Source: Escherichia phage arall
Strand: one strand, 5' to 3'
Sequence record: MN850584.1
Length of the DNA: 64,000 nucleotides
Positions within the stretch are counted from its first letter, which is position 1, and each line of letters opens with the position of its first letter. Of the stretch, positions 1-64,000 are shown one piece after another. The translations under genes were made by a program, and so were the position numbers. A model generated the notes under the pieces. The model worked only from the letters and a program-made list of their open reading frames with translations, was not told where the DNA came from and ran no database searches.

Positions 1-89
1 TCGTTGTGTTTAGTGATGATCCAGAAGATTCTTTCCGTATTGTTCTGGAACCAACTATCACCAATGGTGCAACTTTGGCAAGTGTGTTT
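1..89 (+). CDS. 3' end of upstream gene (partial, frame 3; ...VVFSDDPEDSFRIVLEPTITNGATLASVF*)
   Basis: Open frame running into window start, TAA at 87-89, followed by rho-independent terminator at 111-133. Confidence 0.4.
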
Positions 90-110
90 TAAGTAAGCCA
101 GCAAATAAAA

Positions 111-133
111 ACCCGCTTCGGCGGGTTTTCTTG
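111..133 (+). terminator. Rho-independent terminator (ACCCGC-TTCG-GCGGGT + TTTCTT)
   Basis: GC stem with tetraloop followed by T-run; identical copy at 25028-25049. Confidence 0.75.
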
Positions 134-166
134 CATTAATGCCAGATTTAATAAGAGGAGTAGTAG

Positions 167-1360
167 ATGGCAGCACCAAAATCATGGGAACAATATAAAG
201 AAGAGTGTCAACCTATTGCGAATAATAAAGGGATTGAGATCCTAGGATATGTTGAACCGTTTATAGGTTGTGATACGAAAATGATTCTACGCTGTAGGCA
301 GGAACATGAATGGAAGACTTGTAGTATTAGTAATTTCAAGCACGGTAACAGTTGTCCTATCTGTTCTGGTAAGAAGCCGTTAACATGGGAAACAGAATTG
401 CCGATCTTGGAAGAGATAGCACAGAAGAAGGGGTATCAGGTGTTAGGGTACGTTGGAGAATGGAAAGGGAATAAAACAAAACTTGATTTGTTGTGCCATT
501 GTGGGAATAGATGGCAAAGTACAGCAATTCATCAATTTAAAGGCGGTCGAGGTTGTCCACAATGTAGGGGGGAGAATACAAGGAAGGCACTAACAATGTC
601 CGACGATCAACATATTGCAGATTTCTTTTCTACAGGGAAATTTAAGGAAGGCACTATCTTCACTAACACAGGAACACGGAGTAAAGGATGCAGGCATAGT
701 ATCTGGATGGTTGAATGTCCTGTTTGCTCTCATGATGAATATGTTCAAGCAGGTGTTTGTGATGGTAAATTTTACTCTGAAGGAAATAACCTTAAACGAG
801 GGTGCATTCCGTGTCGTTGTGGGAACTATCGGTATACAGAAGACCAGATCACCTATAGGGTAAAAAAGGAAGTAGAAGGGCAAGGGTATGTCTGGGTAGG
901 TTGGATCGGTAAACCGTCTAGAAGTCACGGTAAGTTTAAATATCTTTGTCTTGTGCATGGGGAACAGACAGGGAGGGCTAATAACTTATTAAGCCTCGGT
1001 CAAGGTTGTCCACAGTGTGCTGGTCATAATCAACAGCAATTATATATTAATATTGTTAAAGATAATGATATTATAGTGGCTCTTAAGTTTGGTATAGCTA
1101 AAGATAGTGATAGGCGATTAAATAGTCAAAATAGTTGTAATATGTTTTTTATGGAGCGTATTTGTTTATATGATTTTAGCACAGTGAAACAATGTAAGGC
1201 TGCTGAAAGAGCTATAAAGAAAAAATTAAAAACTGGTATTTTAACGGAAAGAGAGTTGAAAGACGGTTATACAGAAACAGTAAGTGTTTCTGATTTGGAA
1301 AATCTTCAAGAAATTATTACACAACATGGTGGCAAATTAGTATATAATAAGGAGATGTAA
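167..1360 (+). CDS. Cys-rich repeat protein with C-terminal T5orf172/GIY-YIG-like domain (putative homing-endonuclease-like)
   Basis: RBS AGGAG upstream; three ~55-aa modules each ending GCPQC/SCPIC with upstream CxC/CH pairs; C-terminal LYINIV...KFGIAKD...RRL pattern resembles T5orf172/MUG113 fold; motif recall only. Confidence 0.55.
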   Translation: MAAPKSWEQYKEECQPIANNKGIEILGYVEPFIGCDTKMILRCRQEHEWKTCSISNFKHGNSCPICSGKKPLTWETELPILEEIAQKKGYQVLGYVGEWKGNKTKLDLLCHCGNRWQSTAIHQFKGGRGCPQCRGENTRKALTMSDDQHIADFFSTGKFKEGTIFTNTGTRSKGCRHSIWMVECPVCSHDEYVQAGVCDGKFYSEGNNLKRGCIPCRCGNYRYTEDQITYRVKKEVEGQGYVWVGWIGKPSRSHGKFKYLCLVHGEQTGRANNLLSLGQGCPQCAGHNQQQLYINIVKDNDIIVALKFGIAKDSDRRLNSQNSCNMFFMERICLYDFSTVKQCKAAERAIKKKLKTGILTERELKDGYTETVSVSDLENLQEIITQHGGKLVYNKEM

Positions 1361-1912
1361 ATGCGGATTACTGATAAGTATGTGTTCTTCTTTTCGGCAA
1401 AAGATGAATTTAGCAACTGGTATCTATCATCTTTTATTGAACCTTTAGCTCCCAAGTATAATAATTCTATCACAAGTTCTGTCGAATTTACTTGTGTGGA
1501 ACAATATATGATGTGGAGAAAAGCATGTTTGTTTTATGATTACAATATTGCATCTTCTATTTTAACCGGAGATCTAAGATATACAGGAGAAAAAGAACAA
1601 GCATATTATAAGCGACTAGGTAGATTAGTTAAAGATTATGATGAAGACACCTGGACTTCTTTACGGGAGAAGATTGTCAAACGTGGTTTGTATCTTAAAT
1701 ACACACAAAATGAAGATCTCAAAAATAAACTTATTGCTTACGCAGATAAGGAGTTCGTAGAGGCAAGCCCTTATGATTCTATTTATGGTATCAAAATGGG
1801 GATGTGGGATCGGGACGTGGAAAATAAGGATTGTTGGAAAGGACAAAATCTTTTAGGAAAATGGCATACAGACCTTGCTGTTTATCTAAAAACACAATCT
1901 GATATTTCCTGA
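1361..1912 (+). CDS. NADAR (YbiA/DUF1768)-family protein, putative ADP-ribose-processing hydrolase
   Basis: Start overlaps previous stop (TAAATG); N-terminal FFFSAKDEFSNW and internal EQYMMWRKA, ASPYDSIYGIKMG, GQNLLGKWH match NADAR/YbiA conserved blocks. Confidence 0.7.
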   Translation: MRITDKYVFFFSAKDEFSNWYLSSFIEPLAPKYNNSITSSVEFTCVEQYMMWRKACLFYDYNIASSILTGDLRYTGEKEQAYYKRLGRLVKDYDEDTWTSLREKIVKRGLYLKYTQNEDLKNKLIAYADKEFVEASPYDSIYGIKMGMWDRDVENKDCWKGQNLLGKWHTDLAVYLKTQSDIS

Positions 1913-2130
1913 TATTTTGAAAATTTTTATTTTTATAAAAAGGGGTGTGGTTTCATGTACGGAAATCCACCCTCTGAATAATATATCCAGAGTAAATATT
2001 ATTCTGTACTCTGTTAATAAAGTATTTAATTTGTTTGTTGGACTATGGTATCTGATCTTTAAAAGGTATACTATCTCTTAACTACTACTTATAACAGAAC
2101 AGTAAAATCATTTTTATAAAAAGGATAAAA

Positions 2131-2327
2131 TTATTTAAAGTTTTTACAGATTTTTGGATACAAATTTTGAAAATGAAAAGTTCAAGTTTGGTCAAAATTA
2201 TTTAAAGTTTTTGTACGTATTTCTATCCAGATTTTGAAAATGAAAACTTCAATTTTTTAAAAATTCCCCAGTTTATTTAAAGTTTTTTTGCCTTTTTCCG
2301 TAGAAAAATCAAAAATGAAAAGTTCAA
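2131..2327. repeat. Three direct repeats (~55 bp units: TTATTTAAAGTTTTT...TTTTGAAAATGAAAAGTTCAA)
   Basis: Units start at 2131, 2208 and 2273; each ends with TTGAA-N9-TTCAA inverted motif. Confidence 0.8.
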
Positions 2328-2352
2328 TTTCGTGTTTTTATGGGTGTGCGGA

Positions 2353-2409
2353 TGATAATCATTCTCACTAAGAGAATGAGAATCATTAGCAAATGAGAAT
2401 TTTTCTCAT
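2353..2409. promoter_or_regulatory. Cluster of GATAAT/GAGAAT palindromes (TGATAATCATTCTC; GAGAATGAGAATCATT; ATGAGAA-TTT-TTCTCAT)
   Basis: Perfect 7-3-7 inverted repeat at 2393-2409 plus overlapping dyads; same TGATAATCATTCT motif recurs at 12237, 12295, 13148. Confidence 0.6.
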
Positions 2410-2672
2410 TTAGAGAATAACGCGCAGGGGTGGTGTTTGTCTCGCGCTCCCGTGTCCCCTCGCCATACAATAAGAATAGCATAACCAACAACAAAAGCAA
2501 GCGATTATTTTTATCTTTACATTTCTTTACAAATTTATTTTAGACGAGCTACCGGCGATCAACCTTCCAACCAGTGCCCCCTGGTATGTTAGCCCCGCCT
2601 TTACGCCGTGGGGGTGGCGTTTCCTCTTCTGTATGTAAAACAGTATAAGCCCGATCCCTGGGCTTGTCAAGA

Positions 2673-2939
2673 TTATTTTTTGTTTTCTTGCCAGGATAGG
2701 ACACCTAACCAAAAATACATGTCGCCCCGCGCCCCTGGCGGGATCTTGCTTTCCCCGCCGCCACTGCAAGCCCATAGATAACCATTTACGAACGTATCAA
2801 AGTGATCTATCTCTTCCACCTTATGATTGCCCAGGTTGAGAACGGTTTCAACCTTTAAGCCCGTTGCGCTTGCTACCTGGTGCACCGTGCCGCCTTGCCA
2901 GCCCAATGAGTGCATGAGGTGTAAAGTAGTATTTGTCAT
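2673..2939 (-). CDS. Hypothetical protein in GC-rich island
   Basis: 88-aa ORF (MTNTTLHLMHSLGWQGGTVHQV...) with upstream minus-strand promoter-like TTGCTA-17-TATTAT and AAAGGG RBS; local GC clearly higher than flanks. Confidence 0.4.
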   Translation of the reverse strand: MTNTTLHLMHSLGWQGGTVHQVASATGLKVETVLNLGNHKVEEIDHFDTFVNGYLWACSGGGESKIPPGARGDMYFWLGVLSWQENKK

Positions 2940-2985
2940 GGTATCGCCCTTTCTTTGATGTGCGCCCTGGTTGGCGCGGTAGAAA

Positions 2986-3015
2986 GATAATAGCCCTTTC
3001 CTTTATAGATAGCAA
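2986..3015 (-). promoter_or_regulatory. Sigma70-like promoter (TTGCTA-17-TATTAT) for 2673..2939
   Basis: Consensus-like hexamers on minus strand, divergent from + strand promoter at 3056. Confidence 0.4.
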
Positions 3016-3055
3016 GCAAAAAAAAAGAAATGAAAAAAAGATTAAAAAAAAGGGG

Positions 3056-3084
3056 TTGACGTTCCTCACCTGGTAGCGTATTAT
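3056..3084 (+). promoter_or_regulatory. Sigma70-like promoter (TTGACG-17-TATTAT)
   Basis: Hexamers with 17-nt spacer; divergent partner of minus promoter. Confidence 0.45.
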
Positions 3085-3211
3085 TCATCTTGTCGAGGGG
3101 GGCGAGGCACAACGACAATAAACAAAAGGAGGGCGCAATGTAGGACGGGCAAAGGTGAGGATCTCCATAATCCACCGTCACAATAACATTACTTATAAAA
3201 GGTTGATAACG

Positions 3212-3307
3212 ATGATCAAGAAAGAAAACAGCTTGACGGTTGGAACGATTAACGCTATCATTCTAGCCGTTCCATTTTGGGTTGTAGTAGCGGTTATTAT
3301 CTTTTAA
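3212..3307 (+). CDS. Small hydrophobic peptide (31 aa, MIKKENSLTVGTINAIILAVPFWVVVAVIIF)
   Basis: ATG with AAAGG upstream, single predicted TM helix. Confidence 0.3.
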   Translation: MIKKENSLTVGTINAIILAVPFWVVVAVIIF

Positions 3308-3315
3308 AAATATTC

Positions 3316-3371
3316 TTGACAACGTTTTTTAATCTGATAAGATGTATCACATAGGGCGGCAATAGTGCCGC
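3316..3371 (+). promoter_or_regulatory. Early promoter cassette: TTGACA-16-TAAGAT + 5' hairpin GCGGCA-ATAG-TGCCGC
   Basis: Conserved module CAC-ATAGGGCGG-hairpin then AACAGAAGAGA leader and ATG at 3396. Confidence 0.7.
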
Positions 3372-3395
3372 TCATAACAGAAGAGAGAAATAATC

Positions 3396-3668
3396 ATGGC
3401 ATCATATAGCGCATCAATGATCGTAATGGGTATCACTGGTAAACCTATGCGCGGTGGCGGATCTTTCGCTAACATCAATATTGATGGGCGTTTATCCCTG
3501 GATGCAGCGATCACCGTGGCACGGGAAACATTTAAAAAAGAATGTAATTTCAATAAACAAGATTATCTCGGTTTCGCTATTGAAAAAACCGCGCGCTTTG
3601 TTGATTATAAAAGCCCGAAAATGGTTGATACTACACTAAAAGCGCAAGATGTAGCATTTTTGCTTTAA
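3396..3668 (+). CDS. Hypothetical early protein (90 aa)
   Basis: ORF directly downstream of promoter-hairpin cassette with A/G-rich RBS. Confidence 0.6.
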   Translation: MASYSASMIVMGITGKPMRGGGSFANINIDGRLSLDAAITVARETFKKECNFNKQDYLGFAIEKTARFVDYKSPKMVDTTLKAQDVAFLL

Positions 3669-3671
3669 GGC

Positions 3672-3732
3672 TTGACACTGAAAAATAATTTGGTAATATA
3701 TACTACATAGGGCGGGGAAATGGTTTCCCGCC
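3672..3732 (+). promoter_or_regulatory. Early promoter cassette: TTGACA-16-TAATAT + hairpin GCGGGGAAA-TGG-TTTCCCGC
   Basis: Same module as 3316. Confidence 0.7.
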
Positions 3733-3754
3733 AAATCAAAGAAAGGGTAACACA

Positions 3755-4117
3755 ATGAGCAAGCAAATCAATACTATCATGTTAAACCTGGTATCTTTCC
3801 GCGACGACGTGAAAAATCTTCCACGTGATGCAGTGGATGCACGTATCGAAAGCTATCGCTCACAGATCGCAACGCTACCGCTAAAACGTGATCAACATGC
3901 CGCTAATATGATGCTTAATGCTATGCTTAAAAAGATGATTCAATGTGATCTTACCCTGGCTTATGAATATGCTGGCGATCTCTTTGTAACATATAGCAAG
4001 CCCGTACCAGGTATGAGCACAACCGAAGAATTGCATGCCTTAAATCTGCGACAAGATGCATGGGATAACATGCGCCGTGTTATGGTATGGGTAGAAAGCG
4101 GTAAAATTTACGAATAA
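3755..4117 (+). CDS. Hypothetical early protein (120 aa)
   Basis: ORF after cassette, RBS AAGGG. Confidence 0.6.
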   Translation: MSKQINTIMLNLVSFRDDVKNLPRDAVDARIESYRSQIATLPLKRDQHAANMMLNAMLKKMIQCDLTLAYEYAGDLFVTYSKPVPGMSTTEELHALNLRQDAWDNMRRVMVWVESGKIYE

Positions 4118-4123
4118 AAACGG

Positions 4124-4176
4124 TTGACATTGCACTAAAACCTGATAAGCTATCTTAAAGCGGGAATAGTTCCCGC
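4124..4176 (+). promoter_or_regulatory. Early promoter cassette: TTGACA-16-TAAGCT + hairpin GCGGGAA-TAG-TTCCCGC
   Basis: Module variant with compensatory stem. Confidence 0.65.
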
Positions 4177-4195
4177 TTACATAGGATAAAACTTT

Positions 4196-4342
4196 ATGAA
4201 ACAATATGTAATGAGTATTCACACCAAAAACGGCGCTACTGTTACGACTCCGGCACGGTTTGCACTTGTAAACCGTTGCAAGAGACTAAAACGAGAGCTA
4301 AAAAACAACCGTGCAACGGGCTTTAAACGCTGGGGAGGATAA
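4196..4342 (+). CDS. Small basic protein (48 aa)
   Basis: ATG 20 nt after hairpin; stop precedes GGAGG RBS of next ORF. Confidence 0.45.
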   Translation: MKQYVMSIHTKNGATVTTPARFALVNRCKRLKRELKNNRATGFKRWGG

Positions 4343-4344
4343 TC

Positions 4345-4605
4345 TTGTTTTTTCTAAAAGTTTTTGATAATGTGATCGCTTTTGAACATGCTGCAACGTT
4401 CAACCTGGCGAGATACGCTATCAGGTTTAAAGATAATGTTTATCCCCGTGCTGGTGGCGGTTACACTATCTTTAATCATCGTAACGCTCAATTAACGGAT
4501 ATAACGAATCCAGATCCTGGAGTGTATCGCATAGGTTGGCTACCGTCAAAAGACGCGGCAAGCATGTTTAAGGTATGTAAACTACTAACAGAAGAGGCAA
4601 ATTAG
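4345..4605 (+). CDS. Hypothetical protein (86 aa), probable TTG start
   Basis: GGAGGA 6 nt upstream of TTG at 4345; no in-frame ATG near RBS. Confidence 0.5.
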   Translation: MFFLKVFDNVIAFEHAATFNLARYAIRFKDNVYPRAGGGYTIFNHRNAQLTDITNPDPGVYRIGWLPSKDAASMFKVCKLLTEEAN

Positions 4606-4606
4606 C

Positions 4607-5161
4607 ATGGGGCGTGAGTATGTGATCCAGTCCTGGGTAAAGCATGACGCTAATGATCCGCGCATAATACCAGATGACATGATCGATCACATGGTAGGGT
4701 ATAGCGGGGAGCAGATAGGAAATCGAGCGGCAAAGAGCAACGGCAACACAAAGGCGCGATCCGTTCGCCCTGGTTGGCTGGCAAATGGTAACGCTGACAT
4801 TACAAGCGCCGCAGATCCAAGCGATGACGCTAAAAATAATCCCTTATACAGCATTGATCCGGCTTTTAAGGTGTTAGAAGAATATCCCGCTAAATTAGCC
4901 GCACTAGATAAAGCATACGAAGAAAAACGGGTGGCATGGACTGTATACAACACCGCTAAAATGGTGCTAGATGCAAAATTGATTAAAGCCCAGGAGAAGA
5001 TCAATAAACTTGTTACCATAGCGCAAGAGGAAGACCAGGACGACCAGGAGGAAGAGGAAGAAATCATGCCTATCCTGGAAGAGGAAGAGATCCAGCCATA
5101 CATGCCGACGGAAGAGGAAAAAAGACAAGCCTTAAAAAATTACGAAAATTGTATTGTGTAA
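4607..5161 (+). CDS. Hypothetical protein with strongly acidic C-terminal tail (EDQDDQEEEEEIMPILEEEEIQ)
   Basis: Start overlaps previous stop (TAGCATG); 184 aa. Confidence 0.6.
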   Translation: MGREYVIQSWVKHDANDPRIIPDDMIDHMVGYSGEQIGNRAAKSNGNTKARSVRPGWLANGNADITSAADPSDDAKNNPLYSIDPAFKVLEEYPAKLAALDKAYEEKRVAWTVYNTAKMVLDAKLIKAQEKINKLVTIAQEEDQDDQEEEEEIMPILEEEEIQPYMPTEEEKRQALKNYENCIV

Positions 5162-5164
5162 GGC

Positions 5165-5220
5165 TTGACATATGCAAACAAGCCCCGTAATATGTACCAC
5201 ATAAAGCGGGGCAACGCCCC
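5165..5220 (+). promoter_or_regulatory. Early promoter cassette: TTGACA-17-TAATAT + hairpin GGGGC-AAC-GCCCC
   Basis: Module variant. Confidence 0.6.
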
Positions 5221-5242
5221 ATAAGGTGAAATAAAAAATCAC

Positions 5243-5270
5243 TTGACACCTGAAATCAGTAAGCTATAAT
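5243..5270 (+). promoter_or_regulatory. Sigma70 consensus promoter TTGACA-16-TATAAT (no hairpin)
   Basis: Near-perfect hexamers upstream of 5308. Confidence 0.7.
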
Positions 5271-5307
5271 GCTTATATAAATTAAAGCGTTACTAAGGAA
5301 TAAAATC

Positions 5308-5673
5308 ATGGCTAAAAATATCAATGTTTCTGCTTATGCTACCCTGGCTAACACTGCTAAAATTGAACTATCCAGCATTGAAGCGGTACATATTAGCGCC
5401 CGTCGCTGGTTTCAAAAGTCTTATGGTAATACTTATTTCTCTTTGATGGTTGACGTTGAGATCGGCGGTAAATTGGTCGAAGTGGTTAACGTTCCGTTTC
5501 AATATGGTTATGGTGATCATTTTGATACCGTCGCCCTGGAAGAGTTTAGCAAGGTTATCAACCTGGAAGGTAAAGACTTTTCAAATTATGCTTACCTTTC
5601 CCGTTTTTGCCGTGACAATGGGATCGCTGTATACAGTCATGCAAGCGATGTTAAACGTAAAAAAGATTTATAA
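5308..5673 (+). CDS. Hypothetical early protein (121 aa)
   Basis: RBS AAGGAATAAAATC-ATG; downstream of tandem promoters. Confidence 0.6.
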   Translation: MAKNINVSAYATLANTAKIELSSIEAVHISARRWFQKSYGNTYFSLMVDVEIGGKLVEVVNVPFQYGYGDHFDTVALEEFSKVINLEGKDFSNYAYLSRFCRDNGIAVYSHASDVKRKKDL

Positions 5674-5679
5674 AAAGCA

Positions 5680-5737
5680 TTGACAGCACGAATAAAAAGC
5701 ATATAATACTTATATCGAGAGCGGGAATAGTTCCCGC
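5680..5737 (+). promoter_or_regulatory. Early promoter cassette: TTGACA-16-TATAAT + hairpin GCGGGAA-TAG-TTCCCGC
   Basis: Module. Confidence 0.7.
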
Positions 5738-5761
5738 CTCACTGAAAAAGAGATTAACATC

Positions 5762-6001
5762 ATGGCTAAATCTAAAATGTACAACGGTCACAAAAATAAA
5801 ACTCATTGGAATGTAAGCCTTTGGATCAACAACGATGAAGGTTTTTATAATCTTGCGCGTGAATTTATCGCAGCTAACACCAATAAGAATGACGCAGCGC
5901 GTGATATGATGTTATTTCTTGAAAGTATGGATCAAGATAAAACGCCAGACGGATTCAAGTTCAGTAAAACCGCGATCCGTGCCGCTATGGTTGGAATGTA
6001 A
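5762..6001 (+). CDS. Hypothetical early protein (79 aa)
   Basis: ORF after cassette. Confidence 0.6.
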   Translation: MAKSKMYNGHKNKTHWNVSLWINNDEGFYNLAREFIAANTNKNDAARDMMLFLESMDQDKTPDGFKFSKTAIRAAMVGM

Positions 6002-6096
6002 AGGAGACATAAAAATGAAACATCGTTCGACCTATCTCACAAAACGTTTTAGCTTAGATCATAAATTGGGCTACTACGGAAGAAATAGAAAATAAT

Positions 6097-6155
6097 TTGA
6101 CAACGTTTTAAATTAGTGTAAGATATATCACATAAGGCGGGAAATGGTTTCCCGC
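6097..6155 (+). promoter_or_regulatory. Early promoter cassette: TTGACA-16-TAAGAT + hairpin GCGGGAAA-TGG-TTTCCCGC
   Basis: Module. Confidence 0.7.
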
Positions 6156-6178
6156 CAAATCAAAGAAAGGTTATAATT

Positions 6179-6406
6179 ATGGCTATCGTTATTGTTCGCG
6201 TATCCGGTACGGTTGGAAGCTCCCAGGTAGTAGCAGTTATCACAGAGAAGAAAGGGGATGATCTTCACTCTTCCTTGAATAGCTGGGCGGTCGCTAATTT
6301 TGGTCAGTGGTCGAGCGTCGAGTATATCGAATCCTACCAGGTGCCAACGATTAGCCTGACCGATCTCAACGTTGATCGTCTGTTATGCCTGGATGAATTA
6401 ATCTGA
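6179..6406 (+). CDS. Hypothetical early protein (75 aa)
   Basis: ORF after cassette. Confidence 0.6.
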   Translation: MAIVIVRVSGTVGSSQVVAVITEKKGDDLHSSLNSWAVANFGQWSSVEYIESYQVPTISLTDLNVDRLLCLDELI

Positions 6407-6415
6407 AAAAGATTG

Positions 6416-6471
6416 TTGACACGGGAAAGAAAAAGAGTAAACTGTATTACATAGGGCGGCAATAGTGCCGC
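6416..6471 (+). promoter_or_regulatory. Early promoter cassette: TTGACA-16-TAAACT + hairpin GCGGCA-ATAG-TGCCGC
   Basis: Near-identical to cassette at 3316. Confidence 0.7.
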
Positions 6472-6496
6472 TCATAACAGAAGAGAGATTATCACG

Positions 6497-6712
6497 ATGG
6501 CTAATATCCGCACACTGTTAAAAAATGCAAAGCAAGTTTTATTTTCAGATGACGAATATTTTAATAAAGATATCACAGGCGTGAAAAATCTTAAAGATGT
6601 GAAAGATGTGATAGGTATTCGCGGATCTTTACGTAAAGGTGACACATACGGTAACAAGGTGCAATATAAGTTAGATCAGTTTTATGATTTTACTTTGACA
6701 ATTATTTCATAA
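6497..6712 (+). CDS. Hypothetical early protein (71 aa)
   Basis: ORF after cassette. Confidence 0.6.
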   Translation: MANIRTLLKNAKQVLFSDDEYFNKDITGVKNLKDVKDVIGIRGSLRKGDTYGNKVQYKLDQFYDFTLTIIS

Positions 6713-6718
6713 AACCGC

Positions 6719-6779
6719 TTGCAATCTTAATAAAATAAAGTAAACTAAATTCATCAAGGCGGTGGAATAGCCCACCGCC
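6719..6779 (+). promoter_or_regulatory. Early promoter cassette: TTGCAA-16-TAAACT + hairpin GGCGGTGG-AATAGC-CCACCGCC
   Basis: Module with different stem sequence (covariation). Confidence 0.6.
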
Positions 6780-6803
6780 TAACAAAGAGAAGAGGAAAAT
6801 ATC

Positions 6804-6974
6804 ATGATCACTTTCGCCACCCGTGAAGCCGCTCGCAACGTTGCACGTAAAGTTAACGCCGCCAACCTGGGCGCTACGCTTAAAGCCCCGGTGAAAGATG
6901 AATCAGGTAAATGGATCTTCCCTGGTCTGCGTCACGCTGATAAGCTGGGAACGTTAACGCTAAAAAATAAATAA
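6804..6974 (+). CDS. Small protein (56 aa, MITFATREAARNVARKVNAAN...)
   Basis: ATG 25 nt after hairpin with AGAGGAAAAT RBS; below ORF-track size cut-off. Confidence 0.5.
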   Translation: MITFATREAARNVARKVNAANLGATLKAPVKDESGKWIFPGLRHADKLGTLTLKNK

Positions 6975-6981
6975 GATCCGC

Positions 6982-7039
6982 TTGACAGTAGCATCATTTA
7001 TAAGTAAAGTAACAACAACGGCGGGAAATGGTTTCCCGC
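6982..7039 (+). promoter_or_regulatory. Early promoter cassette: TTGACA-17-TAAAGT + hairpin GCGGGAAA-TGG-TTTCCCGC
   Basis: Module. Confidence 0.7.
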
Positions 7040-7060
7040 CATCAATAAAGAGATAAAATC

Positions 7061-7420
7061 ATGAAATCAGTAAAAGCAATTAAAACCTACATTGTGTCGG
7101 CTATTTCTTTTGAAGGTACTACAACAGAAAAAGAAAAGATCACCGAACTGATGCGCCGTTTTAACTCTGAATACTGGTATCCCGATAATCAAAAACGTTA
7201 CAATTATAACGTGATCAAGGCGATAGCCTCATGGTTACAAGGTTTACCGTCAGACATTAACATCGCCTTTGATTATAACGAGATTGATCATTTATTAATT
7301 GAATGGAAGTACATAAAAGAAACAAGCAAAGAAACAACCGTTACCCGTGAGCGGGAAAATTATTGGTTATATATTGCAAGCATGATCGTAATCCTGGCAA
7401 AACAGCATAACGTGGCGTAA
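7061..7420 (+). CDS. Hypothetical early protein (119 aa)
   Basis: ORF after cassette. Confidence 0.6.
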   Translation: MKSVKAIKTYIVSAISFEGTTTEKEKITELMRRFNSEYWYPDNQKRYNYNVIKAIASWLQGLPSDINIAFDYNEIDHLLIEWKYIKETSKETTVTRERENYWLYIASMIVILAKQHNVA

Positions 7421-7435
7421 TTAAGAGGAAGAAAC

Positions 7436-7573
7436 ATGAACGCATCACAGCAGATCGAAAAATTCAACCGCAGCAAGGCGCGTAAAGATTGGAACGAAGA
7501 GATCACCAAAAAAGGCGACAAGCGGAACAAAACAAAGAGAGATCGCAGCACAAAAAGATACTGGAACGAATAA
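7436..7573 (+). CDS. Small lysine/arginine-rich protein (45 aa)
   Basis: AAGAGGAAGAAAC-ATG; ends just before terminator. Confidence 0.45.
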   Translation: MNASQQIEKFNRSKARKDWNEEITKKGDKRNKTKRDRSTKRYWNE

Positions 7574-7580
7574 CAAAAAA

Positions 7581-7603
7581 GGGCGCAATAAGCGCCCTTT
7601 TAG
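7581..7603 (+). terminator. Rho-independent terminator (GGGCGC-AATAA-GCGCCC + TTTT)
   Basis: GC stem + T-run. Confidence 0.7.
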
Positions 7604-7692
7604 CTTATATAGAGGCTTGTTACCCATAGGCAATGGTAACGCCAGGATAAGCCTATAAATCAACGTTAAACGGCTTTACAGGAGCTTTAAAA

Positions 7693-7875
7693 ATGAAATT
7701 AGACGAAATAAGCAAGGCACTAGCCCAGGGGCAAAGGTTATGCGCCCGATATCGTGATCAATATGGCTTCATAACTAGCGGCGTGATCCTGGGGATTGAA
7801 GGCAATAAGATTTTTATTGACACGTTGAAAAACGTTGTATATAGTGACAATATAATCTCAATAAAACATATATGA
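7693..7875 (+). CDS. Hypothetical protein (60 aa)
   Basis: ORF with RBS AGGAG. Confidence 0.5.
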   Translation: MKLDEISKALAQGQRLCARYRDQYGFITSGVILGIEGNKIFIDTLKNVVYSDNIISIKHI

Positions 7876-7883
7876 GGCAAGAA

Positions 7884-8285
7884 ATGAAAAAATTATTGAT
7901 CGCTGGTTTAATCTCTTTTGGCATGGTTGGAACATCTAGCGCGGCGATATCCTCCACAGTAGCAGAATTAAGCGCCGTTGATGCAATGGAAAACGTCATG
8001 CTTATTAATAATGCGATCCCCGATGAAATCATGGAGGATTCACACATGATCGCTTATGGTGCTGTTACACAACTAACGGCAAAAATAGATAAATCTATTG
8101 TTAACGGCTTAAATGAAGATGTGCCATGTGAAATTATTACCAGTGTGCTGACTACTCAAAATTTTACGCCGTGGTTAAAAAGTATTCAAAAAGTACACAG
8201 TACAGCCGCAGATCGTAGCAATGAAAAACTAGTGTCAGCACTTGCAACGTATACCCTAGCAAAATGCACCGAGATAAAAGATTGA
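7884..8285 (+). CDS. Secreted/periplasmic hypothetical protein (signal peptide MKKLLIAGLISFGMVGTSSA)
   Basis: Start moved to MKKLL (RBS GAGGCAAGAA); classic n-h-c signal peptide with AxA. Confidence 0.55.
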   Translation: MKKLLIAGLISFGMVGTSSAAISSTVAELSAVDAMENVMLINNAIPDEIMEDSHMIAYGAVTQLTAKIDKSIVNGLNEDVPCEIITSVLTTQNFTPWLKSIQKVHSTAADRSNEKLVSALATYTLAKCTEIKD

Positions 8286-8311
8286 CAACATAGAAAGCAC
8301 GTTATAAGATA
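8283..8311 (+). promoter_or_regulatory. Sigma70-like promoter TTGACA-17-TAAGAT
   Basis: Hexamers upstream of 8333. Confidence 0.5.
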
Positions 8312-8332
8312 CACACAACAAAGGAGAACTAC

Positions 8333-8635
8333 ATGAACGGCATAGCTAAAACGTTTTTTCTTTTTTCTGGTGTAAATGATCCATCAATAAAAGTCGATAG
8401 TGTAAAAGAAAACAATACTATCACCGCTAAATTGTTTCAAGATGAAACAAATAACGTGCTAATCATTAATCTTAAAGAAATAACGAAAGGTTATTATACT
8501 ATTGCTTACCATGCGATCTATCATGCGGGTACTAGTGAGGAAGTGCAAACAAGCAACAACGAAAGCGCGGCGCTACCTGGTGATCTGGTGCTGGGCGTTA
8601 TCAGTTTAATTGTCAATGATTTTTTTAAGGAGTAA
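8333..8635 (+). CDS. Hypothetical protein (100 aa), possible N-terminal signal sequence
   Basis: RBS AAGGAGAACTAC-ATG. Confidence 0.55.
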   Translation: MNGIAKTFFLFSGVNDPSIKVDSVKENNTITAKLFQDETNNVLIINLKEITKGYYTIAYHAIYHAGTSEEVQTSNNESAALPGDLVLGVISLIVNDFFKE

Positions 8636-8639
8636 AACC

Positions 8640-8735
8640 ATGCCCTATTTACATTTATTTTTCGGTATCTTATTGACAGGATCTTTTTTCTTCTGTATGC
8701 TTGTTTCTATTGTAAACCACGTTTTAAGACATTAA
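8640..8735 (+). CDS. Small membrane peptide (31 aa)
   Basis: RBS AAGGAG 8 nt upstream; one hydrophobic helix. Confidence 0.35.
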   Translation: MPYLHLFFGILLTGSFFFCMLVSIVNHVLRH

Positions 8736-8744
8736 GGAAACAGC

Positions 8745-8864
8745 ATGAAAATTATTCCCGTACAGTATAGCGTAATAAATCCAGCATATGAGGAAGGAAG
8801 GAAAACAAGCATGGCTTTATGTTGTATTGCTACTATAGCCATGTTGTTATATATTGTGTTTTAA
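8745..8864 (+). CDS. Small membrane peptide (39 aa)
   Basis: RBS AAGGAAACAGC-ATG; C-terminal hydrophobic segment. Confidence 0.35.
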   Translation: MKIIPVQYSVINPAYEEGRKTSMALCCIATIAMLLYIVF

Positions 8865-8893
8865 TAGGTTTTATAGTTGTACGCTTTAAAGGC

Positions 8894-8921
8894 TTGACAA
8901 TTTTTTGTTATGCTTTAAAAT
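8894..8921 (+). promoter_or_regulatory. Sigma70-like promoter TTGACA-16-TAAAAT
   Basis: Hexamers upstream of 8965. Confidence 0.5.
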
Positions 8922-8964
8922 ATATCTTGAAAACGGCAAAGGCCGCAAACAAAAGGGTAAAATT

Positions 8965-9288
8965 ATGAAATCTGTGATCGGTGTTTATTTGGATAACTCT
9001 GATTTTTTCTATCATCGCGCTCGTTTCCTTGATGCGATTGAAATGATAGAATCAGGCTTTAAAGAGTATCGCCTTGCACATGATGACCTAGAAGCATTAC
9101 AGGGCAATAGTGTTTTTACATTGCAAGCGAAAGCACTATGCAAAAGCCGGATCGACATTGCGAGCAAAAAGATAGAACGCGGCATGTCCTGGTTACGCAC
9201 CGCAGAAATCAACATGGGGCAATGGTACGGCGAAAACTTAGAAAATAAACGCACTTTTGTAAATGTAGAAAATCTTAAAGATTATTGA
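8965..9288 (+). CDS. Hypothetical protein (107 aa)
   Basis: Start set at MKSVIG with RBS AAAGGGTAAAATT. Confidence 0.55.
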   Translation: MKSVIGVYLDNSDFFYHRARFLDAIEMIESGFKEYRLAHDDLEALQGNSVFTLQAKALCKSRIDIASKKIERGMSWLRTAEINMGQWYGENLENKRTFVNVENLKDY

Positions 9289-9350
9289 TTGACAGCACAC
9301 CTAACAGATAGTATATTGTATCTCATAGAGCGGGGAAATGGTTTCCCCGC
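9289..9350 (+). promoter_or_regulatory. Early promoter cassette: TTGACA-17-TATATT + hairpin GCGGGGAAA-TGG-TTTCCCCGC
   Basis: Module. Confidence 0.7.
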
Positions 9351-9370
9351 CTTAACAGAAGAGATAAGCT

Positions 9371-9655
9371 ATGAAGATCACAAAAGCACTTTCCAACTAT
9401 GCAGCACGTCGCGGATTATGTTTAACCGTTGAAAATTTAGGGAAAGAAGATTTTTTGTGCTTTTGGGAGCTTGAGAATGATAATGAGTGGATCTTCTCTT
9501 ATTCTATCTGCGAAGATCAAAACGGTTGTTTATTAACCTGGCGCGGTAATATCTATCTACCGGAAGAAATCAAAGAAGAATTACCAGGCACGATCATGAC
9601 TGAGAAACAGCTTAAGGAAGTGATCAATTTTGTAGGGCAAAACATTAAAAAATAA
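9371..9655 (+). CDS. Hypothetical early protein (94 aa)
   Basis: ORF after cassette. Confidence 0.6.
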   Translation: MKITKALSNYAARRGLCLTVENLGKEDFLCFWELENDNEWIFSYSICEDQNGCLLTWRGNIYLPEEIKEELPGTIMTEKQLKEVINFVGQNIKK

Positions 9656-9656
9656 T

Positions 9657-9716
9657 TTGACACTAGGCAAACAACGTAGTAAAGTTTATCACATAGGGCG
9701 GGAAATGGTTTCCCGC
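9657..9716 (+). promoter_or_regulatory. Early promoter cassette: TTGACA-17-TAAAGT + hairpin GCGGGAAA-TGG-TTTCCCGC
   Basis: Module. Confidence 0.7.
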
Positions 9717-9739
9717 TCACAACAGAAGAGAAACAAATC

Positions 9740-9910
9740 ATGATCCCAACTATGTTTTATGTATCGCGCAAAGGTCACAATATTTTTTGGTCTGAAGATT
9801 TAAATGAAGCCATGACGTTTGCCCGTGATCGTGTTGCTATCGGTGGCGTTAACATTACTGTAACCGATGAAAACGGCATTGAATACTATAACGGCGACGA
9901 TGAAGAGTAA
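9740..9910 (+). CDS. Small protein (56 aa)
   Basis: ATG 24 nt after hairpin, RBS AGAGAAACAAATC. Confidence 0.5.
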   Translation: MIPTMFYVSRKGHNIFWSEDLNEAMTFARDRVAIGGVNITVTDENGIEYYNGDDEE

Positions 9911-9918
9911 TTAATGAG

Positions 9919-9939
9919 GCGGGGGGAGTATTCCCCGCC
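9919..9939 (+). promoter_or_regulatory. Conserved 5'-leader hairpin (GGCGGGG-GGAGTAT-TCCCCGCC) without clear -35
   Basis: Same flanking context (…GTCAATAAAGAGG…ATG) as other cassettes. Confidence 0.45.
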
Positions 9940-9958
9940 GTCAATAAAGAGGTAAATC

Positions 9959-10228
9959 ATGAAAATATCATTGGACGTTGCAATCAAGGCCATCGAATCC
10001 GGTTACACCCTGGTAAAAGATGATAAGGCTAAAATAGTGCATCATGTTAACAAGGAAACAGGCGAAAGCATGATCACATATAAAGCCGCCTACTTTCTCC
10101 AATCAGTAGCAGATCCGCGCGTACAACGCCAGGTTACAGCGGCTATTGCTAAAAAATTATGTGCTTTACAGGGCACAAGTTTTAACGAGATCGCCCCGTG
10201 TTTTGACTGGTCGAGCTTGAAAAAATAG
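9959..10228 (+). CDS. Hypothetical early protein (89 aa)
   Basis: ORF after hairpin. Confidence 0.6.
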   Translation: MKISLDVAIKAIESGYTLVKDDKAKIVHHVNKETGESMITYKAAYFLQSVADPRVQRQVTAAIAKKLCALQGTSFNEIAPCFDWSSLKK

Positions 10229-10229
10229 T

Positions 10230-10290
10230 TTGATAATATGCTGTTATCTGGTAAAGTGTACGACATAGGGCGAGGCAATAAGGCAACGCC
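10230..10290 (+). promoter_or_regulatory. Early promoter cassette: TTGATA-16-TAAAGT + hairpin GGGCG-N14-CGCCC
   Basis: Module variant. Confidence 0.5.
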
Positions 10291-10310
10291 CATTAATGAG
10301 GGGTAGAATC

Positions 10311-10415
10311 ATGTTAGAGAAAATTTTCACGGTTGTAATAGTGGGCCTGGCGTTATCGGTTGGATTGGTTGCAACTATGGCTAACATGATCCTATCTTCC
10401 CACGGTATCGGCTAA
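10311..10415 (+). CDS. Small membrane peptide (34 aa)
   Basis: RBS GAGGGGTAGAATC-ATG; hydrophobic. Confidence 0.35.
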   Translation: MLEKIFTVVIVGLALSVGLVATMANMILSSHGIG

Positions 10416-10429
10416 AAGAGAAACACAAC

Positions 10430-10594
10430 ATGAAAACAGAAATCATTATTGAAATCATCAACGGTTATAAAGAAGCCTTTATTTTTGCCGAACCAGCGAC
10501 GGATAACAATGGGGAATATATTGAGAATCTAGACGATTATGATTTTTCTCCTAGCGCCCTGAAATATACACTACTAACACCGCCAACCGTTTAA
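10430..10594 (+). CDS. Small acidic protein (54 aa)
   Basis: RBS AAGAGAAACACAAC-ATG. Confidence 0.4.
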   Translation: MKTEIIIEIINGYKEAFIFAEPATDNNGEYIENLDDYDFSPSALKYTLLTPPTV

Positions 10595-10672
10595 CTGATG
10601 CAGCTAAATTAATGCCATCGGTGCATGCTTACATTGGTGAAGATAATTTGATTTATATTGAATAAAAAGTAT

Positions 10673-10729
10673 TGACACCGATCCCCAATATGTTATTATT
10701 TACCACGTAAGCGGGAAATGGTTTCCCGC
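10673..10729 (+). promoter_or_regulatory. Early promoter cassette: TTGACA-16-TATTAT + hairpin GCGGGAAA-TGG-TTTCCCGC
   Basis: Module. Confidence 0.7.
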
Positions 10730-10753
10730 TAGGTAATCAAAAAGGTAAATACT

Positions 10754-11143
10754 ATGCGCAACCTGGTTTCTGTTTCTAACGTTGAAAAATTCCAATCTTT
10801 ACATGGTATCGTTAACAACGTGGCGCCTTTTTTAGTAAACGGCTTGATTGCAAAGATGAAAAATAAACATCATGCGGCATGGTCTGCTTACTGCTTTGAT
10901 AATGATGAAAAAGCGGCTGAAATGATGTTAAATATGCTGTTAGACAGTGTAGAATCATCTTTACCGGAAAACATCGCAGAAGAGATCACCTATCGTTATA
11001 ATATGGCGATCACTTACCAGGAGGTTGCGCAATTCAATATGATGGACGATGACGAACAACAGGATCAGGAAATGTTTTGGGAGTATGCAGATCGTAAATC
11101 GGCTTTTGATGAAAAGTTAGCGATGTATTATAACGAATATTAA
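10754..11143 (+). CDS. Hypothetical early protein (129 aa), acidic
   Basis: ORF after cassette. Confidence 0.6.
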   Translation: MRNLVSVSNVEKFQSLHGIVNNVAPFLVNGLIAKMKNKHHAAWSAYCFDNDEKAAEMMLNMLLDSVESSLPENIAEEITYRYNMAITYQEVAQFNMMDDDEQQDQEMFWEYADRKSAFDEKLAMYYNEY

Positions 11144-11159
11144 TACACGGTAAAAGAAA

Positions 11160-11184
11160 GGGGCGCACTAAGCGCCCTTTTTTG
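11160..11184 (+). terminator. Rho-independent terminator (GGGCGC-ACTAA-GCGCCC + TTTTTT)
   Basis: GC stem + T-run. Confidence 0.8.
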
Positions 11185-11528
11185 TATTCTTTTTTCACAA
11201 TGGAAGCGACACGTAAAGAATAGGCGTAAAGGTGGCGTAAAACCATCTAAAACCGACTGTAACCGCTTAAACAAGGTAGGAATGATTAATCACCTTACCA
11301 GGATGAAAAAGCTGTTATAAAGCTATCTAGGGCGTTTAAAGCACATAGGAAATAATTTGCTTTTTATCTTGCCTTTTATCCTGCTTTTGATTATTATTAT
11401 GGAACGGGCGGCACCTGGGGACAGGGGAAGATAATCACCGGAAGATCCCGCTATATATTAATAGCTAATACCTATTAAACAACAAAACATCAAAGGTATA
11501 AACTATCAAATCTTTACAATTCTACCTA

Positions 11529-11557
11529 TTGACACCGGATCACGCTTACACTATTAT
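11529..11557 (+). promoter_or_regulatory. Sigma70 promoter TTGACA-17-TATTAT
   Basis: Consensus hexamers; the ORF-track TTG 'start' at 11529 is the -35 element. Confidence 0.65.
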
Positions 11558-11603
11558 TTATCACGTAGGGCAAATCATTTTAAACGGTAAACGAGGAATC
11601 ACC

Positions 11604-11987
11604 ATGAGCAATATCATCAACCTGGCAGCGACTGTAAACGGTAAAGATTTTAACGGCGCTGTAGATCGTGATCCTATGTGGTGCTTATCAGTGTTTAAAG
11701 GCGATCTGGTTGAAGTTAGAACAACCGAAGGTTATAGCGACGATTATAAATGCGAGATCCATTTACATAACTGGTACACGGGTAAAACTTATGCGCTGAA
11801 TCATGCGTTTATCGGGAAAATTGAATATCGCGAGATGATCGACGAAGAAACCGGGCAAGATTTTAGCGAAAACGTTTATATTCGTTCAGAAACATTAGCC
11901 GAACGTTTGATCGAGAAAATGAAAGCAAAAAATAAAATTAATTTAACTCATTGGATTGATATAACAAACGATCCAGCTTATCAGTAA
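11604..11987 (+). CDS. Hypothetical protein (127 aa)
   Basis: ATG with RBS ACGAGGAATCACC; in frame with ORF-track entry. Confidence 0.6.
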   Translation: MSNIINLAATVNGKDFNGAVDRDPMWCLSVFKGDLVEVRTTEGYSDDYKCEIHLHNWYTGKTYALNHAFIGKIEYREMIDEETGQDFSENVYIRSETLAERLIEKMKAKNKINLTHWIDITNDPAYQ

Positions 11988-12003
11988 ATAACATTCCATA
12001 CAA

Positions 12004-12029
12004 GGGCGCACAAAGCGCCCTTTCTTTTT
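12004..12029 (+). terminator. Rho-independent terminator (GGGCGC-ACAAA-GCGCCC + TTTCTTTTT)
   Basis: GC stem + T-run. Confidence 0.8.
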
Positions 12030-12117
12030 ACCTCAATAAAGATGATAGCTTTTACCTATCAAAAACGTTCACCGAAAAAAGTGAATAGATCGCGGTATCG
12101 AGCTAATCAAGGAGCAG

Positions 12118-12258
12118 ATGAATAACCATACCATGAAGATCATAAGGCGCTTACAACGTGTTTTAGACCGCTTATTTTTAATTTCTTCATGCAACTATCT
12201 GGCAAAAACAGCCTTTTTCTTGTCTTTCCTCTTAAATGATAATCATTCTTATTTATAG
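12118..12258 (+). CDS. Possible small ORF (46 aa)
   Basis: Good RBS AAGGAGCAG-ATG but lies in otherwise non-coding AT-rich region. Confidence 0.3.
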   Translation: MNNHTMKIIRRLQRVLDRLFLISSCNYLAKTAFFLSFLLNDNHSYL

Positions 12259-12698
12259 CTGATTATTTATGCAATAAACTGCATAATTCAATAATGATAA
12301 TCATTCTTAACTTATGACCATCTAACCTATAAAATAATAAGTTATCTAACTAAATTAAAACTAATTATCTTACTTTTATTTATAACTTACTGTTACTATC
12401 TCATTGATAACCTTATATTAAACAACAATAACTAATATAAATCATTACTAAGCTAACTATAATCTATCTAACCCTTAAAACTACAACTATAATCTATCGA
12501 ATTGTTGCACAAAGTAACTATTAAATTGTTAGTAACATTGCTAAATAATTAATATCCTATCTATTTATGATCTAATCTTTACCTTCCTATTTATTACCTA
12601 ACTAATCATTTCATACAGTAATCATTGCATACAGTAACTATGACAAGAAATATAATTCGCAAGCGTATCATTAGCAGCCTATGCCGGACACATAGGCG

Positions 12699-12845
12699 GC
12701 TAATATTAACGCAACTACACACCCCACATAATAACCATCGGTGATGGTTATTATTTGTGTTTATGTAGCTTGCAACAATTGCAAGCGCAACAATATACAT
12801 GGTATATTGTATTCCCTTACATTGTTGCGGTGCGTTAATATTAGC
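12699..12845. repeat. Nested inverted-repeat complex
   Basis: Outer 15-bp IR GCTAATATTAACGCA (12699-12713) / TGCGTTAATATTAGC (12831-12845); inner perfect palindromes ATAACCATC-GGT-GATGGTTAT (12731-12751), CTTGCAA-CAA-TTGCAAG (12769-12785), CAATATAC-ATG-GTATATTG (12791-12809), IR CGCAACAAT/ATTGTTGCG. Confidence 0.85.
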
Positions 12846-13147
12846 TAATGTTTAGAACATTGGCTATAATATAAGCTGCATATAATAAGCTATACAATAA
12901 TAAACATGGTGAATAATGACCCTGATGATCATAATGCGCCACCCTCCAGGGGGCGCTATGTGTACACAAAAAATCTTTCTTGTCAAGAAAATATTAACAC
13001 TATTGCGCAAAATTATTTACAACTGAATAGATGATTTTTCATACTATTGCCCCTATAACATACCTCATTTGTTGAGCCTACTTTCTTAAAAGCGCAATAA
13101 ATCAGAATTATCTTGATTTTTAGGGCGTTTTATAGTATAGAAAATAT

Positions 13148-13166
13148 GCAAATGATAATCATTATC
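13148..13166. promoter_or_regulatory. Fur-box-like 19-mer GCAAATGATAATCATTATC
   Basis: 17/19 match to recalled E. coli Fur consensus GATAATGATAATCATTATC. Confidence 0.4.
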
Positions 13167-13332
13167 AGCTATCTTCCACGGGTGGCACTATTTCACGCCA
13201 GATCATTTCATTTGGCAAGGTGTATATAGATGTTTAGACTTGCCAAGCCATTGATTTACTTAGAATTTATCTGTTTTGTTGTGAGTAGTACCTTTCTTGC
13301 TTAGAAAATAATCAAAAGTCTTATAAGTCATT

Positions 13333-13365
13333 GAATGATAATGCAAATGATAATTATTCTCATTG
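13333..13365. promoter_or_regulatory. GATAAT-repeat element (GAATGATAATGCAAATGATAATTATTCTCATTG)
   Basis: Two GATAAT hexamers plus ATTCTCATT half-site shared with 2353-2409 cluster. Confidence 0.4.
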
Positions 13366-13809
13366 ATATTTGAGGGGGACGGTCGGCAGAAATCGGGGGG
13401 CGCTGAAAATCGCGTTAAGCACCTCTCGCAAGCGAGCAGTGTTTTGCGGCAAGTTATTGATATTATTGACTTTACGCTTATGAAAAGGGGGTGTGTCGAA
13501 ATAAATCGGGTATACCGGAAAATTTTTGTGGCATAGATATTTATTTGTCTATATTATGTACAAAGGGGTGTATTAAAAATAATAGGTATATATAGAATAA
13601 TTGATAGGGAAATCCTATACTAAATCCTTCATTAATGATGTTCCTATGTTGCTGTTCTTGTAACAGATGAAAAGACGCTATATGATGTGTGGCATGAGAC
13701 GTAAATTTATAAGATGCAAATAATGCTTGCATTGAATAGAAATGTCTATACACTGTGTTTCATAAGATATGCAATATCGCGCATAACAAACTACTAATGA
13801 GAGGTGTAA

Positions 13810-14127
13810 ATGAGAACCTTAGCTTTGTATATTGATCCTCACTCCATTCGAGAAATGCGAGATGTACAACAGGATTACGAATTCTACCCAGAAATTTGTG
13901 AACGCTATGAAACTATTCTTAGTTCTGTAGAAGATCCAGATACTAGTGAAACAGGTGCTTCCCACTTACTGTGGATGTTGAATGAAATTCAGGATGTGTG
14001 TAATGGTATGTCTGAAACCAAACACCATCGTTGGCTAGGCTATATTCAGGGTGTTATGGTTATGAAAAACCTTATTACAGTGAACGATGAACGTAATGCT
14101 ACACGCCCCGTCTTTAATGGAGCATAA
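13810..14127 (+). CDS. Hypothetical protein (105 aa)
   Basis: First ORF of co-directional array; RBS GAGG. Confidence 0.55.
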   Translation: MRTLALYIDPHSIREMRDVQQDYEFYPEICERYETILSSVEDPDTSETGASHLLWMLNEIQDVCNGMSETKHHRWLGYIQGVMVMKNLITVNDERNATRPVFNGA

Positions 14128-14128
14128 C

Positions 14129-14344
14129 ATGAAAAGCATTCAGGTGTGTATTGAAAATAATTGTGGTTATCTGGGATTGACACACGTTGCTTTCCCTCTT
14201 ATGTTAGATGCCGATATCGCTTACAGCGGAGTTGCTTATGTGTCATTCAAGACAATGAGCCAAGTACCTGGCTGGAAGTGGGGAGTAGTTGATGTTGTTG
14301 AAGGAGAAGATTATGTTTTCCTTCCACACGAATATACTGTTTAA
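14129..14344 (+). CDS. Hypothetical protein (71 aa)
   Basis: Start at MKSIQ with RBS GGAG; ORF-track upstream start overlaps previous gene. Confidence 0.5.
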   Translation: MKSIQVCIENNCGYLGLTHVAFPLMLDADIAYSGVAYVSFKTMSQVPGWKWGVVDVVEGEDYVFLPHEYTV

Positions 14345-14359
14345 AGAGAGGAAAAGAAG

Positions 14360-14530
14360 ATGGATAAACAAACTACTGTGTACTTAGTAACAAAGAATAC
14401 CCCAGGCTGGAGCCAATGCAGCACTGTCCCTTACAAGATCTGTGCAACACTAGCACAACGTGCAGAAGCAGAAGTGAATGCCATGCAATACAGCTATGGT
14501 GAGATCATTCCTTTTACTCTTGAACAATAA
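14360..14530 (+). CDS. Small protein (56 aa)
   Basis: RBS GAGAGGAAAAGAAG-ATG. Confidence 0.45.
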   Translation: MDKQTTVYLVTKNTPGWSQCSTVPYKICATLAQRAEAEVNAMQYSYGEIIPFTLEQ

Positions 14531-14541
14531 GGAGTTGTGTA

Positions 14542-14994
14542 ATGTTTGAAATTGGTAAAGTGTATCGTTTTAAGAACGCATCTTATATCCGTAAGTTTGC
14601 TAATGTGTCTGAGTGCAATAGCAGGATTGCTTCTTTCTTAGGTGATTCCTATTTTCGTGTATTAGATGTGGATGACTGGTATGGTGTCACTGCTTTGCAA
14701 TCCTTAGCAGGAGAACAAGAAATTATCGCTCAAAATGAAGGAGACTTTCTTCAGTGTTACACGTTACTTGCAAAAAGTGAGTTTGAGTATTTTGTAGAAG
14801 TCTTAGAGGAAGCACCAAAAAGTAAACACGAAGAGAAATACCTGCTTGTAGTGGATGGAGTTCCGATCATGGAAACCATCTCCCGTGAGGAAGTTGAAAA
14901 AGAGGCAAAACGTTACAAGCTGGATCGTACACAGAGTGTAGTTGAAGTCTATTCTCTTGTTGGTGTTGCAGATATTAATGTGACCATTGTATAA
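14542..14994 (+). CDS. Hypothetical protein (150 aa)
   Basis: RBS AAGGAG. Confidence 0.6.
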   Translation: MFEIGKVYRFKNASYIRKFANVSECNSRIASFLGDSYFRVLDVDDWYGVTALQSLAGEQEIIAQNEGDFLQCYTLLAKSEFEYFVEVLEEAPKSKHEEKYLLVVDGVPIMETISREEVEKEAKRYKLDRTQSVVEVYSLVGVADINVTIV

Positions 14995-14997
14995 TAT

Positions 14998-15210
14998 ATG
15001 TGTAATGACAGATACATTCTTCGTGTATCTGATAAGTCTCCTATGTTTGACTGGCGGGGCTGGTGGCTACTAGCTCCGATGCAAGGTCTGACAGACGTGG
15101 AAAAGGAGGCTTATGTGTATACAAAAGAAGAGATAGAAGATAACCTTTATTTGACAGATAACATTAAGAATGGTATCTTTGAGTGTAAATTGAAAGGAGA
15201 GGAAGAATGA
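14998..15210 (+). CDS. Hypothetical protein (70 aa)
   Basis: Tightly packed. Confidence 0.5.
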   Translation: MCNDRYILRVSDKSPMFDWRGWWLLAPMQGLTDVEKEAYVYTKEEIEDNLYLTDNIKNGIFECKLKGEEE

Positions 15211-15506
15211 CTATTACAGAAAAACTGCGCTGTATTGCAAAGCAAAGTGGAGAAGGTTTATGGTTTCCTATTGAGGAAATTATTCAGGACTGTTATGATC
15301 AGGCTAAGACTGGCAAATACTCCAAAGCATTTAAACCATCTGTTTTCGGTTTGGATGATTATCCAAAAAATAAACAAGCAAAGAAACGCCAAGTTGATTT
15401 GATTGATCTTGCTATGGAAGCACTACGAGAGCGTGGACTTAGTAAGGTGTATGCTTTAAACACCAAAGAGGGTTTTGTAGATTCAGTGATCGTAGATTGG
15501 CATTAA
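15207..15506 (+). CDS. Hypothetical protein (99 aa)
   Basis: Start overlaps stop (ATGA). Confidence 0.55.
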   Translation: MTITEKLRCIAKQSGEGLWFPIEEIIQDCYDQAKTGKYSKAFKPSVFGLDDYPKNKQAKKRQVDLIDLAMEALRERGLSKVYALNTKEGFVDSVIVDWH

Positions 15507-15515
15507 GGAGAAACC

Positions 15516-15884
15516 ATGCAAGAGAATAGTAAAGTGTGTAGCATGAAAAGCAGCCCCTATTTGCTACAATTTTATGAGTGGTGGTTAGAACAAGAAGATA
15601 CAAACTTTAGCAAAAAGCATTATGGTCTTTGCACGTGTCTTGTAGACTTTTTGTACAATATTGCTTGGATAAAAGATGTTGAGAATGTATCAAAGCTCCA
15701 ATCCTCTGTACGAGAGGAAATGAAGGAACAATTTAAGAAAGCGGGTTTGAACCATTTACATCCGTTTAATACGGATTTCTCGCACTACTTTACGGAAACA
15801 GAACTAGGCATTGCACACCTTAATAAAGAACGTGTACAATGGGTGATTGATCGTATTCGTGATATGGAGGAATACAATGGTTAA
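15516..15884 (+). CDS. Hypothetical protein, paralog family A (LLQFY...HPFN...HLNKERVQWV)
   Basis: RBS AAGGAG; shares blocks with 16794..17378. Confidence 0.6.
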   Translation: MQENSKVCSMKSSPYLLQFYEWWLEQEDTNFSKKHYGLCTCLVDFLYNIAWIKDVENVSKLQSSVREEMKEQFKKAGLNHLHPFNTDFSHYFTETELGIAHLNKERVQWVIDRIRDMEEYNG

Positions 15885-16086
15885 GTTTAAAACTTTCTGT
15901 GCAATCACTGTTTGTCTTATTCTTGCATACGTGTTATTCTCTAGTATCATTCGTTTAGGTGAGTATATGGCAAGAGAAGCTCGTGAAAGTGAAGCTAAAA
16001 AAGAACAGTGCATCGTGTTAAAGCACCAAAGGGATGCTGAAAAATTTCTTGAACAGGATTGTGGGCGCTATGTGAATTATAATTAG
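15877..16086 (+). CDS. Small membrane-anchored protein, paralog family B (…KEQCIVLKHQRDAEKFLEQDC)
   Basis: Start at MVKFKTF overlapping previous stop; similar to 20875..21099. Confidence 0.55.
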   Translation: MVKFKTFCAITVCLILAYVLFSSIIRLGEYMAREARESEAKKEQCIVLKHQRDAEKFLEQDCGRYVNYN

Positions 16087-16095
16087 GAGGGAAGT

Positions 16096-16344
16096 ATGTT
16101 AGATATTTTTACCTTTGATCGTGTTGGTACACCGATTACCGAAGAAGAACGTACCAAAATTGAACAAGAATTGGATGCTTTACGTGCGTCTCTTACAGAC
16201 ACAGCCTCACTACAACGTGAAGCTGCACATCTCACAGAGATCACTGGTATTCAGTGGAGCACGGAGTGGGTTGTAATTACAATTGAAGCGGATATTTGGG
16301 GACATGAAGAGACGCTACGTACCGGAGTAGTAACGGTTTGGTGA
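16096..16344 (+). CDS. Hypothetical protein (82 aa)
   Basis: RBS AGGAGGGAAGT. Confidence 0.55.
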   Translation: MLDIFTFDRVGTPITEEERTKIEQELDALRASLTDTASLQREAAHLTEITGIQWSTEWVVITIEADIWGHEETLRTGVVTVW

Positions 16345-16390
16345 TAGATGTTATTCTTTTGTGTTTCTTGATATATAAATAGGAGGGTTT

Positions 16391-16615
16391 ATGGTAAAAC
16401 GTCTGGAATGGGATGCGTGTACTGCTCACGCTTGCCACTGTGATATTGTTGAAGATCCTAATGGAGAGATGGTGTATTATGAAGATTACGAAGCATTGCA
16501 CAATGCTGTGATTGCTTTACTGGATGATATTAGCTCACGCTATCCAGGACAACAATTCACGTGTCCACATATCCAACTATTAGCCGAACTTACGGAGTAT
16601 CCAAGTGTTCCATAA
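16391..16615 (+). CDS. Hypothetical Cys-containing protein, paralog family C (CDIVxDPxGxxV..DY)
   Basis: RBS AGGAGGG; similar to 21760..22023. Confidence 0.55.
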   Translation: MVKRLEWDACTAHACHCDIVEDPNGEMVYYEDYEALHNAVIALLDDISSRYPGQQFTCPHIQLLAELTEYPSVP

Positions 16616-16616
16616 T

Positions 16617-16784
16617 ATGGGTGTCCCTGAACAACTGCTCTTTATTGTAGGATTAGTAGGCTTATTGGCGGCTGGCGCTAAAGCCGCTTCTCACACGCAT
16701 CACATAATGTTAAGATTTCTGTTCCTACTCCCTTCTATCCTTGTATTATTAGTCATATTGATTGATAACATTTTTCACAATTAA
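16617..16784 (+). CDS. Small membrane protein (55 aa)
   Basis: Start 1 nt after previous stop; two hydrophobic segments. Confidence 0.45.
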   Translation: MGVPEQLLFIVGLVGLLAAGAKAASHTHHIMLRFLFLLPSILVLLVILIDNIFHN

Positions 16785-16793
16785 GGAGAGGTT

Positions 16794-17378
16794 ATGAATA
16801 AAATTATACCAAGCAGTTATGAATTATTGCAGTTTTATGTATATTACTTAGACTGGGTTAATAGATCGAATGTTAAAGACAATGCGATGTTTAGTAAAAA
16901 CATCTGTTTAACAGAAAGTATCTTCCGTTATTGGCACACAGGTAGAAAGTGTACACACAGTGAAGCTATGCGCATTGTAGGAGAATATCTGGAGCAATTG
17001 CAAAAAGCAGAGCTACCTGTCCTTCACCCATTCAATGAATCTAAAGAAGAATTAGAACAAGAGTGTAGAGAAGGTAAGTGCCATTTGAATGAAAAACGTA
17101 TCGAATGGGTGAGGCAACGTTTAGCCGATGCAGGAAAGCCTCCTAGTGACTCTGACTATACGTGGTATGATGTAGAGGGTTTAGTTCAAGGTTTTGAGGC
17201 TTGTGCTATAGATAATACCAACTTTGCCAAAGTTTTATGTGAGGCTTATGATCTGGCAGATAAAATCCGAAATCACGGATGGAAACAAGAGCATAAAGAA
17301 TCATATGAACGCCTTGACAAGATTTTCAAACAGATCTATTCTAACCACAAGAAGATGTTCCAAATGGAGGATGTGTAA
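16794..17378 (+). CDS. Hypothetical protein, paralog family A (194 aa)
   Basis: RBS AAGGAGAGG; LLQFY/HPFN/HLNEKRIEWV blocks. Confidence 0.6.
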   Translation: MNKIIPSSYELLQFYVYYLDWVNRSNVKDNAMFSKNICLTESIFRYWHTGRKCTHSEAMRIVGEYLEQLQKAELPVLHPFNESKEELEQECREGKCHLNEKRIEWVRQRLADAGKPPSDSDYTWYDVEGLVQGFEACAIDNTNFAKVLCEAYDLADKIRNHGWKQEHKESYERLDKIFKQIYSNHKKMFQMEDV

Positions 17379-18064
17379 TGAAAGAGATTATGTTTGAAGG
17401 GCATTGTTACGAAGTTCCAGACAATGCAAATTTCATGGCTCGTGATATCACTGGAGATGTGTTCTGGTTTGAAGATGAACCTATGTTTTCTTCGAACAAA
17501 CACTGGTTTTCACAACAATCTTCTTCGGAAAATATGACTTTTGGCTACGTAGAGCCTAAAGTGCGCTGCAAAGCAGCTTCTTCTTTGGTAAAAATTTCCC
17601 AAGATGATCAAGAAAATACTCAAGATGTTGTTAGTGCGCTACTGAAGTACATTGCAGAACTTGAGAAGAAAATTAAAGAAGCAGAAACTAAGGTGAAAGC
17701 ACGATCAGCAATCATCGAAGCCATGTCTGAACGTATTTTAGAACTAGAAGATTTGTGTGGAGAGGCTTATCAAGTGGTTGGTGCGCTGGCTTGTGAAGCA
17801 CAAATGTTTGAAACTTCAGAACAAGTTTCACATATGTTAGATAATTTGAGTGAATGTAAAATGATTCATGATGATGTATTGCCATTTTGTTGCAATGTTA
17901 ACAAAACAGAGCAAACACAAGATTCAGAAACAGTTTATGTTCCGCTAATGTGTGTTCCAGATCATCTAAAAGGTGTATTCTCTTGTAAATGGTCGCTGTT
18001 GAGCGTTACTAATTGTGGTGAAAACTATTCTGCCAACATTGAATTGCTAAAACACGTTAAATAA
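17378..18064 (+). CDS. Hypothetical protein with central coiled-coil (228 aa)
   Basis: Overlapping stop/start; heptad-like segment LLKYIAELEKKIKEAETKVKA. Confidence 0.6.
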   Translation: MKEIMFEGHCYEVPDNANFMARDITGDVFWFEDEPMFSSNKHWFSQQSSSENMTFGYVEPKVRCKAASSLVKISQDDQENTQDVVSALLKYIAELEKKIKEAETKVKARSAIIEAMSERILELEDLCGEAYQVVGALACEAQMFETSEQVSHMLDNLSECKMIHDDVLPFCCNVNKTEQTQDSETVYVPLMCVPDHLKGVFSCKWSLLSVTNCGENYSANIELLKHVK

Positions 18065-18074
18065 GGAGAGTAAT

Positions 18075-18479
18075 ATGTGGTCTGTTAAAATCAAATATAA
18101 TGCGCAGTATTATGGTGGAAAGCCTTACGAAGTTGTTATTTGTGACTGTATCTCTAAAGAAGTTGCACAGCTTTGTGGCGCTGGTGTTAGTGAAGCTATG
18201 AACAAAATGCATAACTCTACTGTGCGTTACCTGGATCAAGATATTCCAGAAGATGTAAATGACTATGCTTACGAAATTATTTACAGTGAAGGTAAAAAGC
18301 TCTCTATTGAAGATGCACTTAAAGCACTACCTGCTATGTGCAACCCGACACCAGAAGCAGTTAAAGAGATTTTACCAGAATCCAACCCCGATGAATATGC
18401 CTCTATGGTTGCTTCAGATATGTGGAATCTCTGTCGAGAAACTATGATTAAAAATCTGGTGGAAATGGCGCATGAGTAA
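18075..18479 (+). CDS. Hypothetical protein (134 aa)
   Basis: RBS AAGGAGAG. Confidence 0.6.
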   Translation: MWSVKIKYNAQYYGGKPYEVVICDCISKEVAQLCGAGVSEAMNKMHNSTVRYLDQDIPEDVNDYAYEIIYSEGKKLSIEDALKALPAMCNPTPEAVKEILPESNPDEYASMVASDMWNLCRETMIKNLVEMAHE

Positions 18480-18690
18480 AACGCACTTTATACATCCGTT
18501 TGATCCAAAGAACAAGGCGGTTATACACCGCCGTTGGACTGAAACGCGCATTACAAAATGTCCTGTGCCAGCAGCACAGGAATATAACAAAACATATAAA
18601 GCAGAATTTGTGGAGTACACCTTTGTAAATAACAAAGGGAAGGAGGTTTATGTTCCAGAATACTGCCTTTGGATAAAATGGGAGGAATAA
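18472..18690 (+). CDS. Hypothetical protein (72 aa)
   Basis: Overlaps previous gene by 8 nt. Confidence 0.5.
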   Translation: MSKTHFIHPFDPKNKAVIHRRWTETRITKCPVPAAQEYNKTYKAEFVEYTFVNNKGKEVYVPEYCLWIKWEE

Positions 18691-18857
18691 TGCAAACATT
18701 TTTTATCGACAAGTTTAATAAAAATATGAACACGTGGATGGCAACATTCACTATGCAATTTGCGTCATTTAAAGAGGCTCAAGAATGGTGCGATCAGCAC
18801 AAGGATTTTGATTTTTACTATCAAATTAATACAAATCTTTCTCCAGAGGATAAATAA
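18690..18857 (+). CDS. Hypothetical protein (55 aa)
   Basis: Start at MQTFF, RBS GGGAGGAATA, TAATG overlap. Confidence 0.5.
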   Translation: MQTFFIDKFNKNMNTWMATFTMQFASFKEAQEWCDQHKDFDFYYQINTNLSPEDK

Positions 18858-18858
18858 T

Positions 18859-19203
18859 ATGTTGGCTGATATTGAAATCCTTATGTACCGCCAAGGTATG
18901 ATCAAAATGTGGCTGGATTCTTTTAGCAACATATACTGCACAGTGCGATCAGCAGAGGAGCGTAAAACGCTTATTTTATCTGCTATTGTTGATAAACAAC
19001 GTTTCTTCAAAGAAGTTTTGCAAACAGGCTTCTCCGATGCAGGAGTAGAGATTGCAACTCTTAGTCTTGGGGTGCTGTCTTACTTGGAATCCGTTGTTTT
19101 ATATGTCTTCTCTTTAGAAGAACACTTGCAATTTGAAGCATTAAAACTTATCTTAGACGCTGCAATTGACATAGAACAAAATCGAATTGATTCTTTTGAA
19201 TAA
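18859..19203 (+). CDS. Hypothetical protein (114 aa)
   Basis: Start at MLADIE (ORF-track upstream extension lacks RBS). Confidence 0.5.
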   Translation: MLADIEILMYRQGMIKMWLDSFSNIYCTVRSAEERKTLILSAIVDKQRFFKEVLQTGFSDAGVEIATLSLGVLSYLESVVLYVFSLEEHLQFEALKLILDAAIDIEQNRIDSFE

Positions 19204-19219
19204 AAATAAGGAGAAAACC

Positions 19220-19678
19220 ATGCAAGAGGTTAAACATTATCCACATGGTCGTAGTTTTGTAGCTGTATGGCATGTTCCTGCTCGTAATGAACTGTTTTGT
19301 GCATCTTTTCATTACAAAGATGGACAATATTTCACCTATGACGAGACGATGGATGATTTTATCCCAGAGTGCGATCATGGGTATACACCAATGTTCTTTA
19401 AACGTATGAAAGCTCGTTTCTTCGTTACAGATGTTGATGGTGAACCTACTTGGCACATCGAAGAAGATTGGCAAGATTCTGTGGATATTAAAGAAGCCCC
19501 AGAATGGGCTACACTACTGGTACACGTGAAAACCCCTACCCTTGACATTATGGCGTGGGTTAATCATGATGATACCCATTACCAATACATAAACAGTAGC
19601 ACAGAGATTTCTGGTGAGATTATTGGTCGTTGGAAGCCTACGAATCAGGTTGCTATTGTCGGATATAAGACAGTATAA
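19220..19678 (+). CDS. Hypothetical protein (152 aa)
   Basis: Start at MQEVKH with RBS AAGGAGAAAACC. Confidence 0.6.
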   Translation: MQEVKHYPHGRSFVAVWHVPARNELFCASFHYKDGQYFTYDETMDDFIPECDHGYTPMFFKRMKARFFVTDVDGEPTWHIEEDWQDSVDIKEAPEWATLLVHVKTPTLDIMAWVNHDDTHYQYINSSTEISGEIIGRWKPTNQVAIVGYKTV

Positions 19679-19679
19679 T

Positions 19680-19874
19680 ATGAAAAGTAGCGTAGATTGG
19701 GATGATTTATCCGCTTTTGAAAAATGGTTCTTAGGTAGTGGTTGTTATGCAGATGGGGATCTCGAAAGAGATCCTTCTGGAAACTACATTATGCCATTAA
19801 CCCAAGGTTTTTATGAGTGCTGGTGCGCAGCACAAAACAACGTACTGAATAAGGAGACAACACAATGCAATTAA
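19680..19874 (+). CDS. Hypothetical protein (64 aa)
   Basis: Start at MKSSVDW right after previous stop. Confidence 0.5.
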   Translation: MKSSVDWDDLSAFEKWFLGSGCYADGDLERDPSGNYIMPLTQGFYECWCAAQNNVLNKETTQCN

Positions 19875-20104
19875 ACATCGGACAACCAATTTTTGATGCA
19901 GATACTGGTCAATATGCAGTGATTGTTGCTCGTATGAGCGGTGATGACTTTATTGTTTCAGAACTACTGGAATCAGATCCGCAACTGCGTGTGGTTTGTG
20001 ACCTATATCTTCGAGACGAAAGTGATCGCATTGCACTGAAAGAAGATGGTATGCTTTACTACACCTGGACTAGAGATCCTGGTGTAAAGGAGGTAGAGGT
20101 ATAA
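19865..20104 (+). CDS. Hypothetical protein (79 aa)
   Basis: RBS AAGGAGACAACAC. Confidence 0.55.
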   Translation: MQLNIGQPIFDADTGQYAVIVARMSGDDFIVSELLESDPQLRVVCDLYLRDESDRIALKEDGMLYYTWTRDPGVKEVEV

Positions 20105-20403
20105 TGGTAAGGAATAGGGGTTTACATAAAAGAAGACACCTTACTTACTGGCATCGCAAAGTACATGAACCTGTATCAAAGAAAGAATGGCAATACCTTC
20201 CTTATGGAAAGGAGCGAAGGAAGTATTTGTTAGCTCATTTAAGGGTACATGGTTCGCTTCCTGTTAACAGTAAGTGGCAATTGCAAACAGCTTATGACGA
20301 AGATATGAAATATCTGTTAAAGAGAGGCATTATTTGCCTTGTTAAGATAGGACGATGGAAATCTCGTCAATCTTATATCGTACTTAAACAGGAGAAACGA
20401 TGA
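20104..20403 (+). CDS. Basic hypothetical protein (99 aa), possibly nucleic-acid binding
   Basis: RBS AAGGAGGTAGAGG; K/R-rich. Confidence 0.55.
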   Translation: MVRNRGLHKRRHLTYWHRKVHEPVSKKEWQYLPYGKERRKYLLAHLRVHGSLPVNSKWQLQTAYDEDMKYLLKRGIICLVKIGRWKSRQSYIVLKQEKR

Positions 20404-20651
20404 ATATCAAAGATGTTGTAGCATACGTAGAAGATGAAGTTAAAAACCATACAAGTTTACTGAAAGTAATGGTTGTGGTTAAAGATGGTATTGGACAAGT
20501 AAACGTACAACATGTCTTATCTGACACTGTATATAATGTGTTTGAATGTAAAGAAACACCTCATGGAGTACGTGTGGTTTATATTGATAACAATTTCAAA
20601 GAATGTGTGAGACATACCTTAGAAAATGAACTAAGGATCACAATCTTATGA
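20400..20651 (+). CDS. Hypothetical protein (83 aa)
   Basis: ATGA overlap. Confidence 0.55.
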   Translation: MNIKDVVAYVEDEVKNHTSLLKVMVVVKDGIGQVNVQHVLSDTVYNVFECKETPHGVRVVYIDNNFKECVRHTLENELRITIL

Positions 20652-20821
20652 GTTATTATGTTGTACCTTATGCCAATAAGTGGAGAGTAAGAGAAACTTG
20701 TTTTCTGTTCTCCTGGTGGGCTACATTCGGAGATGGCTGTGGAAATGATACAGGGAAGCCTGTAGAGTATGACACAAAAGAAGAATGTGAACAGTGGATA
20801 AAATTAACACAAAGATGTTGA
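20648..20821 (+). CDS. Small Cys/Trp-containing protein (57 aa)
   Basis: ATGA overlap with previous gene. Confidence 0.4.
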   Translation: MSYYVVPYANKWRVRETCFLFSWWATFGDGCGNDTGKPVEYDTKEECEQWIKLTQRC

Positions 20822-20846
20822 CACGATCTTAACTTCTTGTTAGTAT
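20818..20846 (+). promoter_or_regulatory. Sigma70-like promoter TTGACA-17-TAGTAT (internal to array)
   Basis: Hexamers upstream of 20875. Confidence 0.5.
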
Positions 20847-20874
20847 CAATGTGTACTAACGATAAGGAGGGTTT

Positions 20875-21099
20875 ATGAAGTCTGTAAACAAGTTGCAACA
20901 ATTTTTGTTATCAACAGCAATCTTTTTGCTTTTGTTAATTGGTATTCTGTATGGTGCATCTAACTTATACAATCTACATAATGATGTAGAACAGAATAAA
21001 GAGAAGTGCATCATTCTAAAACACAAGAAACAAGCAGAAGATTTCTTAAAGAATAAGTGTTACAACTACATTGATTATGAGGAGACAAACAATGATTAA
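20875..21099 (+). CDS. Small membrane-anchored protein, paralog family B
   Basis: RBS AAGGAGGG; N-terminal TM; KEKCIILKHKKQAEDFLKNKC block. Confidence 0.55.
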   Translation: MKSVNKLQQFLLSTAIFLLLLIGILYGASNLYNLHNDVEQNKEKCIILKHKKQAEDFLKNKCYNYIDYEETNND

Positions 21100-21334
21100 A
21101 GAATTAGGTATGCGAGTATACAGTGAGTGGACTCCAAGCAATGGCCCAGGAGTTGTTGCAGCTAAATGTATCAATGGTCGTATTGAGTACCTGGAAGGGT
21201 ATGAAGATAATGAAGAATTAGTAGATTATGCTAAATCTTTTATTGAAGATGATACAGACTTTATTGTATTATATGATACAGGAGAGTTAGAGTATGGATA
21301 TGATGGAGATGGGGATATCTTTGAACTTCAATAA
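21092..21334 (+). CDS. Acidic hypothetical protein (80 aa)
   Basis: Start at MIKELG with RBS GAGGAG. Confidence 0.5.
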   Translation: MIKELGMRVYSEWTPSNGPGVVAAKCINGRIEYLEGYEDNEELVDYAKSFIEDDTDFIVLYDTGELEYGYDGDGDIFELQ

Positions 21335-21541
21335 GAGTAGTAAGTAAGGTATAAAGAGTATATAGTTAGTTATAGAGTTAGTAACATTACATATACTCTT
21401 TCCATGTATAACATGGAATATTCTCTACCTCGCTATCGCTCGGTATATAAGATTAGGGTAGCATGTTTTTTACGAAAAGTAAAACTGTTTATACCGATTG
21501 ATAGCAGGTTTTTAATAGATTCTATCTGTGAGGAGTAGAAA

Positions 21542-21760
21542 GTGTACAAATTATATAAAGGAAAAGATAAGTTTACGGGTAATACATCTGGTTTCTATGT
21601 AACACCACGCGGCGTTGCCGTATTTGATTGGATTCCTGGTACTCCAGATCGTGAAATGATCTCTCTTGTAAAACTGTCGGAACAAGAGTACACTTACGGT
21701 GACATTACAACATTCTATTCTCGTGCAGAAAATCCAAAACTGATTGCGGAGTGGGAATAA
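21542..21760 (+). CDS. Hypothetical protein (72 aa), GTG start
   Basis: RBS GAGGAG 8 nt upstream of GTG. Confidence 0.5.
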   Translation: MYKLYKGKDKFTGNTSGFYVTPRGVAVFDWIPGTPDREMISLVKLSEQEYTYGDITTFYSRAENPKLIAEWE

Positions 21761-22023
21761 TGGTTACACGATATGATTTAGAGGTGTACAGCCAAGGTGC
21801 TGCTGGTCAATGTGATATTGTACCAGATCCAGAAGGAGACTATGTTCTTCTTGCTGATTACAACAAGCTAGAAGAAAGACTTCTGGCTGTGTATGCTAAA
21901 GAGAACAAAACAATCTGTCCTTATTGCAATGGAATGGGTTGGGTGGTTGCAGATGTTGGACAAATGTATGAGTGTGTACCTTGTAAAACCACAGGCTTTA
22001 TTGAAAAGGATACTGACAAATGA
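21760..22023 (+). CDS. Cys-rich hypothetical protein, paralog family C (CPYCNG...CVPC)
   Basis: TAATG overlap; CxxC pairs suggest Zn binding. Confidence 0.55.
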   Translation: MVTRYDLEVYSQGAAGQCDIVPDPEGDYVLLADYNKLEERLLAVYAKENKTICPYCNGMGWVVADVGQMYECVPCKTTGFIEKDTDK

Positions 22024-22268
22024 CTGTAGCAGATAAAATGAGAGAACTGGCAGAAAACGCAGAACTTAACAAAGCAAAGGAGAGTTTACAAAACATCTAC
22101 GCGTATATTGAAAGAGCAGCTAAAGATGGAGACAGAGAAGCCGCTATATACACGCTTTATCCAACTTTTGTAAAAGTTAGTTTGGATGCTGAAGGTTTTT
22201 CAACTTTTATTGATACAGAAACATCTCATTACGATGAAAACTTTACTCGAATAGTTATTCGATGGTAA
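22020..22268 (+). CDS. Hypothetical protein (82 aa)
   Basis: ATGA overlap. Confidence 0.55.
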   Translation: MTVADKMRELAENAELNKAKESLQNIYAYIERAAKDGDREAAIYTLYPTFVKVSLDAEGFSTFIDTETSHYDENFTRIVIRW

Positions 22269-22373
22269 ATTTCTGATATTTATGCGCCCTGGCTACCTGG
22301 GCGTAATAAATTCAGCTTATATTTGATCCGCGCCTTCGGCGCTTAGGCAAAGCCACGCCACATAGGAGAGTTT

Positions 22374-22784
22374 ATGTTCAAATGGTTAAAAGAGTTTCTA
22401 ACATCTTTGGCAGAACCTAAGCAAGATGTTATTAAAAGCTCTATCACAGGAAAACCGCTTGTTATAGTTACAGGCGTCTTTGGTCATGGGTTTTCTCTTA
22501 AACAAACAGACATAGGTTTACAGGGATGTTTGATTAGTTTTAGAATCACTCAATTAGGAGATAATAGACAAACAATCTTAGACCTTTTCAATGGGGAGTT
22601 TGATGATTATTTATCTAAGAGTGGTAAAGAACGTCTGATCGAACATATAAAACACCGCTATGAGCATGGTGGTTACTACTTAGATACAAAACGTAATGCA
22701 CAAGGTGATCTTGACATAGTTCGTATAGCGTGGGATAATGAATTTAAAACTAAACTTGGTAAACTTCTGGAGGAGTTGTGGTAA
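22374..22784 (+). CDS. Hypothetical protein (136 aa)
   Basis: RBS AGGAGAG. Confidence 0.55.
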   Translation: MFKWLKEFLTSLAEPKQDVIKSSITGKPLVIVTGVFGHGFSLKQTDIGLQGCLISFRITQLGDNRQTILDLFNGEFDDYLSKSGKERLIEHIKHRYEHGGYYLDTKRNAQGDLDIVRIAWDNEFKTKLGKLLEELW

Positions 22785-22960
22785 ATATTAAAACAGGTGA
22801 TATTGTACGTCTTGCCAGTGAAGAAATGTTAATGACTGTAATGGTATCTACCTATGATACTTGCGAAGTGGTATGGTTTGATGTTAATGAACAACTACAG
22901 AAAGCTACATTTGATAAACGTATGCTTCGTAAAGTTGAAGAAGTGAAGGAGGAAGAATAA
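22778..22960 (+). CDS. Hypothetical protein (60 aa)
   Basis: Overlaps previous gene. Confidence 0.5.
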   Translation: MVNIKTGDIVRLASEEMLMTVMVSTYDTCEVVWFDVNEQLQKATFDKRMLRKVEEVKEEE

Positions 22961-22961
22961 T

Positions 22962-23174
22962 ATGACAATGTTGCTTCGTATGTTTGTGTTTCTTATGTTC
23001 TGGATTATCGTTGGTAACGGTATTGTGTTTTTGATTTTTCCTGAAGTAATGACAGGTAATGAAAATAAGGCAGTGCCTTACATTATGCTTATCGGTTACG
23101 GTATTGGTACACTCGGATTACTGTTTGCTGACTGGTTAGTCAATACTTTGTTCTCTAAGTACAGGAACAACTAA
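22962..23174 (+). CDS. Membrane protein (70 aa, two TM segments)
   Basis: RBS AGGAGGAAGAATAAT. Confidence 0.55.
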   Translation: MTMLLRMFVFLMFWIIVGNGIVFLIFPEVMTGNENKAVPYIMLIGYGIGTLGLLFADWLVNTLFSKYRNN

Positions 23175-23175
23175 T

Positions 23176-23448
23176 ATGTCGGAAAAATTACCTAATGTTT
23201 TCTTTTGTTTTGTAGATTGTGTTACACAAGAAATTATAGTTGACGAAGAAGGTATGTTTACTTATTTTGCATCTGAAGAAGAGGCAAAACTGTCAGCTAT
23301 GAAATGTATAAGCCAATTGTCAGTACCTGCTGTCAACAGGTTCGGTATTGCACAGGTGTATAAAACAGTAACAGAGTTTACACCAGATCGAAAACTAACT
23401 TTTCTTAACGTTCACTTTGTTTGTAAGTTTAGTGAACTACGACATTAA
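23176..23448 (+). CDS. Hypothetical protein (90 aa)
   Basis: Start 2 nt after previous stop. Confidence 0.5.
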   Translation: MSEKLPNVFFCFVDCVTQEIIVDEEGMFTYFASEEEAKLSAMKCISQLSVPAVNRFGIAQVYKTVTEFTPDRKLTFLNVHFVCKFSELRH

Positions 23449-23461
23449 ATCAGGAGTGAAA

Positions 23462-24061
23462 ATGAAAGAATATTGGAGTGGTGAGAAGGGCTTACTAAAG
23501 CCAGGAATGCTTTTGCGAGTAAAGAACATGTTGATCACACAGGATTACATAATGCCTAATCCTGGGGCATTAGTAGAATTCCTTACTGCACGAGATCAAC
23601 CTGGGGTTGGTGAAATGTGGATTGTAACGTGGATATCTCTTGATGGTAAGTTGCGCGTTGCTCCTATCGACCCAAAACATTTGGAATCTCCTTACGCCAG
23701 CATTGATTCTCGGATCATAGATTTGGCTAGAGTTTATAAGGCTAGGACTGGTGTAGAATTAGATGTAGAAATTTTAAATCAATGTATTGACTTCTTACCT
23801 GAAAAAGTGCATAATGCACAACAAGAAGATAGCGGTTTAGAAGTTATTCTTCTGAATGATGGGATGTTCTCTGGTTTGGCATCTGTAGATTTTCCAATAA
23901 CATTAAGATTGTTACCTGGGGAATACGTACTGGATGAAACAACTATTGCTATATCCTCTAAAATTTTAGAACTCATTCCAGGTGCAAGGTGTGTTGGTGA
24001 TACCTCTTCCTTGCTGTTTACTCTGAATGAAGAAGCCATTATAGTTAAAAAGGAGAAGTAA
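23462..24061 (+). CDS. Hypothetical protein (199 aa)
   Basis: Start at MKEYW with RBS CAGGAGTGAAA. Confidence 0.6.
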   Translation: MKEYWSGEKGLLKPGMLLRVKNMLITQDYIMPNPGALVEFLTARDQPGVGEMWIVTWISLDGKLRVAPIDPKHLESPYASIDSRIIDLARVYKARTGVELDVEILNQCIDFLPEKVHNAQQEDSGLEVILLNDGMFSGLASVDFPITLRLLPGEYVLDETTIAISSKILELIPGARCVGDTSSLLFTLNEEAIIVKKEK

Positions 24062-24166
24062 ATGATGACGTTTATTGTTGGTGTTGTTGTTGGTTATTTT
24101 GGTCACAAGTACCAGGATGTTATCATCGCTAAAGTTGACGAAGTAATCGAAAAATTTAAACACTAA
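24062..24166 (+). CDS. Small membrane peptide (34 aa)
   Basis: TAAATG overlap; hydrophobic N-terminus. Confidence 0.35.
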   Translation: MMTFIVGVVVGYFGHKYQDVIIAKVDEVIEKFKH

Positions 24167-24217
24167 TTTTCTAAAAGGCTGTACTATTGTGCAGCCTATC
24201 TTTCAAAGGAGAGTAAA

Positions 24218-24391
24218 ATGTTCAAAGATACCAATTATAAATGTGTACATTGTGGTAAATCTTTTGGTGATCACCAAGCTAAAACATTCAATTGTCCACG
24301 AAAAGGGCGAGGTAGCTTTAAAGGTTTTAATCCATCCCACGTTTATTCTCCCAACTACGAGAAACCAGAAGAAGAAAAATTTGTAATCTGA
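24218..24391 (+). CDS. Small zinc-ribbon protein (57 aa; CVHCG...CPRKG)
   Basis: RBS AAGGAGAG; two CxxC-like pairs. Confidence 0.5.
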   Translation: MFKDTNYKCVHCGKSFGDHQAKTFNCPRKGRGSFKGFNPSHVYSPNYEKPEEEKFVI

Positions 24392-24400
24392 GGAGGCAAT

Positions 24401-24688
24401 ATGGAACTAGTACAAGAAGTTTATGAAAAACTAAAAGAAGAGAATCTTGATTGGCCTGAACATGCTCTTATTGTCGTCAAAGATACTAATGGTGAAATAA
24501 AATTCTCAAGTGTAAGTGAAGACGATGTTGTTTTAAGTCCTACAGGATATTATATGAGAGGTGTTACGTGCCTATTCAACACCAAAGTGTATCCTGAAGT
24601 TAAACTTAGTTACGGTGAACCTGATCATCCAGAAATCGTTACACGTAATGAATATGAAAATTATTATTTTGCTCGTGAAAGCAAATAA
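24401..24688 (+). CDS. Hypothetical protein (95 aa)
   Basis: RBS GAGGAGG. Confidence 0.6.
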   Translation: MELVQEVYEKLKEENLDWPEHALIVVKDTNGEIKFSSVSEDDVVLSPTGYYMRGVTCLFNTKVYPEVKLSYGEPDHPEIVTRNEYENYYFARESK

Positions 24689-24696
24689 GGAAAGCT

Positions 24697-25020
24697 ATGC
24701 AAAAAATAAACACTGGTTCTCGTCCTAAACAGAAGCAAACAAAAGCAAGGGTATCTTATGTTGACAACTCTTGTTATAATTTCAAAAATGTTAAAGAAGT
24801 TATCATTGATGAAAAAGAAGGTTTGATTCACATTTCATCTGAACGTTTGAAAGGTAGTGTTACTCTTCGTGAGAATGTATCTATACCTATGAAAGTTGTG
24901 GCTACACTCTGTGTTGATAAACCAGATGTTGTTAACTACTATGTGTTCCGTGATAGTTGTATTTCATTACATAATAAGATTTTTAAATCTTCGCACGTTA
25001 AAACAAAACACATTGTATAA
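24697..25020 (+). CDS. Hypothetical protein (107 aa)
   Basis: RBS AAGGAAAGCT. Confidence 0.6.
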   Translation: MQKINTGSRPKQKQTKARVSYVDNSCYNFKNVKEVIIDEKEGLIHISSERLKGSVTLRENVSIPMKVVATLCVDKPDVVNYYVFRDSCISLHNKIFKSSHVKTKHIV

Positions 25021-25027
25021 CACATAA

Positions 25028-25049
25028 ACCCGCTTCGGCGGGTTTTCTT
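25028..25049 (+). terminator. Rho-independent terminator, identical to 111-133
   Basis: ACCCGC-TTCG-GCGGGT + TTTCTTG. Confidence 0.75.
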
Positions 25050-25094
25050 GTATGTGTGTTTTTATTTGTCTTAGCATAAACAATAGGAGGTATT

Positions 25095-25316
25095 ATGTCT
25101 GTAGTTGTAGAAGGTAGTATTGGTTTCTTAGTAGATAACCCTCACCCTTTCGTGGTTAAGGTTCATATTCAAGAAAAGGTAAGCAACAATACGTGGTTGT
25201 GCTTGTTAGATAGTAAGATACACTCTTATACAGAGGTTTATCTTCACACTTGGCAAATTGGTACGATAACAGCAGAGGATGAATTGATAATTGAACTATA
25301 TGAACGAGATCTGTAG
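25095..25316 (+). CDS. Hypothetical protein (73 aa)
   Basis: RBS AGGAGGT. Confidence 0.55.
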   Translation: MSVVVEGSIGFLVDNPHPFVVKVHIQEKVSNNTWLCLLDSKIHSYTEVYLHTWQIGTITAEDELIIELYERDL

Positions 25317-25396
25317 ATGACTTTATTAGAGAGTATCGTAGTGTTAATCATCTTTATCATTGTTGTCATAGGATATTTTACAGAAGACTAAAATAA

Positions 25397-25429
25397 AGCC
25401 CCTAGAATCGCTTCTAGGGGCTTTTGTTT
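25397..25429. terminator. Bidirectional terminator hairpin (11-bp stem AGCCCCTAGAA/TTCTAGGGGCT) at convergence of + and - blocks
   Basis: Long perfect stem, T-runs on both sides. Confidence 0.7.
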
Positions 25430-25491
25430 GCATTAGATAGGGAAACGTATTACTAAAATAAAAAGTGCGTTAGAATGCGTTACAGGAGGTT

Positions 25492-25749
25492 TTAAGAATG
25501 CATAAAATCTTCTTCAGGGCAGGTTGAGAGATAAGAGATGCACGTTGGGACAACAACAACATTATCTTTAAGGTTTGCAACCAAGCCTTTTGTGATTCCA
25601 GCCACTGCCCCGTTAATATCTGCTTGACGGATACCAAAACCTTGTTGTGCGGATAGATAACAAAATCCCTCACCTTTCTGTTGATTATTATTGAAGTAAT
25701 AAACGTAGTGCATCATAAAATGGTCTTTAACGATTTGTTCTGTGGTCAT
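25492..25749 (-). CDS. Hypothetical protein (85 aa)
   Basis: RBS AGGAGA; last gene of minus block. Confidence 0.5.
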   Translation of the reverse strand: MTTEQIVKDHFMMHYVYYFNNNQQKGEGFCYLSAQQGFGIRQADINGAVAGITKGLVANLKDNVVVVPTCISYLSTCPEEDFMHS

Positions 25750-25760
25750 AATATTCTCCT

Positions 25761-25785
25761 ATAAGAAAAGGGGCTTTCGCCCCTT
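25761..25785 (-). terminator. Hairpin AAAGGGGC-TTTC-GCCCCTT, one of three identical copies
   Basis: GC stem with flanking T/A runs; same 20-mer at 37056 and 50147. Confidence 0.6.
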
Positions 25786-25792
25786 GGTCAAG

Positions 25793-26605
25793 TTACTTAG
25801 TCAAATGATCTTCTATCATTTTTATGAAAGCAGGATTGCTAAAAGCATCTGCTGCCTTTTCTCTGTAAACAAAGACTCCTCTATCTTCGTAAAGAAGAGT
25901 TTCTTCGTAATTAATTCCTGGGTTAACAACAATCATTTTTGTACCCATATTAAGTGCAGGGAATAATTCCCAATTAAAATTGATAACTTGGTTTGAACAT
26001 CCTACTACAACAACCAAATCTTGCATGGTCAAAGTATCAAACAAGTGAGCCATATCTGCATACAAAGGTGCAGCCTCACCAAAAAATACAACATTAGGCT
26101 TCACCCAGTTATAATCATCTATGTTTATACTATTGTAACCAATATCTACCAGTGTTTTGTAATCTCCAGGATGCATACGGTAAACTACTTCAGGAAGATA
26201 CCCGTGCACGTGAATAACAGAATCCCTGTCCACACCTGCTCGCTCTAGTAGATCATCAACGTTTGTTGTCAAGTTTACTACTTGGTTAGGATATTCCTTA
26301 AACCACTTTGCTATTTGAATATGTGCAGCATTAGGTTGTACATCTTTAAGCTCAACACGTCTTTTGTTATAAAATTCGTGTGTTTTGGCATACAAGTCCA
26401 TACCGTTCTCGTCTACACCACCGACCACTGGAAGATCTGGAGATGTTCTCACACGATAACCTGCTTGGAAAGCTCCAATATCGCAGACCTCTTCTAAGTC
26501 ATATTCTTCCCATAAGGCACGACCACTATCTGTGTCTGTTCGGAACGTTCGAATCCCACTGTCTGCACTTAAACCTGCGCCACTAACAAAAATTACTCTT
26601 CGCAT
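25793..26605 (-). CDS. Sir2 (sirtuin)-family protein, Zn-ribbon-less
   Basis: GAGLSADSGIRTFR (sirtuin GAGxSxxSGIPxFR), TTNVDDL (TQNID), HVHG catalytic His, VVFFGE; no Cys4 Zn module; RBS AAGAGGA. Confidence 0.8.
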   Translation of the reverse strand: MRRVIFVSGAGLSADSGIRTFRTDTDSGRALWEEYDLEEVCDIGAFQAGYRVRTSPDLPVVGGVDENGMDLYAKTHEFYNKRRVELKDVQPNAAHIQIAKWFKEYPNQVVNLTTNVDDLLERAGVDRDSVIHVHGYLPEVVYRMHPGDYKTLVDIGYNSINIDDYNWVKPNVVFFGEAAPLYADMAHLFDTLTMQDLVVVVGCSNQVINFNWELFPALNMGTKMIVVNPGINYEETLLYEDRGVFVYREKAADAFSNPAFIKMIEDHLTK

Positions 26606-26616
26606 TCAATATCCTC

Positions 26617-27162
26617 TTAGTAATCATCATCCCAAGAAGATGCGTCGTAACGCTCTTCCTCTTCGAAATCCCAATTAATTTCTACTCCAAAATCTAAAAA
26701 CAATTTAACAATGTTTTCTGTAGAGTAGTATTTATCATAAGCATTAGCTAGTTCCCAATACTTGTCACTCAATTTTTTATATTTAGGATCATTATAGTCA
26801 TAATCTACTTTATAACCATAATCATACATCTCTTGTTTAGCTTTAAGCATAGCTTCTGGTGTAAGAAGATTAGGGAACGGACGATTTCTTTCTTTTAACT
26901 TAGAAGCAATCCAGTTTGCAACATTCGCCACTTCACCATCTCGATTATCACCTAAACAACTTGCATAATCTCCATCTTCGTAAGTGCCTAAATCCCCACA
27001 GACCACATGTACAATACTTGAATACGATCCACACGTTTCACAATCTGAAAAAGTGTCTACTGTTGTAATATCAATAGATAAAACTGGTAAAGCCATAGCT
27101 TCTTTCACACAAGCCTCCTCATATAATAACATATCATCAAAACCCATATATCCTCCACACAA
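26617..27162 (-). CDS. Highly acidic, Tyr/Asp-rich hypothetical protein (181 aa)
   Basis: ORF in operon; composition only. Confidence 0.55.
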   Translation of the reverse strand: MCGGYMGFDDMLLYEEACVKEAMALPVLSIDITTVDTFSDCETCGSYSSIVHVVCGDLGTYEDGDYASCLGDNRDGEVANVANWIASKLKERNRPFPNLLTPEAMLKAKQEMYDYGYKVDYDYNDPKYKKLSDKYWELANAYDKYYSTENIVKLFLDFGVEINWDFEEEERYDASSWDDDY

Positions 27163-27164
27163 AT

Positions 27165-27185
27165 AAAGCCCCTGATTGGGGCTTT
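27165..27185 (-). terminator. Intergenic hairpin AAAGCCCC-TGATT-GGGGCTTT (weak terminator/attenuator)
   Basis: 8-bp GC stem; poor T-run. Confidence 0.4.
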
Positions 27186-27201
27186 GGTTAAGTTTTATGG
27201 A

Positions 27202-27813
27202 TTATACCAGACTTTTAAGGTACTTGTCAAGGGCTTCTTGATCACCTTGACAAACATAGCAACGGAAGTCTTGAGCAGAAGGTTCTTTGTCCTCGTCCCA
27301 ATCCCAATAAACAGTACCTTTATAACGTGAACCTGGGAACTCGAAATATGCCACATGAGTAATATGGTGTGGGCCACCCCAAAATTCTGTAAAAGTAAAT
27401 TGAGGATACGCTGCTTTAACTGTATTCTCAAACCAAGTTTTACGATCTAATGCTTCGTTTATAAAATAAGCATGGCGTTCCATTTCATCCCAATCTTTCC
27501 AAACGCATTTTTCATCCAGAGAAAAAACAAAATCTTCACTGTTAAAATCGTCTGTATCTGATTCCAAAATATCATAATCATGTGCACTAGGTATCCACCA
27601 TCCAGCTTCTAATAGTGCTTTTGCAGGTACAAAACCTTTTTCAGCATATTGATCAAATTCTTTTACTCTACGTACAGTGCAGTATTCATCTTCACCACCA
27701 ATGTCCAGCAGACAAGCACCTTTGCGTCTTGCTGCAAGACCATGTGTATCAAAAACTACAACACTACCTTCACCATCTTCACGATCTACTTGATATGCAA
27801 CTTTTTGAGTCAT
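27202..27813 (-). CDS. Hypothetical protein (203 aa)
   Basis: ORF with ATG; no recognised motifs. Confidence 0.55.
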   Translation of the reverse strand: MTQKVAYQVDREDGEGSVVVFDTHGLAARRKGACLLDIGGEDEYCTVRRVKEFDQYAEKGFVPAKALLEAGWWIPSAHDYDILESDTDDFNSEDFVFSLDEKCVWKDWDEMERHAYFINEALDRKTWFENTVKAAYPQFTFTEFWGGPHHITHVAYFEFPGSRYKGTVYWDWDEDKEPSAQDFRCYVCQGDQEALDKYLKSLV

Positions 27814-27814
27814 A

Positions 27815-27952
27815 TTACCCCCAATGTATATGGGAAATTAACCAAAAGATAAATTCCCAAAAACACCAACCAAGAAAAGTTAATGGAATTATAAAAGCTA
27901 TCAGAGCAGTCTTCCAGCCTTTCCACAATGTTTCCACTATTCCTCCATACAT
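27815..27952 (-). CDS. Possible small membrane protein (45 aa) filling Dcm-27813 gap
   Basis: Hydrophobic ORF exactly spanning intergenic gap; weak RBS. Confidence 0.3.
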   Translation of the reverse strand: MYGGIVETLWKGWKTALIAFIIPLTFLGWCFWEFIFWLISHIHWG

Positions 27953-28926
27953 TTAAGAATATGTGCAATGACAGGTATAGTCCAACCGTTGCCTAACATC
28001 TTATATGCTTGTGTGTTACTACTCACTTTAAAGTAATCATCTGGAACACCTTGTAAGCGGCAACACTCTTTAACCGTTAACTTTCTGTAATGTACGCCTT
28101 CACTCAATTTTTCAAAGGCATCTAGATATCTTCCAGGTGGAATGTAAGCTAATAGTACGTCTTTCGGCACAGTCGTGAGGCAACGAGTTTTTTCACTGTC
28201 CTGAACTTCCAAACAATGTACCAAACGATCAGTTTTAGATGTACTACGTTTGCCATTCTCATTAATTCTACGCCCATATATTGCTGCCGGATAAAAAACC
28301 AGTTGTCTGCGACTCTTTTCAAAATACTGTTCTATATTACCACCTTTGGCATAATTTGCATCTATGCAATAAGCCTTATCTCTGTCTACAATACTATCAT
28401 CTTCAATAATATCTTGCAACACTTCATTGGTAATCTCCCAGGGTTTTATTTCCCAGTTGCACCAGTATAAACGTTGTCTATTCTGTGCCGTGAAATCTGC
28501 GGAGTTAATGAATACGGGATCAACACCTAAGTAACTTGTGATCACGTTTTCCCACTCCACTTTCATCTTAACGTTTTCAAGCATGAACTTAACATTAGGA
28601 TTAAACTTTTTAATATGTTCAAGAATTTCAACATATTCGAAGAATAGCTTAGATCGCGGATCTTGAAAGTTCAAACCCTTACCAGAAGAAGAGAAGCCTT
28701 GACACGGACTACCACCTAACAAAAGATCAATTTCTCCCCACGGGATATCCCATTCTCTCCATTTTGTAACATCACCTAACTGAATAATATCTGGAAAATT
28801 TGCTTGGCTTTCAGCTATGGCAAATTTGTCTAATTCTGAAGCATAATATGTATCTACTTCAATACCTGCACTTTTTAGCGCAAGCATTCCTCCTGACATA
28901 CCATCAAAAAGACTTAAAACTTTCAT
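27937..28926 (-). CDS. DNA (cytosine-5)-methyltransferase
   Basis: Motif I LFDGMSGG, motif IV GSPCQGFS, motif VI ENV, C-terminal NGWTIPV-like block. Confidence 0.85.
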   Translation of the reverse strand: MKVLSLFDGMSGGMLALKSAGIEVDTYYASELDKFAIAESQANFPDIIQLGDVTKWREWDIPWGEIDLLLGGSPCQGFSSSGKGLNFQDPRSKLFFEYVEILEHIKKFNPNVKFMLENVKMKVEWENVITSYLGVDPVFINSADFTAQNRQRLYWCNWEIKPWEITNEVLQDIIEDDSIVDRDKAYCIDANYAKGGNIEQYFEKSRRQLVFYPAAIYGRRINENGKRSTSKTDRLVHCLEVQDSEKTRCLTTVPKDVLLAYIPPGRYLDAFEKLSEGVHYRKLTVKECCRLQGVPDDYFKVSSNTQAYKMLGNGWTIPVIAHILKCMEE

Positions 28927-28928
28927 TA

Positions 28929-29339
28929 TTACTTCTTCTCCTTAACACTAGCTGGTAATTCTGCCTTGAGGCAGAAGTTTAAACGGTAAGCCTCATTCTC
29001 ATTTAAAAGTACAGATTCACACGATAACCAGAACAAGAGATCCTCAATACCAGGGCTGTTAAGCCAACAGTGCAGAAGAGAATGTTGTTCTATATCAATG
29101 TAATTTAGTAACAAGGCTTGTAAGGCGTAACTAGTTCCTGTCGTTTTTGCTTTTTCAAGGATGATATTGTGTTTACTAACAACTTTCTTCTTAAGACCAA
29201 ACCATTTATTAACAACAACAGTCTCTTCTTGTAGTTGTTTTCTTATTTTCTCACATTCTTTAACTACAATCTGCATCTTATCCACTGCTGATTGAAGTTG
29301 TTCTTTTGTTGGGTTTACAAAATAGTCACTATAGTACAT
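28929..29339 (-). CDS. Hypothetical protein (136 aa)
   Basis: ORF in operon. Confidence 0.55.
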   Translation of the reverse strand: MYYSDYFVNPTKEQLQSAVDKMQIVVKECEKIRKQLQEETVVVNKWFGLKKKVVSKHNIILEKAKTTGTSYALQALLLNYIDIEQHSLLHCWLNSPGIEDLLFWLSCESVLLNENEAYRLNFCLKAELPASVKEKK

Positions 29340-29396
29340 GCTAATCTTCTCCTCTTCTGTTTTTCTGTAGTTTATTCGAAAAAACTGGTGTTGTCA

Positions 29397-29424
29397 ACAA
29401 AAAACCCGCCGAAGCGGGTTTATA
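29397..29424 (-). terminator. Terminator hairpin AACCCGC-CGAA-GCGGGTT with T-run on minus strand, followed by TTGACA
   Basis: Variant of 111-133 family; internal terminator/promoter junction in minus block. Confidence 0.6.
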
Positions 29425-29682
29425 TTATTCTACAGGAACTTCTTCACCAAGAGAAACTTCTAAACGGAATGCTTTACTTTCAATACACTCACTACCTTTT
29501 AGAAAATCAAATTGCACTATAGACTGACTTAATAGGATAGATAGAATCACATCACAATCTTCACTAGGAGCTAGATGTTTGTATTCTTCCTTCAAGGTAA
29601 CATCATAAAAACATAAATCCCCTACTCCTAGTTCATCCCATCCTTCCCACGCATCTACAAAGTTAAACTCTAAACCTTTCAT
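29425..29682 (-). CDS. Hypothetical protein (85 aa)
   Basis: ORF. Confidence 0.5.
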   Translation of the reverse strand: MKGLEFNFVDAWEGWDELGVGDLCFYDVTLKEEYKHLAPSEDCDVILSILLSQSIVQFDFLKGSECIESKAFRLEVSLGEEVPVE

Positions 29683-30203
29683 ACAACCTCCTCGTAGTTG
29701 TTATTGTGTTTTACTGTCTCAACATACAATAAAGATTCCATCTGTAATACATTACCAGAAATAATAAACCCGTAAGCCATTTCAGATGTGTCTATATCAT
29801 ATGCCCCGTCTTCCGGTTTAGCAAAGTGTAAAACTATTTCATCTGGGTTTTCTTCATCCCATAGTTTAGAAATTTTCCGAACCAGAATGTTAGCTAAAAT
29901 AGTTGACATTCGGGATAAAGCTGTATCCTCGTATCTTTTAAAACCTAACCAATAGAGGTTAAGAATTTCTACTTCTTCTTGTGTTAAGTTTTTGTCTAAA
30001 GTAATCAGATCTGTAGGATACATCGTTTTTGTTGAACCTACTGTTACAAAACCTGGAGTGTTATGAAAAACAATCTTAACTTTATCACGTATAAAGTTTA
30101 AACCTTGTGCCTCAACTATATATTGTATTGTAGGTACAATATCGTTTGTTACATCAATAAAACTATCTTTAATGACGCTTATATTATTTCTGGACAAGAC
30201 CAT
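29679..30203 (-). CDS. Hypothetical protein (174 aa)
   Basis: ORF, overlapping stop/start. Confidence 0.55.
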   Translation of the reverse strand: MVLSRNNISVIKDSFIDVTNDIVPTIQYIVEAQGLNFIRDKVKIVFHNTPGFVTVGSTKTMYPTDLITLDKNLTQEEVEILNLYWLGFKRYEDTALSRMSTILANILVRKISKLWDEENPDEIVLHFAKPEDGAYDIDTSEMAYGFIISGNVLQMESLLYVETVKHNNNYEEVV

Positions 30204-30762
30204 TCTCCTCTAAAATAGGCTTAATAAATTCGAAAATTTGTTTTTTACTTTTATCTCGAATATTAAAACAAGGAACATTAAACTTTTTAGCCAACATCCA
30301 AGCTGTTCTTGTACCACCTAAAGGATCTCCATTTTTATCTGTATTTGCACAAGCTAAAAGAAAACAAGATGGTTTTGGATTCTCAAGATCTCTTCCAAGA
30401 ACTTGGTGGATATTTCTTTGATGTAATTTTTTAGCACCTTGAGATAATCTGTCCCAAGCTGGATGCAATTCTTTTGCATATTGCAAGGTTAGAGCATAGT
30501 TTACACTATCTGGTCTGTCAAGAACAATAACCTCTCCCTCTATTTCATTACCTTTAAACGAGAGCCAAGGGATGTATATTTCTTTCTTTGTATTGTTCCC
30601 ACTATCATATACCCCGCATTCAAATGCGGAATCTGCACCTTCTGCTTTACCAGATCGCAAAATGAACCATGTAGATAACCATTTTGCAACAGATACCATA
30701 GTATCCCATTCTTCGTCTGTAATATCTCTGCTACCAACACCTGTGTAGAATAAATCGCTCAT
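30184..30762 (-). CDS. DprA/Smf-like Rossmann-fold (SLOG-superfamily) protein
   Basis: Start at MSDLFY (RBS AAGGAG); TGVGSR ... SGKAEGAD pattern typical of DprA/LOG/SLOG nucleotide-binding folds; motif recall only. Confidence 0.4.
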   Translation of the reverse strand: MSDLFYTGVGSRDITDEEWDTMVSVAKWLSTWFILRSGKAEGADSAFECGVYDSGNNTKKEIYIPWLSFKGNEIEGEVIVLDRPDSVNYALTLQYAKELHPAWDRLSQGAKKLHQRNIHQVLGRDLENPKPSCFLLACANTDKNGDPLGGTRTAWMLAKKFNVPCFNIRDKSKKQIFEFIKPILEENGLVQK

Positions 30763-30772
30763 GGTTTTCTCC

Positions 30773-31093
30773 TTAACAAGTAATATTGGGAGTAACAATT
30801 GGATTAACAATTGGAGTAATAGGGTACGTAAACCAAGGGCTTCCAATTTCCCAAGGATAATAAGGTCTACGAGGATCGTATGGAGGAGTTACTTCAGGCT
30901 TTTTCCAAATCTCCGCTAATTGTTTCTTCCATTTATCCCTTGCTGTCTCATTATCTTCATCCAACTGTTCATCATTATCTTTTATTTCTGGTTTTGGAAA
31001 TAAAAGCTCTTTGACTAATTCAACATCTTCCGTCTCAATAGTAGTTTCTTTCGTAAGTTCTCCTACTGTTTCTTTAATTGTGATTTTATACAT
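30773..31093 (-). CDS. Pro/Glu-rich hypothetical protein (106 aa)
   Basis: ORF. Confidence 0.5.
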   Translation of the reverse strand: MYKITIKETVGELTKETTIETEDVELVKELLFPKPEIKDNDEQLDEDNETARDKWKKQLAEIWKKPEVTPPYDPRRPYYPWEIGSPWFTYPITPIVNPIVTPNITC

Positions 31094-31839
31094 TAGTCCT
31101 CCTCTAAAGTAGAATAAAATTGTAACGTATTTGAATCATCAAAATATGCAAAGGTTAAATTACCATTGAAGCAAGATCCTGTGTCCATATATACCCTATT
31201 ACTGCTAATCACAGGTTTAGGAACATAAGAATGCCCGTGAAATACATAATCTACTCCTGAAACCCTAGGAAGAAGAATCCCTTCAAGTGCGCAATCTATC
31301 ATATCACGATCCCACATTAAAGATTCTGTGAATTGAGAAACTTGCTCTTTATTCATATTCAAACAAAATGGCAAAACTTCTGTCACTGGTAAATGTTCCA
31401 AAACTGAAGGATACCCACCGTGAATAAAGCCTAGTTTCATATTACGATAATTGACAACAAGTACAACAGGTAAATCTTCTAGCATCAAAGCAAGAGCAGT
31501 TGCACCCTCTTCTCCACACTCGTCTAGAACTGTATGGCCTCCGTTCTGAAACCAACATTCGTAATATCGTCTATCACCTTCTAACAACCCTTTAATCATC
31601 ATATCTTCATGATTTCCACGAATACCATAACGATTTAGCTTTCTGGTGAATTCAACAACACAACGAAAATTCTGCTTGCCGCGATCTGTAAGATCTCCTA
31701 AAGATACAACAACATCTTGATCTCGGATACCTAAAGTATTAACACCTTTCTGGTACAAATCAAAGCAACCATGTAAATCACCAATAATAAACAGGTCTTG
31801 ATCATCTTTTACACTAATTTCTTGATATACTAACATCAA
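31093..31839 (-). CDS. Calcineurin-like metallophosphatase (Ser/Thr protein phosphatase family)
   Basis: GDLHG, GDLTDRG, GNHE motifs. Confidence 0.8.
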   Translation of the reverse strand: MMLVYQEISVKDDQDLFIIGDLHGCFDLYQKGVNTLGIRDQDVVVSLGDLTDRGKQNFRCVVEFTRKLNRYGIRGNHEDMMIKGLLEGDRRYYECWFQNGGHTVLDECGEEGATALALMLEDLPVVLVVNYRNMKLGFIHGGYPSVLEHLPVTEVLPFCLNMNKEQVSQFTESLMWDRDMIDCALEGILLPRVSGVDYVFHGHSYVPKPVISSNRVYMDTGSCFNGNLTFAYFDDSNTLQFYSTLEED

Positions 31840-32162
31840 CTCTCCTCAAAATCCATAAGTATAAAGATATTAACTTTACCTTCTATATTATGTTCTACAA
31901 CAAGATCTGCAAATTCTTTGTAGGCTTTTTCTTCTATTTGTTCAATGTGAGACGCTACATCTTTGTATATAGCGTCACCATCTACTTTAACAAGGAGGAA
32001 TAGAGATCTTACTTCAATCTCTTTATTTTTACGGGGTAGAAAATCGACGGCTTCTTGTATACGCCAGCCGAGATACCCTGGAGTCCTTTGAATATCCTCC
32101 AAATGACTTTCTAAGATTTCCCTTCCTTTGTCTATTAAAGCCTGTTCTGTCGTTATTTTCAT
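31836..32162 (-). CDS. Hypothetical protein (108 aa)
   Basis: ORF. Confidence 0.5.
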   Translation of the reverse strand: MKITTEQALIDKGREILESHLEDIQRTPGYLGWRIQEAVDFLPRKNKEIEVRSLFLLVKVDGDAIYKDVASHIEQIEEKAYKEFADLVVEHNIEGKVNIFILMDFEES

Positions 32163-32172
32163 CCCCTTCTCC

Positions 32173-32745
32173 TTAATGTGTTAATGAAACTGCGTAGCTA
32201 AACACAGGTTCAGATATTACATCGGCTACAGTAATAAAAACGTCTTCGTCTTGAGTTGTTTCTACACGACATACAGTTACACCATTCACCACGAATTCAA
32301 CGCAATGTGGAATATCTTCACAAACGAAGGTAGTGTAAGTAACACCCAAAGCATCATACAAAGATTTAACAGTGTTTGCAAGTGCCGCAGTTTCTTCTTT
32401 TTCTGAGACAATGAATGCTGTAACAACAAGATTGTTTGCATAGTTTAGACTGTCCTCTATAGCCAATGATTTACAAGGTAGTAATGCAAAATATTTACCT
32501 GGTTTAATCAGACCTGCTTCCCATTGATTCAAAATTGCCTGGGATGGTTTAGTAATATAAAACAGATTTTCACTTGGGTTATCAATATTACTTCTGGCGA
32601 TACAACGTGAAGGATTATTATTATCAAATACATGATCAAAATCTACACAAACAGGTAAACTGAAAGGTGTGAATTTTTTACCTAATAATCCTATGGCTGA
32701 TAATATGTTTGCTGTGCTTATCTTCCCGTTAAAAGCTAAACGCAT
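32173..32745 (-). CDS. Hypothetical protein (190 aa)
   Basis: ORF. Confidence 0.55.
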   Translation of the reverse strand: MRLAFNGKISTANILSAIGLLGKKFTPFSLPVCVDFDHVFDNNNPSRCIARSNIDNPSENLFYITKPSQAILNQWEAGLIKPGKYFALLPCKSLAIEDSLNYANNLVVTAFIVSEKEETAALANTVKSLYDALGVTYTTFVCEDIPHCVEFVVNGVTVCRVETTQDEDVFITVADVISEPVFSYAVSLTH

Positions 32746-32756
32746 ATTTAACTCCT

Positions 32757-32960
32757 TTAACTAGCAACCGTAACTTCCGAACTTTCTTCTTTCGTACTGT
32801 CTACGATATGCCTGGTGGCAATATACGAGACTTGCCAGTTACCATCTGGTGTAGTCTCAATAAGTACCCTATCTACTTCGAGAAAATGCAAAAATTCAAC
32901 CATCGCTCGCTTCGATAGGAATTGTTTTTTAACAGTCTCCTCAAAAGATTGAACTGCCAT
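32757..32960 (-). CDS. Hypothetical protein (67 aa)
   Basis: ORF. Confidence 0.45.
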   Translation of the reverse strand: MAVQSFEETVKKQFLSKRAMVEFLHFLEVDRVLIETTPDGNWQVSYIATRHIVDSTKEESSEVTVAS

Positions 32961-32969
32961 GTTTCCTCC

Positions 32970-33632
32970 TTATTTAATATTCAATTTTGCACAAAGACGT
33001 TGTACCGCTTTGGCATCGAACAAACTCCCACGAATAGTTCTCTTTCCTGATTCATTCAGATGTTTTGCAATCGTCATATATGGCGTTTTACAAGCTCTGT
33101 ATGCAACTAAAGAATCTTTTAAAGAAAGCGCAAACTCTTTTGAGCGTTTTGCTTCTTCCGTTTTCGTATAATCTGTTCTTTTGTATTTAGGGTTTGCTGC
33201 ACCAAGAAGCGTTCCCTTCGCTTTTGCTACTTTAAGGCTCTTCTTAACACGATCAGATATTGCACGAGCCTCTTCTTCTGCCAGAACTGCTAAAATATTT
33301 ATTATCATATTTTCAGCGGAGGGCATAGTTGCTATTCGTACATTAATCATCTCTAACAAGGTTGCAACAGAAGCTGTGTTACGTCCAAGACGGTCAACCT
33401 TAGCAACAACAAGTGTAGCACCTGTTTCTTTGCAAAGATTAACAGCTTTTACAAGCTCTCTACGTTGCTTCCAATCGCCTTTACCCGAATAAAACTCTGC
33501 AAAGCTACCTACAATAGTATAATTTTCTTGTGAATCCAGGAAGCGTTGGATATCTGCTTCCTGTGATTCTATACCATACTGGTTGCCTTGTTGTTTCTTC
33601 TTAGAAAGTCGATGATACAGTACAAACTTCAT
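32970..33632 (-). CDS. Serine recombinase (resolvase/invertase family) with C-terminal HTH
   Basis: YHRLSKKKQ (catalytic Ser region), VAKVDRLGRN hallmark, ~220 aa. Confidence 0.8.
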   Translation of the reverse strand: MKFVLYHRLSKKKQQGNQYGIESQEADIQRFLDSQENYTIVGSFAEFYSGKGDWKQRRELVKAVNLCKETGATLVVAKVDRLGRNTASVATLLEMINVRIATMPSAENMIINILAVLAEEEARAISDRVKKSLKVAKAKGTLLGAANPKYKRTDYTKTEEAKRSKEFALSLKDSLVAYRACKTPYMTIAKHLNESGKRTIRGSLFDAKAVQRLCAKLNIK

Positions 33633-33689
33633 AATACCCTCCTGTTCTGTTACAGGAAGTATGCACTACCTTAACGTTAAAGTCAACAG

Positions 33690-33905
33690 TTAAGTAGTGG
33701 TAATATCATCTTCTTGAATATCAGGATCAACTTCTGCAAAGATAGCTTCTACAGGAATTTCTTCACCTGCTATTCTAGAAAGAAGCACTGAACCAATAGC
33801 TTTTGCGTGTTCTTCGGATTCCGCATAAACATTAGTCCCTGTGTCTTTTTTCTTAGTTTCGTTAAAATATACCAGATAGTAATTGTATGCCATTATTCTT
33901 CCCAA
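33690..33905 (-). CDS. Hypothetical protein (71 aa)
   Basis: ORF. Confidence 0.5.
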   Translation of the reverse strand: MGRIMAYNYYLVYFNETKKKDTGTNVYAESEEHAKAIGSVLLSRIAGEEIPVEAIFAEVDPDIQEDDITTT

Positions 33906-34144
33906 TCGTTGTTACGAGCATTTTCAAGAACCTTGACAACTTCTGCATACTCTACAGCTAAACCAGCACACACTTCAGCTTGTTTTGCAATTGCTTGTTT
34001 AAAGAACATAGCGATTGCAACACTCTGTGTTGTGTGAATGTTATCTGCTTTAGTTGATACGTGAAGATCAAAATCTTCTTCATCAAAGGTGAGTTCCATA
34101 GTAACAATAAATTTCTCGGTCATAAAAATGCTCCTCTTAAACAA
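33893..34144 (-). CDS. Hypothetical protein (83 aa)
   Basis: ORF. Confidence 0.5.
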   Translation of the reverse strand: MFKRSIFMTEKFIVTMELTFDEEDFDLHVSTKADNIHTTQSVAIAMFFKQAIAKQAEVCAGLAVEYAEVVKVLENARNNDWEE

Positions 34145-34646
34145 AATAGAAAGGTTGAGTTAAACCCAGCCTGTTTTTTGGGTCGTAGACGTACCAAGCA
34201 TATGCTGTCTTATCAGTACCACCTGCAACAAAAGATGGTCGTTCAGAAAGAACAATCAAATTTGTTGGTGGATTCTGTTTATGGAATTCCCTTCGTTTAA
34301 TAGACTCTAGGAAACCAAGACGCAACAAGTATATGCAAACGTCTGCTTCTTTTAAGCTCTTTTGCAAGAACTCAAGTGCAAGTTTGAATGGGGGATTTGT
34401 GATTATAATATCCGGCTTAGTATACCATTCATGGTTAAAATAATCTTTCCCTTCTTCTAACTCACAATATTCTGATCCTTCTGGAAAATGTTGATAAATT
34501 GCAGCAGCAGCGCCTTTACACGGTTCTGCAAAAATAAAACCTTCTTCTTTAAGGTTATTAAAATCTATTACACTAAATAATGCATTTATACATTTTTGTG
34601 GAGTAGGATAGTAATCAGTTGGTGGACGATCATACTTATTTGCCAC
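34137..34646 (-). CDS. Putative N6-adenine (amino-) DNA methyltransferase, small
   Basis: IIITNPPF (motif IV NPPF) preceded by AEPCKGAAA (AdoMet-binding-like). Confidence 0.6.
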   Translation of the reverse strand: MANKYDRPPTDYYPTPQKCINALFSVIDFNNLKEEGFIFAEPCKGAAAAIYQHFPEGSEYCELEEGKDYFNHEWYTKPDIIITNPPFKLALEFLQKSLKEADVCIYLLRLGFLESIKRREFHKQNPPTNLIVLSERPSFVAGGTDKTAYAWYVYDPKNRLGLTQPFYFV

Positions 34647-35064
34647 TACTTAAAATCTCCTCTTTTGTGATTTCAGGGTCTTCTTCAAAAACCATAATAT
34701 CTCTTAAGAACGTTAATTCTTCCATAGATACTGGTATTGTATCTTCTTCTGTTTTTCGTTTACATAAATCGTCAAGAAAGTTTTTAAAGTTTTCTGACAA
34801 ATCGTAAAATTTCAACAGTTGATAATCACAGGAGGAGATCCTATCTAGTTCTAACATTCTTTCTAAGATATTTTCTGTGTTGCCATACAGCACACGAACT
34901 TCTCCGAAAGGGTTGACTGAATATTGTGAAGTTCTGAACCATCCCTTTTTAGATACAGTGTAACGCTGTTCTGCTAAACTTTCAATAAAATTTTTAGCTC
35001 TTTTACAGTTTTGTTCTAAAGAGTAGTAGGCTTTTTCTACAAAGGTTACAGGTACTGGTAACAT
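34636..35064 (-). CDS. Hypothetical protein (142 aa)
   Basis: ORF. Confidence 0.5.
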   Translation of the reverse strand: MLPVPVTFVEKAYYSLEQNCKRAKNFIESLAEQRYTVSKKGWFRTSQYSVNPFGEVRVLYGNTENILERMLELDRISSCDYQLLKFYDLSENFKNFLDDLCKRKTEEDTIPVSMEELTFLRDIMVFEEDPEITKEEILSSGK

Positions 35065-35105
35065 ATCTCCTCCTAATAAACCCCCTTGAGGGGGTTTGTG
35101 TTAGA

Positions 35106-35759
35106 TTAATTATCAGAGGATACTTTATCAAGTTTTTCAGAGACTGTCAATACTTTTTCTTGTGATTCTTTCATTTCTGCTAAAATACTTTCAGCTTCAT
35201 CACTATCAGGATCACCAGTCAACAGCATACTAATTAGTTGCTCCTTGCTGAAGTTCAGAATATCTTCCGCTGTTAGTTCCAGTTGTTCTTCGATCTCTTC
35301 AATAAAAGTTTCACCACCGGAAAAAGCATCTCGTAGTTTTGCAACTTCCATCGCTTCTTCTGGAGTTGCCCCTGCATCTAAAGCTGCTAAAGCAAAATCT
35401 GCCCCACTACCAACAGCATAATAATCTTCAGTTAAAGGATATGCTCGCGTTGGATTATTACCCTCGTGCATATAAATTTTACCGTCTGGGTGAACAACCA
35501 ATGCCACAAACTCTTCATCTTCTTTATCAGGATCTGACTGGATCACCAAACCTGGGATTGTCTCTTGTGCTGCTTGGCATTGTAAGTTTTGTTCGAACCA
35601 AGAAAAGAAAGTCAGGATAGAAGACAGACGTCCTGCACCACCAACAAGGTAATCCCCAATTTTACGCACTTTCTTGAAATTTAAAGTGTCTACACGACTA
35701 CCTACTGTTACTTTACCATCAGATAGAATTTTGTTATGTGTTGCAATAATTGTTGTCAT
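35106..35759 (-). CDS. HslV-like N-terminal-nucleophile (proteasome beta-type) peptidase
   Basis: MTTII (Thr right after Met), SDGKVTVG, KKVRKI, GGAGRLSSILTFFSWFE, AVGSGADFALAA match recalled HslV blocks; acidic C-terminal extension. Confidence 0.7.
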   Translation of the reverse strand: MTTIIATHNKILSDGKVTVGSRVDTLNFKKVRKIGDYLVGGAGRLSSILTFFSWFEQNLQCQAAQETIPGLVIQSDPDKEDEEFVALVVHPDGKIYMHEGNNPTRAYPLTEDYYAVGSGADFALAALDAGATPEEAMEVAKLRDAFSGGETFIEEIEEQLELTAEDILNFSKEQLISMLLTGDPDSDEAESILAEMKESQEKVLTVSEKLDKVSSDN

Positions 35760-36250
35760 TGTACTTCCTCCTGTAGTGTTTTAAGGACTGCTTTACCACC
35801 GCTTACATATTTACGGAGGTAATCAATAGCTCTTAGTGTTTCTTTATCCACAAGAATTTTATTAGTTCTTGTCAATGGATGATTCAGTAAGTCACTGCAA
35901 TTTCTTACTAACATAGATTTCTTGTGAAAGATACTGCTAAGAAAAAGAAGTTTAGAATCTTCTTCATCAATCAGGAGTAATTCTGAATTAGACCCAGCTA
36001 CATTTATTATACACTCAAACAAGCCTTCTTGACTATCAGATAATTCCTGGTAATATTTAGTTAGCCAATCCTCTCCTTTTAACCAACTAAAAAACATCTG
36101 AACTTTTTGCAAAGTTGTCATGTTCTCTAAACGAAGAGATATTTCTTTTTCAATCTTGTCAATATAAATCTGTCTAAACTCATTCGGCTTAACTAAGCCA
36201 GCTTGATAGCATTCATCAATACCATTGCGATCAATCTCAATTAGCGTCAT
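35756..36250 (-). CDS. Hypothetical protein (164 aa)
   Basis: ORF; not HslU-like. Confidence 0.55.
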   Translation of the reverse strand: MTLIEIDRNGIDECYQAGLVKPNEFRQIYIDKIEKEISLRLENMTTLQKVQMFFSWLKGEDWLTKYYQELSDSQEGLFECIINVAGSNSELLLIDEEDSKLLFLSSIFHKKSMLVRNCSDLLNHPLTRTNKILVDKETLRAIDYLRKYVSGGKAVLKTLQEEVQ

Positions 36251-36286
36251 TTAACCTCCATAATAGGCATCCTTGCCTTGTAATTA

Positions 36287-37039
36287 TTAATATACTTCCG
36301 TGATGAACTGAGACAAACGGGAACGTTGGTTATCAGCAGTTGTCATTTCAACATAACCAATAAAATCTACAATAGCTTCCCTTTCTCCTTCTTCGTTAAT
36401 AGGAACAACACGATCTAACAAATCACCTAACCCGTTAGCTCTTCGTTTAATTGCATATGTTTGATTAACATCGCCCATAATGACAATACGTGTATTAAGA
36501 CCTGCTCGCTCAAGGAGAAGTTTTACTGTATTTGGTGACATAAGTTGAACTTCATCAATAAGAATAATACTGTTATCCCACGTAGCACCTAGTGCATAGT
36601 TTGGAATATTAAGTTCAATTTTGCCACTTGCAATATCGTTTTCCAATTTATTTGCAGTCATAAACTGTTGGAAAATTCTTTTAGTTGATTCGTAGTGTGC
36701 TGCTAGTTTATCAGTCTTATCTCCAGATAAGAAACCAATTTGATCATCACCTACTTCTGTCGGGTTTTTAAGGAAAATCAACTTTCTGAAATCACCAGCT
36801 TTAAGCATTTGCAATGCTTTCCATAGTGCTGTTGTCGTTTTTCCTGTTCCTGCTGGGGCATTAACAATGGTTAAATCATTCCAAACCATGCTTCTTACAA
36901 TAGCTTCTTGATTCCCAACAGGGGTAAATTCATCAAGACGGTAATCATCATTTCCTACTGCTTTAGCCGCATAACGACTGGCACGTTTGTCATCATTGGC
37001 TGCTGATTGACGACGAGCCTTTGCGGTTTTATTTCCCAT
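36287..37039 (-). CDS. phoH: PhoH-like ATPase
   Basis: Walker A VNAPAGTGKTT, Walker B ILIDEVQ, typical PhoH size. Confidence 0.85.
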   Translation of the reverse strand: MGNKTAKARRQSAANDDKRASRYAAKAVGNDDYRLDEFTPVGNQEAIVRSMVWNDLTIVNAPAGTGKTTTALWKALQMLKAGDFRKLIFLKNPTEVGDDQIGFLSGDKTDKLAAHYESTKRIFQQFMTANKLENDIASGKIELNIPNYALGATWDNSIILIDEVQLMSPNTVKLLLERAGLNTRIVIMGDVNQTYAIKRRANGLGDLLDRVVPINEEGEREAIVDFIGYVEMTTADNQRSRLSQFITEVY

Positions 37040-37055
37040 GTTTGCACTCCTTATA

Positions 37056-37078
37056 AAAGGGGCTTTCGCCCCTTTGTT
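37056..37078. terminator. Hairpin AAAGGGGC-TTTC-GCCCCTTT (copy 2 of 3), bidirectional-type
   Basis: Between lysozyme stop and phoH start. Confidence 0.6.
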
Positions 37079-37578
37079 TAGTTATAAGCGTCTAATGTTC
37101 CAGTTTTAAGTACCTGAATTACACGCTCTGCGCGATTAGGCGTTTGGCGATACCATTTACTTTTACGTAAATTTATAGAGGCTTGAGTATAATATGAATT
37201 ACTCACTAAAGTCAAGCTATTTTTGAAAGATTCTGCACCTTTCAATCCCATTTGAAATACCATATTGATAATAGCCATTTTACGATTAGGACTTACTTTA
37301 TCGTAAATAGGAGATAATATGGTACTTGAATGGATTTGTTGTATCGCTTTCTTTACGTCACTTTCAAAGATTCTTCTAGCTTCCGCTTCAGTAATAACTC
37401 CATTGGTTTTTCTACCTACTAAGTTATCAAGAATGCGTATAGCTTCTGCTTTATCTTTGCGTTTTGTCAGAAGGTGTCCAATACCAACTGTCCAATACCC
37501 TTCGGTATCAGGATATACAGTTAGCTTTAGTCCTTCATCAAAACGTAACATATCAAACACATCAACTACTTTAGCCAT
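37078..37578 (-). CDS. T4-type lysozyme (GH24 endolysin)
   Basis: DMLRFDEGLKLTVYPDTEGYWTVGIGHLLTK...WYRQTPNRAERV closely parallels recalled T4 gpe. Confidence 0.9.
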   Translation of the reverse strand: MAKVVDVFDMLRFDEGLKLTVYPDTEGYWTVGIGHLLTKRKDKAEAIRILDNLVGRKTNGVITEAEARRIFESDVKKAIQQIHSSTILSPIYDKVSPNRKMAIINMVFQMGLKGAESFKNSLTLVSNSYYTQASINLRKSKWYRQTPNRAERVIQVLKTGTLDAYN

Positions 37579-37590
37579 GTTTTCCTTATA

Positions 37591-37734
37591 TCAGTCGCCC
37601 TCCCCATGATCTAGCTCTTGAAACAGTAGGTGTTCAGGAGACATTTCACGTTTAGGCTTCGTCTTTTTAGTTTGGGACTTAAGCTCTGTTGCCAAAGCAC
37701 GAGAAAAGATCTTACGTTTCTGTTTACCTTTCAT
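37591..37734 (-). CDS. Possible small lysine-rich protein (47 aa)
   Basis: ORF in gap between glutaredoxin and lysozyme. Confidence 0.3.
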   Translation of the reverse strand: MKGKQKRKIFSRALATELKSQTKKTKPKREMSPEHLLFQELDHGEGD

Positions 37735-37738
37735 ATTG

Positions 37739-38005
37739 TTACTCCGCAATCTGAGCCATGAATTCACGTAGTTCAGAAAAACCTCCTACGTGGGTTAGCT
37801 GTTCACCATCTTCCACAAAAATCTGAGGAAATGTGCGTGGTAGAACACCTGTTTTCTCTAAAACCAGATTCTGAATCTGATCTAAAGAATAGTCTTCATC
37901 TAAGGTAAGATATTTAAAATCCTGTTCACGCTGTTCTAGTAGAATCTTAGCGTTAGTGCAGAAAGGACAATTTGGTTTACCGTAGATAATAAAATTCATT
38001 TTCAC
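37739..38005 (-). CDS. Glutaredoxin-like protein (CPFC active site)
   Basis: IIYGKPNCPFCTNAK, ~88 aa thioredoxin fold size. Confidence 0.8.
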   Translation of the reverse strand: MKMNFIIYGKPNCPFCTNAKILLEQREQDFKYLTLDEDYSLDQIQNLVLEKTGVLPRTFPQIFVEDGEQLTHVGGFSELREFMAQIAE

Positions 38006-38832
38006 TCCTTGTTTAAAAGTATAGTTAAAGTTCTTACAATACCGCTATCAACACTTCGCGGATTTAAAGTAGGATCTGTTTTTAAATAAGATGTTGCTGG
38101 TCTGACTGCTTTGGAATTATAGGTTGAAGCAGATACAGGATTAACTGTAACAGATAAATCTATAACAAGAAATATCTTTCGTGCAAAATCATACCAAGAA
38201 ATATAATCTGCACCTGCATAGTGTACAACTTTACTATTTACACCATCTTTTACAAGTTTAAAAATTGTTTCTGCAAGATCAGGTGCATAAGTAGGACATG
38301 ACAAATGATCACATACTACATTAAATTCTTTTTGACCACCGTTGTAGCGTTCCAACATAGTTTTCAAAAAGTTATGTCCAAATTCACTATAAACAGAAGC
38401 TGTTCTGATAATAAGTGCTGTAGGACAAACTGTTTGTACTAAAGTTTCACCTAATTGTTTACTGTAACCGTAGGTGTTCAAGGGGTTTGTTTTACTATCT
38501 TCTGTGCCAGCAACATGCCCATCAAAAACATAGTCTGTTGAAATATGTACAAACTGTATCAGTAAATCATTACATGCTTTGGCAATGTTTGTTGCACCGT
38601 ATGCATTAACATTTATACAGGTGTTAACATCTTCTTCAGCTTTATCTACTGCCGTGTAAGCCGCACAATTCACAACAACATCAGGCACGTGCTGTACAAG
38701 ACTATTCATAACATCTTTAAAGTTGGTAATGTCTATATCACTTGCTTCAATCAAAATAACATCTTCGGGCGCAACTTTTGCCAAAGACTGTCCTAATTGA
38801 CCTTTTGAACCAAAGATTAAAAATTTTGTCAA
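38002..38832 (-). CDS. rmlD: dTDP-4-dehydrorhamnose reductase
   Basis: N-terminal GxxGQLG Rossmann, HISTDYVFDG, YGYSK. Confidence 0.85.
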   Translation of the reverse strand: MTKFLIFGSKGQLGQSLAKVAPEDVILIEASDIDITNFKDVMNSLVQHVPDVVVNCAAYTAVDKAEEDVNTCINVNAYGATNIAKACNDLLIQFVHISTDYVFDGHVAGTEDSKTNPLNTYGYSKQLGETLVQTVCPTALIIRTASVYSEFGHNFLKTMLERYNGGQKEFNVVCDHLSCPTYAPDLAETIFKLVKDGVNSKVVHYAGADYISWYDFARKIFLVIDLSVTVNPVSASTYNSKAVRPATSYLKTDPTLNPRSVDSGIVRTLTILLNKE

Positions 38833-39383
38833 AATATGATCTCCTTTAGTGTTTTGGCTTGCTGATCTTTTTGTGACAAGATAGGTTTAAAATTAATATC
38901 ATTAAAGATTAAATCAAAACCCCAATCAATATTGATATCTGGATCATTCCACGCAAGACTACACTCTGAAGTCGGATCGTAATATTCTGTACATTTATAT
39001 TCAAAATCAGCAATGTCACTAATCACAACAAAGCCATGAGCGAAACCAGGAGGAATCCAAAATTGTGTTTTATTCTTTTCAGATAAGAGAACACCTACCC
39101 ATTCTCCAAATGTTGGACTACCAACCCTAATATCTACAGCAACATCATAAACTTCACCACGAACACAACGTACTAACTTCCCTTGTGGGTTTTTCTTTTG
39201 AAAATGAAGCCCACGTAGAACTCCTCGAATAGAACGTGAATGGTTATCTTGGACAAAGTTTTGTTTACCTATGTATTGATCATATAAAGCCTGATTAAAA
39301 CTTTCTAAGAAAAAACCACGTTCATCTCCGTAAACGTCAGGTTGAATGATCAACAAATCTTCGATTTTTGTTGCTTGAATCAT
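38829..39383 (-). CDS. rmlC: dTDP-4-dehydrorhamnose 3,5-epimerase
   Basis: GDERGFFLESF and cupin-like blocks, 184 aa. Confidence 0.85.
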   Translation of the reverse strand: MIQATKIEDLLIIQPDVYGDERGFFLESFNQALYDQYIGKQNFVQDNHSRSIRGVLRGLHFQKKNPQGKLVRCVRGEVYDVAVDIRVGSPTFGEWVGVLLSEKNKTQFWIPPGFAHGFVVISDIADFEYKCTEYYDPTSECSLAWNDPDINIDWGFDLIFNDINFKPILSQKDQQAKTLKEIIF

Positions 39384-39395
39384 TTAATTTCCCCT

Positions 39396-40265
39396 TTATT
39401 TTAATTTAAGTAAATACTTACCGTAGTCTGTTTTACTTAAAACCTCTCCAGAACTTTTTACAGAGTCTAAAGTAATCCATTCATTTTTAAAAGCAATCTC
39501 TTCCAGGCATGCAACCTTCATACCTTGTTGCTTTTCTATTGCATGAACAAATTGAGATGCTTCCATAAGACTTTCATGTGTTCCTGTATCCAGCCAAGTG
39601 AAACCTCTTCCTAGTTTACAGACACGTAAAGCCTTTTCTTTCCAGTACATCTCATTTATATCTGTAATCTCTAACTCCCCTCTAGCAGAAGGTTTAACGC
39701 TTTTAGCTTTCTGTACAACAGAATTATCGTAAAAGTACAAGCCTGTGATTGCATAGTTGCTTTTTGGTGCTTTTGGTTTTTCTTCAATACTCACCACTGT
39801 ACCTTCAGAATCAAACTCAACAACACCAAATCTTTCAGGATCATTTACGTGATACCCAAAAATATTAGCTCCACCATTCTTTTCAATATGTTCTTTAGCA
39901 GAATCTAAAATGCTACCAAAACTCTGACCAAAGAATAAATTATCACCTAGCACAAGTGCTACAGAATCTTCACCAATAAAGTTCTCACCAATAATAAACG
40001 CTTCTGCTAAACCTCTTGGGCTATCCTGTATTGCATACTGTAAGGAAATACCAAAAGAAGAACCATCACCTAGAAGATTTACAAAATTAATTTGATCTTC
40101 TGGTGTTGTAATTATTAGTATTTCCCTAATTCCAGAAAGCATTAGGACAGAGAGTGGATAATAAATCATAGGCTTATCATAAATTGGTAATAGTTGTTTA
40201 CTAACCCCTTTAGTAACTGGGTAAAGTCTTGTTCCACTACCACCTGCTAAGATAATACCTTTCAT
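39396..40265 (-). CDS. rmlA: Glucose-1-phosphate thymidylyltransferase
   Basis: [52 protein letters not shown] near-identical to recalled RmlA N-terminus. Confidence 0.92.
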
Positions 40266-40273
40266 ACTCCTCC

Positions 40274-41263
40274 TTAAACTTTATTTTCCCACCACTCTTT
40301 GTTATCTACATACCAATCAATGGTTGAATAAAGTTTTTCTTCAAATGTGCCTTTAGCTTTCCACCCTAATTCCTTTTCAATCTTATAAGGATTCACTTCG
40401 TATCTTAAATCATGTCCAGGTCTATCTGTAACCATTTCAATGAGGCTACAAGCATCTGTTTCAGATGGATACACCGCATCCATATAATCACAAATCATAT
40501 AGATTACATCAATATTAGTTCTAGGGTTTCTGCTCCCAATATTATATGTTTCTCCAGATTTGCCTTTAGTTACTACTAGGTGTAATGCTTCTGCGTGATC
40601 GTCAACGTATAACCAATCTCTTACTTGAAGACCATTGCCATAAACAGGGATTGGTTTATGCATCAAGATATTTGTTATCGTTTTAGGTATTAGTTTTTCT
40701 GGATGATGATATGCTCCAAAATTATTTGAACAATTTGTTATAACTGTCGGAATACCATAAGTACGATGCCATGCTCTTACCAAATGATCGCTTGCAGCTT
40801 TAGATGCAGCATATGGACTACTTGGTTTATAAGGATTCTGTTCTGTAAACGGATAATCCCCTTCTTCCATATCACCATACACTTCATCTGTTGAAATATG
40901 ATGGAACATTTTAAGATTTGATTTATCTCCCATTAAACGAACAGCTTCTAGAAGATTAAATGTTCCAACAATATTTGAATTTATAAAAACACTCGGTGAT
41001 GCTATTGAATTATCTACGTGACTCTCTGCTGCAAGATGCATTATATAATCTGGATTAACATCTGCCACAATCTTAGCAGTTAACTGCGCATTTGTCAAGT
41101 CAACACGACAAAACTTTACATTAGGTGTTTCTGATAAATTTCTAGGGTCTGAAGCGTAACCCCATTTATCTATAACGTAAATATCATTCTTAGTATTTTT
41201 AGCCAGGAAACGAACTACTGCACTTCCAATAAAGCCTAAACCACCTGTTACTAAGTATTTCAT
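40274..41263 (-). CDS. rmlB: dTDP-glucose 4,6-dehydratase
   Basis: [60 protein letters not shown]. Confidence 0.92.
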
Positions 41264-41457
41264 TTAGTCTCCTTCCAATTATTCCCTTCAGTAAAAATAA
41301 TACCTTCATAAAACAACCATCTGGAACCTTTTTCAACAGGAACAGGAATCTCTTCTTCAGTAAAGTTATAAACCTCTCTAGCATCTTCTAAAAGTGATGC
41401 AAATGTTTTTGGACTTACTGTTACGCGAGGAGCATTGATCAGTTGATCTAGCATCAT
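41260..41457 (-). CDS. Hypothetical protein (65 aa)
   Basis: Start at MMLDQ with RBS GGAGGA; stop overlaps rmlB start. Confidence 0.45.
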   Translation of the reverse strand: MMLDQLINAPRVTVSPKTFASLLEDAREVYNFTEEEIPVPVEKGSRWLFYEGIIFTEGNNWKETK

Positions 41458-41470
41458 TCTACTATCCTCC

Positions 41471-41797
41471 TTACCAAACGTGTTGAGAAATAATAGTTTC
41501 CGTTTCAATGTTATATTTTTCAAGAAGTTGTGCGTAGGCTTCTTTTGCATTCTTATTTAGTTGCTCAAGATCTACAGCTATACTTCCTTCGCCACCTTCT
41601 AAATAAATGCCATATATGCAATAAGATTCATCAGCATCATAGAAAGGAGAGATACGGCTTAAATCAAGACCTTCTTGTAAGAACCAATTAAAATCTCCAT
41701 CAAATTCTTCTTCAATTCTAGGATCTTCTCCTACAGCCTCTTCCCATTTATTAAAAGGTGCACCCTGTAACATACGCCATGCAATATCAACCCCCAC
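41471..41797 (-). CDS. Hypothetical protein (108 aa)
   Basis: ORF. Confidence 0.5.
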   Translation of the reverse strand: MGVDIAWRMLQGAPFNKWEEAVGEDPRIEEEFDGDFNWFLQEGLDLSRISPFYDADESYCIYGIYLEGGEGSIAVDLEQLNKNAKEAYAQLLEKYNIETETIISQHVW

Positions 41798-41933
41798 TAT
41801 CTTCCTCCTCTTCTTTTTCTTCTGTATGAACGAAACCTAAGCCGTTACAATTCCAACAAGGAATAAATTGTTCCATACTAACAATAAAATTCCCAGTGCC
41901 GCCGCAGATAGGACAAATACTTACATCGTCCAT
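41787..41933 (-). CDS. Possible small zinc-ribbon protein (48 aa; CPICGG...CWNCNG)
   Basis: Two CxxC pairs; fills gap, no strong RBS. Confidence 0.3.
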   Translation of the reverse strand: MDDVSICPICGGTGNFIVSMEQFIPCWNCNGLGFVHTEEKEEEEDSGG

Positions 41934-41935
41934 TA

Positions 41936-42118
41936 TTAAAGCTCCTCAATCTTTTCTAACATCTGTTTTAACTCATTCTCTGTTAACAGAATTTCTGTGA
42001 TACCATCATAAGTTTCTACCATCAGAGTAAAACATTTCTCTCCATCTGAACATACAAAAGCACCACCTTCATCTTCTGTTAAGTCAGAATTAATATCTAC
42101 ATCAACAAAATCAATCAT
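41936..42118 (-). CDS. Hypothetical acidic protein (60 aa)
   Basis: ATG with RBS AAGGAG. Confidence 0.45.
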   Translation of the reverse strand: MIDFVDVDINSDLTEDEGGAFVCSDGEKCFTLMVETYDGITEILLTENELKQMLEKIEEL

Positions 42119-42329
42119 CTTTTTCTCCTTTGATAATTTCAAACTTGGCTACACCATTAACTATAATATGACCGCAAGACAGAACTCCTAGCCAATGATC
42201 ACCATTCTTTTTTAAACGTTTACCGTAAACATCACAGAAACCATTCTGTAATTCGGAAGCCTCGTAAGAGGCTCCCTTTTCGAAAACGTCTTTGAAGTCA
42301 GAAATTAATCCAACACAAAGTAGTTTCAT
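42111..42329 (-). CDS. Hypothetical protein (72 aa)
   Basis: ORF. Confidence 0.5.
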   Translation of the reverse strand: MKLLCVGLISDFKDVFEKGASYEASELQNGFCDVYGKRLKKNGDHWLGVLSCGHIIVNGVAKFEIIKGEKDD

Positions 42330-43414
42330 TAAAAGTCTAACTCCTCGTCATCACTTACATCTTTATTTGCTGAATTCAGTTTGTAAGCTGTAATTTGGAT
42401 CTCTTGTGCTGCTGCTTGAATTTGATCTGGATTTAACCAAACATCCATCCAAGGCAGTGGACTTTTCTTCGGTGCACGGAATTTGTGTTTCATTTTCAGT
42501 CTGCGATAGATAGGCGCGGCATTGAAGTAAACCCAAAGTTTGAACAACTCTGCGTTACCACCAACGATAACCCTTCCTTCACTAAACAGATAGTCACACC
42601 AATCTTCCTCTTGTCCAACTACCGTATCAAGAATTTCTGTCAGAACGTCGATATTGTCTTCGTATACTTTTCTCCAAACAGGATCTTTCAGCAGTGCATC
42701 AATAATAGCATAATCCATTTTAACGTGCAATAGTTCATCCAACATAATTTTTTGAATGAGTTTAGCTGCACCTACAAACAATTGCTGCTCTGCTAAGGCA
42801 AATGTTGCAGCAAAAGAGGAGATGAACTGAATACCTTCCAGACCGATAAGTGCAATCATTCCTTTCAGGATCAGTAGACGAAGGTTATCATCCTTCTCAA
42901 TCAGACCTAGAGCATATTTATGTCCTGCCTCTGCCAGATCACTCATTATCTCTTCAACTATACCCATCCTCTGGAAGATTCTTTCATTCTCCATGATCTG
43001 ATCGATAACTTCATTCGGATTAGGGATACACTGACGAATAATTTCAGAATATGTCAAAGCGTGTAAAACTTCCATTTCTGATTGCTTCATCATCATTGCA
43101 CATGCTTCGTTGTTGCTTAAAAATGGTGCAAACAAAGTGATGATTGATTTAGCAAGTGAATCATTTTCCCATTGGAAAGATAGGTTTTTGATCATAACAT
43201 CATAGTTGCTTTTAGAACAAGCTACGAAATCTTTTCGTGTCTGATCTAAGTTTACTTCGTTTTCATCCCAATCTTGCTGTTTTTGTAGTTTGTACAGACG
43301 ATGCATTTCTGGGTATGTTACGTTAATAGAATCAAAAATACCTAACTGTTCTCCCAAAAATACAGGGTAGAAACCTTCTTTGTAAGTGTCGTTGTATAAA
43401 TTAATTGCTGCCAT
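42329..43414 (-). CDS. nrdB: Ribonucleotide reductase class Ia beta subunit
   Basis: Ferritin-like di-iron blocks and size as in NrdB. Confidence 0.88.
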   Translation of the reverse strand: MAAINLYNDTYKEGFYPVFLGEQLGIFDSINVTYPEMHRLYKLQKQQDWDENEVNLDQTRKDFVACSKSNYDVMIKNLSFQWENDSLAKSIITLFAPFLSNNEACAMMMKQSEMEVLHALTYSEIIRQCIPNPNEVIDQIMENERIFQRMGIVEEIMSDLAEAGHKYALGLIEKDDNLRLLILKGMIALIGLEGIQFISSFAATFALAEQQLFVGAAKLIQKIMLDELLHVKMDYAIIDALLKDPVWRKVYEDNIDVLTEILDTVVGQEEDWCDYLFSEGRVIVGGNAELFKLWVYFNAAPIYRRLKMKHKFRAPKKSPLPWMDVWLNPDQIQAAAQEIQITAYKLNSANKDVSDDEELDF

Positions 43415-43736
43415 TTAAATCCTCCACAATATCACACATTGCTTTTATTGTATCAATGTGTTCTCTCTCCATACCATTCTCTATGTAAGCCTTCTCTAAT
43501 GCGTTCCATACACTCTTTGTGAGTAGTACAGTAACTTCTCCCTCATATCTTGCCCTGGTTAAAGCATACCAGGTAGCTATGGGATCATTGGAAGCCCATA
43601 TTTCAACACTGGAAAATTGAAAACCTGCAATATAATGACAACACCAATCGAATGTAAAATCTTTACTCTCTACCAGTGTATAATTTCCCCAGCGTCTTTG
43701 TGGTGTTGCCCCAGGTAATACAACTAATGTAGGCAT
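43401..43736 (-). CDS. Hypothetical protein between nrdA and nrdB (111 aa)
   Basis: ORF. Confidence 0.5.
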   Translation of the reverse strand: MPTLVVLPGATPQRRWGNYTLVESKDFTFDWCCHYIAGFQFSSVEIWASNDPIATWYALTRARYEGEVTVLLTKSVWNALEKAYIENGMEREHIDTIKAMCDIVEDLNGSN

Positions 43737-43745
43737 ATTCCTCCT

Positions 43746-43769
43746 TAAGAAAGGGGGACAAAGCCCCCT
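43746..43769 (-). terminator. Hairpin AGGGGG-N6-CCCCCT + TTTCTT after nrdA
   Basis: GC stem, T-run on minus strand. Confidence 0.55.
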
Positions 43770-43776
43770 AGTTTCA

Positions 43777-46041
43777 TTACATTTTACAGGCGCTACACCC
43801 CTCGTCTTCAGAATCTTCTTGAGCGAGTGAGGATGCCGATTTTGTTCTGCTATTTAGATAGTACAAAGACTTACCACCAAGTTTTGCAAACTGAAGAATA
43901 TATTGCATTTCTGATTTAATGGATAAACGACCACCTTCCATCTTAGAATAGTCAATCCACTTATCACATGATGCACCTTGATCTAAGAATTTAGTCAACA
44001 GTCCATATGCTTCAGCCATATCTTTATCTGGTGTATCCCAAGCCGATTGGTAAATATCTTTTAGTTTATCGTAGTCTGGCACAATAAACAGAACATTACC
44101 CTTTTGGCTTTGTTTATAAACTATAGTATCACGTACAGGATACACAGAGTTAGTCGTATTACTTACAAGACTACTGGACTCATTCGGAGCAATAGCTGCT
44201 AATACACTATTTCGGATACCACCTTGTGCAATTATATCTTGTCGTAAACCTTCCCAATCCATTTTAAGTTTAAAATTGCCAATATCGTCTACAGCTTTAG
44301 CGTAGGTATCAATAGGCAACCATCCTTCAGGCCATTTGGTTTTATGCATCCATTCTGCATTACCTTTCTCTTTTGCCAAACGAAGAGAAGCTCTTGCTAA
44401 CCAATAATAATGTCTTTCTGCTAATTCGTGAATTAGTTTTTTGCCGTAAGGATCTGAATAAGTAACAAAATTACTTGCCAGATAATGTGCAAGGTTTGTA
44501 ATACCTACACCGATAGACCTACGTGCTTTAGCAGTGATTTCGTTATGTTTAAACGGATACTTCATTGTTTCAATAACATTATCAATAGTCAGAACGGTAT
44601 AATATGCAACATCTTCATATTCTTCTGGTGTAACACGACCAGCTACAATAGAAGACAGGAAGCATAATGCCAATTCTTGATCTTCTGTATTCTCACCTGT
44701 GAAAAGATCAGTCATATTGTGAAATGCTTTCGTAGGTAAGAAAATTTCTTGGCACAAGTTTGACTGGTAAATAACATCCTTAAACGGAGTATGCTTATTA
44801 GCATTATCCGCAAAGAACATATAAATACGTCCTGTCTCTGCTCTTTGTGTAATAATTTCTGCCAGAAGATCTCGTGCTTTTACAAACTTCTTCTTAATTC
44901 GTTTGCGACTAACTTTTTCATATACTTCTTCAAACTCTTCCTCGCTTTTATAAAGCGCCTCATAGAGTTCTGGTGCTTCGTCATAACTGACTAGCATCCA
45001 ATCTTTACCTTTTGCTGCACGGCGCAGGAAAGCATTGTTTACTACAATAGAGTAATCAAGTTTATCTACTCGTTTTTCACTAACAGTAGTTGGATTTTTC
45101 AAACGTACCAGATCTTCAAAATCAGGTTCTAGTATTGTAAACGTTACTGTTGCACTTCCACCACGACTTGCTTGTTTTGATGCTCCAACACTTGTCTCCA
45201 TCCATTTCAGATATGGTAAAAGACCACCGTGAACGATACGGTTGTTCTTAACACCTTGTCCTGTGGCACGGGTTTGAAGGTTAACACCAATACCTGCATT
45301 ATTCAATGTATATTCATGCGCAAGATAGTTAGCAATTGCTAAAGATTCTGCTGTATCGTCTGCTCTAAACAGACAACAAGAAGCACTACCTTTAATCTTA
45401 GTACGCAAAGTTGTTAAATAAGGCGATGGTAAATTAATCTTAAGATCACTTACGTAGGTATATAGACGTTTAATGTCTTCTACTCTGCGATCTTTTGGTT
45501 GAATTTCCATTACCTTCATTGCTACACCAATGAATAAAAACTGTGGTGATTCAAAAACAACATCATTGATCGCATCTTTCACAAGATACTTATCAACCAT
45601 CTGGCGCAGTACGGAATAACCATAAGTTAGGTTTTTATCGTGATTGACAATTTTACCAATCTCAATAATTTCTTCTTCTGTATAATCCATTTTTCCCCAA
45701 TAGCCTTTACTTACAGACATATTGTAGAAATCCAGGAGGGAGGGGATATTGTGATATCCCCCATGAGCCTGTTTATAAATCATACCAAGAAGTAACCGAC
45801 CTGCCATATCACTATATGCCTGATCTTTCTTATCAATACATGCTGCTATCATAGCTTTATGTAAATCACGAGTAGGCACACCGTCGTAACAACGTTTAAC
45901 AGCTTCGAGTTCAATTTCAGACCAATTTAATTTACCAGCAGCAAACTCTGACCATTTACGAAGTTTTTCTGGATTAAATTCTTCTTTCTTGCCGTTTGTT
46001 TTTGTTACATAACGGATAGATTTGCTTAGATACTGAGTCAC
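43777..46041 (-). CDS. nrdA: Ribonucleotide reductase class Ia alpha subunit
   Basis: N-terminal ATP-cone-like region; SNLCQEIFLPT, C-terminal EGCSACKM tail; co-linear with recalled E. coli NrdA. Confidence 0.93.
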   Translation of the reverse strand: MTQYLSKSIRYVTKTNGKKEEFNPEKLRKWSEFAAGKLNWSEIELEAVKRCYDGVPTRDLHKAMIAACIDKKDQAYSDMAGRLLLGMIYKQAHGGYHNIPSLLDFYNMSVSKGYWGKMDYTEEEIIEIGKIVNHDKNLTYGYSVLRQMVDKYLVKDAINDVVFESPQFLFIGVAMKVMEIQPKDRRVEDIKRLYTYVSDLKINLPSPYLTTLRTKIKGSASCCLFRADDTAESLAIANYLAHEYTLNNAGIGVNLQTRATGQGVKNNRIVHGGLLPYLKWMETSVGASKQASRGGSATVTFTILEPDFEDLVRLKNPTTVSEKRVDKLDYSIVVNNAFLRRAAKGKDWMLVSYDEAPELYEALYKSEEEFEEVYEKVSRKRIKKKFVKARDLLAEIITQRAETGRIYMFFADNANKHTPFKDVIYQSNLCQEIFLPTKAFHNMTDLFTGENTEDQELALCFLSSIVAGRVTPEEYEDVAYYTVLTIDNVIETMKYPFKHNEITAKARRSIGVGITNLAHYLASNFVTYSDPYGKKLIHELAERHYYWLARASLRLAKEKGNAEWMHKTKWPEGWLPIDTYAKAVDDIGNFKLKMDWEGLRQDIIAQGGIRNSVLAAIAPNESSSLVSNTTNSVYPVRDTIVYKQSQKGNVLFIVPDYDKLKDIYQSAWDTPDKDMAEAYGLLTKFLDQGASCDKWIDYSKMEGGRLSIKSEMQYILQFAKLGGKSLYYLNSRTKSASSLAQEDSEDEGCSACKM

Positions 46042-46052
46042 TTCCTCTCCTA

Positions 46053-46313
46053 TTAATTATGCATATTTAGAACATCTACATCATAACCGCCACGCATCTC
46101 ATTATATAAGCCATTTGCGTATAGAAAACCTTCAAAATGATCTATACCTTCAAAACCTTTTGCCTTTGCTTTGCGGTCTGCTTCTTGTCTTTTTGGGGAT
46201 AATCTTTTAGATGTATCAAGGATAACTGTTACATTGCAACCTAATGTTTCATCAAAATAGACTTCAATTTCACAGCCTTCATATTTATTACTTTCTGTCA
46301 TTTGGCCTCTCAA
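46053..46313 (-). CDS. Hypothetical protein (86 aa)
   Basis: ORF. Confidence 0.5.
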   Translation of the reverse strand: MRGQMTESNKYEGCEIEVYFDETLGCNVTVILDTSKRLSPKRQEADRKAKAKGFEGIDHFEGFLYANGLYNEMRGGYDVDVLNMHN

Positions 46314-46724
46314 TTAGAATTCAGAATCATCATCTCGTGATGGATCATGTTCATTTCCGAAGTCTTCCATTTTGATATGAGAGCTACCCCAACCTGTAAA
46401 ATCTTCTTCTCCAAAGTGCAAAATATCTACACCTTGATAGATTCGCTTATATTTATAGTCTTGTCGAACTGGGAAAGTATACAATGTAGTATTTGCAAAC
46501 ACCACACGTCGATTGTTGTTACTACGAATATTAACACCACGTTCTACTGTATAATGTCCATCGGTAGACATACCAAGCATTACTAATGCTGCTCGCAATG
46601 TAGTGTTATGATACTCGTGAGGAATTTTTCCTCCGTGTTTTTTAGCCATTTCTTTCCAGATCGGTGTAGCCTTAATGGTAGACATACTTACGGTCGCCCA
46701 AACGGTTGTATTAATTAGTGACAT
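46314..46724 (-). CDS. Hypothetical protein (136 aa)
   Basis: ORF. Confidence 0.5.
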   Translation of the reverse strand: MSLINTTVWATVSMSTIKATPIWKEMAKKHGGKIPHEYHNTTLRAALVMLGMSTDGHYTVERGVNIRSNNNRRVVFANTTLYTFPVRQDYKYKRIYQGVDILHFGEEDFTGWGSSHIKMEDFGNEHDPSRDDDSEF

Positions 46725-46822
46725 AAATTCTCCTTCTCTCTTTTTAAGGAGAGCTACGCTCTCCTAACGTTAGCCTATACTACACGAATCTCAATTAAAA
46801 GTCAACTATAATTTTAAGTTGA

Positions 46823-47794
46823 TCACCATTTTGTATGGTTAGTCAAAAGTTGACGATGTTGAATCCAAGCGCAGAAGTTTCCACTCCACAAACGATGTTT
46901 ACGATCCATATGTGTAATACCTTCTTCCCAAGAAGTAGGGAACGGAGGAATATTAATACCACCTTTCTGTTGTTTTAATCCTGACAAATCCATTTCTTTC
47001 ATTGGCGTTGCCTGGTGTTCAAACGGAGATGCATGTACCTTTTGTCCAGACAGCAAACGAGAATAGATATCCAATGCTTTATCTTTAGTATCATTCAACT
47101 TACGATAACTTACCTGAGCGCAACAAGAAGCTGAAATAGCTTTTGCTTCCTCTTCTGTCAACATTTTCTCGTTGGAGAAGGTTTCACCCAAGAAATAACG
47201 GATCATACCAGTTTCTGGATCTCGATCACGATTAACGTAAGGTGTATGCCATTCCCCTGGGAAAAGAAGATATGGTTCAGAAGATTCATACAGTTTTTTA
47301 ATTTCTTTAGCAAGAGCCTCAATAGTAGGATCTGCATCAGCATCTACACGCAACCACAAGAAGTTTTCTAGCTCTGTAGTGGTTACTACAGTCTTCATAC
47401 GCTGGAATGGTTCTAGTAGGCGGTTTGCAACCTGTTTATGATAACCAGCAAGGGCAAACTCTTCTGCAAAACGTGCAGCACTTAGTGCAGCCAAGTCCCA
47501 CCATTCTTTTGCAGTGTAACCTGCATCAATCAGGGCATCGTGATCTGTGCCTTTATCTTGCATACCTGGTTGGTTAGCACCAAAACGATAAGGACGTGCT
47601 GGAGATTGCCGTACCATTTCAATTAGAGTTTTAACAGGGATAGCTCGACTTGATGCAGCATTACGAGAAAACAAACGATGCGTCATCAATTCAGAGTGAA
47701 TGATTCGAGGATATTCAAGTTCAAAGGTAACAATATCCTTACCTTCAGATGTTTGAGAGTGTGCAATAATTTTTGCTGAAATAGAATCTGTCAT
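46823..47794 (-). CDS. thyX: Flavin-dependent thymidylate synthase
   Basis: ThyX signature region MTHRLFSRNAASSRAIP (RHRxxxxxS). Confidence 0.82.
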   Translation of the reverse strand: MTDSISAKIIAHSQTSEGKDIVTFELEYPRIIHSELMTHRLFSRNAASSRAIPVKTLIEMVRQSPARPYRFGANQPGMQDKGTDHDALIDAGYTAKEWWDLAALSAARFAEEFALAGYHKQVANRLLEPFQRMKTVVTTTELENFLWLRVDADADPTIEALAKEIKKLYESSEPYLLFPGEWHTPYVNRDRDPETGMIRYFLGETFSNEKMLTEEEAKAISASCCAQVSYRKLNDTKDKALDIYSRLLSGQKVHASPFEHQATPMKEMDLSGLKQQKGGINIPPFPTSWEEGITHMDRKHRLWSGNFCAWIQHRQLLTNHTKW

Positions 47795-47803
47795 TATTTC
47801 TCC

Positions 47804-48394
47804 TTAAGGTAGTAAAATACTTTCAATTTCTTCCCACTGATTATCTAAACCAGTGATAATTACATTAGGAAGTTTCTTTAACTCTTCCAAGTACGGATCT
47901 TCATAAATAGTGTTGAAATATATTTTCAACGTTTCATCTGGGAATAGGACAAGATTTTCAGCCCTATCATCAATAGTTACGTCGCAAGGCAATAAGTATT
48001 TTTCTTTTGTTGCGAAAAAACCATTACCAGATGTTCTACTAAAATCCACTTTATCTAAAGATCGTGTTACGTGTCTATATTTAGAACTAAGGTGTCCACC
48101 CTTAGTGTGGCTTGCTATAGATATATTAGCTCCATTTGCAATTATACGATGAACAACATCTGTACTATTAGGTACTACTCCCATAGTATCATATAGATGT
48201 TGGTTATCCCAAAAAGAGTAAGGATCTACACCAAATTGCTTTTTAAAATCAGGAAAATATTTCGTAATATCATAATGCACAGTCTTTTGTGTCTTATCAA
48301 ACTTGATATTAGATCTACTTACCGCATTTAACCAACTCAACCATTCTATATCGGCAGGAGCTATTACTAAATCCCAATCACATACTAGACGCAT
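47804..48394 (-). CDS. Putative HAD-family 5'(3')-deoxyribonucleotidase
   Basis: Start at MRLVCDWDLV (HAD motif I DxD near N-terminus, RBS AGGAG); C-terminal TIDDRAEN; motif recall only. Confidence 0.45.
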   Translation of the reverse strand: MRLVCDWDLVIAPADIEWLSWLNAVSRSNIKFDKTQKTVHYDITKYFPDFKKQFGVDPYSFWDNQHLYDTMGVVPNSTDVVHRIIANGANISIASHTKGGHLSSKYRHVTRSLDKVDFSRTSGNGFFATKEKYLLPCDVTIDDRAENLVLFPDETLKIYFNTIYEDPYLEELKKLPNVIITGLDNQWEEIESILLP

Positions 48395-48941
48395 TATTTC
48401 TCCTGTTATAACATTTTCTACACATTGTTTCGTAAATGTCTTCTCCTCCAATAACAATCTGTTCTTTAGAGTCGATAAGTCTAGCATTGAAAATAGCTTT
48501 TCTTCCACATTTACAAATGCTTTTCAATTCTGTAATTGAATCTGCTATGGCTAATAACCGTTCAGAACCTTCAAACAATTCTGTAGCAAAATCTGTTTTA
48601 AGTCCATAGCAGAATACAGGAATATCGTAATTATCTACCACATCTCCAAGAATGTCAACCATATCTTTAGTTAGGAATTGTGATTCGTCCACAAATACTG
48701 CATCTACTGGATTTTCTTTAAGCTGTGTATAAATTTCCAGCATATCTTCTTTTGTTTTAACTGGTTTTGCTTCCTCTTTAATACCTATCCTAGAAGCAAT
48801 AGCACAACCAGATCTGGTATCTAAAGCTGAAGTTAAAAGAAGAACTTTCATATTTCTTTCTTTATAGTTCCAAGCTGTTTGTAGCAGATGTGTGCTTTTA
48901 CCACTGTTCATTGGACTATATCGGAAATAAAGTTTAGCCAT
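48378..48941 (-). CDS. tdk: Thymidine kinase
   Basis: P-loop SPMNSGKST, C-terminal Zn-ribbon CKCGRKA; typical Tdk size. Confidence 0.85.
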   Translation of the reverse strand: MAKLYFRYSPMNSGKSTHLLQTAWNYKERNMKVLLLTSALDTRSGCAIASRIGIKEEAKPVKTKEDMLEIYTQLKENPVDAVFVDESQFLTKDMVDILGDVVDNYDIPVFCYGLKTDFATELFEGSERLLAIADSITELKSICKCGRKAIFNARLIDSKEQIVIGGEDIYETMCRKCYNRRNNASSM

Positions 48942-48983
48942 ATTTTCTCCTCTAACGCTCCCATTTGTGGGAGCGATAATACT

Positions 48984-49562
48984 TTATTTTTTCTCTTCGT
49001 CAAGAAGAATTTTTACTATTTGTTTTCTTCGCTTACTTACTGTACTTTCTGGTGAAATTCCGCGCTTCGTTAGCCAATTTTTATCCTTTTTAGACTGGCA
49101 TAAAGCTATCGCTTCTTTCTCCGCTTTTGCTTCCCTGAATGTCATATCGTGCTTGTCAGCATAAGCCAGGATAGCGTTACACTGCTTACAAACTACACGC
49201 AGGTCGTCTTCTGTTACGTACAATAGGCGTGAAACAAAACTTGGGATATCTTCATAACAGGTTAATGTACCTGCTGCATTAATATGGTCTACTTGAAAGT
49301 CTTTCATACCTCCTGTATGTCCACACAATTCACATTTACAATTCCAAACCTGTTTCGGTTTGCCTGTTTTCTTATCTAAAACTATATTTCCATCTTTATC
49401 CAACCTATCCGCTTTAAATCGTACAGATTGGATCTTTTTTATCTTATTCGGGTGTCTCACCCATGCTTTCCTTAAGCAACCCCTTAAATATGTATAAAAG
49501 GCTGCTTGAGTTTTCCAAGGTGTTCCATCTCCCCAAATAACTTTAGGTTCTTTATTTTCCAA
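48984..49562 (-). CDS. HNH endonuclease
   Basis: CELCGH...QVDHINAAG...CKQCN HNH motif. Confidence 0.7.
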   Translation of the reverse strand: MENKEPKVIWGDGTPWKTQAAFYTYLRGCLRKAWVRHPNKIKKIQSVRFKADRLDKDGNIVLDKKTGKPKQVWNCKCELCGHTGGMKDFQVDHINAAGTLTCYEDIPSFVSRLLYVTEDDLRVVCKQCNAILAYADKHDMTFREAKAEKEAIALCQSKKDKNWLTKRGISPESTVSKRRKQIVKILLDEEKK

Positions 49563-49746
49563 TAGTGCTCACCTTTTTAGCTACATAATCTCCAGGTGGA
49601 ATGTTATATTTAAAGAAAAGCATACGGTCTAAACCAGCTTTACACATGTTTTCTGGGATTGTGATTGTATATAGGAGTTTATCTCCACGTTTATTGTATA
49701 TTTTATATACTTCACCCTCTCCGTATTGTTTACCGTGAGAAGCCAT
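49552..49746 (-). CDS. Hypothetical protein (64 aa)
   Basis: ORF. Confidence 0.45.
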   Translation of the reverse strand: MASHGKQYGEGEVYKIYNKRGDKLLYTITIPENMCKAGLDRMLFFKYNIPPGDYVAKKVSTIGK

Positions 49747-50131
49747 CTACGCTCTCCTTCAATGTTTCAATAGCATCTGCTGCTTCAATATACTTACCTT
49801 TGTACATTGCTTTTAAAGCCTTACGAACAAGATCATCGTCTGTGTATAAATCAATTAGCTGATTAGCTAACTCAATTTTTACAGGATTTTTTAAGTTAGG
49901 GTAGGCTTCATACAACATATTGTAATACTTATCACTTAATTCTTTTTCAATATGAATAACGTGAATCGCTTTGTTTAGGTTGATCACACGATCACCTTTG
50001 TTTCGACAAGCATACTTAGCTAACTTAGTGAAACAAGGAGTTGCACCAATTAGATATGCAAGTTCCAAAGGTTGCATACGCATACGTTTGTAGTGATCAC
50101 CATCAATTTGAATATCCAGTGCTGTAGTCAT
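49730..50131 (-). CDS. Hypothetical protein (133 aa)
   Basis: ORF. Confidence 0.5.
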   Translation of the reverse strand: MTTALDIQIDGDHYKRMRMQPLELAYLIGATPCFTKLAKYACRNKGDRVINLNKAIHVIHIEKELSDKYYNMLYEAYPNLKNPVKIELANQLIDLYTDDDLVRKALKAMYKGKYIEAADAIETLKESVDGFSR

Positions 50132-50146
50132 AAATCCTCCAAAAAT

Positions 50147-50170
50147 AAAGGGGCTTTCGCCCCTTTTTAT
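50147..50170. terminator. Hairpin AAAGGGGC-TTTC-GCCCCTTTTT (copy 3 of 3), bidirectional-type
   Basis: GC stem flanked by T/A runs on both strands. Confidence 0.6.
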
Positions 50171-51132
50171 TAAATTCCAATAACAGTGTTTACACGCTTC
50201 TCTTTGCTACGCAAATTAACACGTCCACGAGACAGGCTATTACATGATGTGCATCTTAGCACTTGGAATGTACTAACCGCTGTTGTGTAAACCTTACCAG
50301 GAACAACTTCAAGGTGCTCTTTACCGCAACGAGGACAACGAAGTTTTTCATCGTCATAGAATGCAGATACGTTAGGATGTTGTGGAATCCATGCACGAAG
50401 TTTGATGTAAAGATCTCTAAGAGAAACAACATCACCATCATTGTATGTTTGCATACGGAAGAAGGCATGTCTATCTCCTTCACAACATGCTTTCCACAAA
50501 GGAAAACCTTCATTATCAAGTTTAAAGTTTTCTGTATCAAAATACAAACACATTTCTTTAAGCGCATTAGAAGGTAGTGCAAACTGCTTCTTAGCTGCCT
50601 TGAGTGTATCAATTACAACATAATGTGATGGTGGCTCCATACCGTGAAAAGCAAAACGTTGGTTAATATAAGCCTTATCAAACTTAATACCATTGTGCGC
50701 GATCACAATATCTGCATCGTCAAGTAAGTGCCAGAGATCTTGACATAATTCCCAATCATCTGTATGATCTATGTCAAACAAAGGGTAATTGCTAAGGTTC
50801 TTACCTTCTACTTCCCCTGTTTCTAAATCAGCAGATGAATAGGAAAGCAAGTAACCTCGACGAATAACTTGTTCAGGTGCAATAAAGGCTTTGAAACGTG
50901 AGAAGCTATACACAATCTCCGGTGCTGTCTCTACGTCAATAATTTTAATTACTGGCCCACCTTTATCTTGCGGAGCACCGCGATGTGGTGAATTTACACG
51001 AGCTAAGTAATCATTTACTGTGCTCTTCTTAGTAGAACTTCCCAACACCTCTTGTGCAATCTTACGCGAAGAATAACCTTGTGCTTTCATAGATACAATC
51101 AAGGCTTTCTGTTCGTCTGTTAATTTACTCAA
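50170..51132 (-). CDS. DEDD-type 3'-5' exonuclease with N-terminal HTH and C-terminal Zn-ribbon
   Basis: IIDVETAP (Exo I), IAHNGIKFD (Exo II), CPRCG...CTSCN. Confidence 0.6.
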   Translation of the reverse strand: MSKLTDEQKALIVSMKAQGYSSRKIAQEVLGSSTKKSTVNDYLARVNSPHRGAPQDKGGPVIKIIDVETAPEIVYSFSRFKAFIAPEQVIRRGYLLSYSSADLETGEVEGKNLSNYPLFDIDHTDDWELCQDLWHLLDDADIVIAHNGIKFDKAYINQRFAFHGMEPPSHYVVIDTLKAAKKQFALPSNALKEMCLYFDTENFKLDNEGFPLWKACCEGDRHAFFRMQTYNDGDVVSLRDLYIKLRAWIPQHPNVSAFYDDEKLRCPRCGKEHLEVVPGKVYTTAVSTFQVLRCTSCNSLSRGRVNLRSKEKRVNTVIGI

Positions 51133-52163
51133 TGTTCCTCCTGCTCTGAAATATATGCTTGTAGCATACTTTCAAAAGTTGTTTCATCATTCGCCCAACG
51201 TTTCATATATACCAACTGAAAAATTGTCTCTATCCATTCGTCAGTTGTCATCTCTACTTCTTCACCATCCCAAGAAGTAAATTTAACGCCATCTGGGAAC
51301 CATTCATAATACTGATCTTTAACTGTCTGAAAAAGTTCAGCCTGTGTTTTACATTTGGAAATAAGATTAAAGCAAGTAATATCTCCAAACTTAACATCGA
51401 AATCTTGGTAAGGTCGAATACTATCTGTCTTATCGCCCATTAGCATTTGATAAGCTAACCAGTAACTACCCCAACCCTTAACTTCTTTTTTCTTACCTTT
51501 TTCTACGATCCAGATATCACCAATAGATTCATCAATCAGAATAACACAAGGATTTTTATAAACACCATCCTCTTTATAAAAGTTAAAGAGTAAACTTGGT
51601 GTGTGTAAGCTATCTTTGTCGATAGATGCTACAATATGAGAAAACTTACCAGTTTCCTTGTAGGCTTTATACCCTGCATATCCATAGATTTCTAAAGCAT
51701 CATCTGCCTCAATACCAGTAACAACGTCACCGTTATGTTTTTCAACTAGATAATCTTTAGTATCTGATAATTGGATTGGTCTTAAATCTGATCGCTCTGA
51801 TTTATATTCTTTTGGCATTTTGAAAGAATGCCGGAAGGTTTTTCCTACCCCGATGACACCGCAATACTTTTGAAGTTTTAGGTGATCCACCATCTGGGTT
51901 ATTTTTGTCTTTGCAGCTTGAAACGTAAAAGAAATATTCTCTGGGACTATTTGAACATCTTTTATTTCAAAATCTTCTTTGGAGAACAACTTCTTACCAG
52001 CAGCTTCGCGTTGCGCGTTAAGTGCTCCTAACCATCCTCCAATATTTTTTGAAGATTTACCCCAAAAATCTGTTCTTGTTTCAAACTCTTTTACATTACC
52101 GGAAGCCTTGTGTACAGCGTGGATTTTTCTTTGTTCTAAAGCTGAAGACGCTTGGAACGCCAC
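51129..52163 (-). CDS. FEN-type 5'-3' exonuclease/flap endonuclease
   Basis: GIEADDALEIYGY (GxEADD), LMGDKTDSIRP (H3TH-like). Confidence 0.65.
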   Translation of the reverse strand: MAFQASSALEQRKIHAVHKASGNVKEFETRTDFWGKSSKNIGGWLGALNAQREAAGKKLFSKEDFEIKDVQIVPENISFTFQAAKTKITQMVDHLKLQKYCGVIGVGKTFRHSFKMPKEYKSERSDLRPIQLSDTKDYLVEKHNGDVVTGIEADDALEIYGYAGYKAYKETGKFSHIVASIDKDSLHTPSLLFNFYKEDGVYKNPCVILIDESIGDIWIVEKGKKKEVKGWGSYWLAYQMLMGDKTDSIRPYQDFDVKFGDITCFNLISKCKTQAELFQTVKDQYYEWFPDGVKFTSWDGEEVEMTTDEWIETIFQLVYMKRWANDETTFESMLQAYISEQEEH

Positions 52164-52255
52164 TTGATCGTAGTCTATTGCAAGAATTGTGTTCTCGTCA
52201 ACATATTTGTGCAGGTCTTCCGGTTGGATTAAAATGTAACCGCTAATATTACCTC

Positions 52256-52468
52256 CTATTCATCATCTGAACTCTCTGTTGAGAATGTTCGTGTGTAGGG
52301 ACACTGACGACTTGCAGAAACCTCTATAACCTTGTCGTACATACCGTTAGAGTAAAAACAGTATTTTGTACTTCCAGAAACTTGTTCTCCAGAATTAATT
52401 AAAGTTATTTGACCAGCATAAGAATAAGAACTGATTACTAAAAGTAAACCGACAAGAAGTTTTTTCAT
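52256..52468 (-). CDS. Small secreted protein (signal peptide MKKLLVGLLLVISSYSYA)
   Basis: n-h-c signal peptide, 70 aa. Confidence 0.55.
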   Translation of the reverse strand: MKKLLVGLLLVISSYSYAGQITLINSGEQVSGSTKYCFYSNGMYDKVIEVSASRQCPYTRTFSTESSDDE

Positions 52469-52543
52469 TGGTGTGTCTCCTTAAAAGCCCACCTAACTAA
52501 GTAGGTAGGCATATTAACACATATTAAATTAGTAAGTCAAGTA

Positions 52544-53428
52544 TTATTTTTGAATAGTTGACTTAATAAGGTCTTGCATAATACCACGGATTTCATTAAA
52601 GCACAGAAGGACAGATGCTTCAAAAGATCCTTCTTCATCGTTAAAGTATTTAGGGAATTTAATACCACTCAACTTAAATTCTTTATCAACAATAAAGTTA
52701 ACGAAACCGTCATATTCCAGGCCAATGGCAACAACGTGCTTACCATCTTCCATAAGTTCTACTGCACGAGATTCATAAAGGGATTCTTTACTCCATACAA
52801 CCACACCTTCAGAATCTTCAAGTTTAATATAATTACCAAGGGTCAGTCGTTCAGCCTCATGTTCTTCTAAGATGGTATCAAAACCTTTAATAATGGCTTC
52901 TTCGTGTACACTAAACGGCAGAACTGGGAAAGTACCCAACACCTCACGAAGAAACACAGCAATATCTTCACTAATTTTCTTAGTACCATTAAGAACGTAG
53001 GTAATACTGTTCTCAGTGTCTACAACAACATAGTTATAGAAATCATCTGCCTCTGTTTCTGGGAGCAGAGAAAACACGATATCAGCCTCAATTGCTTTTT
53101 TACTTTCTTTATCCAAGAAGAATTCTTTAGTAGGATTTGCAGCAATAAACTCTTGTTCCATCTCTTGGAGTTTTTCATTAAGAATGCGTTTAACTTTTTT
53201 CTTGTTAACTTTCTTAACAGATTGCCCTACTTTAATAACCTCTAAACCAGAGAACACTTTTACATAGGAACCATCATCTTCAAAACGAACAAGACCAATG
53301 GTATGTGCTTGTTGACCCTGTGCCACAACAAAATCCAGCGGTTTGTCTGTTACTGTGTTCAGTGCGGAAATAGACAGACCATCACCAGAAATCAGGGTTA
53401 CGCAAGATTTGAAATTTTTAGCAAACAT
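52544..53428 (-). CDS. RdgC-like recombination-associated protein
   Basis: LGTFPVLPFS vs recalled RdgC LGSLPVVPLS, SLLP block, C-terminal similarity; ~300 aa. Confidence 0.5.
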   Translation of the reverse strand: MFAKNFKSCVTLISGDGLSISALNTVTDKPLDFVVAQGQQAHTIGLVRFEDDGSYVKVFSGLEVIKVGQSVKKVNKKKVKRILNEKLQEMEQEFIAANPTKEFFLDKESKKAIEADIVFSLLPETEADDFYNYVVVDTENSITYVLNGTKKISEDIAVFLREVLGTFPVLPFSVHEEAIIKGFDTILEEHEAERLTLGNYIKLEDSEGVVVWSKESLYESRAVELMEDGKHVVAIGLEYDGFVNFIVDKEFKLSGIKFPKYFNDEEGSFEASVLLCFNEIRGIMQDLIKSTIQK

Positions 53429-53438
53429 AGTTTTCTCC

Positions 53439-53717
53439 TCAAATAATAACTACAAAATATTTTACACCATCATATTCGACAATATGATCAGGATATTTAA
53501 ATCCTTTATAAGATTTACCAAACAGACTAACAGCCTCATTAGCTTTGTTTTGCGGATTACTCAGCCACTGTTCTTCTGTGTAAAACTTAAACTCTGTTCT
53601 CTTACCTTCTTTTTCTAAACCAACAATTTCCTGTGTGATATCTTCAATACCTGCATTCTTCAAGGATTTGATTACCTGACGCAAACCGTGTTTAAAGATA
53701 TCTTCTGCTGTTAACAT
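53439..53717 (-). CDS. Hypothetical protein (92 aa)
   Basis: ORF. Confidence 0.5.
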   Translation of the reverse strand: MLTAEDIFKHGLRQVIKSLKNAGIEDITQEIVGLEKEGKRTEFKFYTEEQWLSNPQNKANEAVSLFGKSYKGFKYPDHIVEYDGVKYFVVII

Positions 53718-53730
53718 AATACCTCCAATA

Positions 53731-53754
53731 AGCCCCCGAAGGGGCTTTATTTCT
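53731..53754. terminator. Hairpin AGCCCC-CGAA-GGGGCT + TTATTTCTT
   Basis: GC stem; T-run is on + strand though flanking genes are on -. Confidence 0.45.
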
Positions 53755-54476
53755 TAAGCAATGATTGCTGCGATATTAGGTTTAACAAAGGTAGATGGTT
53801 TCATAATTTTACCTTTGTCATCAAAGAATACGTACACCTTTTGAACTTCGTTATATACAGCATGTACCCCAGTATAAGAACCTTCTGCACGATCTTTGCT
53901 TCGCATCTCGATAGCATCGCACTCTTTTTCAAGAGCTTCAATAATATCCTTAGTTTCCCAAATAGCCAGGAGTTGCTTCTTGGTAGGATACTTGGACTCA
54001 TTGCTATTCAACACTTCACGCATAACCTTCTTCTCGTTATAAACAGAACGCACCAAAGTATCTCGTGCCATACGGGTAAGTGTAAGAGACATTAAGGCAA
54101 ATTGCAAGTCATTTTCTACCATTTTATCAAATTCAATGATAACATCGTAAATGTTTTCTGCCAGAACATCTCCTGTCGGCATTTCCAGAGCTTTATCAAC
54201 ACCTTCTTTACCAAAGAACATAAATGCCAGGTAGGATGCTACCACAAAAATATCTGCTGCTGCATCAAGTAATTCAACGTGATCATTTTCCTGTGCTGCT
54301 GCTTGAAACTCTTTAAGTTCTTCTCGTACAAAAGAAAGTTGAGCTTCAAACATCTCTTGAGTAAATTCTGGAGTTACTCCACCGCGTGCCTTAGCATTCC
54401 AAGCAACAATTTGATCGGCAGCTTTGATAAAGAAGCTATTGTCCACTTTTACTTGTTTGAAAAAATTCTCGATCAT
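53754..54476 (-). CDS. Hypothetical protein, possibly all-alpha NTP pyrophosphohydrolase (MazG-like)
   Basis: Spaced acidic residues in helices (ELKEF...ELLDAAADI); weak. Confidence 0.3.
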   Translation of the reverse strand: MIENFFKQVKVDNSFFIKAADQIVAWNAKARGGVTPEFTQEMFEAQLSFVREELKEFQAAAQENDHVELLDAAADIFVVASYLAFMFFGKEGVDKALEMPTGDVLAENIYDVIIEFDKMVENDLQFALMSLTLTRMARDTLVRSVYNEKKVMREVLNSNESKYPTKKQLLAIWETKDIIEALEKECDAIEMRSKDRAEGSYTGVHAVYNEVQKVYVFFDDKGKIMKPSTFVKPNIAAIIA

Positions 54477-54485
54477 TGTTTCTCC

Positions 54486-54665
54486 TTATTTAAAATATTG
54501 TTCTAACAAAACACTAATGCGAACTACCGATTCGCCCATATACGCCCCAGCACAGAGGAAAACAACAAATCTACAAAAATTGCAGTACCATTTGTCCACT
54601 GGAAACGAGGCTAACATTATAATTGCAATAGCAATTAACATCATAAGAACTGTTACTAATACCAT
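54486..54665 (-). CDS. Small membrane protein (59 aa)
   Basis: RBS AAGAGG, two hydrophobic segments; fills 200-bp gap. Confidence 0.5.
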   Translation of the reverse strand: MVLVTVLMMLIAIAIIMLASFPVDKWYCNFCRFVVFLCAGAYMGESVVRISVLLEQYFK

Positions 54666-54673
54666 ATTACCTC

Positions 54674-55789
54674 TTACTCTGCTGGTTCCCAAGTACCTGG
54701 AATCATCTTACGTAAACGGACACCTGTTGGTTTCGTAGGTATTCCACCATCGGAAAACTCTTCATACTCAATCTCAACAAATTTACCAATTAACATTTCA
54801 GCATTTTCTGCTTTACGATAGTTAATAGTTTCGTCTGAATCCTTACGCATCAGGAATTCGACTACTTTACCATTTTCCATCTCTCCTGTCAATACCCCGT
54901 CACCATTTTTATCACGCTTTGCACTTACCACTTTAACTTCAAGCGTCTGGCGTGGTTTACGTTTAATAACATCATAAGAACGTTTATCAAATTCGTAAAC
55001 ACCTTTTGCATTACGATACACCACACCTTCCGCTTTCTCACGTAGAGCTTTTGCATAGAAAGCATCAAACTGTTCTTGGTTTTCAATGTACTCTGTATGT
55101 ACTACACAAATAAGTTCATCTAAACCTTTGTCTTCAACAACTTCTTTTAGAGCAGCCAAAACTTGAACCCTCTTCTCAAATGGTACAGATGCCACAGGAA
55201 CATCATATACATAGTATTTAAGAAGTGGTGTGTTAGCATTATGCTTTTTCCACGCACTATTAATTTGTTGAAGGCTAAGAACACCCAAGCCAGCAAAAAC
55301 TTCACCGTCAAGAGGATGACCAACTACTTCTTTAATAAAGGTTGGAATTTCTTCCCAGTGAGGTGGAAGTTTATATACCTCCCCAGCTTTAGATAAACAT
55401 TCACCTTGCATGTTAATCATTGAACGTAGACCATTCAATTTATATTGTGCATAACCTGGGAACAAAACACGGTCAGCATAATCTTTATAATCCTGACATT
55501 TCATGGGTGTGGAAGGAACATGGTTTTCAGCTTCCTCTTTTGTTTTATAGTACCCATTCTTAAGTTGCTTTGTCCATTTGGCAAGAGCTTCTATTTCAGC
55601 TTGTTCTTCTGCTGTTGTTTCATTTGAGCGACCAATATTTTTAGGTTCTGCCGTATAAGATTTGCTAGTGATCTTTCCACCTAATTGACCATGAGCAACA
55701 GTTACAACACTACCTTCGGTATAGACTGACCACTGTCTAATTTTACCTGTAGAAGTTTTACCATATAATGTAGGATTAGTTTGTTTCAT
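54674..55789 (-). CDS. ATP-dependent DNA ligase-like nucleotidyltransferase
   Basis: Start at MKQTNP (RBS GGAGG); KLNGLR (motif I variant), LDGEVF (III), EGVVYR (IV), VIKRK (V), C-terminal OB-like region. Confidence 0.6.
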   Translation of the reverse strand: MKQTNPTLYGKTSTGKIRQWSVYTEGSVVTVAHGQLGGKITSKSYTAEPKNIGRSNETTAEEQAEIEALAKWTKQLKNGYYKTKEEAENHVPSTPMKCQDYKDYADRVLFPGYAQYKLNGLRSMINMQGECLSKAGEVYKLPPHWEEIPTFIKEVVGHPLDGEVFAGLGVLSLQQINSAWKKHNANTPLLKYYVYDVPVASVPFEKRVQVLAALKEVVEDKGLDELICVVHTEYIENQEQFDAFYAKALREKAEGVVYRNAKGVYEFDKRSYDVIKRKPRQTLEVKVVSAKRDKNGDGVLTGEMENGKVVEFLMRKDSDETINYRKAENAEMLIGKFVEIEYEEFSDGGIPTKPTGVRLRKMIPGTWEPAE

Positions 55790-55979
55790 CTTTAACCTCC
55801 AGTTGCGAAAGAACCCATTTAGCCATTTCAATTTCACCGTGTAGTCTGCCTAGTTCATAGGCATCATCAATATTACCACCAGTGTAATCATCCACCATAA
55901 AGTAAGGATCTTCACTACTGTTAGGCGCGTTTGCAATTCTCGTTAGTTCTTCAATAAATGTCATAGTTAACCTTACCAA
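55776..55979 (-). CDS. Hypothetical protein (67 aa)
   Basis: ORF. Confidence 0.5.
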   Translation of the reverse strand: MVRLTMTFIEELTRIANAPNSSEDPYFMVDDYTGGNIDDAYELGRLHGEIEMAKWVLSQLEVKDETN

Positions 55980-56197
55980 TTATACACAAGAGTTTGAATT
56001 TGTTCCATCAAATCTTCAAGATCTGTATCAACATATTCAGAAGATGTTGCCATAAAGTATGTAATCATTGTGAACCCTTCCGAAGAAAGGGCATCAAGGA
56101 TATCATTAAACATATCTTCCATTTCAGTATTCTCACCAAATGAGAATAACATTTGTTGATCTTCGCTTACACCTTTAACATAGATAGCTGTACTCAT
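55973..56197 (-). CDS. Hypothetical acidic protein (74 aa)
   Basis: ORF. Confidence 0.5.
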   Translation of the reverse strand: MSTAIYVKGVSEDQQMLFSFGENTEMEDMFNDILDALSSEGFTMITYFMATSSEYVDTDLEDLMEQIQTLVYNW

Positions 56198-56200
56198 ATA

Positions 56201-56521
56201 TTAATCCTTAAGACGTTCATTTAAATCTGCAATAACATCACCTAAATCTTCACATTCCAGCGTTAACTCTGAAACTTGTCCACTCAAATAAGAAACTTCT
56301 TCGTTTAGATCTGAAATAATGTTTTCTAATGAATCTACTTGGTCATCATATGCACGTTTTGTTTCTTCAAGTTCTTCCGTAAGATCATTAATCAAACGGA
56401 GCAAAGATAAGATATAGCCGTCTCCTGTCTCGTTCCTCCACTCACTTCCATAGCGATAAATAATAATTTTACCATCATCGACTACTGTAAAATACTTACC
56501 TTTACCAGAATAAATTTCCAT
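56201..56521 (-). CDS. Coiled-coil hypothetical protein (106 aa)
   Basis: ORF. Confidence 0.5.
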   Translation of the reverse strand: MEIYSGKGKYFTVVDDGKIIIYRYGSEWRNETGDGYILSLLRLINDLTEELEETKRAYDDQVDSLENIISDLNEEVSYLSGQVSELTLECEDLGDVIADLNERLKD

Positions 56522-56530
56522 AAATTCTCC

Positions 56531-56935
56531 TTATTGTAGCTTAAGTGAACTGCGAAGACGTTTCTCTTGCTGATCACGAATATGTTGTGGAACCTCATGA
56601 ATTGAGTCGTTACCGTGCCTATTTTCAACAACTAAAGAGATAACTTGATAACCAAACTCTTCAGCAAGAGTTAAATAAGGTTTAAGTTCTTTCTCTGTGG
56701 TTGAAGTGTTAGAGACAATAATCTTTTTAATATTAGATGCCATAGCATCACGAACAATACTCTGACACCATGCGTGGGCTTTACCTACATTTTCTGGCTT
56801 CCAATCGTAAACACCCCTTTCTGTGTAATGGTATTGATCTGCCTCACAGATAGGCCAATAACCTTCAGAAATAATTTCTGCTACTGTAGATTTACCTGCA
56901 CCTGAAACACCACGTAAAATGATAAGTTGTTTCAT
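56531..56935 (-). CDS. P-loop polynucleotide kinase (Pnk kinase-domain-like)
   Basis: IILRGVSGAGKST (Walker A), IIVSNT; parallels recalled T4 Pnk kinase domain. Confidence 0.65.
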   Translation of the reverse strand: MKQLIILRGVSGAGKSTVAEIISEGYWPICEADQYHYTERGVYDWKPENVGKAHAWCQSIVRDAMASNIKKIIVSNTSTTEKELKPYLTLAEEFGYQVISLVVENRHGNDSIHEVPQHIRDQQEKRLRSSLKLQ

Positions 56936-57868
56936 TTAGCCTCCAAAGAAGTTTTCTATTTCTTTACGTCGCTCTTGTGGAGCTAGAGCAGCCCATTGAA
57001 CCTTCGTAAAATTATTTCGAAGCCATTCTATCAAAGTATAATATTCTTCGTCAACAATTTGTTTAGCATTATTTGGGTTGTCCCAAATCATATCCCACTT
57101 CTTATTACCACCACGCATAAGGAACTTCTTAGCAAGATAGTATGGTGACTTAATTTTTAAGAGTAAGTTAAACGGGTAGTTTGTTTCACGAACAACAAAG
57201 CCTTCGTGTCTACAATGTTTAGACATTTCAACAACATCTGAAAATTTAATCATCGGATAAACTTCAGGACGTTTAAATTTTGTAATAGATGCAATCCCAT
57301 CAAGAACACCTTCAGGTAACATGAAACTTGTCCCATCAAGATTTTGAATTCTTGCTCCAATTAAGTATGCGCCTGGTTCTTCTTCGACAATATGTGGATC
57401 AGAAGGATCACAGATTTCAAAAAGGAAAGTTGCTTTTGCACTTTCTGTCCACTTAATGAAATACTCTATGTCATCACACTCGGAAACAATACGGTTCTTG
57501 GCAATAGTTGCAAAGTCTGACTCTAGGCTCCCTGTTGTTGATACAACAAGTTTCCCTTTGTACACACCTACAGATGCCATAAAACCGTTTACTTTACGGA
57601 CAGCATCTACAAATTCATCTCCTGGAAGATCTGTACCATTCTCAAAACGATTAAAGATTTTAGTAAAAGGCCAAATAACAATATTATCTTCTGAGTCAAC
57701 AACCAACCCACGACAATCTAAAAGTCGTTTGTCAACGTTCCACAAGTTATCCCAGAATACATTGTTTTTGTATTTAAGTACAGCAAGACCAGCATACTCT
57801 CCAGATTTAACTTCTTTTTTATGCACTAAACCTTTTGCAATCAGGTCATCACAATTGAACTTAGCCAC
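56936..57868 (-). CDS. RNA ligase-like nucleotidyltransferase (GTG start)
   Basis: RKVNGFMA (motif I KxNG), HEGFVVRE (motif IV), LLLKIKSPYY (motif V); RBS AAGGAG. Confidence 0.55.
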   Translation of the reverse strand: MAKFNCDDLIAKGLVHKKEVKSGEYAGLAVLKYKNNVFWDNLWNVDKRLLDCRGLVVDSEDNIVIWPFTKIFNRFENGTDLPGDEFVDAVRKVNGFMASVGVYKGKLVVSTTGSLESDFATIAKNRIVSECDDIEYFIKWTESAKATFLFEICDPSDPHIVEEEPGAYLIGARIQNLDGTSFMLPEGVLDGIASITKFKRPEVYPMIKFSDVVEMSKHCRHEGFVVRETNYPFNLLLKIKSPYYLAKKFLMRGGNKKWDMIWDNPNNAKQIVDEEYYTLIEWLRNNFTKVQWAALAPQERRKEIENFFGG

Positions 57869-57869
57869 C

Positions 57870-58421
57870 TTAATCTCCTTTGATTATCTTATGATGGTCT
57901 ACAACAATAATATCACGCTTATCCATAATAGAGATGATTTCGTCAAAATGCAAGATTTTCCCGTGTGCATCCCAACCAACATCCAACATTTTCCCATACA
58001 AATGATCAGGGAATGATCCGTGAGAGTGTCCGTGTAGCATGATTGATCCATGCCCTTGTTTATTCCAGGCAGCCATAGGGTAATGACTTAAGACGAAGAA
58101 CAATTTCTGATATTTCACTTCGTCATAATACACAACTTCTCCATACTCTGCAAGCACTTTTCTGTGTTTACTGTAATCATGGTTCCCAACACAGTAAGTA
58201 ATATCCCCTTGGAGACGGGAAGCAATCTTACGGGTATCTTCTTCAGTCCCGAAACAGAAGTCCCCAAGATGGTACATCTTTACTCCTGGTGTTGTGGCAC
58301 ATTTATTCCATGCTTCGATCAGTGCTTCTGTCATATGCTCCATATCTTCCCACGGGCGATATTCAGGAGCAAACTCTCGGATACGTTTGTGCATAAAATG
58401 CAAATCACTTGTAATAAACAT
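57870..58421 (-). CDS. Calcineurin-like metallophosphoesterase (putative RNA 3'-end healing phosphatase)
   Basis: DLHFMH, GDFCFG, GNHD, HGHSHG motifs. Confidence 0.75.
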   Translation of the reverse strand: MFITSDLHFMHKRIREFAPEYRPWEDMEHMTEALIEAWNKCATTPGVKMYHLGDFCFGTEEDTRKIASRLQGDITYCVGNHDYSKHRKVLAEYGEVVYYDEVKYQKLFFVLSHYPMAAWNKQGHGSIMLHGHSHGSFPDHLYGKMLDVGWDAHGKILHFDEIISIMDKRDIIVVDHHKIIKGD

Positions 58422-58783
58422 TAGTATAATCCCTCGCTGAATAGTTCACTGTTGTGACCATTTCTTTCGTAGTTAATTTGTTTGGCGTTATCTGCAATGA
58501 CATAAGCATCTTTGCGACTCCACCAGTTATAATACTGATCAATAAACCCTTGATTATCAGGTAAGCAAAACAGTTTATCGATCAATCCTGCATCTTTTAA
58601 AACATTAAGTTGTGCAGATAGTACAGGATTTGCATGCCTAACACAAGGAATAATTAACTCTTCACCATTGTTAAGAATATACTTGTTCGCAGCGCAGACT
58701 ATAACACGTTGAGCATAGTGATCCTCACCAATCCAAGTGAGAGGTTGGTAACAAATATCATGTTGATTAGTAGCGCACATCAA
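58421..58783 (-). CDS. Hypothetical protein (120 aa)
   Basis: ORF. Confidence 0.5.
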   Translation of the reverse strand: MMCATNQHDICYQPLTWIGEDHYAQRVIVCAANKYILNNGEELIIPCVRHANPVLSAQLNVLKDAGLIDKLFCLPDNQGFIDQYYNWWSRKDAYVIADNAKQINYERNGHNSELFSEGLY

Positions 58784-58938
58784 TTTTCTCCATACTCTTT
58801 TAGTCTATCAGCTAAAAAACTGTAATCAGGAAGTAAAAGATCATTACTCGTATCGCTCCAATTTTCTTCCTCTCTATAGATAAAATGCCCTTCATCCTCT
58901 TCTTGCTCTGACCAGACTGAGTAATGCATAACACCTAC

Positions 58939-59313
58939 TTAATAGTTAACACGTTTAATTTCAACACCATAGGATGCAATAAAATTTTCCTTAGCTAACA
59001 TATATTTACCAGCAGCAGAAGGATTTGATGTATGAACATAGATAGTTTTAAGAGCATCCCATTCACCTGCGTACAACATACATTCTACGTCTAAGAACGC
59101 ATGATATCCTTCTTGATCTTCTCCAAGATCATTATCGAAGTGTATCTCTGAAATATTATTGAAATTATCTTCATCTGAAACAAAAGATGACCAATCCCCA
59201 AAAGATTTTAACCAAATGGCATCCTCATAACCATAATCTTTAGGATCTCTTAAATCGTCTAACCAAAGAATTTTAGCCACTATCAACCCCCTTCCTGTTT
59301 CTCTTCTTTCCAA
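58939..59313 (-). CDS. Hypothetical protein (124 aa)
   Basis: ORF. Confidence 0.5.
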   Translation of the reverse strand: MERRETGRGLIVAKILWLDDLRDPKDYGYEDAIWLKSFGDWSSFVSDEDNFNNISEIHFDNDLGEDQEGYHAFLDVECMLYAGEWDALKTIYVHTSNPSAAGKYMLAKENFIASYGVEIKRVNY

Positions 59314-59474
59314 GTTTTACCTTTATCTACCAATTGCTTAGAAACAGCAAATCTTTCTCCATTGACATAAAACAGATAAAGAATAAAGGATTTTCCTATA
59401 GTTACAGTATCTACTACTTCTGCACGCTTTACACCTTGCATGTATTTGGCTTTACCTGAATAAATAAGGAACAT
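59283..59474 (-). CDS. Hypothetical protein (63 aa)
   Basis: ORF. Confidence 0.45.
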   Translation of the reverse strand: MFLIYSGKAKYMQGVKRAEVVDTVTIGKSFILYLFYVNGERFAVSKQLVDKGKTWKEEKQEGG

Positions 59475-59752
59475 TATTTATTCCTTTTGTTGTTGATCAC
59501 ATCTAAAGCTGTGTAAGGTTTGTTTGTACCACTGTATTCAAGAATAATTGGTGCATGTTCATAGACAAACTCAAAAGTACCATACACAGAATCTGCAACT
59601 GAAATAAGCATTTCAGTGCCTTCATCGTTCTTAATTAATGAAAACCTTGCCCCTGGTTTATTGAGCACTTCATATTTCTTACCTACTGTCAGCAAACCTG
59701 AATACCATTCATTTTGCACAACAGACAAACACTTCAGGTAGGTTTTTCTCAT
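59474..59752 (-). CDS. Hypothetical protein (92 aa)
   Basis: ORF. Confidence 0.5.
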   Translation of the reverse strand: MRKTYLKCLSVVQNEWYSGLLTVGKKYEVLNKPGARFSLIKNDEGTEMLISVADSVYGTFEFVYEHAPIILEYSGTNKPYTALDVINNKRNK

Positions 59753-60090
59753 TTCTTTTTGCTCCTTCTTTTAGGCTTCTCATATAAACCTAACACAGCC
59801 GACTCTTTTGCACAAATAGGAACTGATTTCATTCCTCGTTTTTTAGCTTCTGGTAGATTCAAAACCCACCAGCCAAACCAATACAATTCATCTTCTGTGA
59901 AAGGATCTGCCATAGGATCTGCTTCACGTTCTTCAAATTTAGCAAGAGCTTCTTCTATCTTTTCTATTGGAGTATCAAAGACAAAAGCCTCTGTGTCAAA
60001 TTTTTGTTTCTTAGGAGCGGCCTTTGCCGCCCCATCTTTAGATGCGTGCTTTGTTACGGATCGCTTCTTCGGTGTTTTCGCCATCAACAA
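59749..60090 (-). CDS. Hypothetical protein with basic termini (113 aa)
   Basis: ORF. Confidence 0.5.
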   Translation of the reverse strand: MLMAKTPKKRSVTKHASKDGAAKAAPKKQKFDTEAFVFDTPIEKIEEALAKFEEREADPMADPFTEDELYWFGWWVLNLPEAKKRGMKSVPICAKESAVLGLYEKPKRRSKKK

Positions 60091-60277
60091 CCTCCATACG
60101 GTGTAAGAAATCTTGCTGGAATCGCCAATACTGTTGACCAGTCCTTACATCTTCGTAGATCACAACAGGATCAAATACTTTAGATACACCCGCTGGTTTA
60201 GGAAAGCCAACTACACGATATAAACCACCTTTGCTAATACAAGAATATGTTACATCAGTTAAAATTTCTTTTTTCAT
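60038..60277 (-). CDS. Hypothetical protein (79 aa)
   Basis: ORF. Confidence 0.5.
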   Translation of the reverse strand: MKKEILTDVTYSCISKGGLYRVVGFPKPAGVSKVFDPVVIYEDVRTGQQYWRFQQDFLHRMEVVDGENTEEAIRNKARI

Positions 60278-60471
60278 TTTTTAATAAACTCCAAAACAGG
60301 TACGTGATCAGCAGTCAAAGTTACACAATTGTAACTTACCTTTTCAACTTCAGAGAATGCTTCAACCCAAAGTAAGAAATTCTCTTTAGCTTCTTCATAA
60401 TTCAATGTTGACTTAACAACATGGAACTCACCAAGAATTACTCTATAGATTGTTTGCATAGTTTGATTCAT
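60274..60471 (-). CDS. Hypothetical protein (65 aa)
   Basis: ORF. Confidence 0.5.
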   Translation of the reverse strand: MNQTMQTIYRVILGEFHVVKSTLNYEEAKENFLLWVEAFSEVEKVSYNCVTLTADHVPVLEFIKK

Positions 60472-60537
60472 TTATTTTTCCTTTGTTTAGAATGTGTTAA
60501 ACAATCGCAAATGCTTGTGACGCACTTTGTGATCCCA

Positions 60538-60906
60538 CTAATTAACGTCAGCACTATGATTGTTGAGAGTATAGGATACTCCATCGCCCAAGTCAACATG
60601 AATCTCAACTCCTAACTGTCTTTCTAATGGTAAACGTTTTGAGAATTGATAATTACAAAGTTTGCAATCTAAGTCAAGCAACTCATGTTTGCTTAAGCCT
60701 GGAATGATAACTTTGCTTCCCACTGTCCACTCAATACCTTCAAAGTTATCTCTTCTTTTCAAAATGTCAAGTAAGAAGATGATTTGTTGCCATTCCGTAG
60801 ACAAGTCTTCTTCATAGAACGCAGAACAAAAAGTTTTATCATCGTAGAAAGCATACATTATGCTTCCATCTATTGTTTCACTTCTAACGTAGCGTGTGAC
60901 CCTCAT
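60538..60906 (-). CDS. Hypothetical protein, first gene of minus-strand block (122 aa)
   Basis: RBS AGGAGGGAAT; upstream divergent promoter region. Confidence 0.55.
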   Translation of the reverse strand: MRVTRYVRSETIDGSIMYAFYDDKTFCSAFYEEDLSTEWQQIIFLLDILKRRDNFEGIEWTVGSKVIIPGLSKHELLDLDCKLCNYQFSKRLPLERQLGVEIHVDLGDGVSYTLNNHSADVN

Positions 60907-61247
60907 TATTCCCTCCTATACGGCTCTGTAACGAGCTAATGGCCTTTAAGATATGCAATCACCTTACCTCACAGTAAAACTCGTTACAATCGTTTTTAGG
61001 AGGTTTAGGTTGTACTTAAAAATAATCTAAAAAGGTGTTGACAAACGCAAAAAAGTATGCTACCCTAACCCCCGAAAAACGCCGAGCGCAGCGAGGGGGT
61101 GTTATCTAATCTTGTGATACATGATCTAACAGACAACTGAGTAGTCTACATATAGCACTATGTTATGTCTATAATACTAACATACATGCTCTATACTAAC
61201 AATAGATTCTTTATTAATTTTATTATTAATTAAATAATAAATATCTA

Positions 61248-61276
61248 TTGACTTTAGATCTATCTGTATGTAGAGT
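61248..61276 (+). promoter_or_regulatory. Sigma70-like promoter TTGACT-17-TAGAGT
   Basis: Hexamers 40 nt upstream of 61316, RBS AAGGAG. Confidence 0.55.
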
Positions 61277-61315
61277 AGAAAACATAAAGTCCGAACTCAA
61301 CTAAGGAGATAAACA

Positions 61316-62209
61316 ATGAAAGTTAGTATTCTACATGGTGTTGACTGTTATGTTACTGATGTAGACGTTAAAGTCTTTACATTCTCTGGTGGAGAACAAC
61401 ATGTTCAACTAGATACGAATCTATCAGGTTTCAATCATGCTACAGACAGAATCTTACTCTCTTTAGAAGTAAGATCTGCTAAAGACTTGATGACTTTGGT
61501 TATGACTAAGAATGCATTGGACAATATGCTATATCATAAACCATATTGTGTTGATTTGCTCATGTTGTATGTGCCATATGCACGACAAGACAGAGTGTGT
61601 GAACCTGGGGAAGCATTCGGAGTTAAAGCATTTGCTTCTATAATTAATTCATTAAATTTCTCACGTGTTATCGTTGCTGATCCACATAGTGATGTTACTC
61701 CAGCGGTGTTTGACAGACTCTGTGTAATACCTCAAGAAGAGATTGCTTACGAAACTTTAAAGTGGAAGTTACGTATGGAGAATTTTGCTCTTGTTAGTCC
61801 TGATGGTGGTGCTCTTAAGAAAATATTTAAATTATCTAAGAAAATGTCTTTAGATGTGTTCTGTGCAGAGAAGGTTAGAGATACTGCAACAGGTGCTATT
61901 GTTCGTACAGACATTTCTGTACAGGATTTCAATAAGCGTAACCTGATGATCGTAGATGATATCTGTGACGGCGGTAGAACTTTTATTGAATTGGCTAAAG
62001 TGCTACGTGCTCGTAACGCAGGTAAGATTGAGTTATATGTTACACACGGTATCTTTTCTAAAGGTCTTAAAGAGTTAAGTGAGCACTTTGACTGCATTCA
62101 TTCTCTTAATGTGTGGGAAGATAACATCCAAGAAGATTCCGGTGTTCTTGTTAAGAATCAGTCAGATTTGCAACAACAAATTGTATCTCCATACGTGTGG
62201 AATTTTTAA
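61316..62209 (+). CDS. Ribose-phosphate pyrophosphokinase (Prs)-family protein; candidate ADP-ribose pyrophosphokinase of NARP1-type pathway
   Basis: VPYARQDRV, ADPHS, VSPDGGA, MIVDDICDGGRTFIEL...YVTHGIFSKG parallel recalled Prs; adjacent to NAMPT-like gene. Confidence 0.8.
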   Translation: MKVSILHGVDCYVTDVDVKVFTFSGGEQHVQLDTNLSGFNHATDRILLSLEVRSAKDLMTLVMTKNALDNMLYHKPYCVDLLMLYVPYARQDRVCEPGEAFGVKAFASIINSLNFSRVIVADPHSDVTPAVFDRLCVIPQEEIAYETLKWKLRMENFALVSPDGGALKKIFKLSKKMSLDVFCAEKVRDTATGAIVRTDISVQDFNKRNLMIVDDICDGGRTFIELAKVLRARNAGKIELYVTHGIFSKGLKELSEHFDCIHSLNVWEDNIQEDSGVLVKNQSDLQQQIVSPYVWNF

Positions 62210-62219
62210 ATAATAAGTG

Positions 62220-62254
62220 TTGACAATAGGGAGTATGCTTAGTAAGATACTCCC
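62220..62254 (+). promoter_or_regulatory. Sigma70-like promoter TTGACA-17-TAAGAT overlapped by palindrome GGGAGTAT-N10-ATACTCCC
   Basis: 8-bp inverted repeat spans spacer and -10. Confidence 0.55.
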
Positions 62255-62280
62255 ACACTAACAAACAAGGAGACATAACT

Positions 62281-64000
62281 ATGAATATTTTTGCACCTTT
62301 TGCTACTGATTGGTATAAACCTGGTCACAAGCAGATGTACAACCAAAATACAAAACTCATTTTCTCTAATTTAACTCCTCGTAATGATAAAAACTTTGCA
62401 CACTATGCAGATCGTGAAGCACGTGGTGTAATTGTTTTAGGTATTCGTCGAGCAGTTACTGATGCTCTTGTAACTATGTGGGATAGCTTCTTTAAAATGT
62501 CTCGTAGTGCAGCAGTAAATAAGTTTTATCGTATGTCTAAAAATGCATTAGGTGCTTCTTCTCCTTCTGCTGAATGTTGGGGAGAATTGCACGATTTAGG
62601 TTATCTTCCGCTGGAAGTTCGATCTCTGCCAGAAGGTGTTTTGTGTCCTATTGGTGTTCCTGTGTTTACTGTGCATAATACTTTAGAAAAATTCTTTTGG
62701 TTAACTAACTATGTGGAAACACTATTGTCAGATGAAACTTGGAAGACAATGACTAATGCTACAGCAGCTTTTCAGTATAAGCGTATTGCTATGGCATATG
62801 CGATGGCAACGTGTGATAATATTGATCACGTTAACTTCCAGTGTCATGATTTTAGCCTACGTGGTTTAAGTAATATTGAAGATGGTTATAAGAGTGGTAT
62901 CGCTCATTTGGCATCGTTCACAGGCACAGATAATATTCTGGCTATTGAAACTGTGCATGATTATTATGGTATTGATTATGATCAGTTTGTTGCAGGTTCT
63001 ATTCCGGCAACAGAACATTCAGTAGCAACGACTAACATTGGAGCTATTGTTGAAGATCTGAAGAAACATTTCCCACATCTTAAAGATGATGTTGATGGGC
63101 TTCGTTATGTAGCAGAGAAAGAGTTTCTTCGCCGCTATATTGAAGAAATTGTTCCAGAAGGTTTTTGTTCATATGTAGCAGATTCTTATGATTACTGGGC
63201 TGTCTTGACTCGCATTCTGGTAGAATTGAAAGAGTCCATTATGTCACGAAATGGTCGTCTTGTTATTCGTCCAGATTCAGGAGATCCGGTTAAAGTTGTT
63301 GCAGGATACAATGTTGAATCTTTTGCTAACTATGAAGACCTTTTAAATAATGGTATTGCTACAGCCACTGAAGTAGTTCATTTGGCTGATGTTAATAAGT
63401 ATTACAATGTTCTTCAGGATTGCAGTGTTGCTGATTGTATTGATGAAACTTATGAGATTCCTTATTGTGAAGCAGTAGGTTCTATTCAAATCCTTTGGGA
63501 AGTGTTTGGTGGTACTATCAACCGAAAAGGCTACAAGGTTCTTGATCAGCACATCGGTATGATTTATGGTGATTCTATTACTGTTGAACGAGAACACGAG
63601 ATCTTACGCCGACTGAAGAAGAAAGGTTTTGCAGCTTCCAATATTGTATTTGGTGTTGGTAGTTATACTTATCAGTTCAATACACGAGATACTTTTGGTT
63701 TTGCTGTTAAAGCAACAGGTAGTATCATCGGTGAACACGAAATTTTGGTAAGTAAGGAGCCTAAAACTGATCCTGGTAAACGCTCTGCAAAAGGTTTTAT
63801 TAAGGTTGTTAAGGATACAAATGGTAAACTTTCTCTTGTGGATAATCTTTCTTTTAAAGATATTCAAGATGAAGACAATGAGTTAAAAGTTATCTTCAGG
63901 GATGGTACGGTTATTACACCACAAGTAGAAGGACGTGATGAAACATTTACTGATATCCGCAACCGTGTTGATGTAGAGGTTCTTCGTACTATGGGAACCA
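62281..64000 (+). CDS. Nicotinamide phosphoribosyltransferase (NAMPT/NadV)-family protein, 3'-truncated by window; candidate nicotinamide ADP-ribose transferase
   Basis: TDWYKPGH (TDSYK), CHDFSLRG, GTDN, VIRPDSGDP, GMIYGDSIT, FGVGS. Confidence 0.8.
   Translation, partial: MNIFAPFATDWYKPGHKQMYNQNTKLIFSNLTPRNDKNFAHYADREARGVIVLGIRRAVTDALVTMWDSFFKMSRSAAVNKFYRMSKNALGASSPSAECWGELHDLGYLPLEVRSLPEGVLCPIGVPVFTVHNTLEKFFWLTNYVETLLSDETWKTMTNATAAFQYKRIAMAYAMATCDNIDHVNFQCHDFSLRGLSNIEDGYKSGIAHLASFTGTDNILAIETVHDYYGIDYDQFVAGSIPATEHSVATTNIGAIVEDLKKHFPHLKDDVDGLRYVAEKEFLRRYIEEIVPEGFCSYVADSYDYWAVLTRILVELKESIMSRNGRLVIRPDSGDPVKVVAGYNVESFANYEDLLNNGIATATEVVHLADVNKYYNVLQDCSVADCIDETYEIPYCEAVGSIQILWEVFGGTINRKGYKVLDQHIGMIYGDSITVEREHEILRRLKKKGFAASNIVFGVGSYTYQFNTRDTFGFAVKATGSIIGEHEILVSKEPKTDPGKRSAKGFIKVVKDTNGKLSLVDNLSFKDIQDEDNELKVIFRDGTVITPQVEGRDETFTDIRNRVDVEVLRTMGT

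Follow-up and report, generated by a model that had tools for sequence, protein, structure and literature searches.

The two families of exactly repeated hairpins lying between genes of Escherichia phage arall are most probably (at a probability of about 0.86) ordinary Rho-independent terminators or attenuators for the host RNA polymerase in a phi92-like coliphage. The window, i.e. the 64-kb stretch of record MN850584.1 that was analyzed, can be identified as part of a Justusliebigvirus (phi92-like) E. coli myophage, being 96-99% identical to Justusliebigvirus phages, and in it + strand genes meet a - strand gene block at a convergent junction (25395-25424). For comparison we used the genomes of Paula (LR865361, 146.5 kb), Schickermooser (NC_048196, a Phapecoctavirus), L006, L007, L008, JohannJBalmer and muut. 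The repeated hairpins are already known as terminators in the annotation of close relatives and, by all appearances, constitute no special element. A literature search found no transcriptome or Term-seq data for the Stephanstirmvirinae, and both termination at the family 1 and family 2 sites and its efficiency are what we infer from the sequence.

The exact repeats reported in an earlier note on this DNA are real, though some of its coordinates were slightly off (111, 25028 and 25761 becoming 109, 25026 and 25767). The family 1 25-mer AAACCCGCTTCGGCGGGTTTTCTTG has two exact copies on the + strand (109-133 and 25026-25050), and the variant noted at 29397 proved to be a third copy on the - strand (29397-29421, also cited as 29402) with 3 mismatches and an identical 20-nt core. 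Exact copies of the family 2 19-mer AAAGGGGCTTTCGCCCCTT start at 25767, 37056 and 50147, and the related GCCCC hairpins given as 25397, 27165 and 53731 are present at 25395-25424, 27165-27185 and 53730-53747. No repeat of either family is expected by chance: 100 dinucleotide-preserving shuffles yielded 0 matches to the family 1 or family 2 pattern. Perfect hairpins with a stem of at least 7 bp, at least 5 G/C pairs and a 4-nt loop number 10 in the window versus 0.03 in shuffles, and those with a stem of at least 6 bp number 40 versus 5.6; 27 of the latter 40 are intergenic, with intergenic DNA making up only ~20% of the window (p = 8e-11). A scan of the whole 64-kb window against Rfam gave zero matches at the gathering threshold.

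Read in the direction of the local genes, the six core copies, i.e. the three of each family, share a single design, namely an A-tract, a 7-9 bp stem containing 5 G/C pairs, an extra-stable 4-nt loop and a U-rich tail, with U at 5-7 of the 8 positions that follow the last G/C pair in 6/6 cases. Their computed dG values range from -12.2 to -13.4 kcal/mol and their folding z-scores from -2.6 to -4.6. All six are intergenic, 2-16 nt past a stop codon, between co-directional genes and in the same orientation as these. The core copies combine a stable G/C stem-loop, a U-tract and a co-oriented post-gene position, as Rho-independent terminators do, and the suggestion of functional intergenic stem-loops of the terminator type appears to be borne out on all three counts. 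In the sense RNA the loops are C(UUCG)G in the three family 1 copies (109, 25026 and 29402) and also at 53730, and GAAA closed by C-G in the three family 2 copies (25768, 37056 and 50147), so that loops of the UNCG/GNRA type with a C-G closing pair are oriented 7:0 in favor of the sense strand. The same bias is seen in the Paula genome, where 14 GAAA/UUCG loops are in sense and 0 occur as the complements TTTC/CGAA (p = 1.2e-4), and in more distant relatives, where UUCG (9), UACG (2) and GAAA (1) are every one in sense. This exclusive use of the sense orientation shows that selection acts on the RNA. The claim that several hairpins are oriented against the local gene direction therefore does not stand for the core copies, all of which are co-oriented with their genes by both loop and tail; the impression arose because the + strand was read where the genes sit on the - strand. 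The sole hairpin with a better T-tract on the antisense strand is that at 53730.

Family 1 copy a (108..133, + strand; RNA AAAACCCGC-UUCG-GCGGGUUUU-CUUG) lies between a + strand ORF ending near 92 and the gene at 167-1360, with a 9-bp stem (dG -13.1, folding z-score -3.2) and a tail with 6/8 U; its ortholog in Paula, with a UCCG loop, is annotated as terminators 021/022. Copy b (25026..25050, + strand; RNA AAACCCGC-UUCG-GCGGGUUU-UCUUG) is found 5 nt past the stop of gene 24697-25020 and 49 nt ahead of gene 25095-25316, corresponds to Paula terminator_008 and recurs as the same hairpin at the syntenic site in Schickermooser, L006 and L008. Copy c (29397..29421, - strand; RNA AAACCCGC-UUCG-GCGGGUUUUUUG) begins 3 nt beyond the stop of gene 29425-29682 and is directly followed by a promoter-like site, TTGACA-N17-TAAACT (29397-29369); it equals Paula terminators 003/004, and the terminator plus promoter unit is kept in Schickermooser.

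The family 2 copies are all on the - strand. Copy a (25768..25785; RNA AAGGGGC-GAAA-GCCCCUU-UUCUUAUAGGAG) lies 7 nt past the stop of a Sir2-like gene, with the GGAG Shine-Dalgarno of the next gene 8 nt downstream; it is Paula terminator_005, and its orthologs keep the stem with loops of GAAA (L006/7), UACG (L008) or UUCG (Schickermooser). Copy b (37056..37075; RNA AAAGGGGC-GAAA-GCCCCUUU-UAUAAGGAG), between lysozyme and PhoH-like genes, corresponds to Paula terminators 001/002 and to GGGGC-UUCG-GCCCC in Schickermooser; its U-tract is short and interrupted (UUUUAUAAGG), which counts against the terminator reading. Copy c (50147..50166; RNA AAAGGGGC-GAAA-GCCCCUUU-AUUUUUGGAGG) follows a gene for a DNA-polymerase exonuclease domain and has Paula terminators 042/043 as its ortholog.

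Among the related hairpins, that at the convergent junction (25395..25424, both strands; AAAGCCCCTAGAA-TCGC-TTCTAGGGGCTTT) is a candidate bidirectional terminator with a 13-bp stem, a dG of -20 to -21 and 7/8 T in the tail on each strand; it is annotated as terminators 006/007 in Paula, and the Schickermooser junction carries a different hairpin. The terminator-like hairpin at 27165..27185 (- strand; AAAGCCCC-AAUCA-GGGGCUUU-AUUUGUG) has a stem-changed, ARNold-annotated ortholog in Schickermooser. A promoter-like site with a 12/12 match to the sigma-70 consensus (27230-27201, - strand) immediately precedes it, an odd arrangement for an efficient terminator. The C(UUCG)G hairpin at 53730..53747 (- strand; AAGCCCC-UUCG-GGGGCUU-AUUGGAGG) has a weak sense U-tract and the better T-tract in antisense; its Paula counterpart, with a UUCU loop, is terminator_041, annotated solely on the strand opposite the genes. 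Several further hairpins had escaped the earlier note. Two are of the same class and on the - strand: one at 35078..35097 (AAACCCCC-UCAA-GGGGGUUU-AUUAGGAGG), with the orthologs AACCCCC-GCAA-GGGGGUU in Paula and UGCCCC-UUCG-GGGGCA in Schickermooser, and one at 43752..43769 (AGGGGG-CUUUGU-CCCCCU-UUCUUAAGGAGG) between nrdA-like and nrdB-like genes, with the ARNold-annotated Schickermooser ortholog AGGGGC-UUCG-GCCCCU; both include compensatory stem changes. A third terminator type, GGGCGC-AnnAA-GCGCCC (repeat family D6), occurs on the + strand of the early region at 7577-7601, 11161-11177 and 12002-12022, equivalent to Paula terminators 009, 011 and 014/015, and about 12 promoter-linked hairpins are spread from 3316 to 10730.

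Comparison with relatives showed synteny of the hairpin sites across three genera and in Paula, Schickermooser, L006 and L008, with terminators annotated at 8/9 orthologous positions in the Paula GenBank record and predicted by ARNold at 6 orthologous sites in Schickermooser. From genus to genus the hairpins keep their place and their fold, whereas the sequence drifts and loops swap between GAAA, UUCG and UACG. Among copies, the shared sequence does not extend past the hairpin and 0-5 bases of its tail, and the flanks are unrelated. Outside this group, the family 1 20-mer occurs in more than 120 bacterial species among the matches listed, with near-matches in 5,426/5,426 complete E. coli genomes (median 8 places per genome), one of which sits after a doc-family toxin gene. 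In IMG/VR, more than 120 contigs carry the family 2 20-mer; most are unrelated, only 4 being related to Escherichia phage arall. In outside copies of both 20-mers the hairpin is followed on the tetraloop-sense side by a T-rich stretch (3.8-4.5 T per 6 nt). Families 1 and 2 are not families of elements: identity is confined to the hairpin and a few tail bases, and loops are swapped at orthologs. Both 20-mers, moreover, turn up in unrelated genomes by the hundreds.

As intrinsic terminators, the hairpins would form in the nascent RNA as the polymerase pauses on the U-tract, releasing a fraction of the transcripts, and a retained hairpin might secondarily guard the 3' end of the upstream mRNA from exonucleases. 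At the family 2 sites the Shine-Dalgarno of the next gene starts 5-8 nt after the hairpin, which leaves no room for a promoter; hence termination there must be partial, some arall terminators would be leaky, and read-through would supply the downstream gene. Exact repetition would then reflect convergence on a minimal optimal terminator rather than copying of a mobile or specialized element, since very few sequences can satisfy so minimal a design. In the G/C-rich 5-9 bp stem, 4-nt loop, U-tail and post-stop position, the sites resemble the intrinsic terminators predicted by ARNold/TransTermHP in E. coli and its phages, down to a nearly identical sequence after a host toxin gene, and nothing material differs. 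Hairpins with C(UUCG)G and GNRA tetraloops are also known from the mRNAs of phage T4 and from terminators of E. coli (Tuerk et al. 1988; d'Aubenton Carafa et al. 1990; both as cited in PMC3972237). The arall copies are likewise C-G closed and strictly sense, with UUCG in family 1 and at 53730 and GAAA in family 2, and are likewise intergenic in a large lytic coliphage; they differ in belonging to the Stephanstirmvirinae, whereas the T4 type is from the Tevenvirinae.

An alternative that we regard as unlikely is that the hairpins are bidirectional terminators chiefly blocking antisense transcription from the opposite strand. A-tracts are a recognized mark of bidirectional terminators, although upstream A-tracts may alternatively stabilize or insulate unidirectional terminator hairpins (PMC12207403). 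Several arall sites have such symmetric A/T flanks, the upstream A-tracts mirroring the T-tracts to give antisense tails with 5-7 T per 8 nt at 109, 25026, 29402, 37056, 50147, 25395 and 53730; the antisense tail at 25768 has just 3 T per 8 nt and falls short of an A-tract. Moreover, the antisense tail beats the sense tail at 53730, Paula has terminators annotated on both strands at several sites, and 25395 is a genuine convergent-junction terminator. Hence, the description of several hairpins as bidirectional is accurate as to form, and at 25395 also as to gene arrangement. Unlike typical bidirectional terminators, however, the other arall sites have no convergent gene, and their loop choice is asymmetric: the strictly sense loops (7:0 and 14:0) indicate that selection tracks the sense RNA, which argues against an antisense-insulating role. 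Promoter-like sites away from 25395 are in no excess over shuffles (in the - strand gene block, 61 found versus 66.7 expected), so nothing points to antisense transcripts that would need insulating.

It also seems rather improbable that the hairpins are mainly mRNA 3'-end stabilizers or decay barriers, or insulators keeping the adjacent Shine-Dalgarno unstructured, with read-through and stable processed 3' ends. The compact layout of stop codon, 2-8 nt, hairpin, 5-8 nt and Shine-Dalgarno would suit such a role, as would the read-through required at family 2 sites and the presence of hairpins of the same layout whose sense tails fall below the core range (4/8 U at 53730, 2/8 at 46747 and 2/8 at 48956). 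Yet the U-rich sense tail of all six core copies would be needless for a pure stabilizer, and the 20-mer copies in unrelated genomes are T-rich on the same side. The two roles are in any case compatible, as every terminator hairpin also protects a 3' end; accordingly, the earlier proposal of mRNA 3' protection is plausible, but as a conventional side effect of terminator hairpins and not as a new mechanism. Because a good sense U-tract is missing at 53730, 46747 and 48956, termination alone cannot account for the hairpin class, and for this subset another function, such as 3' protection, is plausible. RNase III processing sites, which require a double-stranded RNA of about 20 bp or longer, were rejected, the stems being only 7-9 bp (13 bp at 25395) and too short.

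Less probable still is the notion that the hairpins stem from a mobile or repeated element of intergenic DNA, or from recombination linkers like the promoter-early stem-loops of T4-type phages, which spread in the genome and mediate module exchange. The exact identity over 19-25 nt at distant sites would be expected of these, and the Sir2 gene and the adjoining hairpin (25745-26607) share 92% identity with Schickermooser, against neighbors that are ~70% identical or unalignable, placing one module boundary at the hairpin/Shine-Dalgarno. However, identity stops with the hairpin and its first tail bases, the sites are syntenic across three genera, indel junctions relative to JohannJBalmer (27508/29632) and muut (26422/26624) fall inside genes and off the hairpins, and the recurrence of the 20-mers in unrelated bacteria and viruses is what convergence predicts. 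A REP/MITE-like mobile repeat was rejected on the same lack of shared sequence past the hairpin and the same synteny. The number of identical copies does exceed uniform choice, as this reading would have it: five family 2 copies in a single genome are more than expected among 32-64 possible stems/loops, with ~12 identical pairs versus ~2-4 expected by our own estimate under uniform choice, and some sequence preference or copy-correction could conceivably lie behind the excess. That the hairpins work as DNA, by forming cruciforms or palindromic sites for protein binding, is scarcely credible, for although perfect inverted-repeat stems would double as DNA palindromes, a palindrome gives no reason for the orientation bias, stem sequences vary among sites and orthologs with pairing kept, and the asymmetric T-rich tail suits an RNA function.

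T4-type phages contain promoter-early stem-loop cassettes, or PeSLs (PMC2839356, PMC4122927), which families 1 and 2 resemble as short repeated regulatory sequences among small early genes, the copy at 29402 being a terminator-plus-promoter unit. They differ in that the hairpins lie outside any conserved composite unit of ~100 bp and indel junctions are not on them; a PeSL-type cassette was rejected for these families, as identity covers only 19-25 nt and a promoter-like site adjoins only 29402 and 27165. The composite unit (~100 bp, early sigma-70 promoter plus stem-loop) is instead found in the early cassettes at 3316-10730, which resemble PeSLs but differ in that their hairpin comes after the -10 box and so within the 5' UTR. 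This lineage-specific family of promoter-plus-hairpin cassettes in the early region is a more interesting feature than families 1 and 2, and early-region junctions relative to Paula fall near the cassettes.

The window shares 96-99% identity with Justusliebigvirus phages, a group of phi92-like myophages infecting E. coli (subfamily Stephanstirmvirinae; e.g. inny, Paula, muut and phi92). Genes lie on the + strand as far as ~25390, and from ~25490 to ~60900 they are on the - strand. Both families of exactly repeated hairpins claimed in the earlier note were recovered. The family 1 sequence AAACCCGCTTCGGCGGGTTTTCTTG matches the + strand exactly at 109-133 and again at 25026-25050, and a pattern search located the variant reported at 29397 as a - strand copy with three tail mismatches (29397-29421); the family 2 sequence AAAGGGGCTTTCGCCCCTT has exact matches at 25767, 37056 and 50147. 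Neither pattern was matched in 100 dinucleotide-preserving shuffles. Compared with the positions first reported, the + strand family 1 copies lie 2 nt and the first family 2 copy 6 nt away. The claimed GCCCC hairpins were recovered, at 25395, 27165 and 53730, when perfect G/C-rich hairpins were counted, and this census added further members of that class at 35078 and 43752. The early region holds a third type of terminator on the + strand (7577-7601, 11161-11177 and 12002-12022): it has the form GGGCGC-AnnAA-GCGCCC, with a 5-nt loop and A/T flanks, and carries terminator annotation in Paula. Such G/C-rich hairpins are far more numerous than chance: those with a 4-nt loop and a stem of at least 7 bp that includes at least 5 G/C pairs number 10 in the window versus 0.03 in shuffles, and those with a stem of at least 6 bp number 40 versus 5.6, 27 of the 40 being intergenic although intergenic sequence makes up ~20% of the window (p = 8e-11). 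An Rfam scan of the whole window gave no family match.

When read on the strand of the local genes, all six core copies (three from each family) are co-oriented with the transcription of the flanking genes and share one common design. The family 1 sense RNA is AAA-CCCGC-UUCG-GCGGG-UUU(U)CUUG or ends in UUUGUUG, with a C(UUCG)G tetraloop; that of family 2, transcribed with the - strand genes, is AA(A)-GGGGC-GAAA-GCCCC-UU(U), with a GNRA tetraloop closed by a C-G pair. The core hairpins start 2-16 nt 3' of a stop codon, have a dG of -12.2 to -13.4 kcal/mol and are followed by U at 5-7 of the 8 bases 3' of the last G/C pair; 55-nt windows around them give folding z-scores of -2.6 to -4.6. In family 2, only 5-8 nt separate the hairpin from the GGAG that follows it, and the start codon of the next gene is 15-18 nt away. 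The downstream spacers of family 1 are longer (37-62 nt), that of the 29402 copy holding a promoter-like TTGACA-N17-TAAACT. The proposal that hairpins are oriented against the local gene direction is thus an artefact, which arose because the + strand was read inside a - strand gene block.

The loops themselves are oriented. In the complete genome of Paula (146,554 bp, assembled from three pieces) the family 2 stem-loop occurs five times, always in the sense of the local genes, and family 1 has two exact copies, the ortholog of the window's 109 copy having a UCCG loop, likewise of the UNCG class. The intergenic tetraloop hairpins between co-directional genes of Paula have the sense loops GAAA (9), UUCG (5), GCAA (1), UCCG (1) and four others. 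Sense GAAA/UUCG against the complements TTTC/CGAA stands at 14:0 in Paula (p = 1.2e-4), and sense against complementary forms at 7:0 in the window. Selection hence acts on the RNA; neither a DNA-level palindrome nor a strand-neutral element would show such a bias.

The comparison across genera drew on Schickermooser, a Phapecoctavirus, and on IMG/VR contigs that encode a Sir2-like protein of ~70% identity. In these relatives the stem-loop is identical at the family 1 sites 25026 and 29402, and the terminator-plus-promoter unit at 29402 is conserved. At the family 2 sites the GGGGC/GCCCC stem is kept while the loop varies among GAAA, UUCG and UACG; compensatory stem changes are seen at 35078 and 43752, and an unrelated hairpin occupies the place of the convergent-junction hairpin 25395. 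With sense loops of UUCG in nine cases, UACG in two and GAAA in one, the comparison shows that structure and position are conserved, with loops toggling within extra-stable tetraloop classes. The hairpins are ordinary, and terminator annotation already exists in the relatives. The GenBank record of Paula has terminator features, several of them on both strands, at the orthologs of eight sites: 109 (terminators 021/022), 25026 (008), 25395 (006/007), 25768 (005), 29402 (003/004), 37056 (001/002), 50147 (042/043) and 53730 (041). In the Schickermooser record the gene strand carries terminators predicted by ARNold at the sites orthologous to 25026, 25395, 25768, 27165, 29402 and 43752, and prediction of rho-independent terminators is routine in descriptions of related phages, e.g. 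rV5 (PMC3606486).

Termination we infer by applying the established model of intrinsic termination to the anatomy, orientation, conservation and generic occurrence of these hairpins. The host polymerase would pause on the U-tract while the nascent-RNA hairpin forms, and transcripts would be released. Because the next gene follows too closely for a promoter to fit in between, the family 2 sites would be leaky attenuators setting relative expression inside the operon, and a hairpin kept at the mRNA 3' end would also slow 3' exonucleases. UUCG and GAAA tetraloops are documented in T4 mRNA hairpins and rho-independent terminators (PMC3972237, citing Tuerk 1988 and d'Aubenton Carafa 1990); for Stephanstirmvirinae, no transcriptome or 3'-end data turned up in the literature searched. 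Terminators, their bidirectional form and possible 3' protection are the parts of the earlier interpretation that stand, its orientation and its notion of families those that fall. The bidirectional form is seen in antisense tails with 5-7 T in 8 nt at 109, 25026, 29402, 37056 and 50147. A-tracts 5' of the hairpin are recognised as marking bidirectional terminators, but may also do no more than stabilise or insulate unidirectional ones (PMC12207403). Convergent genes flank 25395 only; between this terminator and the gene 25095-25316 we noticed by eye a possible unannotated 25-codon hydrophobic ORF (ATG...TAA) at 25317-25392 (+). Promoter-like sites in the - strand block show no enrichment over shuffles, and so nothing points to antisense transcription. 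One such site on the - strand (27201-27230) is a 12/12 consensus sigma-70 match, TTGACA-N18-TATAAT with an upstream TG, which overlaps the 3' end of the gene 27202-27813 directly upstream of the 27165-27185 hairpin; it would initiate ~9 nt before this hairpin, which looks self-defeating if the hairpin terminates efficiently.

The hairpin at 53730 is the sole site with a better antisense tail (sense UUAUUGGAGG, antisense UUUAUUUCUU); in Paula it is annotated only on the strand opposite the genes, and its sense loop is still UUCG. Those at 46747 and 48956 have only 2 U in 8. Together these three indicate that some hairpins of such architecture are not terminators; for them the better guess is that they protect the 3' end or insulate the neighbouring SD.

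Exact repetition need not imply common descent of the copies. The family 1 20-mer AAACCCGCTTCGGCGGGTTT has exact matches in at least 120 bacterial species, with Pseudomonas, Serratia, Pantoea, Burkholderiales and others among the matches listed, and the 33-nt family 1 site has near-matches in all of the 5,426 complete E. coli genomes, in a median of 8 places each; one example, AAAACCCGCTTCGGCGGGTTTTGTTG, lies where genes converge, directly 3' of a doc-family toxin gene. The family 2 20-mer is present in at least 120 IMG/VR contigs, four of which, among the matches listed, share at least 200 bp of similarity with the window; its 33-mer gave weak full-length matches (E = 8) among those listed for E. 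coli genomes, and these were not counted as evidence that family 2 is generic in the host. The outside copies have on average 3.8-4.5 T in the six bases 3' of the 20-mer on the tetraloop-sense side. Within the window, copies are identical only over the hairpin and 0-5 bases of the tail, between unrelated flanks. This generic occurrence, along with the abrupt end of identity, indicates that the two "families" are the most frequent forms in a continuum of minimal terminators, convergently reached, and that the notion of two element families is an artefact. By a rough birthday estimate, a uniform choice among 32-64 stem/loop combinations at each of ~16 tetraloop terminators would yield ~2-4 identical pairs; Paula has ~12, indicating that some stems are clearly preferred, and occasional copy-correction may also occur.

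More distinctive than either family are 12 repeated cassettes at 3316-10730 (+), each 5' of a small early gene (e.g. 3316-3371, 3672-3735, 6097-6156, 6416-6471, 6982-7040, 9289-9350, 9657-9716 and 10672-10730). Each has an A/T-rich stretch, a consensus sigma-70 promoter (TTGACA-N16-18-TAnnnT), an ~11-nt box like (T)ATCACATAGG and a hairpin, followed by an A-rich spacer, SD and ATG. The hairpins are, as DNA, GCGGGAAA-TGG-TTTCCCGC, GCGGCA-ATAG-TGCCGC and variants, giving in RNA e.g. GCGGGAAA-UGG-UUUCCCGC or GCGGCA-AUAG-UGCCGC, and would begin ~5-7 nt into the transcript. A MAFFT/RNAalifold analysis of covariation in the 12 recovered only 4 pairs, the unequal stems having been aligned out of register, and is uninformative. 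Paula has 14 cassettes, all in the homologous early region, several being labelled terminators on the strand opposite the genes. Unlike families 1 and 2, the cassette 19-mer GCGGGAAATGGTTTCCCGC is lineage-specific in IMG/VR, being found in phi92-like contigs and in one further contig, L260, where its GC-rich, coding-like and unrelated context led us to treat the match as chance. The cassettes resemble the PeSLs of T4-type phages (PMC2839356, PMC4122927), except that their stem-loop lies downstream of the -10 box, in the 5' UTR.

This likeness raises the question of whether the short terminator hairpins and early cassettes serve as micro-homology linkers, through which Justusliebigvirus and Phapecoctavirus exchange gene-plus-terminator modules much as PeSLs do. 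The only hints in this direction are the early-region indels relative to Paula, which lie at or near cassettes, and the stretch 25745-26607 (-), in which a Sir2-like gene and the family 2 hairpin following it have 92% identity to Schickermooser, as against ~70% or no alignment for the neighbouring genes; the stretch may represent a module exchanged recently, with its boundary at the hairpin/SD. As a recombination linker for families 1 and 2 the proposal fails, the indel junctions falling inside genes versus both JohannJBalmer (27508/29632) and muut (26422/26624), and overall we regard it as very improbable. A mobile repeat is ruled out for both families by the unrelated flanks and syntenic sites, and RNase III sites by stems that are too short. 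Terminators reached by convergence remain the preferred reading; exact intergenic repeats of ~20 nt can arise in this way and should not be taken for a sign of a mobile or specialised element. A phi92-like phage thus appears to punctuate its operons with minimal UUCG/GAAA-tetraloop terminators, a design that its host shares with many further bacteria and phages. The sites carry little weight as a discovery; they are good candidates for short portable terminators and help mark transcription-unit limits when annotating this phage group.

Two further repeat-bearing stretches were noted. Three tandem copies of an AT-rich repeat of ~67 bp occupy 2127-2331, within a gene-poor stretch that separates the early cassettes from the + strand genes, which end at 1912. 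At ~12030-13800 the sequence is AT-rich (GC 0.33 at 12001-14000) with no convincing ORF, as in the homologous Paula 27144-28851, where no CDS is annotated; it has a tandem repeat of 16 nt at 12603 and three dispersed copies of a 37-nt repeat (12916, 13146 and 13341), and may serve as an origin or as some other non-coding control region.

What the first reader, a model, noticed from the sequence alone, without database searches (positions are those of the whole stretch)
167..1360. Triple Cys-rich module protein with a T5orf172-like tail
Three tandem modules of about 55 aa each end in GCPQC or SCPIC and carry upstream Cys/His pairs, suggesting repeated zinc-binding units. They are fused to a C-terminal region resembling T5orf172/GIY-YIG. 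This may be an unusual multi-zinc-finger homing endonuclease or DNA-binding regulator.
Basis: partly seen in the sequence, partly recalled or inferred. Interest (0 to 1): 0.45.

Follow-up and report, generated by a model that had tools for sequence, protein, structure and literature searches.

The report
Phage zinc-finger T5orf172 endonuclease gene
This is an ordinary, already catalogued phage gene: a probable site-specific DNA-cutting enzyme of the T5orf172 (GIY-YIG-like) family, steered by four CapR-type zinc-finger DNA-binding modules, an architecture published for phage homing endonucleases in 2021-2023.

Summary
The ORF at 167..1360 (+), 397 aa, is real. It is 100% identical to the RefSeq 'endonuclease' of Escherichia phage vB_vPM_PD06 (Justusliebigvirus, phi92-like).

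The Cys-rich region holds four modules, not three. Each one passes Pfam's CapR homology domain (PF21817) threshold on its own.

Repeated CapR/DUF723/DUF4379 zinc fingers joined to T5orf172 is the architecture described by Netter 2021 and Barth 2023.

Local detail:
- The gene fills the same ATPase-to-NADAR slot in apparently all Justusliebigvirus records; no empty site was found.
- The flanks are 97-100% identical between relatives, while the finger array is a mosaic of old alleles (48-98% nt identity).
- Alleles carry 3, 4 or 5 modules, and one 3-module allele is an in-register fusion of modules 1 and 2.

The most likely function is sequence-specific DNA cleavage. Whether the gene still homes or has been co-opted is untested. 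Novelty: already known. Interest: low.

The parts
167..1360 (+). Complete gene, 397 aa plus stop: a CapR x4 - T5orf172 endonuclease
   Evidence: ORF list. Pfam CapR E=1.1e-38 and T5orf172 22.1 bits. PHROG 681 'endonuclease' E=4e-84. 100% identical to NC_052653 YP_009984622 'endonuclease'.
108..132 (+). Terminator-like hairpin (CCCGC-TTCG-GCGGG plus T-run) after the upstream ATPase gene (stop at 90-92). The AGGAG ribosome-binding site follows at 156-160.
   Evidence: Sequence read directly. RNA fold of 93-166 gives -18 kcal/mol with this stem. The consensus scanner did not list it.
167..364 (+). Module 1 (aa 1-66), type A CapR zinc module. Candidate ligands C43, H47 (or C52), C63 and C66; ends in SCPIC.
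   Evidence: Alone it scores 32.1 bits on PF21817, aa 10-67. C63 and C66 are invariant and C43 is conserved in >=90% of 25 four-module homologues. Modelled as helix + 3 strands + short helix at pLDDT 90-94.
365..565 (+). Module 2 (aa 67-133), type A CapR zinc module. Ligands C110, C112, C130 and C133; ends in GCPQC.
   Evidence: Alone it scores 56.6 bits on PF21817, aa 80-133. C110, C130 and C133 are invariant.
566..820 (+). It has CxxC (C184, C187) ... CxC (C216, C218), which is the published CapR motif. C213 is not conserved in the family.
   Evidence: Alone it scores 47.8 bits on PF21817, aa 157-219. W180, C184, P185, C187, D190, C216, R217 and C218 are invariant. The motif is described in PMC8096241.
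821..1018 (+). Module 4 (aa 219-284), a type A' CapR module that always abuts the nuclease domain. Ligands C261, H264, C281 and C284; ends in GCPQC.
   Evidence: Alone it scores 29.3 bits on PF21817, aa 227-285. C261, H264, C281 and C284 are invariant.
1019..1357 (+). T5orf172 nuclease domain (aa 285-397) with a GIY-YIG-like fold. Conserved Y293, K307-F-G309, R317, E347 and D366-G-Y-T-E370-T.
1361..1912 (+). Downstream NADAR/YbiA-like gene. Its ATG follows the endonuclease TAA directly (TAAATG), so the two genes are probably co-transcribed. It is a neighbour, not part of the enzyme.
   Evidence: PF08719 E=2.5e-36 and TIGR02464 E=1.4e-31. The ATPase - endonuclease - NADAR order was seen in all 5 Justusliebigvirus genomes inspected.

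Best explanation
The gene encodes a free-standing, homing-endonuclease-type enzyme of the T5orf172/CapR family.

Four independently folded zinc-knuckle modules are joined by flexible linkers. Two are type A, one is type B, and one (type A') sits next to the nuclease. Together they would read an extended DNA sequence. They tether a C-terminal GIY-YIG-superfamily catalytic domain that cuts the DNA nearby. R317 and E347 are the counterparts of the catalytic Arg and the metal-binding Glu; Y293 is the 'GIY' tyrosine.

In the phi92-like phages the gene occupies a fixed slot between an AAA-ATPase gene and a NADAR gene. Its target specificity is diversified by recombination between modules and between alleles, through module swaps and in-register module loss or gain.

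Shown here: the domain identities, the fold, the conserved residues, the fixed locus, and the mosaic, variable-number array. Inferred: zinc binding, DNA binding, cleavage, and any homing or gene-drive behaviour.
For: Domains:
- Four CapR domains each exceed the Pfam gathering score.
- T5orf172 exceeds its gathering score.
- PHROG 681 'endonuclease', E=4e-84.

Fold:
- The tail model has pLDDT 94.7.
- The best PDB matches for both models are GIY-YIG nucleases.
- The full-length model has pLDDT 88 but pTM 0.46, with confidence dips at aa 61-70, 131-140 and 281-290. This fits beads on a string.

Conservation:
- All proposed Zn ligands are invariant or >=90% conserved, except the second ligand of each N-terminal knuckle in modules 1 and 2 (H47 or C52; C112), which varies between alleles.
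- The catalytic-type residues are conserved in >=90% of 96 aligned sequences, down to about 20% identity.
- The nuclease domain is under purifying selection, omega 0.22-0.36.

Family biology from the literature:
- Cys-to-Ser changes in CapR abolish DNA binding (PMC8096241).
- The T5orf172 protein Odn cleaves DNA in vitro, and E180A, the I-TevI E75 counterpart, kills it (PMC8263062).
- Repeated CapR/DUF723/DUF4379 fingers plus T5orf172 is the common HEG layout, with recombination between repeats (PMC10448857).

Local evolution:
- Flanks are 97-100% nt identical, the nuclease domain 91-99%, and the array 48-98% in blocks.
- dS is saturated in some modules against 0.04-0.11 in the flanks.
- Alleles have 3, 4 or 5 modules.
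- SD2 module 1 is a phi92-type M1 joined to an M2 type, with the crossover in the shared GxWKG segment.
Against: - No relative with an empty site was found. 55 records carry the near-identical ATPase and 55 carry the near-identical nuclease domain. All 7 genomes inspected have the gene in the slot. The sporadic distribution expected of an actively homing gene is therefore not seen.
- The link to canonical GIY-YIG is weak at sequence level. PF01541 was not reported, and the best PDB sequence hit has E about 1.
- The T5orf172 score is only just above threshold.
- No solved structure matches the CapR modules, so their zinc sites rest on conservation alone.
- No activity, target or metal content was measured for this protein.
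Confidence: 0.8

Rival explanations
1. The gene is a co-opted weapon rather than a selfish element. It began as a homing endonuclease and is now kept by the phage as a specificity-switching nuclease against competing phages or satellites, in the manner of ICP1 Odn. The zinc-finger array would be diversified to follow changing targets.
For: - The gene is fixed at one locus across the genus, and a homologue follows the ATPase gene in the two Phapecoctavirus genomes inspected.
- The nuclease domain is under purifying selection, while the array is a mosaic of old alleles.
- Phages Muut, Inny and Mt1B1_P17 of the same subfamily carry separate RepA_N-T5orf172 genes proposed to be anti-satellite nucleases (PMC10448857).
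- Odn gives an experimental precedent.
Against: - The DNA-binding part is the generic CapR array of ordinary HEGs, not a domain captured from a satellite such as RepA_N.
- There is no PADLOC or defence-family match.
- Fixation can equally be the end stage of a homing cycle.
- No target was identified.
Confidence: 0.2
2. The protein is a sequence-specific DNA-binding regulator, such as a repressor like PLE CapR. Its T5orf172 tail would no longer cut DNA.
For: - CapR itself is a transcriptional repressor derived from this family (PMC8096241).
- GIY-YIG homing endonucleases such as I-TevI are known from the literature to autorepress. This is my own knowledge and was not tested here.
Against: - CapR lacks the nuclease domain, whereas here it is retained.
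- Y293, R317, E347 and E370 are conserved in >=90% of 96 aligned sequences.
- The domain has omega 0.22-0.36 and models with high confidence as GIY-YIG.
Confidence: 0.07
3. The cysteine pattern is a chance or compositional feature, or the ORF is not a real gene.
For: None found.
Against: - E-values of 1e-7 to 3e-15 per module.
- 118 homologues at E<=1e-5.
- Strict conservation of the Cys/His positions.
- The gene is annotated in many phage genomes.
Confidence: 0.01

Closest known systems
T5orf172-family putative homing endonucleases of Vibrio phage ICP1 (e.g. tcgB/gp130, gp165, gp174) and other phages (Barth, Dunham & Seed 2023, PMC10448857)
   Same: - The architecture is the same: N-terminal CapR-type Zn-finger module(s) plus a C-terminal T5orf172 domain.
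- The size is similar: tcgB is 396 aa.
- The nuclease domain is 41% identical over 118 aa, E=8e-26.
- Pfam gives CapR plus T5orf172 for both.
- Module-number changes arise by recombination between repeats, as reported for gp174*.
   Different: - This gene has four recognisable CapR modules, against one Pfam-detected module in tcgB.
- It sits next to an AAA-ATPase and a NADAR gene, not next to terminase, capsid or nrd genes.
- It is single-copy in the PD06 genome, whereas ICP1 carries many copies.
- It appears fixed in its genus and not sporadic.
CapR, capsid-operon repressor of the V. cholerae satellite PLE (Netter et al. 2021, PMC8096241)
   Same: It shares the homologous Zn-finger DNA-binding domain (Pfam PF21817 is named after CapR). 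Module 3 here carries the same CxxC...CxC cysteine motif.
   Different: CapR is a stand-alone DNA-binding repressor without a nuclease domain. This protein has four modules and keeps an apparently intact T5orf172 domain.
Odn (ICP1 gp88), origin-directed nuclease (Barth et al. 2021, PMC8263062)
   Same: Both have a C-terminal T5orf172 catalytic domain with the conserved Arg and Glu. Odn is the experimental proof that this domain cuts DNA at sites chosen by the N-terminal DNA-binding domain.
   Different: Odn uses a RepA_N domain captured from the satellite, not CapR zinc fingers. Its anti-satellite role is established, whereas no target is known here.
I-TevI and other GIY-YIG homing endonucleases; SLX1/HIGLE GIY-YIG nucleases
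   Same: - The modular 'catalytic domain + linker + DNA-binding modules including a zinc finger' logic is the same.
   Different: - The domain order is reversed: the nuclease is C-terminal here and N-terminal in I-TevI.
- The second motif is K-F-G where canonical enzymes have Y-I-G.
- There is no significant sequence match to PF01541 or to PDB GIY-YIG chains.
- The gene is not intron-encoded.

Membership tests
CapR homology domain (Pfam PF21817) | Profile match above the curated gathering score (24.2 bits) | tested here: met
   The whole protein scores 131.7 bits with 4 stretches. Each module alone scores 32.1, 56.6, 47.8 and 29.3 bits.
CapR homology domain (Pfam PF21817) | Four conserved Cys in a CxxC ... 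CxC arrangement (Netter 2021) | tested here: met
   Module 3 has C184-x2-C187 ... C216-x-C218, all invariant in 25 homologues. Modules 1, 2 and 4 carry a variant: CxC, Cx2H or Cx3H, followed by CPxC.
CapR homology domain (Pfam PF21817) | Zinc-dependent sequence-specific DNA binding | not testable with these tools
   Needs metal analysis and EMSA. Only conservation and the family precedent are available.
T5orf172 domain (Pfam PF10544, GIY-YIG clan) | Profile match above the curated gathering score (20 bits) | tested here: met
   22.1 bits on the whole protein and 25.1 bits on the isolated tail. The margin is narrow. The related MUG113 profile is sub-threshold.
T5orf172 domain (Pfam PF10544, GIY-YIG clan) | GIY-YIG-like beta-beta-alpha-beta-alpha fold | tested here: met
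   [not shown]
T5orf172 domain (Pfam PF10544, GIY-YIG clan) | Conserved catalytic Arg and metal-binding Glu (I-TevI R27/E75; Odn E180) | tested here: met
   R317 and E347 are invariant in alignment A3 and in the 25-sequence alignment, and conserved in >=90% of 96 aligned sequences. They align to the conserved R and E of the GIY-YIG protein BH0048, but in a weak alignment with E about 1.
T5orf172 domain (Pfam PF10544, GIY-YIG clan) | Endonuclease activity | not testable with these tools
   Shown only for Odn, a member of the same family.
Canonical GIY-YIG catalytic domain (Pfam PF01541) | Sequence-profile match to the canonical family | tested here: not met
   PF01541 is not among the Pfam hits at E<=1. 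Profile searches of PDB sequences give only BH0048 at E=0.64 and 1.2. The protein shares the fold and superfamily but is not a canonical family member.
Homing endonuclease gene (mobile, selfish) | Sporadic presence/absence among close relatives, with an intact empty site | tested here: not met
   55 records hold the >=95%-identical ATPase and 55 hold the >=80%-identical nuclease domain. All 7 inspected genomes carry a homologue in the slot. The counts were matched, not paired record by record.
Homing endonuclease gene (mobile, selfish) | Cleaves a site at or near its own insertion point in genomes lacking it, and is copied there by repair | not testable with these tools
   Needs cleavage mapping and co-infection crosses.
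DUF4379 / DUF723 treble-clef zinc fingers (PF14311, PF05265) | Profile match above the gathering score | tested here: inconclusive
   DUF4379 scores 22.3 bits against a 24.5 cut-off, and DUF723 scores 13.1 against 20.9. Homologues carry precomputed PF05265/PF14311 hits, and the alia allele reaches 28.7 bits on DUF723. These are related profiles that overlap CapR.

The most novel reading that the evidence does not exclude
The gene may be more than a decaying selfish element. It could be a permanently resident, specificity-switching nuclease locus of the phi92-like and phAPEC8-like phages.

The nuclease domain and the B + A' modules form a constant core. The N-terminal finger modules are drawn from an old pool of alleles kept by balancing or diversifying selection. 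Different alleles would then cut different rivals: co-infecting phages carrying other alleles, or satellites. On this reading the locus is an allele-against-allele exclusion system, not a classical presence/absence homing drive.
Probability: 0.2. Interest if true: 0.5.

Novelty: already known. Interest (0 to 1): 0.15.

Why it matters
Taken at face value it matters little. The protein is already in RefSeq as 'endonuclease' and in UniRef as 'CapR homology domain-containing protein', both domains are in Pfam, and the architecture and its recombination-driven evolution are published.

Its modest value is as a clean natural series. Near-identical genomes carry 3-, 4- and 5-finger alleles with swapped modules on a constant nuclease. 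That series could be used to work out the DNA-recognition code of CapR fingers. It could also test whether fixed T5orf172 genes still drive their own inheritance or have become weapons in phage-phage or phage-satellite conflict.

Tried and rejected
- **Paralogues in the window.** tblastn of the protein against all 64 kb found only the gene itself.
- **NCBIfam and PADLOC.** Neither gave a hit for the endonuclease.
- **Sequence link to solved GIY-YIG structures.** Two profile searches of PDB sequences returned only BH0048 at E 0.64 and 1.2, which is not significant.
- **Foldseek of the full-length model against the PDB.** Nothing reached E<=0.001. The top rows were tandem dsRBD proteins at probability <=0.54, which I treat as noise or at most a hint about topology.
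- **AlphaFold-database fold library.** It was not available.
- **Search for an empty site.** Neither DNA nor protein searches found a relative lacking the gene.
- **tRNA and Rfam scans of the window.** Both were empty, so the conserved non-coding stretch downstream is not a known RNA.
- **Recent tandem duplication.** Rejected, because the modules within this protein are only 24-36% identical to one another.
- **Promoter scan.** No convincing sigma-70-like promoter lies between the upstream terminator and the start codon.

Full report
**1. The observation**

- An AGGAG ribosome-binding site lies at 156-160.
- A terminator-like hairpin lies at 108-132, behind the upstream gene (sequence, fold).

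The protein has 23 Cys and 11 His. Its CxxC motifs are at aa 63, 130, 184, 213 and 281.

Scanning the pieces separately shows four modules, not three. Each alone is above the Pfam gathering score for the CapR homology domain (24.2 bits), and the tail alone scores 25.1 bits on T5orf172 (cut-off 20):

| Module | Residues matched | Score (bits) |
|---|---|---|
| 1 | aa 10-67 | 32.1 |
| 2 | aa 80-133 | 56.6 |
| 3 | aa 157-219 | 47.8 |
| 4 | aa 227-285 | 29.3 |

The missed module (unit aa 134-218) is longer than the others. In a 25-sequence alignment of four-module homologues it carries invariant C184, C187, C216 and C218, while C213 varies. That is the CxxC...CxC motif published for CapR. Modules 1, 2 and 4 use an N-terminal knuckle (Cx3H, CxC and Cx2H respectively) plus [GS]CPxC. 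The four modules are only 24-36% identical to each other, so they are old repeats.

**2. What it is**

*Family.*
- PHROG 681 'endonuclease' matches at E=4e-84.
- The window belongs to a phi92-like coliphage.
- The protein is 100% identical to the RefSeq 'endonuclease' of Escherichia phage vB_vPM_PD06 (Justusliebigvirus, Stephanstirmvirinae) and 99% identical to that of phage Eryne.
- UniRef names the alia homologue 'CapR homology domain-containing protein'.

*Nuclease tail.*
- An AlphaFold model of aa 284-397, built on 96 aligned sequences, has pLDDT 94.7 and pTM 0.87, with topology beta-beta-alpha-beta-alpha...alpha-beta.
- Other GIY-YIG proteins appear lower in the list: EF2693, I-TevI, UvrC and PD-T4-3. 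The full-length model gives the same answer.
- Y293, K307, G309, R317, E347, D366, G367, E370 and T371 are conserved in at least 90% of 96 aligned sequences, down to about 20% identity.
- A weak alignment to the GIY-YIG protein BH0048 puts Y293, G309, R317 and E347 on the classical Tyr, Gly, Arg and Glu positions.
- The link to canonical GIY-YIG is not significant by sequence alone. It rests on Pfam's T5orf172 model and on the fold.

*Whole protein.* The full-length model has pLDDT 88.4 but pTM 0.46. Confidence dips at the inter-module linkers, aa 61-70, 131-140 and 281-290. This fits independently folded beads on a string. No solved structure resembles the CapR modules convincingly.

**3. Context and evolution**

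The gene lies between an AAA-ATPase gene (Phi92_gp221) and a NADAR/YbiA-like gene. The NADAR start codon abuts the endonuclease stop codon.

*Distribution.*
- The same order is found in PD06, alia, SD2, PHB05 and phi92.
- A homologue also follows the ATPase gene in the Phapecoctavirus phages nieznany (486 aa) and tuntematon (332 aa).
- 55 phage records hold the ATPase at >=95% identity, and 55 hold the nuclease domain at >=80% identity.
- I found no relative with an empty site. The counts were matched, not paired record by record.

*Divergence against PD06*:

| Region | Nucleotide identity |
|---|---|
| Flanking genes | 97-100% |
| Nuclease domain | 91-99% |
| Zinc-finger array | about 48-98%, in module-sized blocks |

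*Substitution rates*:
- Synonymous divergence is 0.04-0.11 in the flanks but reaches saturation in some modules.
- omega is 0.01-0.18 in the flanks and 0.22-0.36 in the nuclease domain.
- omega is 0.17-0.72 in the modules, with one small-sample value of 1.46.
- The array is therefore a mosaic of old alleles brought in by recombination, not a product of point mutation alone.

*Module number.*
- Homologue lengths cluster near 330 and 400 aa, with smaller groups near 260, 470 and above 560 aa.
- Dissection gives n type-A modules + one type B + one type A' + nuclease, with n = 1 (SD2, tuntematon), 2 (this window, PHB05, phi92) or 3 (alia, nieznany).
- The single type-A module of SD2 is 93-100% identical to phi92 module 1 over its first 99 nt.
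- Over the rest it is 96-100% identical to the module-2 type, with the crossover in the shared GxWKG segment.
- That is an in-register deletion of one module.

**4. Mechanism**

The best-supported reading is a site-specific DNA endonuclease. The four zinc modules jointly recognise an extended site, and the tethered T5orf172 domain cuts nearby.

The family precedents are experimental:
- Cys-to-Ser changes in CapR abolish DNA binding (PMC8096241).
- The T5orf172 protein Odn cleaves its target in vitro, and the Glu-to-Ala mutant is dead (PMC8263062).

For this protein, zinc binding, DNA binding and cleavage are all inferred. Whether it still homes is open. The fixed distribution fails the presence/absence criterion. 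That fits either a fixed homing gene whose alleles compete, or co-option as in Odn. Phages of the same subfamily (Muut, Inny, Mt1B1_P17) carry separate RepA_N-T5orf172 genes proposed to be anti-satellite nucleases. A purely regulatory role is unlikely, given the conserved catalytic residues.

**5. Comparison with the known**

The architecture, the class-V-repeat interpretation and the recombination between repeats are all described by Barth, Dunham and Seed 2023.
- In that survey, 200 of 229 T5orf172 HEGs carried at least one CapR, DUF723 or DUF4379 (printed as DUF4397 in the paper) zinc-finger domain, and many carried several.
- The ICP1 gene tcgB (396 aa, 'putative homing endonuclease') is 41% identical to this protein over the nuclease domain, E=8e-26.

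The differences here are minor: four recognisable modules, a neighbourhood of ATPase and NADAR genes instead of terminase or capsid genes, a single copy per genome, and fixation in the genus.

**6. Verdict**

The feature is already known and already annotated, so interest is low (0.15). The only mildly novel possibility left open is that this is a fixed, specificity-switching nuclease locus used in conflicts between phages or with satellites (probability about 0.2).

Noticed in passing
window 1361-1912 (+): A NADAR/YbiA-like gene starts directly after the endonuclease stop codon (TAAATG). It matches PF08719 at E=2.5e-36, TIGR02464 at E=1.4e-31, the candidate defence model PADLOC PDC-M42C at E=1.5e-34, and weakly the NCBIfam 'NADAR family anti-phage protein'. 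Its role in the phage is unknown.
   Followed up: partly
window 2127-2331: Three direct repeats of about 63 nt lie at 67-75 nt spacing (71-83% identical to the reference copy) inside a 24% GC stretch (about 1950-2400) with no long ORF. Relatives muut and alia annotate 'repeat_region' at the equivalent place. They look like iterons and could mark an origin or a packaging region. This was not tested.
   Followed up: no
window 2391-3000: GC content jumps to 45-52%. This block is 92-95% nt identical in Phapecoctavirus genomes whose neighbouring ATPase gene is only about 70% identical. It contains the 88-aa ORF 2673-2939 (-), which matches Phi92_gp224 in size and position. No tRNA or Rfam family matches. 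Why it is so conserved is unexplained.
   Followed up: partly
window 3315-3359 and 3671-3715: Two copies of a 45-nt element, 71% identical. Each holds a sigma-70-like promoter (TTGACA, 16 nt, TAAGAT or TAATAT, with TG) followed by ACATAGGGCGG. They are probably a repeated phage promoter with a shared downstream box.
   Followed up: no
phage database records: Records labelled Campylobacter phage A150, A110a and C3 match this E. coli phage locus at about 92-96% nt identity. Records labelled Pseudomonas phage PsgM04F and Acinetobacter phage ABPW7 match part of it at about 71-91%, like the Phapecoctavirus coliphages. The host labels look doubtful, possibly through contamination or mislabelling.
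   Followed up: no
window 167-1018 (CapR modules), model m1606abe96960: Each CapR module is predicted as a long helix, then three short strands, a short helix and the CPxC knuckle. The non-significant top Foldseek hits were tandem dsRBD proteins (TARBP2, DRB4, PKR, ADAR2), which share an alpha-beta-beta-beta-alpha layout. No solved structure of a CapR domain was found.
   Followed up: partly
L008 1637-4609 (Vibrio phage ICP1 2017_Dha_A): The ICP1 homologue tcgB sits immediately upstream of a large-terminase gene that is annotated in two pieces: terL 2824-2925 and terL 3179-4609. This fits the reported tendency of these genes to lie in or beside essential genes.
   Followed up: no
L005 2703-2900 (Escherichia phage SD2): The first module of the 3-module SD2 allele is an in-register fusion. 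Its first 99 nt match phi92-type module 1 and the rest matches the module-2 type, with the crossover in the conserved GxWKG-coding segment. One 67-codon unit is deleted.
   Followed up: yes

Follow-up and report, generated by a model that had tools for sequence, protein, structure and literature searches.

The NADAR-family protein of Escherichia phage arall, a likely orthologue of the anti-DarT factor AdfN^Bas60

Organization of the locus

The window analyzed here is a stretch of 64,000 nucleotides from Escherichia phage arall (sequence record MN850584.1), given as one strand, 5' to 3'. Near its start lies an intact open reading frame of 183 codons on the plus strand, which runs from an ATG at position 1361 to a TGA at 1910–1912. 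Its product of 183 residues was assigned to the NADAR family on the basis of the ORF call, a match to the Pfam profile PF08719, an AlphaFold2 model and its identity to a protein of phage Bas60. The placement of a phage NADAR gene at 1361–1912 in an earlier sequence-only reading of this DNA is therefore exact. With an HMM derived from the alignment of homologues, a single NADAR is detected in the 64-kb window, and likewise a single one in every related locus.

The ATG of the NADAR gene immediately follows the stop codon of the upstream ORF (TAA, 1358–1360). Inspection of the sequence located a Shine-Dalgarno motif, AAGGAG (1349–1354, plus strand), 6 nt before the ATG, where it falls within the 3' end of the preceding gene. 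The abutting stop and start codons, together with a ribosome-binding site embedded in the preceding gene, suggest that the two genes are co-transcribed and translationally coupled.

The upstream gene (167–1360, plus strand) encodes a putative endonuclease of 397 residues that carries four zinc-ribbon repeats of the CapR type and, at its C-terminus, a T5orf172 domain. In the Pfam search, CapR was matched in four stretches with 131.7 bits and T5orf172 with 22.1 bits (cut-off 20), and the protein also matched the PHROG family phrog_681 ('endonuclease') with an E-value of 4.3e-84. The endonuclease and NADAR genes probably belong to one transcription unit. An intrinsic-terminator-like hairpin (112–132, plus strand; CCCGC-TTCG-GCGGG followed by TTTTCTT) was recognized by sequence inspection 3' of a gene for an FtsH-like ATPase, and its position suggests that the two genes form a short unit of their own. 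The hairpin is not listed in a scan for the terminator consensus, probably because flanking A/T pairs extend its stem into the T tract.

The order of the locus is thus ATPase, CapR/T5orf172 endonuclease, NADAR and a long non-coding region with repeats. A search of Rfam with the whole window at gathering thresholds, and with the 1.5-kb gap after the NADAR gene at E-values up to 1, returned nothing usable (a single match of 17 bits, at chance level), and no RNA element accounts for the repeats downstream of the NADAR gene. A tRNA scan of the window found none. No other ADP-ribose- or NAD-related genes adjoin the NADAR gene; a gene of the SIR2 family is found 24 kb away.

Domain assignment, fold and active site

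The sequence-only reading had recognized conserved NADAR/YbiA blocks in the protein and had proposed an HMM search against NADAR as a check. This search gave a strong match to Pfam NADAR (PF08719; E = 2.5e-36, 125.8 bits with a gathering cut-off of 35.1), which spans residues 13–168 of the protein and positions 9–154 of the 163 positions of the profile. The protein also passes the NCBIfam model TIGR02464 (109.8 bits, cut-off 73.7) and matches phrog_1017, a PHROG family of 'unknown function', with an E-value of 4.4e-50. The best relative in a sequence search of the PDB is the NADAR protein of Phytophthora nicotianae (PnNADAR) in its ADP-ribose-bound form (crystal structure, PDB code 8BAU; E = 9.5e-13). 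Escherichia coli YbiA (PDB code 2B3W) was matched marginally (E = 0.033).

An alignment of 46 homologues, with 35–62% identity to the phage protein, was used as input for AlphaFold2. The resulting model has a mean pLDDT of 97 and a pTM of 0.91, and displays the strands and helices of the YbiA-like fold, in which small beta-sheets flank a helical core. A Foldseek search of the PDB with this model returned two significant matches, both of them NADAR folds: 8BAU, with a TM-score of 0.77 and 28% identity, and 2B3W, with a TM-score of 0.70. No other fold was matched with an E-value below 1, and all of the remaining matches have E-values above 3. PnNADAR is therefore the closest relative of solved structure by sequence as well as by fold. 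Both proteins consist of the NADAR domain alone, with no extension at the N-terminus; the phage protein differs from PnNADAR by small insertions around residues 27–35 and 74–76. PnNADAR is a protein of an oomycete, a eukaryote, whereas the group to which the phage protein belongs has a demonstrated anti-defence context.

In the alignment with 8BAU, residues E47, K54, K84, R88 and E134 of the phage protein correspond to E43, K50, K75, R79 and E125 of PnNADAR, so that all five residues that contact ADP-ribose are common to both proteins. The chain numbering of 8BAU was taken as the published numbering plus 2; with this inferred offset, all five residues match in amino acid. In PnNADAR, the distal ribose is flanked by E43 and E125, and the diphosphate is acted on by K50, K75 and R79 (Schuller et al. 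2023, PMC11543638). The same study reported that mutation of E88, K95 or D171 in the NADAR protein of E. coli C7, which are equivalent to E43, K50 and E125 of PnNADAR, abolishes the rescue from DarT1 (PMC11543638). None of the 46 homologues departs from the phage protein at E47, K54, K84 or E134, and at least 90% of them keep R88, which bears out the conserved blocks of the sequence-only reading. These five residues are accordingly the predicted ADP-ribose-binding and active-site residues of the phage protein. By profile, fold and active-site residues, the gene product is a genuine member of the NADAR family.

Relatives, synteny and selection

Comparison of positions 1–4200 of the window with phage records gave 147 matches. 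The best is Escherichia phage Eryne, with 98.1% identity over the full length, followed at about 94% by many phages of the genus Justusliebigvirus (Stephanstirmvirinae, phi92-like myoviruses of E. coli). The latter group includes three phages of the BASEL collection, JohannJBalmer (bas62_ locus tags), EmilieFrey and PaulScherrer (bas60_ locus tags). That the gene is phage-encoded, as first read from the sequence, is clear from this identity of 98% to Eryne and 94% to Bas60 and Bas62.

A tblastn search with the NADAR protein found relatives in 724 phage records. In 55 of these, all from Justusliebigvirus, the identity is at least 95%, and a further group at about 57–59% is found in phages of the Phapecoctavirus type. 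Identity is below 60% in 666 records, mostly of large myoviruses (Staphylococcus, 233 records; Listeria, 54; Bacillus, 50; Enterococcus, 47; Klebsiella and others).

Gene order is conserved beyond the genus. In the Phapecoctavirus 3A1, ATPase, CapR/T5orf172 endonuclease, NADAR and long gap follow one another in the same order, apart from two additional small ORFs, and the NADAR protein is 57% identical to that of arall. Orthologues of the endonuclease occupy the same position in Bas62 (82% identity), Bas60 (79%) and 3A1 (37%), and vary mainly in the number of CapR repeats. The dN/dS values of the NADAR gene among six Justusliebigvirus copies are 0.02–0.16, and the gene is under strong purifying selection within this genus. 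Based on the synteny and the low dN/dS, the NADAR gene is therefore a conserved and selected component of Stephanstirmvirinae, rather than a recent insertion.

The sequence-only reading had drawn part of its argument from a neighbor resembling a homing endonuclease. This neighbor is real, as the four CapR repeats, the T5orf172 domain and the phrog_681 match attest, but it is not evidently a recent homing insertion. Since it is an orthologous neighbor whose position is conserved in two genera, its adjacency adds little to an argument for counter-defence, and the adjacency is probably incidental.

The same data bear on whether the NADAR gene could be cargo of a selfish homing unit together with the CapR/T5orf172 endonuclease, and owe its presence to mobility rather than to a selected function. 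The abutting stop and start codons of the two genes would fit such a cassette, as would base composition, with a GC content of 0.28–0.35 in the NADAR gene and in the 3' part of its upstream neighbor, compared to about 0.40 in most of the surrounding coding sequence. Additionally, phages of Vequintavirinae (Mydovirus, Seunavirus) carry a 41–44% identical NADAR gene just upstream of a different, HNH-type endonuclease. However, both arall genes have syntenic orthologues throughout Justusliebigvirus and Phapecoctavirus, whose identities of 37% for the endonuclease and 57% for NADAR fit vertical descent, and the NADAR gene is under the strong purifying selection described above. Moreover, the homologue in a Staphylococcus phage has no nuclease beside it, and homing endonuclease genes are so common in these large phages that the adjacency can be due to chance. 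We therefore regard a mobile cassette as quite improbable, and favor the conserved and selected gene.

The orthologues carry a variety of labels in the database records. That of the BASEL phages is annotated as 'putative YbiA-like N-glycosidase' and that of Eryne as 'DNA methyltransferase', and other records give 'hypothetical protein', 'GTP cyclohydrolase II', 'N-glycosidase' or 'putative NADAR family protein'. NADAR homologues fused to RibA are the most likely source of the label 'GTP cyclohydrolase II'.

Near-identity to AdfN^Bas60

A search of the BASEL collection for NADAR proteins by Johannesman et al. (Nat Commun 2025, PMC11825919) found that Bas60, Bas61 and Bas62 carry one distinct NADAR, which was named AdfN^Bas60, with AdfN standing for anti-DarT factor NADAR. 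This protein is very probably the product of bas60_0111, because only one NADAR is annotated in the examined stretches of the Bas60, Bas61 and Bas62 genomes and because the HMM finds a single match in each locus.

The arall protein has the same length as bas60_0111 (QXV83846.1) and is identical to it in 182 of 183 residues, the sole difference being residue 62, an asparagine in arall and a serine in Bas60. This position lies outside the mapped active-site residues. Identity to bas62_0106 (QXV81452.1) is 181 of 183 residues. At the nucleotide level, the arall gene differs from that of Bas60 by 12 synonymous changes and one non-synonymous change. Both genes reside at the same locus, after the genes for the FtsH-like ATPase and the CapR/T5orf172 endonuclease, in phages of the same genus, Justusliebigvirus; the endonuclease upstream of the arall gene has one CapR repeat fewer than that of Bas60. 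The phages that carry AdfN^Bas60 are placed in Vequintavirinae in the publication (PMC11825919), whereas their GenBank records place them in Stephanstirmvirinae.

The published evidence for AdfN^Bas60 comes entirely from ectopic expression (PMC11825919). From a plasmid, AdfN^Bas60 neutralizes the toxicity of DarT1 in uninfected E. coli, and it returns the plaquing of RB69, T5 and Bas25 on cells with DarTG1 to full titre (PMC11825919). T5 was not rescued on cells with DarTG2 (PMC11825919). The upstream endonuclease is not required for this published activity of the NADAR protein. In the sequence clustering of that study, AdfN^Bas60 groups with bacterial NADARs that are neither associated with DarT nor YbiA (PMC11825919).

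Given the near-identity of the two proteins, the common locus and the common genus, the published neutralization of DarT1 and the DarTG1-specific rescue should therefore transfer to the arall protein. An ADP-ribosyl-guanine glycohydrolase activity of the arall protein is likewise predicted from the activity in cells of AdfN^Bas60, a variant that differs by one amino acid. The suggestion in the sequence-only reading that the gene counters ADP-ribosylating host systems is thus supported by the anti-DarT1 activity of a protein that differs from the arall protein only by N62S, although the idea is not new, having already been published. Apart from this one residue, everything from family and fold to enzymatic logic and the phenotype against DarTG1 has been in print since 2025.

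Comparison with other NADAR groups

NADAR proteins have been classified by a residue on the last strand, which is a glutamate in the YbiA and 'NADAR' clades, an aspartate in the antitoxins linked to DarT1 (DarG1), and a histidine in T4 gp30.3 (PMC11543638, PMC11125620). In the arall protein, this residue is a glutamate, E134.

The DarG1 antitoxins (BC4488 subfamily, from E. coli C7 and G. lovleyi) share with the phage protein the superfamily, the chemistry, i.e. hydrolysis of the ADP-ribose linked to N2 of guanine on DNA, and the logic of a type-IV antitoxin. In neutralizing DarT1, DarG1 can be replaced by the Bas60 orthologue (PMC11825919). The arall protein itself was rejected as a DarG1-type antitoxin: it has E134 where the E. 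coli C7 protein has the catalytic aspartate (D171), it lacks the N-terminal extension of the fold, its domain beginning at residue 13 of 183, and it has no darT neighbor. No gene for DarT or another ADP-ribosyltransferase (ART) is located beside the NADAR gene, which is bordered by the endonuclease gene and non-coding DNA.

In searches against models of defence systems, the only PADLOC match of the arall NADAR is to a candidate-system model, PDC-M42C (117.5 bits), and the NCBIfam model DS32_2 ('NADAR family anti-phage protein') is matched weakly, with 26 bits where the cut-off is 240. These matches show that candidate defence systems, too, can contain NADARs; they are no evidence that the arall gene is a defence gene.

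Another phage-encoded member of the NADAR superfamily with anti-DarTG1 activity is T4 gp30.3 (AdfN^T4; PF08010, Phage_30_3), which has the same counter-defence role. A close relation of the two phage proteins was rejected, since the BLASTP match has an E-value of 2.2, the arall protein does not match PF08010 at E-values up to 1, and the last-strand residue is a glutamate instead of a histidine. Conversely, T4 gp30.3 matches PF08010 with 237.5 bits and does not match PF08719, and the HMM from the arall homologues did not detect gp30.3 in the T4 locus. NADARs of the T4 type, with a histidine at the distinguishing position, need the context of a T-even infection for full activity, while AdfN^Bas60 works alone (PMC11825919). 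The HIDEN-SEQ preprint covers T4 adfN and adfM only. In the published view, NADARs were acquired by phages on several separate occasions, and the lack of a relation to T4 gp30.3 at the sequence level agrees with such repeated acquisition.

YbiA of E. coli has the fold in common with the phage protein, as well as the Glu-type signature and the TIGR02464 match, even though the direct sequence similarity is marginal. In vitro, YbiA hydrolyses ADP-ribosylated guanine (G-ADPr), but in cells it gives no rescue from DarT1 toxicity (PMC11125620). Membership in the family alone is therefore no predictor of antitoxin activity, and the prediction for the arall protein rests on its near-identity to AdfN^Bas60.

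The resemblance to YbiA raises the alternative of a metabolic N-glycosidase that, like YbiA and its plant homologues, acts on early intermediates of riboflavin synthesis or on another small-molecule N-glycoside, which would make the phage gene an auxiliary metabolic gene. Such a function is implied by the name of TIGR02464, 'riboflavin biosynthesis intermediates N-glycosidase', whose cut-off the protein exceeds, by the orthologue labels 'putative YbiA-like N-glycosidase' and 'GTP cyclohydrolase II', and by the Glu-type signature shared with YbiA. TIGR02464 is, however, a domain-level model of the type 'equivalog_domain', and evidently also picks up NADARs other than YbiA. The match to YbiA itself is many orders of magnitude poorer in E-value than that to PnNADAR, the neighborhood of endonuclease gene and non-coding repeat region contains no riboflavin genes, and AdfN^Bas60 both falls in a non-YbiA bacterial clade and is active against DarT1 (PMC11825919). 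A metabolic role is thus highly improbable, and the anti-DarT1 function remains the preferred reading.

Proposed mechanism

We consider it very likely that the arall gene is the Justusliebigvirus orthologue of AdfN^Bas60, and that it encodes a stand-alone ADP-ribosylglycohydrolase of the NADAR fold that is made during infection and counters DarTG1. In a host that carries DarTG1, infection would free the DarT1 toxin. DarT1 ADP-ribosylates N2 of guanine in single-stranded DNA, using NAD+ (PMC11543638). The freed toxin would modify single-stranded, replicating phage DNA and block its replication. The phage NADAR would then bind the ADP-ribose moiety, with the diphosphate held by K54, K84 and R88 and the distal ribose flanked by E47 and E134, and would hydrolyse the N-glycosidic bond between ribose and guanine. 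Unmodified DNA would be restored and replication could resume. The phage protein would thus be an orphan type-IV antitoxin, whose target is the product of the toxin and not the toxin itself. It is therefore expected to be of no help against the ADP-ribosylation of thymine by DarT2.

The residue-level part of this mechanism is modeled on the structures and mutants of PnNADAR and of DarG1 from E. coli C7. Expression of the gene during infection is presumed, as are its necessity for the native phage and a main role of the gene in defence against DarT1 in its own phage.

Substrate range

The Glu-type residue E134 and the TIGR02464 match raise the point that the products of DarT1 may be neither the sole nor the original substrate of the enzyme. 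Glu-type NADARs and members of the YbiA family are reported to act on ADP-ribosylated cytidine as well, both in DNA and in RNA, an activity that DarG1 enzymes and the T4 NADAR lack (PMC12945103). The natural role of the arall protein could therefore be broader, namely to remove ADP-ribose from guanine as well as cytosine in both DNA and RNA, where these marks are placed by several host ARTs (YarT-like, pierisin/ScARP-like and others), with DarT1 as one of many. Such a broad spectrum is an extension of the mechanism proposed above, and not an alternative that excludes an anti-DarT1 role.

Several observations are consistent with this extension. The protein is a member of the Glu-type clade, its sequence resembles that of PnNADAR much more than that of YbiA, and it has no similarity to T4 gp30.3. 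NADARs with 35–45% identity are present in hundreds of phages that infect Gram-positive bacteria, among them the Staphylococcus, Listeria, Bacillus and Enterococcus phages enumerated above, and Johannesman et al. suggest that the enzyme is indifferent to the toxin that places the mark (PMC11825919). On the other hand, no anti-phage ART that modifies cytosine or guanine in RNA is known in E. coli, and the only phenotype that has been shown is against DarT1. Taken together, we view a natural role across the marks of several ARTs as possible but rather unlikely. The more specific proposal that the Glu-type NADAR of arall acts as a generalist, which would also clear ADP-ribose from cytosine and from RNA bases, in contrast to DarG1 with its aspartate and T4 AdfN with its histidine, is likewise rather unlikely. 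If it were true, Stephanstirmvirinae and many phages of Gram-positive bacteria would be protected against as yet unidentified defences that ADP-ribosylate nucleic acids, and DarTG1 would merely be the first known target. The reading preferred here remains that of an AdfN^Bas60 orthologue directed against DarTG1.

Implications

As a discovery, the finding carries little weight, since the anti-DarTG1 phenotype of the protein was published in 2025 for a variant that differs by one residue. Its remaining value lies in the correction of annotations, in the role of the gene in its native phage, and in the substrate breadth of a clade that is able to act on ADP-ribosylated cytidine. The orthologues should be named AdfN or NADAR-family DNA ADP-ribosylglycohydrolase. 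For the prediction of host range and the design of phage therapy, insensitivity to DarTG1 is to be expected of Justusliebigvirus and Phapecoctavirus phages.

Endonuclease neighbors of NADAR genes

The NADAR gene (1361–1912, plus strand) is preceded by a putative endonuclease gene (167–1360, plus strand), whose product carries four tandem CapR zinc-ribbon domains and a C-terminal T5orf172 domain. The number of CapR repeats differs among otherwise orthologous copies of this endonuclease, with extra repeats found in Bas60 and in Phapecoctavirus 3A1. In loci of the Vequintavirinae, a NADAR protein with 41–44% identity to that of the window is encoded directly 5′ of an HNH endonuclease, which is followed by an exonuclease, as in Klebsiella phage NDO71 (locus L009, 3001–3946) and Salmonella phage KE22 (locus L010, 3001–3947). 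The Vequintavirinae pair is a second, independent NADAR-endonuclease adjacency, and its endonuclease differs in type from that of the window.

The labels of NADAR orthologues and homologues in GenBank are systematically wrong (locus L003, 4361–4912; entries H30, H31, H41, H42 and H58 of the tblastn listing of NADAR relatives in phage records). The L003 gene, which is the orthologue from phage Eryne, is mislabeled "DNA methyltransferase", and homologues in many other phages are incorrectly labeled "GTP cyclohydrolase II", a name probably carried over from NADAR proteins fused to RibA.

Region downstream of the NADAR gene

The NADAR gene is followed by a mostly non-coding gap of about 1.4 kb (1913–3390). 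A 63-nt AT-rich unit (GC about 24%) is present there in three direct copies (2127–2189, 2194–2256 and 2269–2331), along with two occurrences of the 15-nt motif ATTTTTATAAAAAGG (at 1929 and 2110) and short palindromes, for example AAATGAGAATTTTTCTCATTT, at about 2350–2420. Beyond the palindromes, the composition changes abruptly to a GC-rich stretch (about 51% GC at 2550–3000) containing an 88-residue open reading frame on the minus strand (2673–2939), for which a Pfam search returned no match. A comparison of the gap with Rfam also gave no match. Relatives (phage alia) have part of the corresponding gap annotated as "repeat_region", and Phapecoctavirus retains a similar gap. The region may serve as a replication origin, as a cluster of promoters or in regulation.

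In the close relative ESCO8 (locus L005), the match to window positions 1–4200 is spread over about 6.5 kb, compared to 4.2 kb in the window. A few kilobases downstream of its NADAR gene, ESCO8 contains a gene annotated "phosphoribosylpyrophosphate synthetase" (L005, 7286–7468), a product name not found in the corresponding region of the Bas62 annotation.

Additional NAD+-using and modification genes

The window also encodes a 270-residue SIR2-family protein (25793–26605, minus strand; PF02146, E=1.3e-22), annotated in Bas62 as "sirtuin family protein". This protein is a predicted second NAD+-using enzyme of the phage, with protein deacylase, ADP-ribosyltransferase or NADase as candidate roles. 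A C-5 cytosine DNA methyltransferase of 329 residues is encoded at 27937–28926 (minus strand; PF00145, E=1.1e-43). Since a comparison of product names found no C-5 cytosine methyltransferase in the equivalent part of the annotated Bas62 genome, this enzyme may represent a variable anti-restriction gene of the arall isolate.
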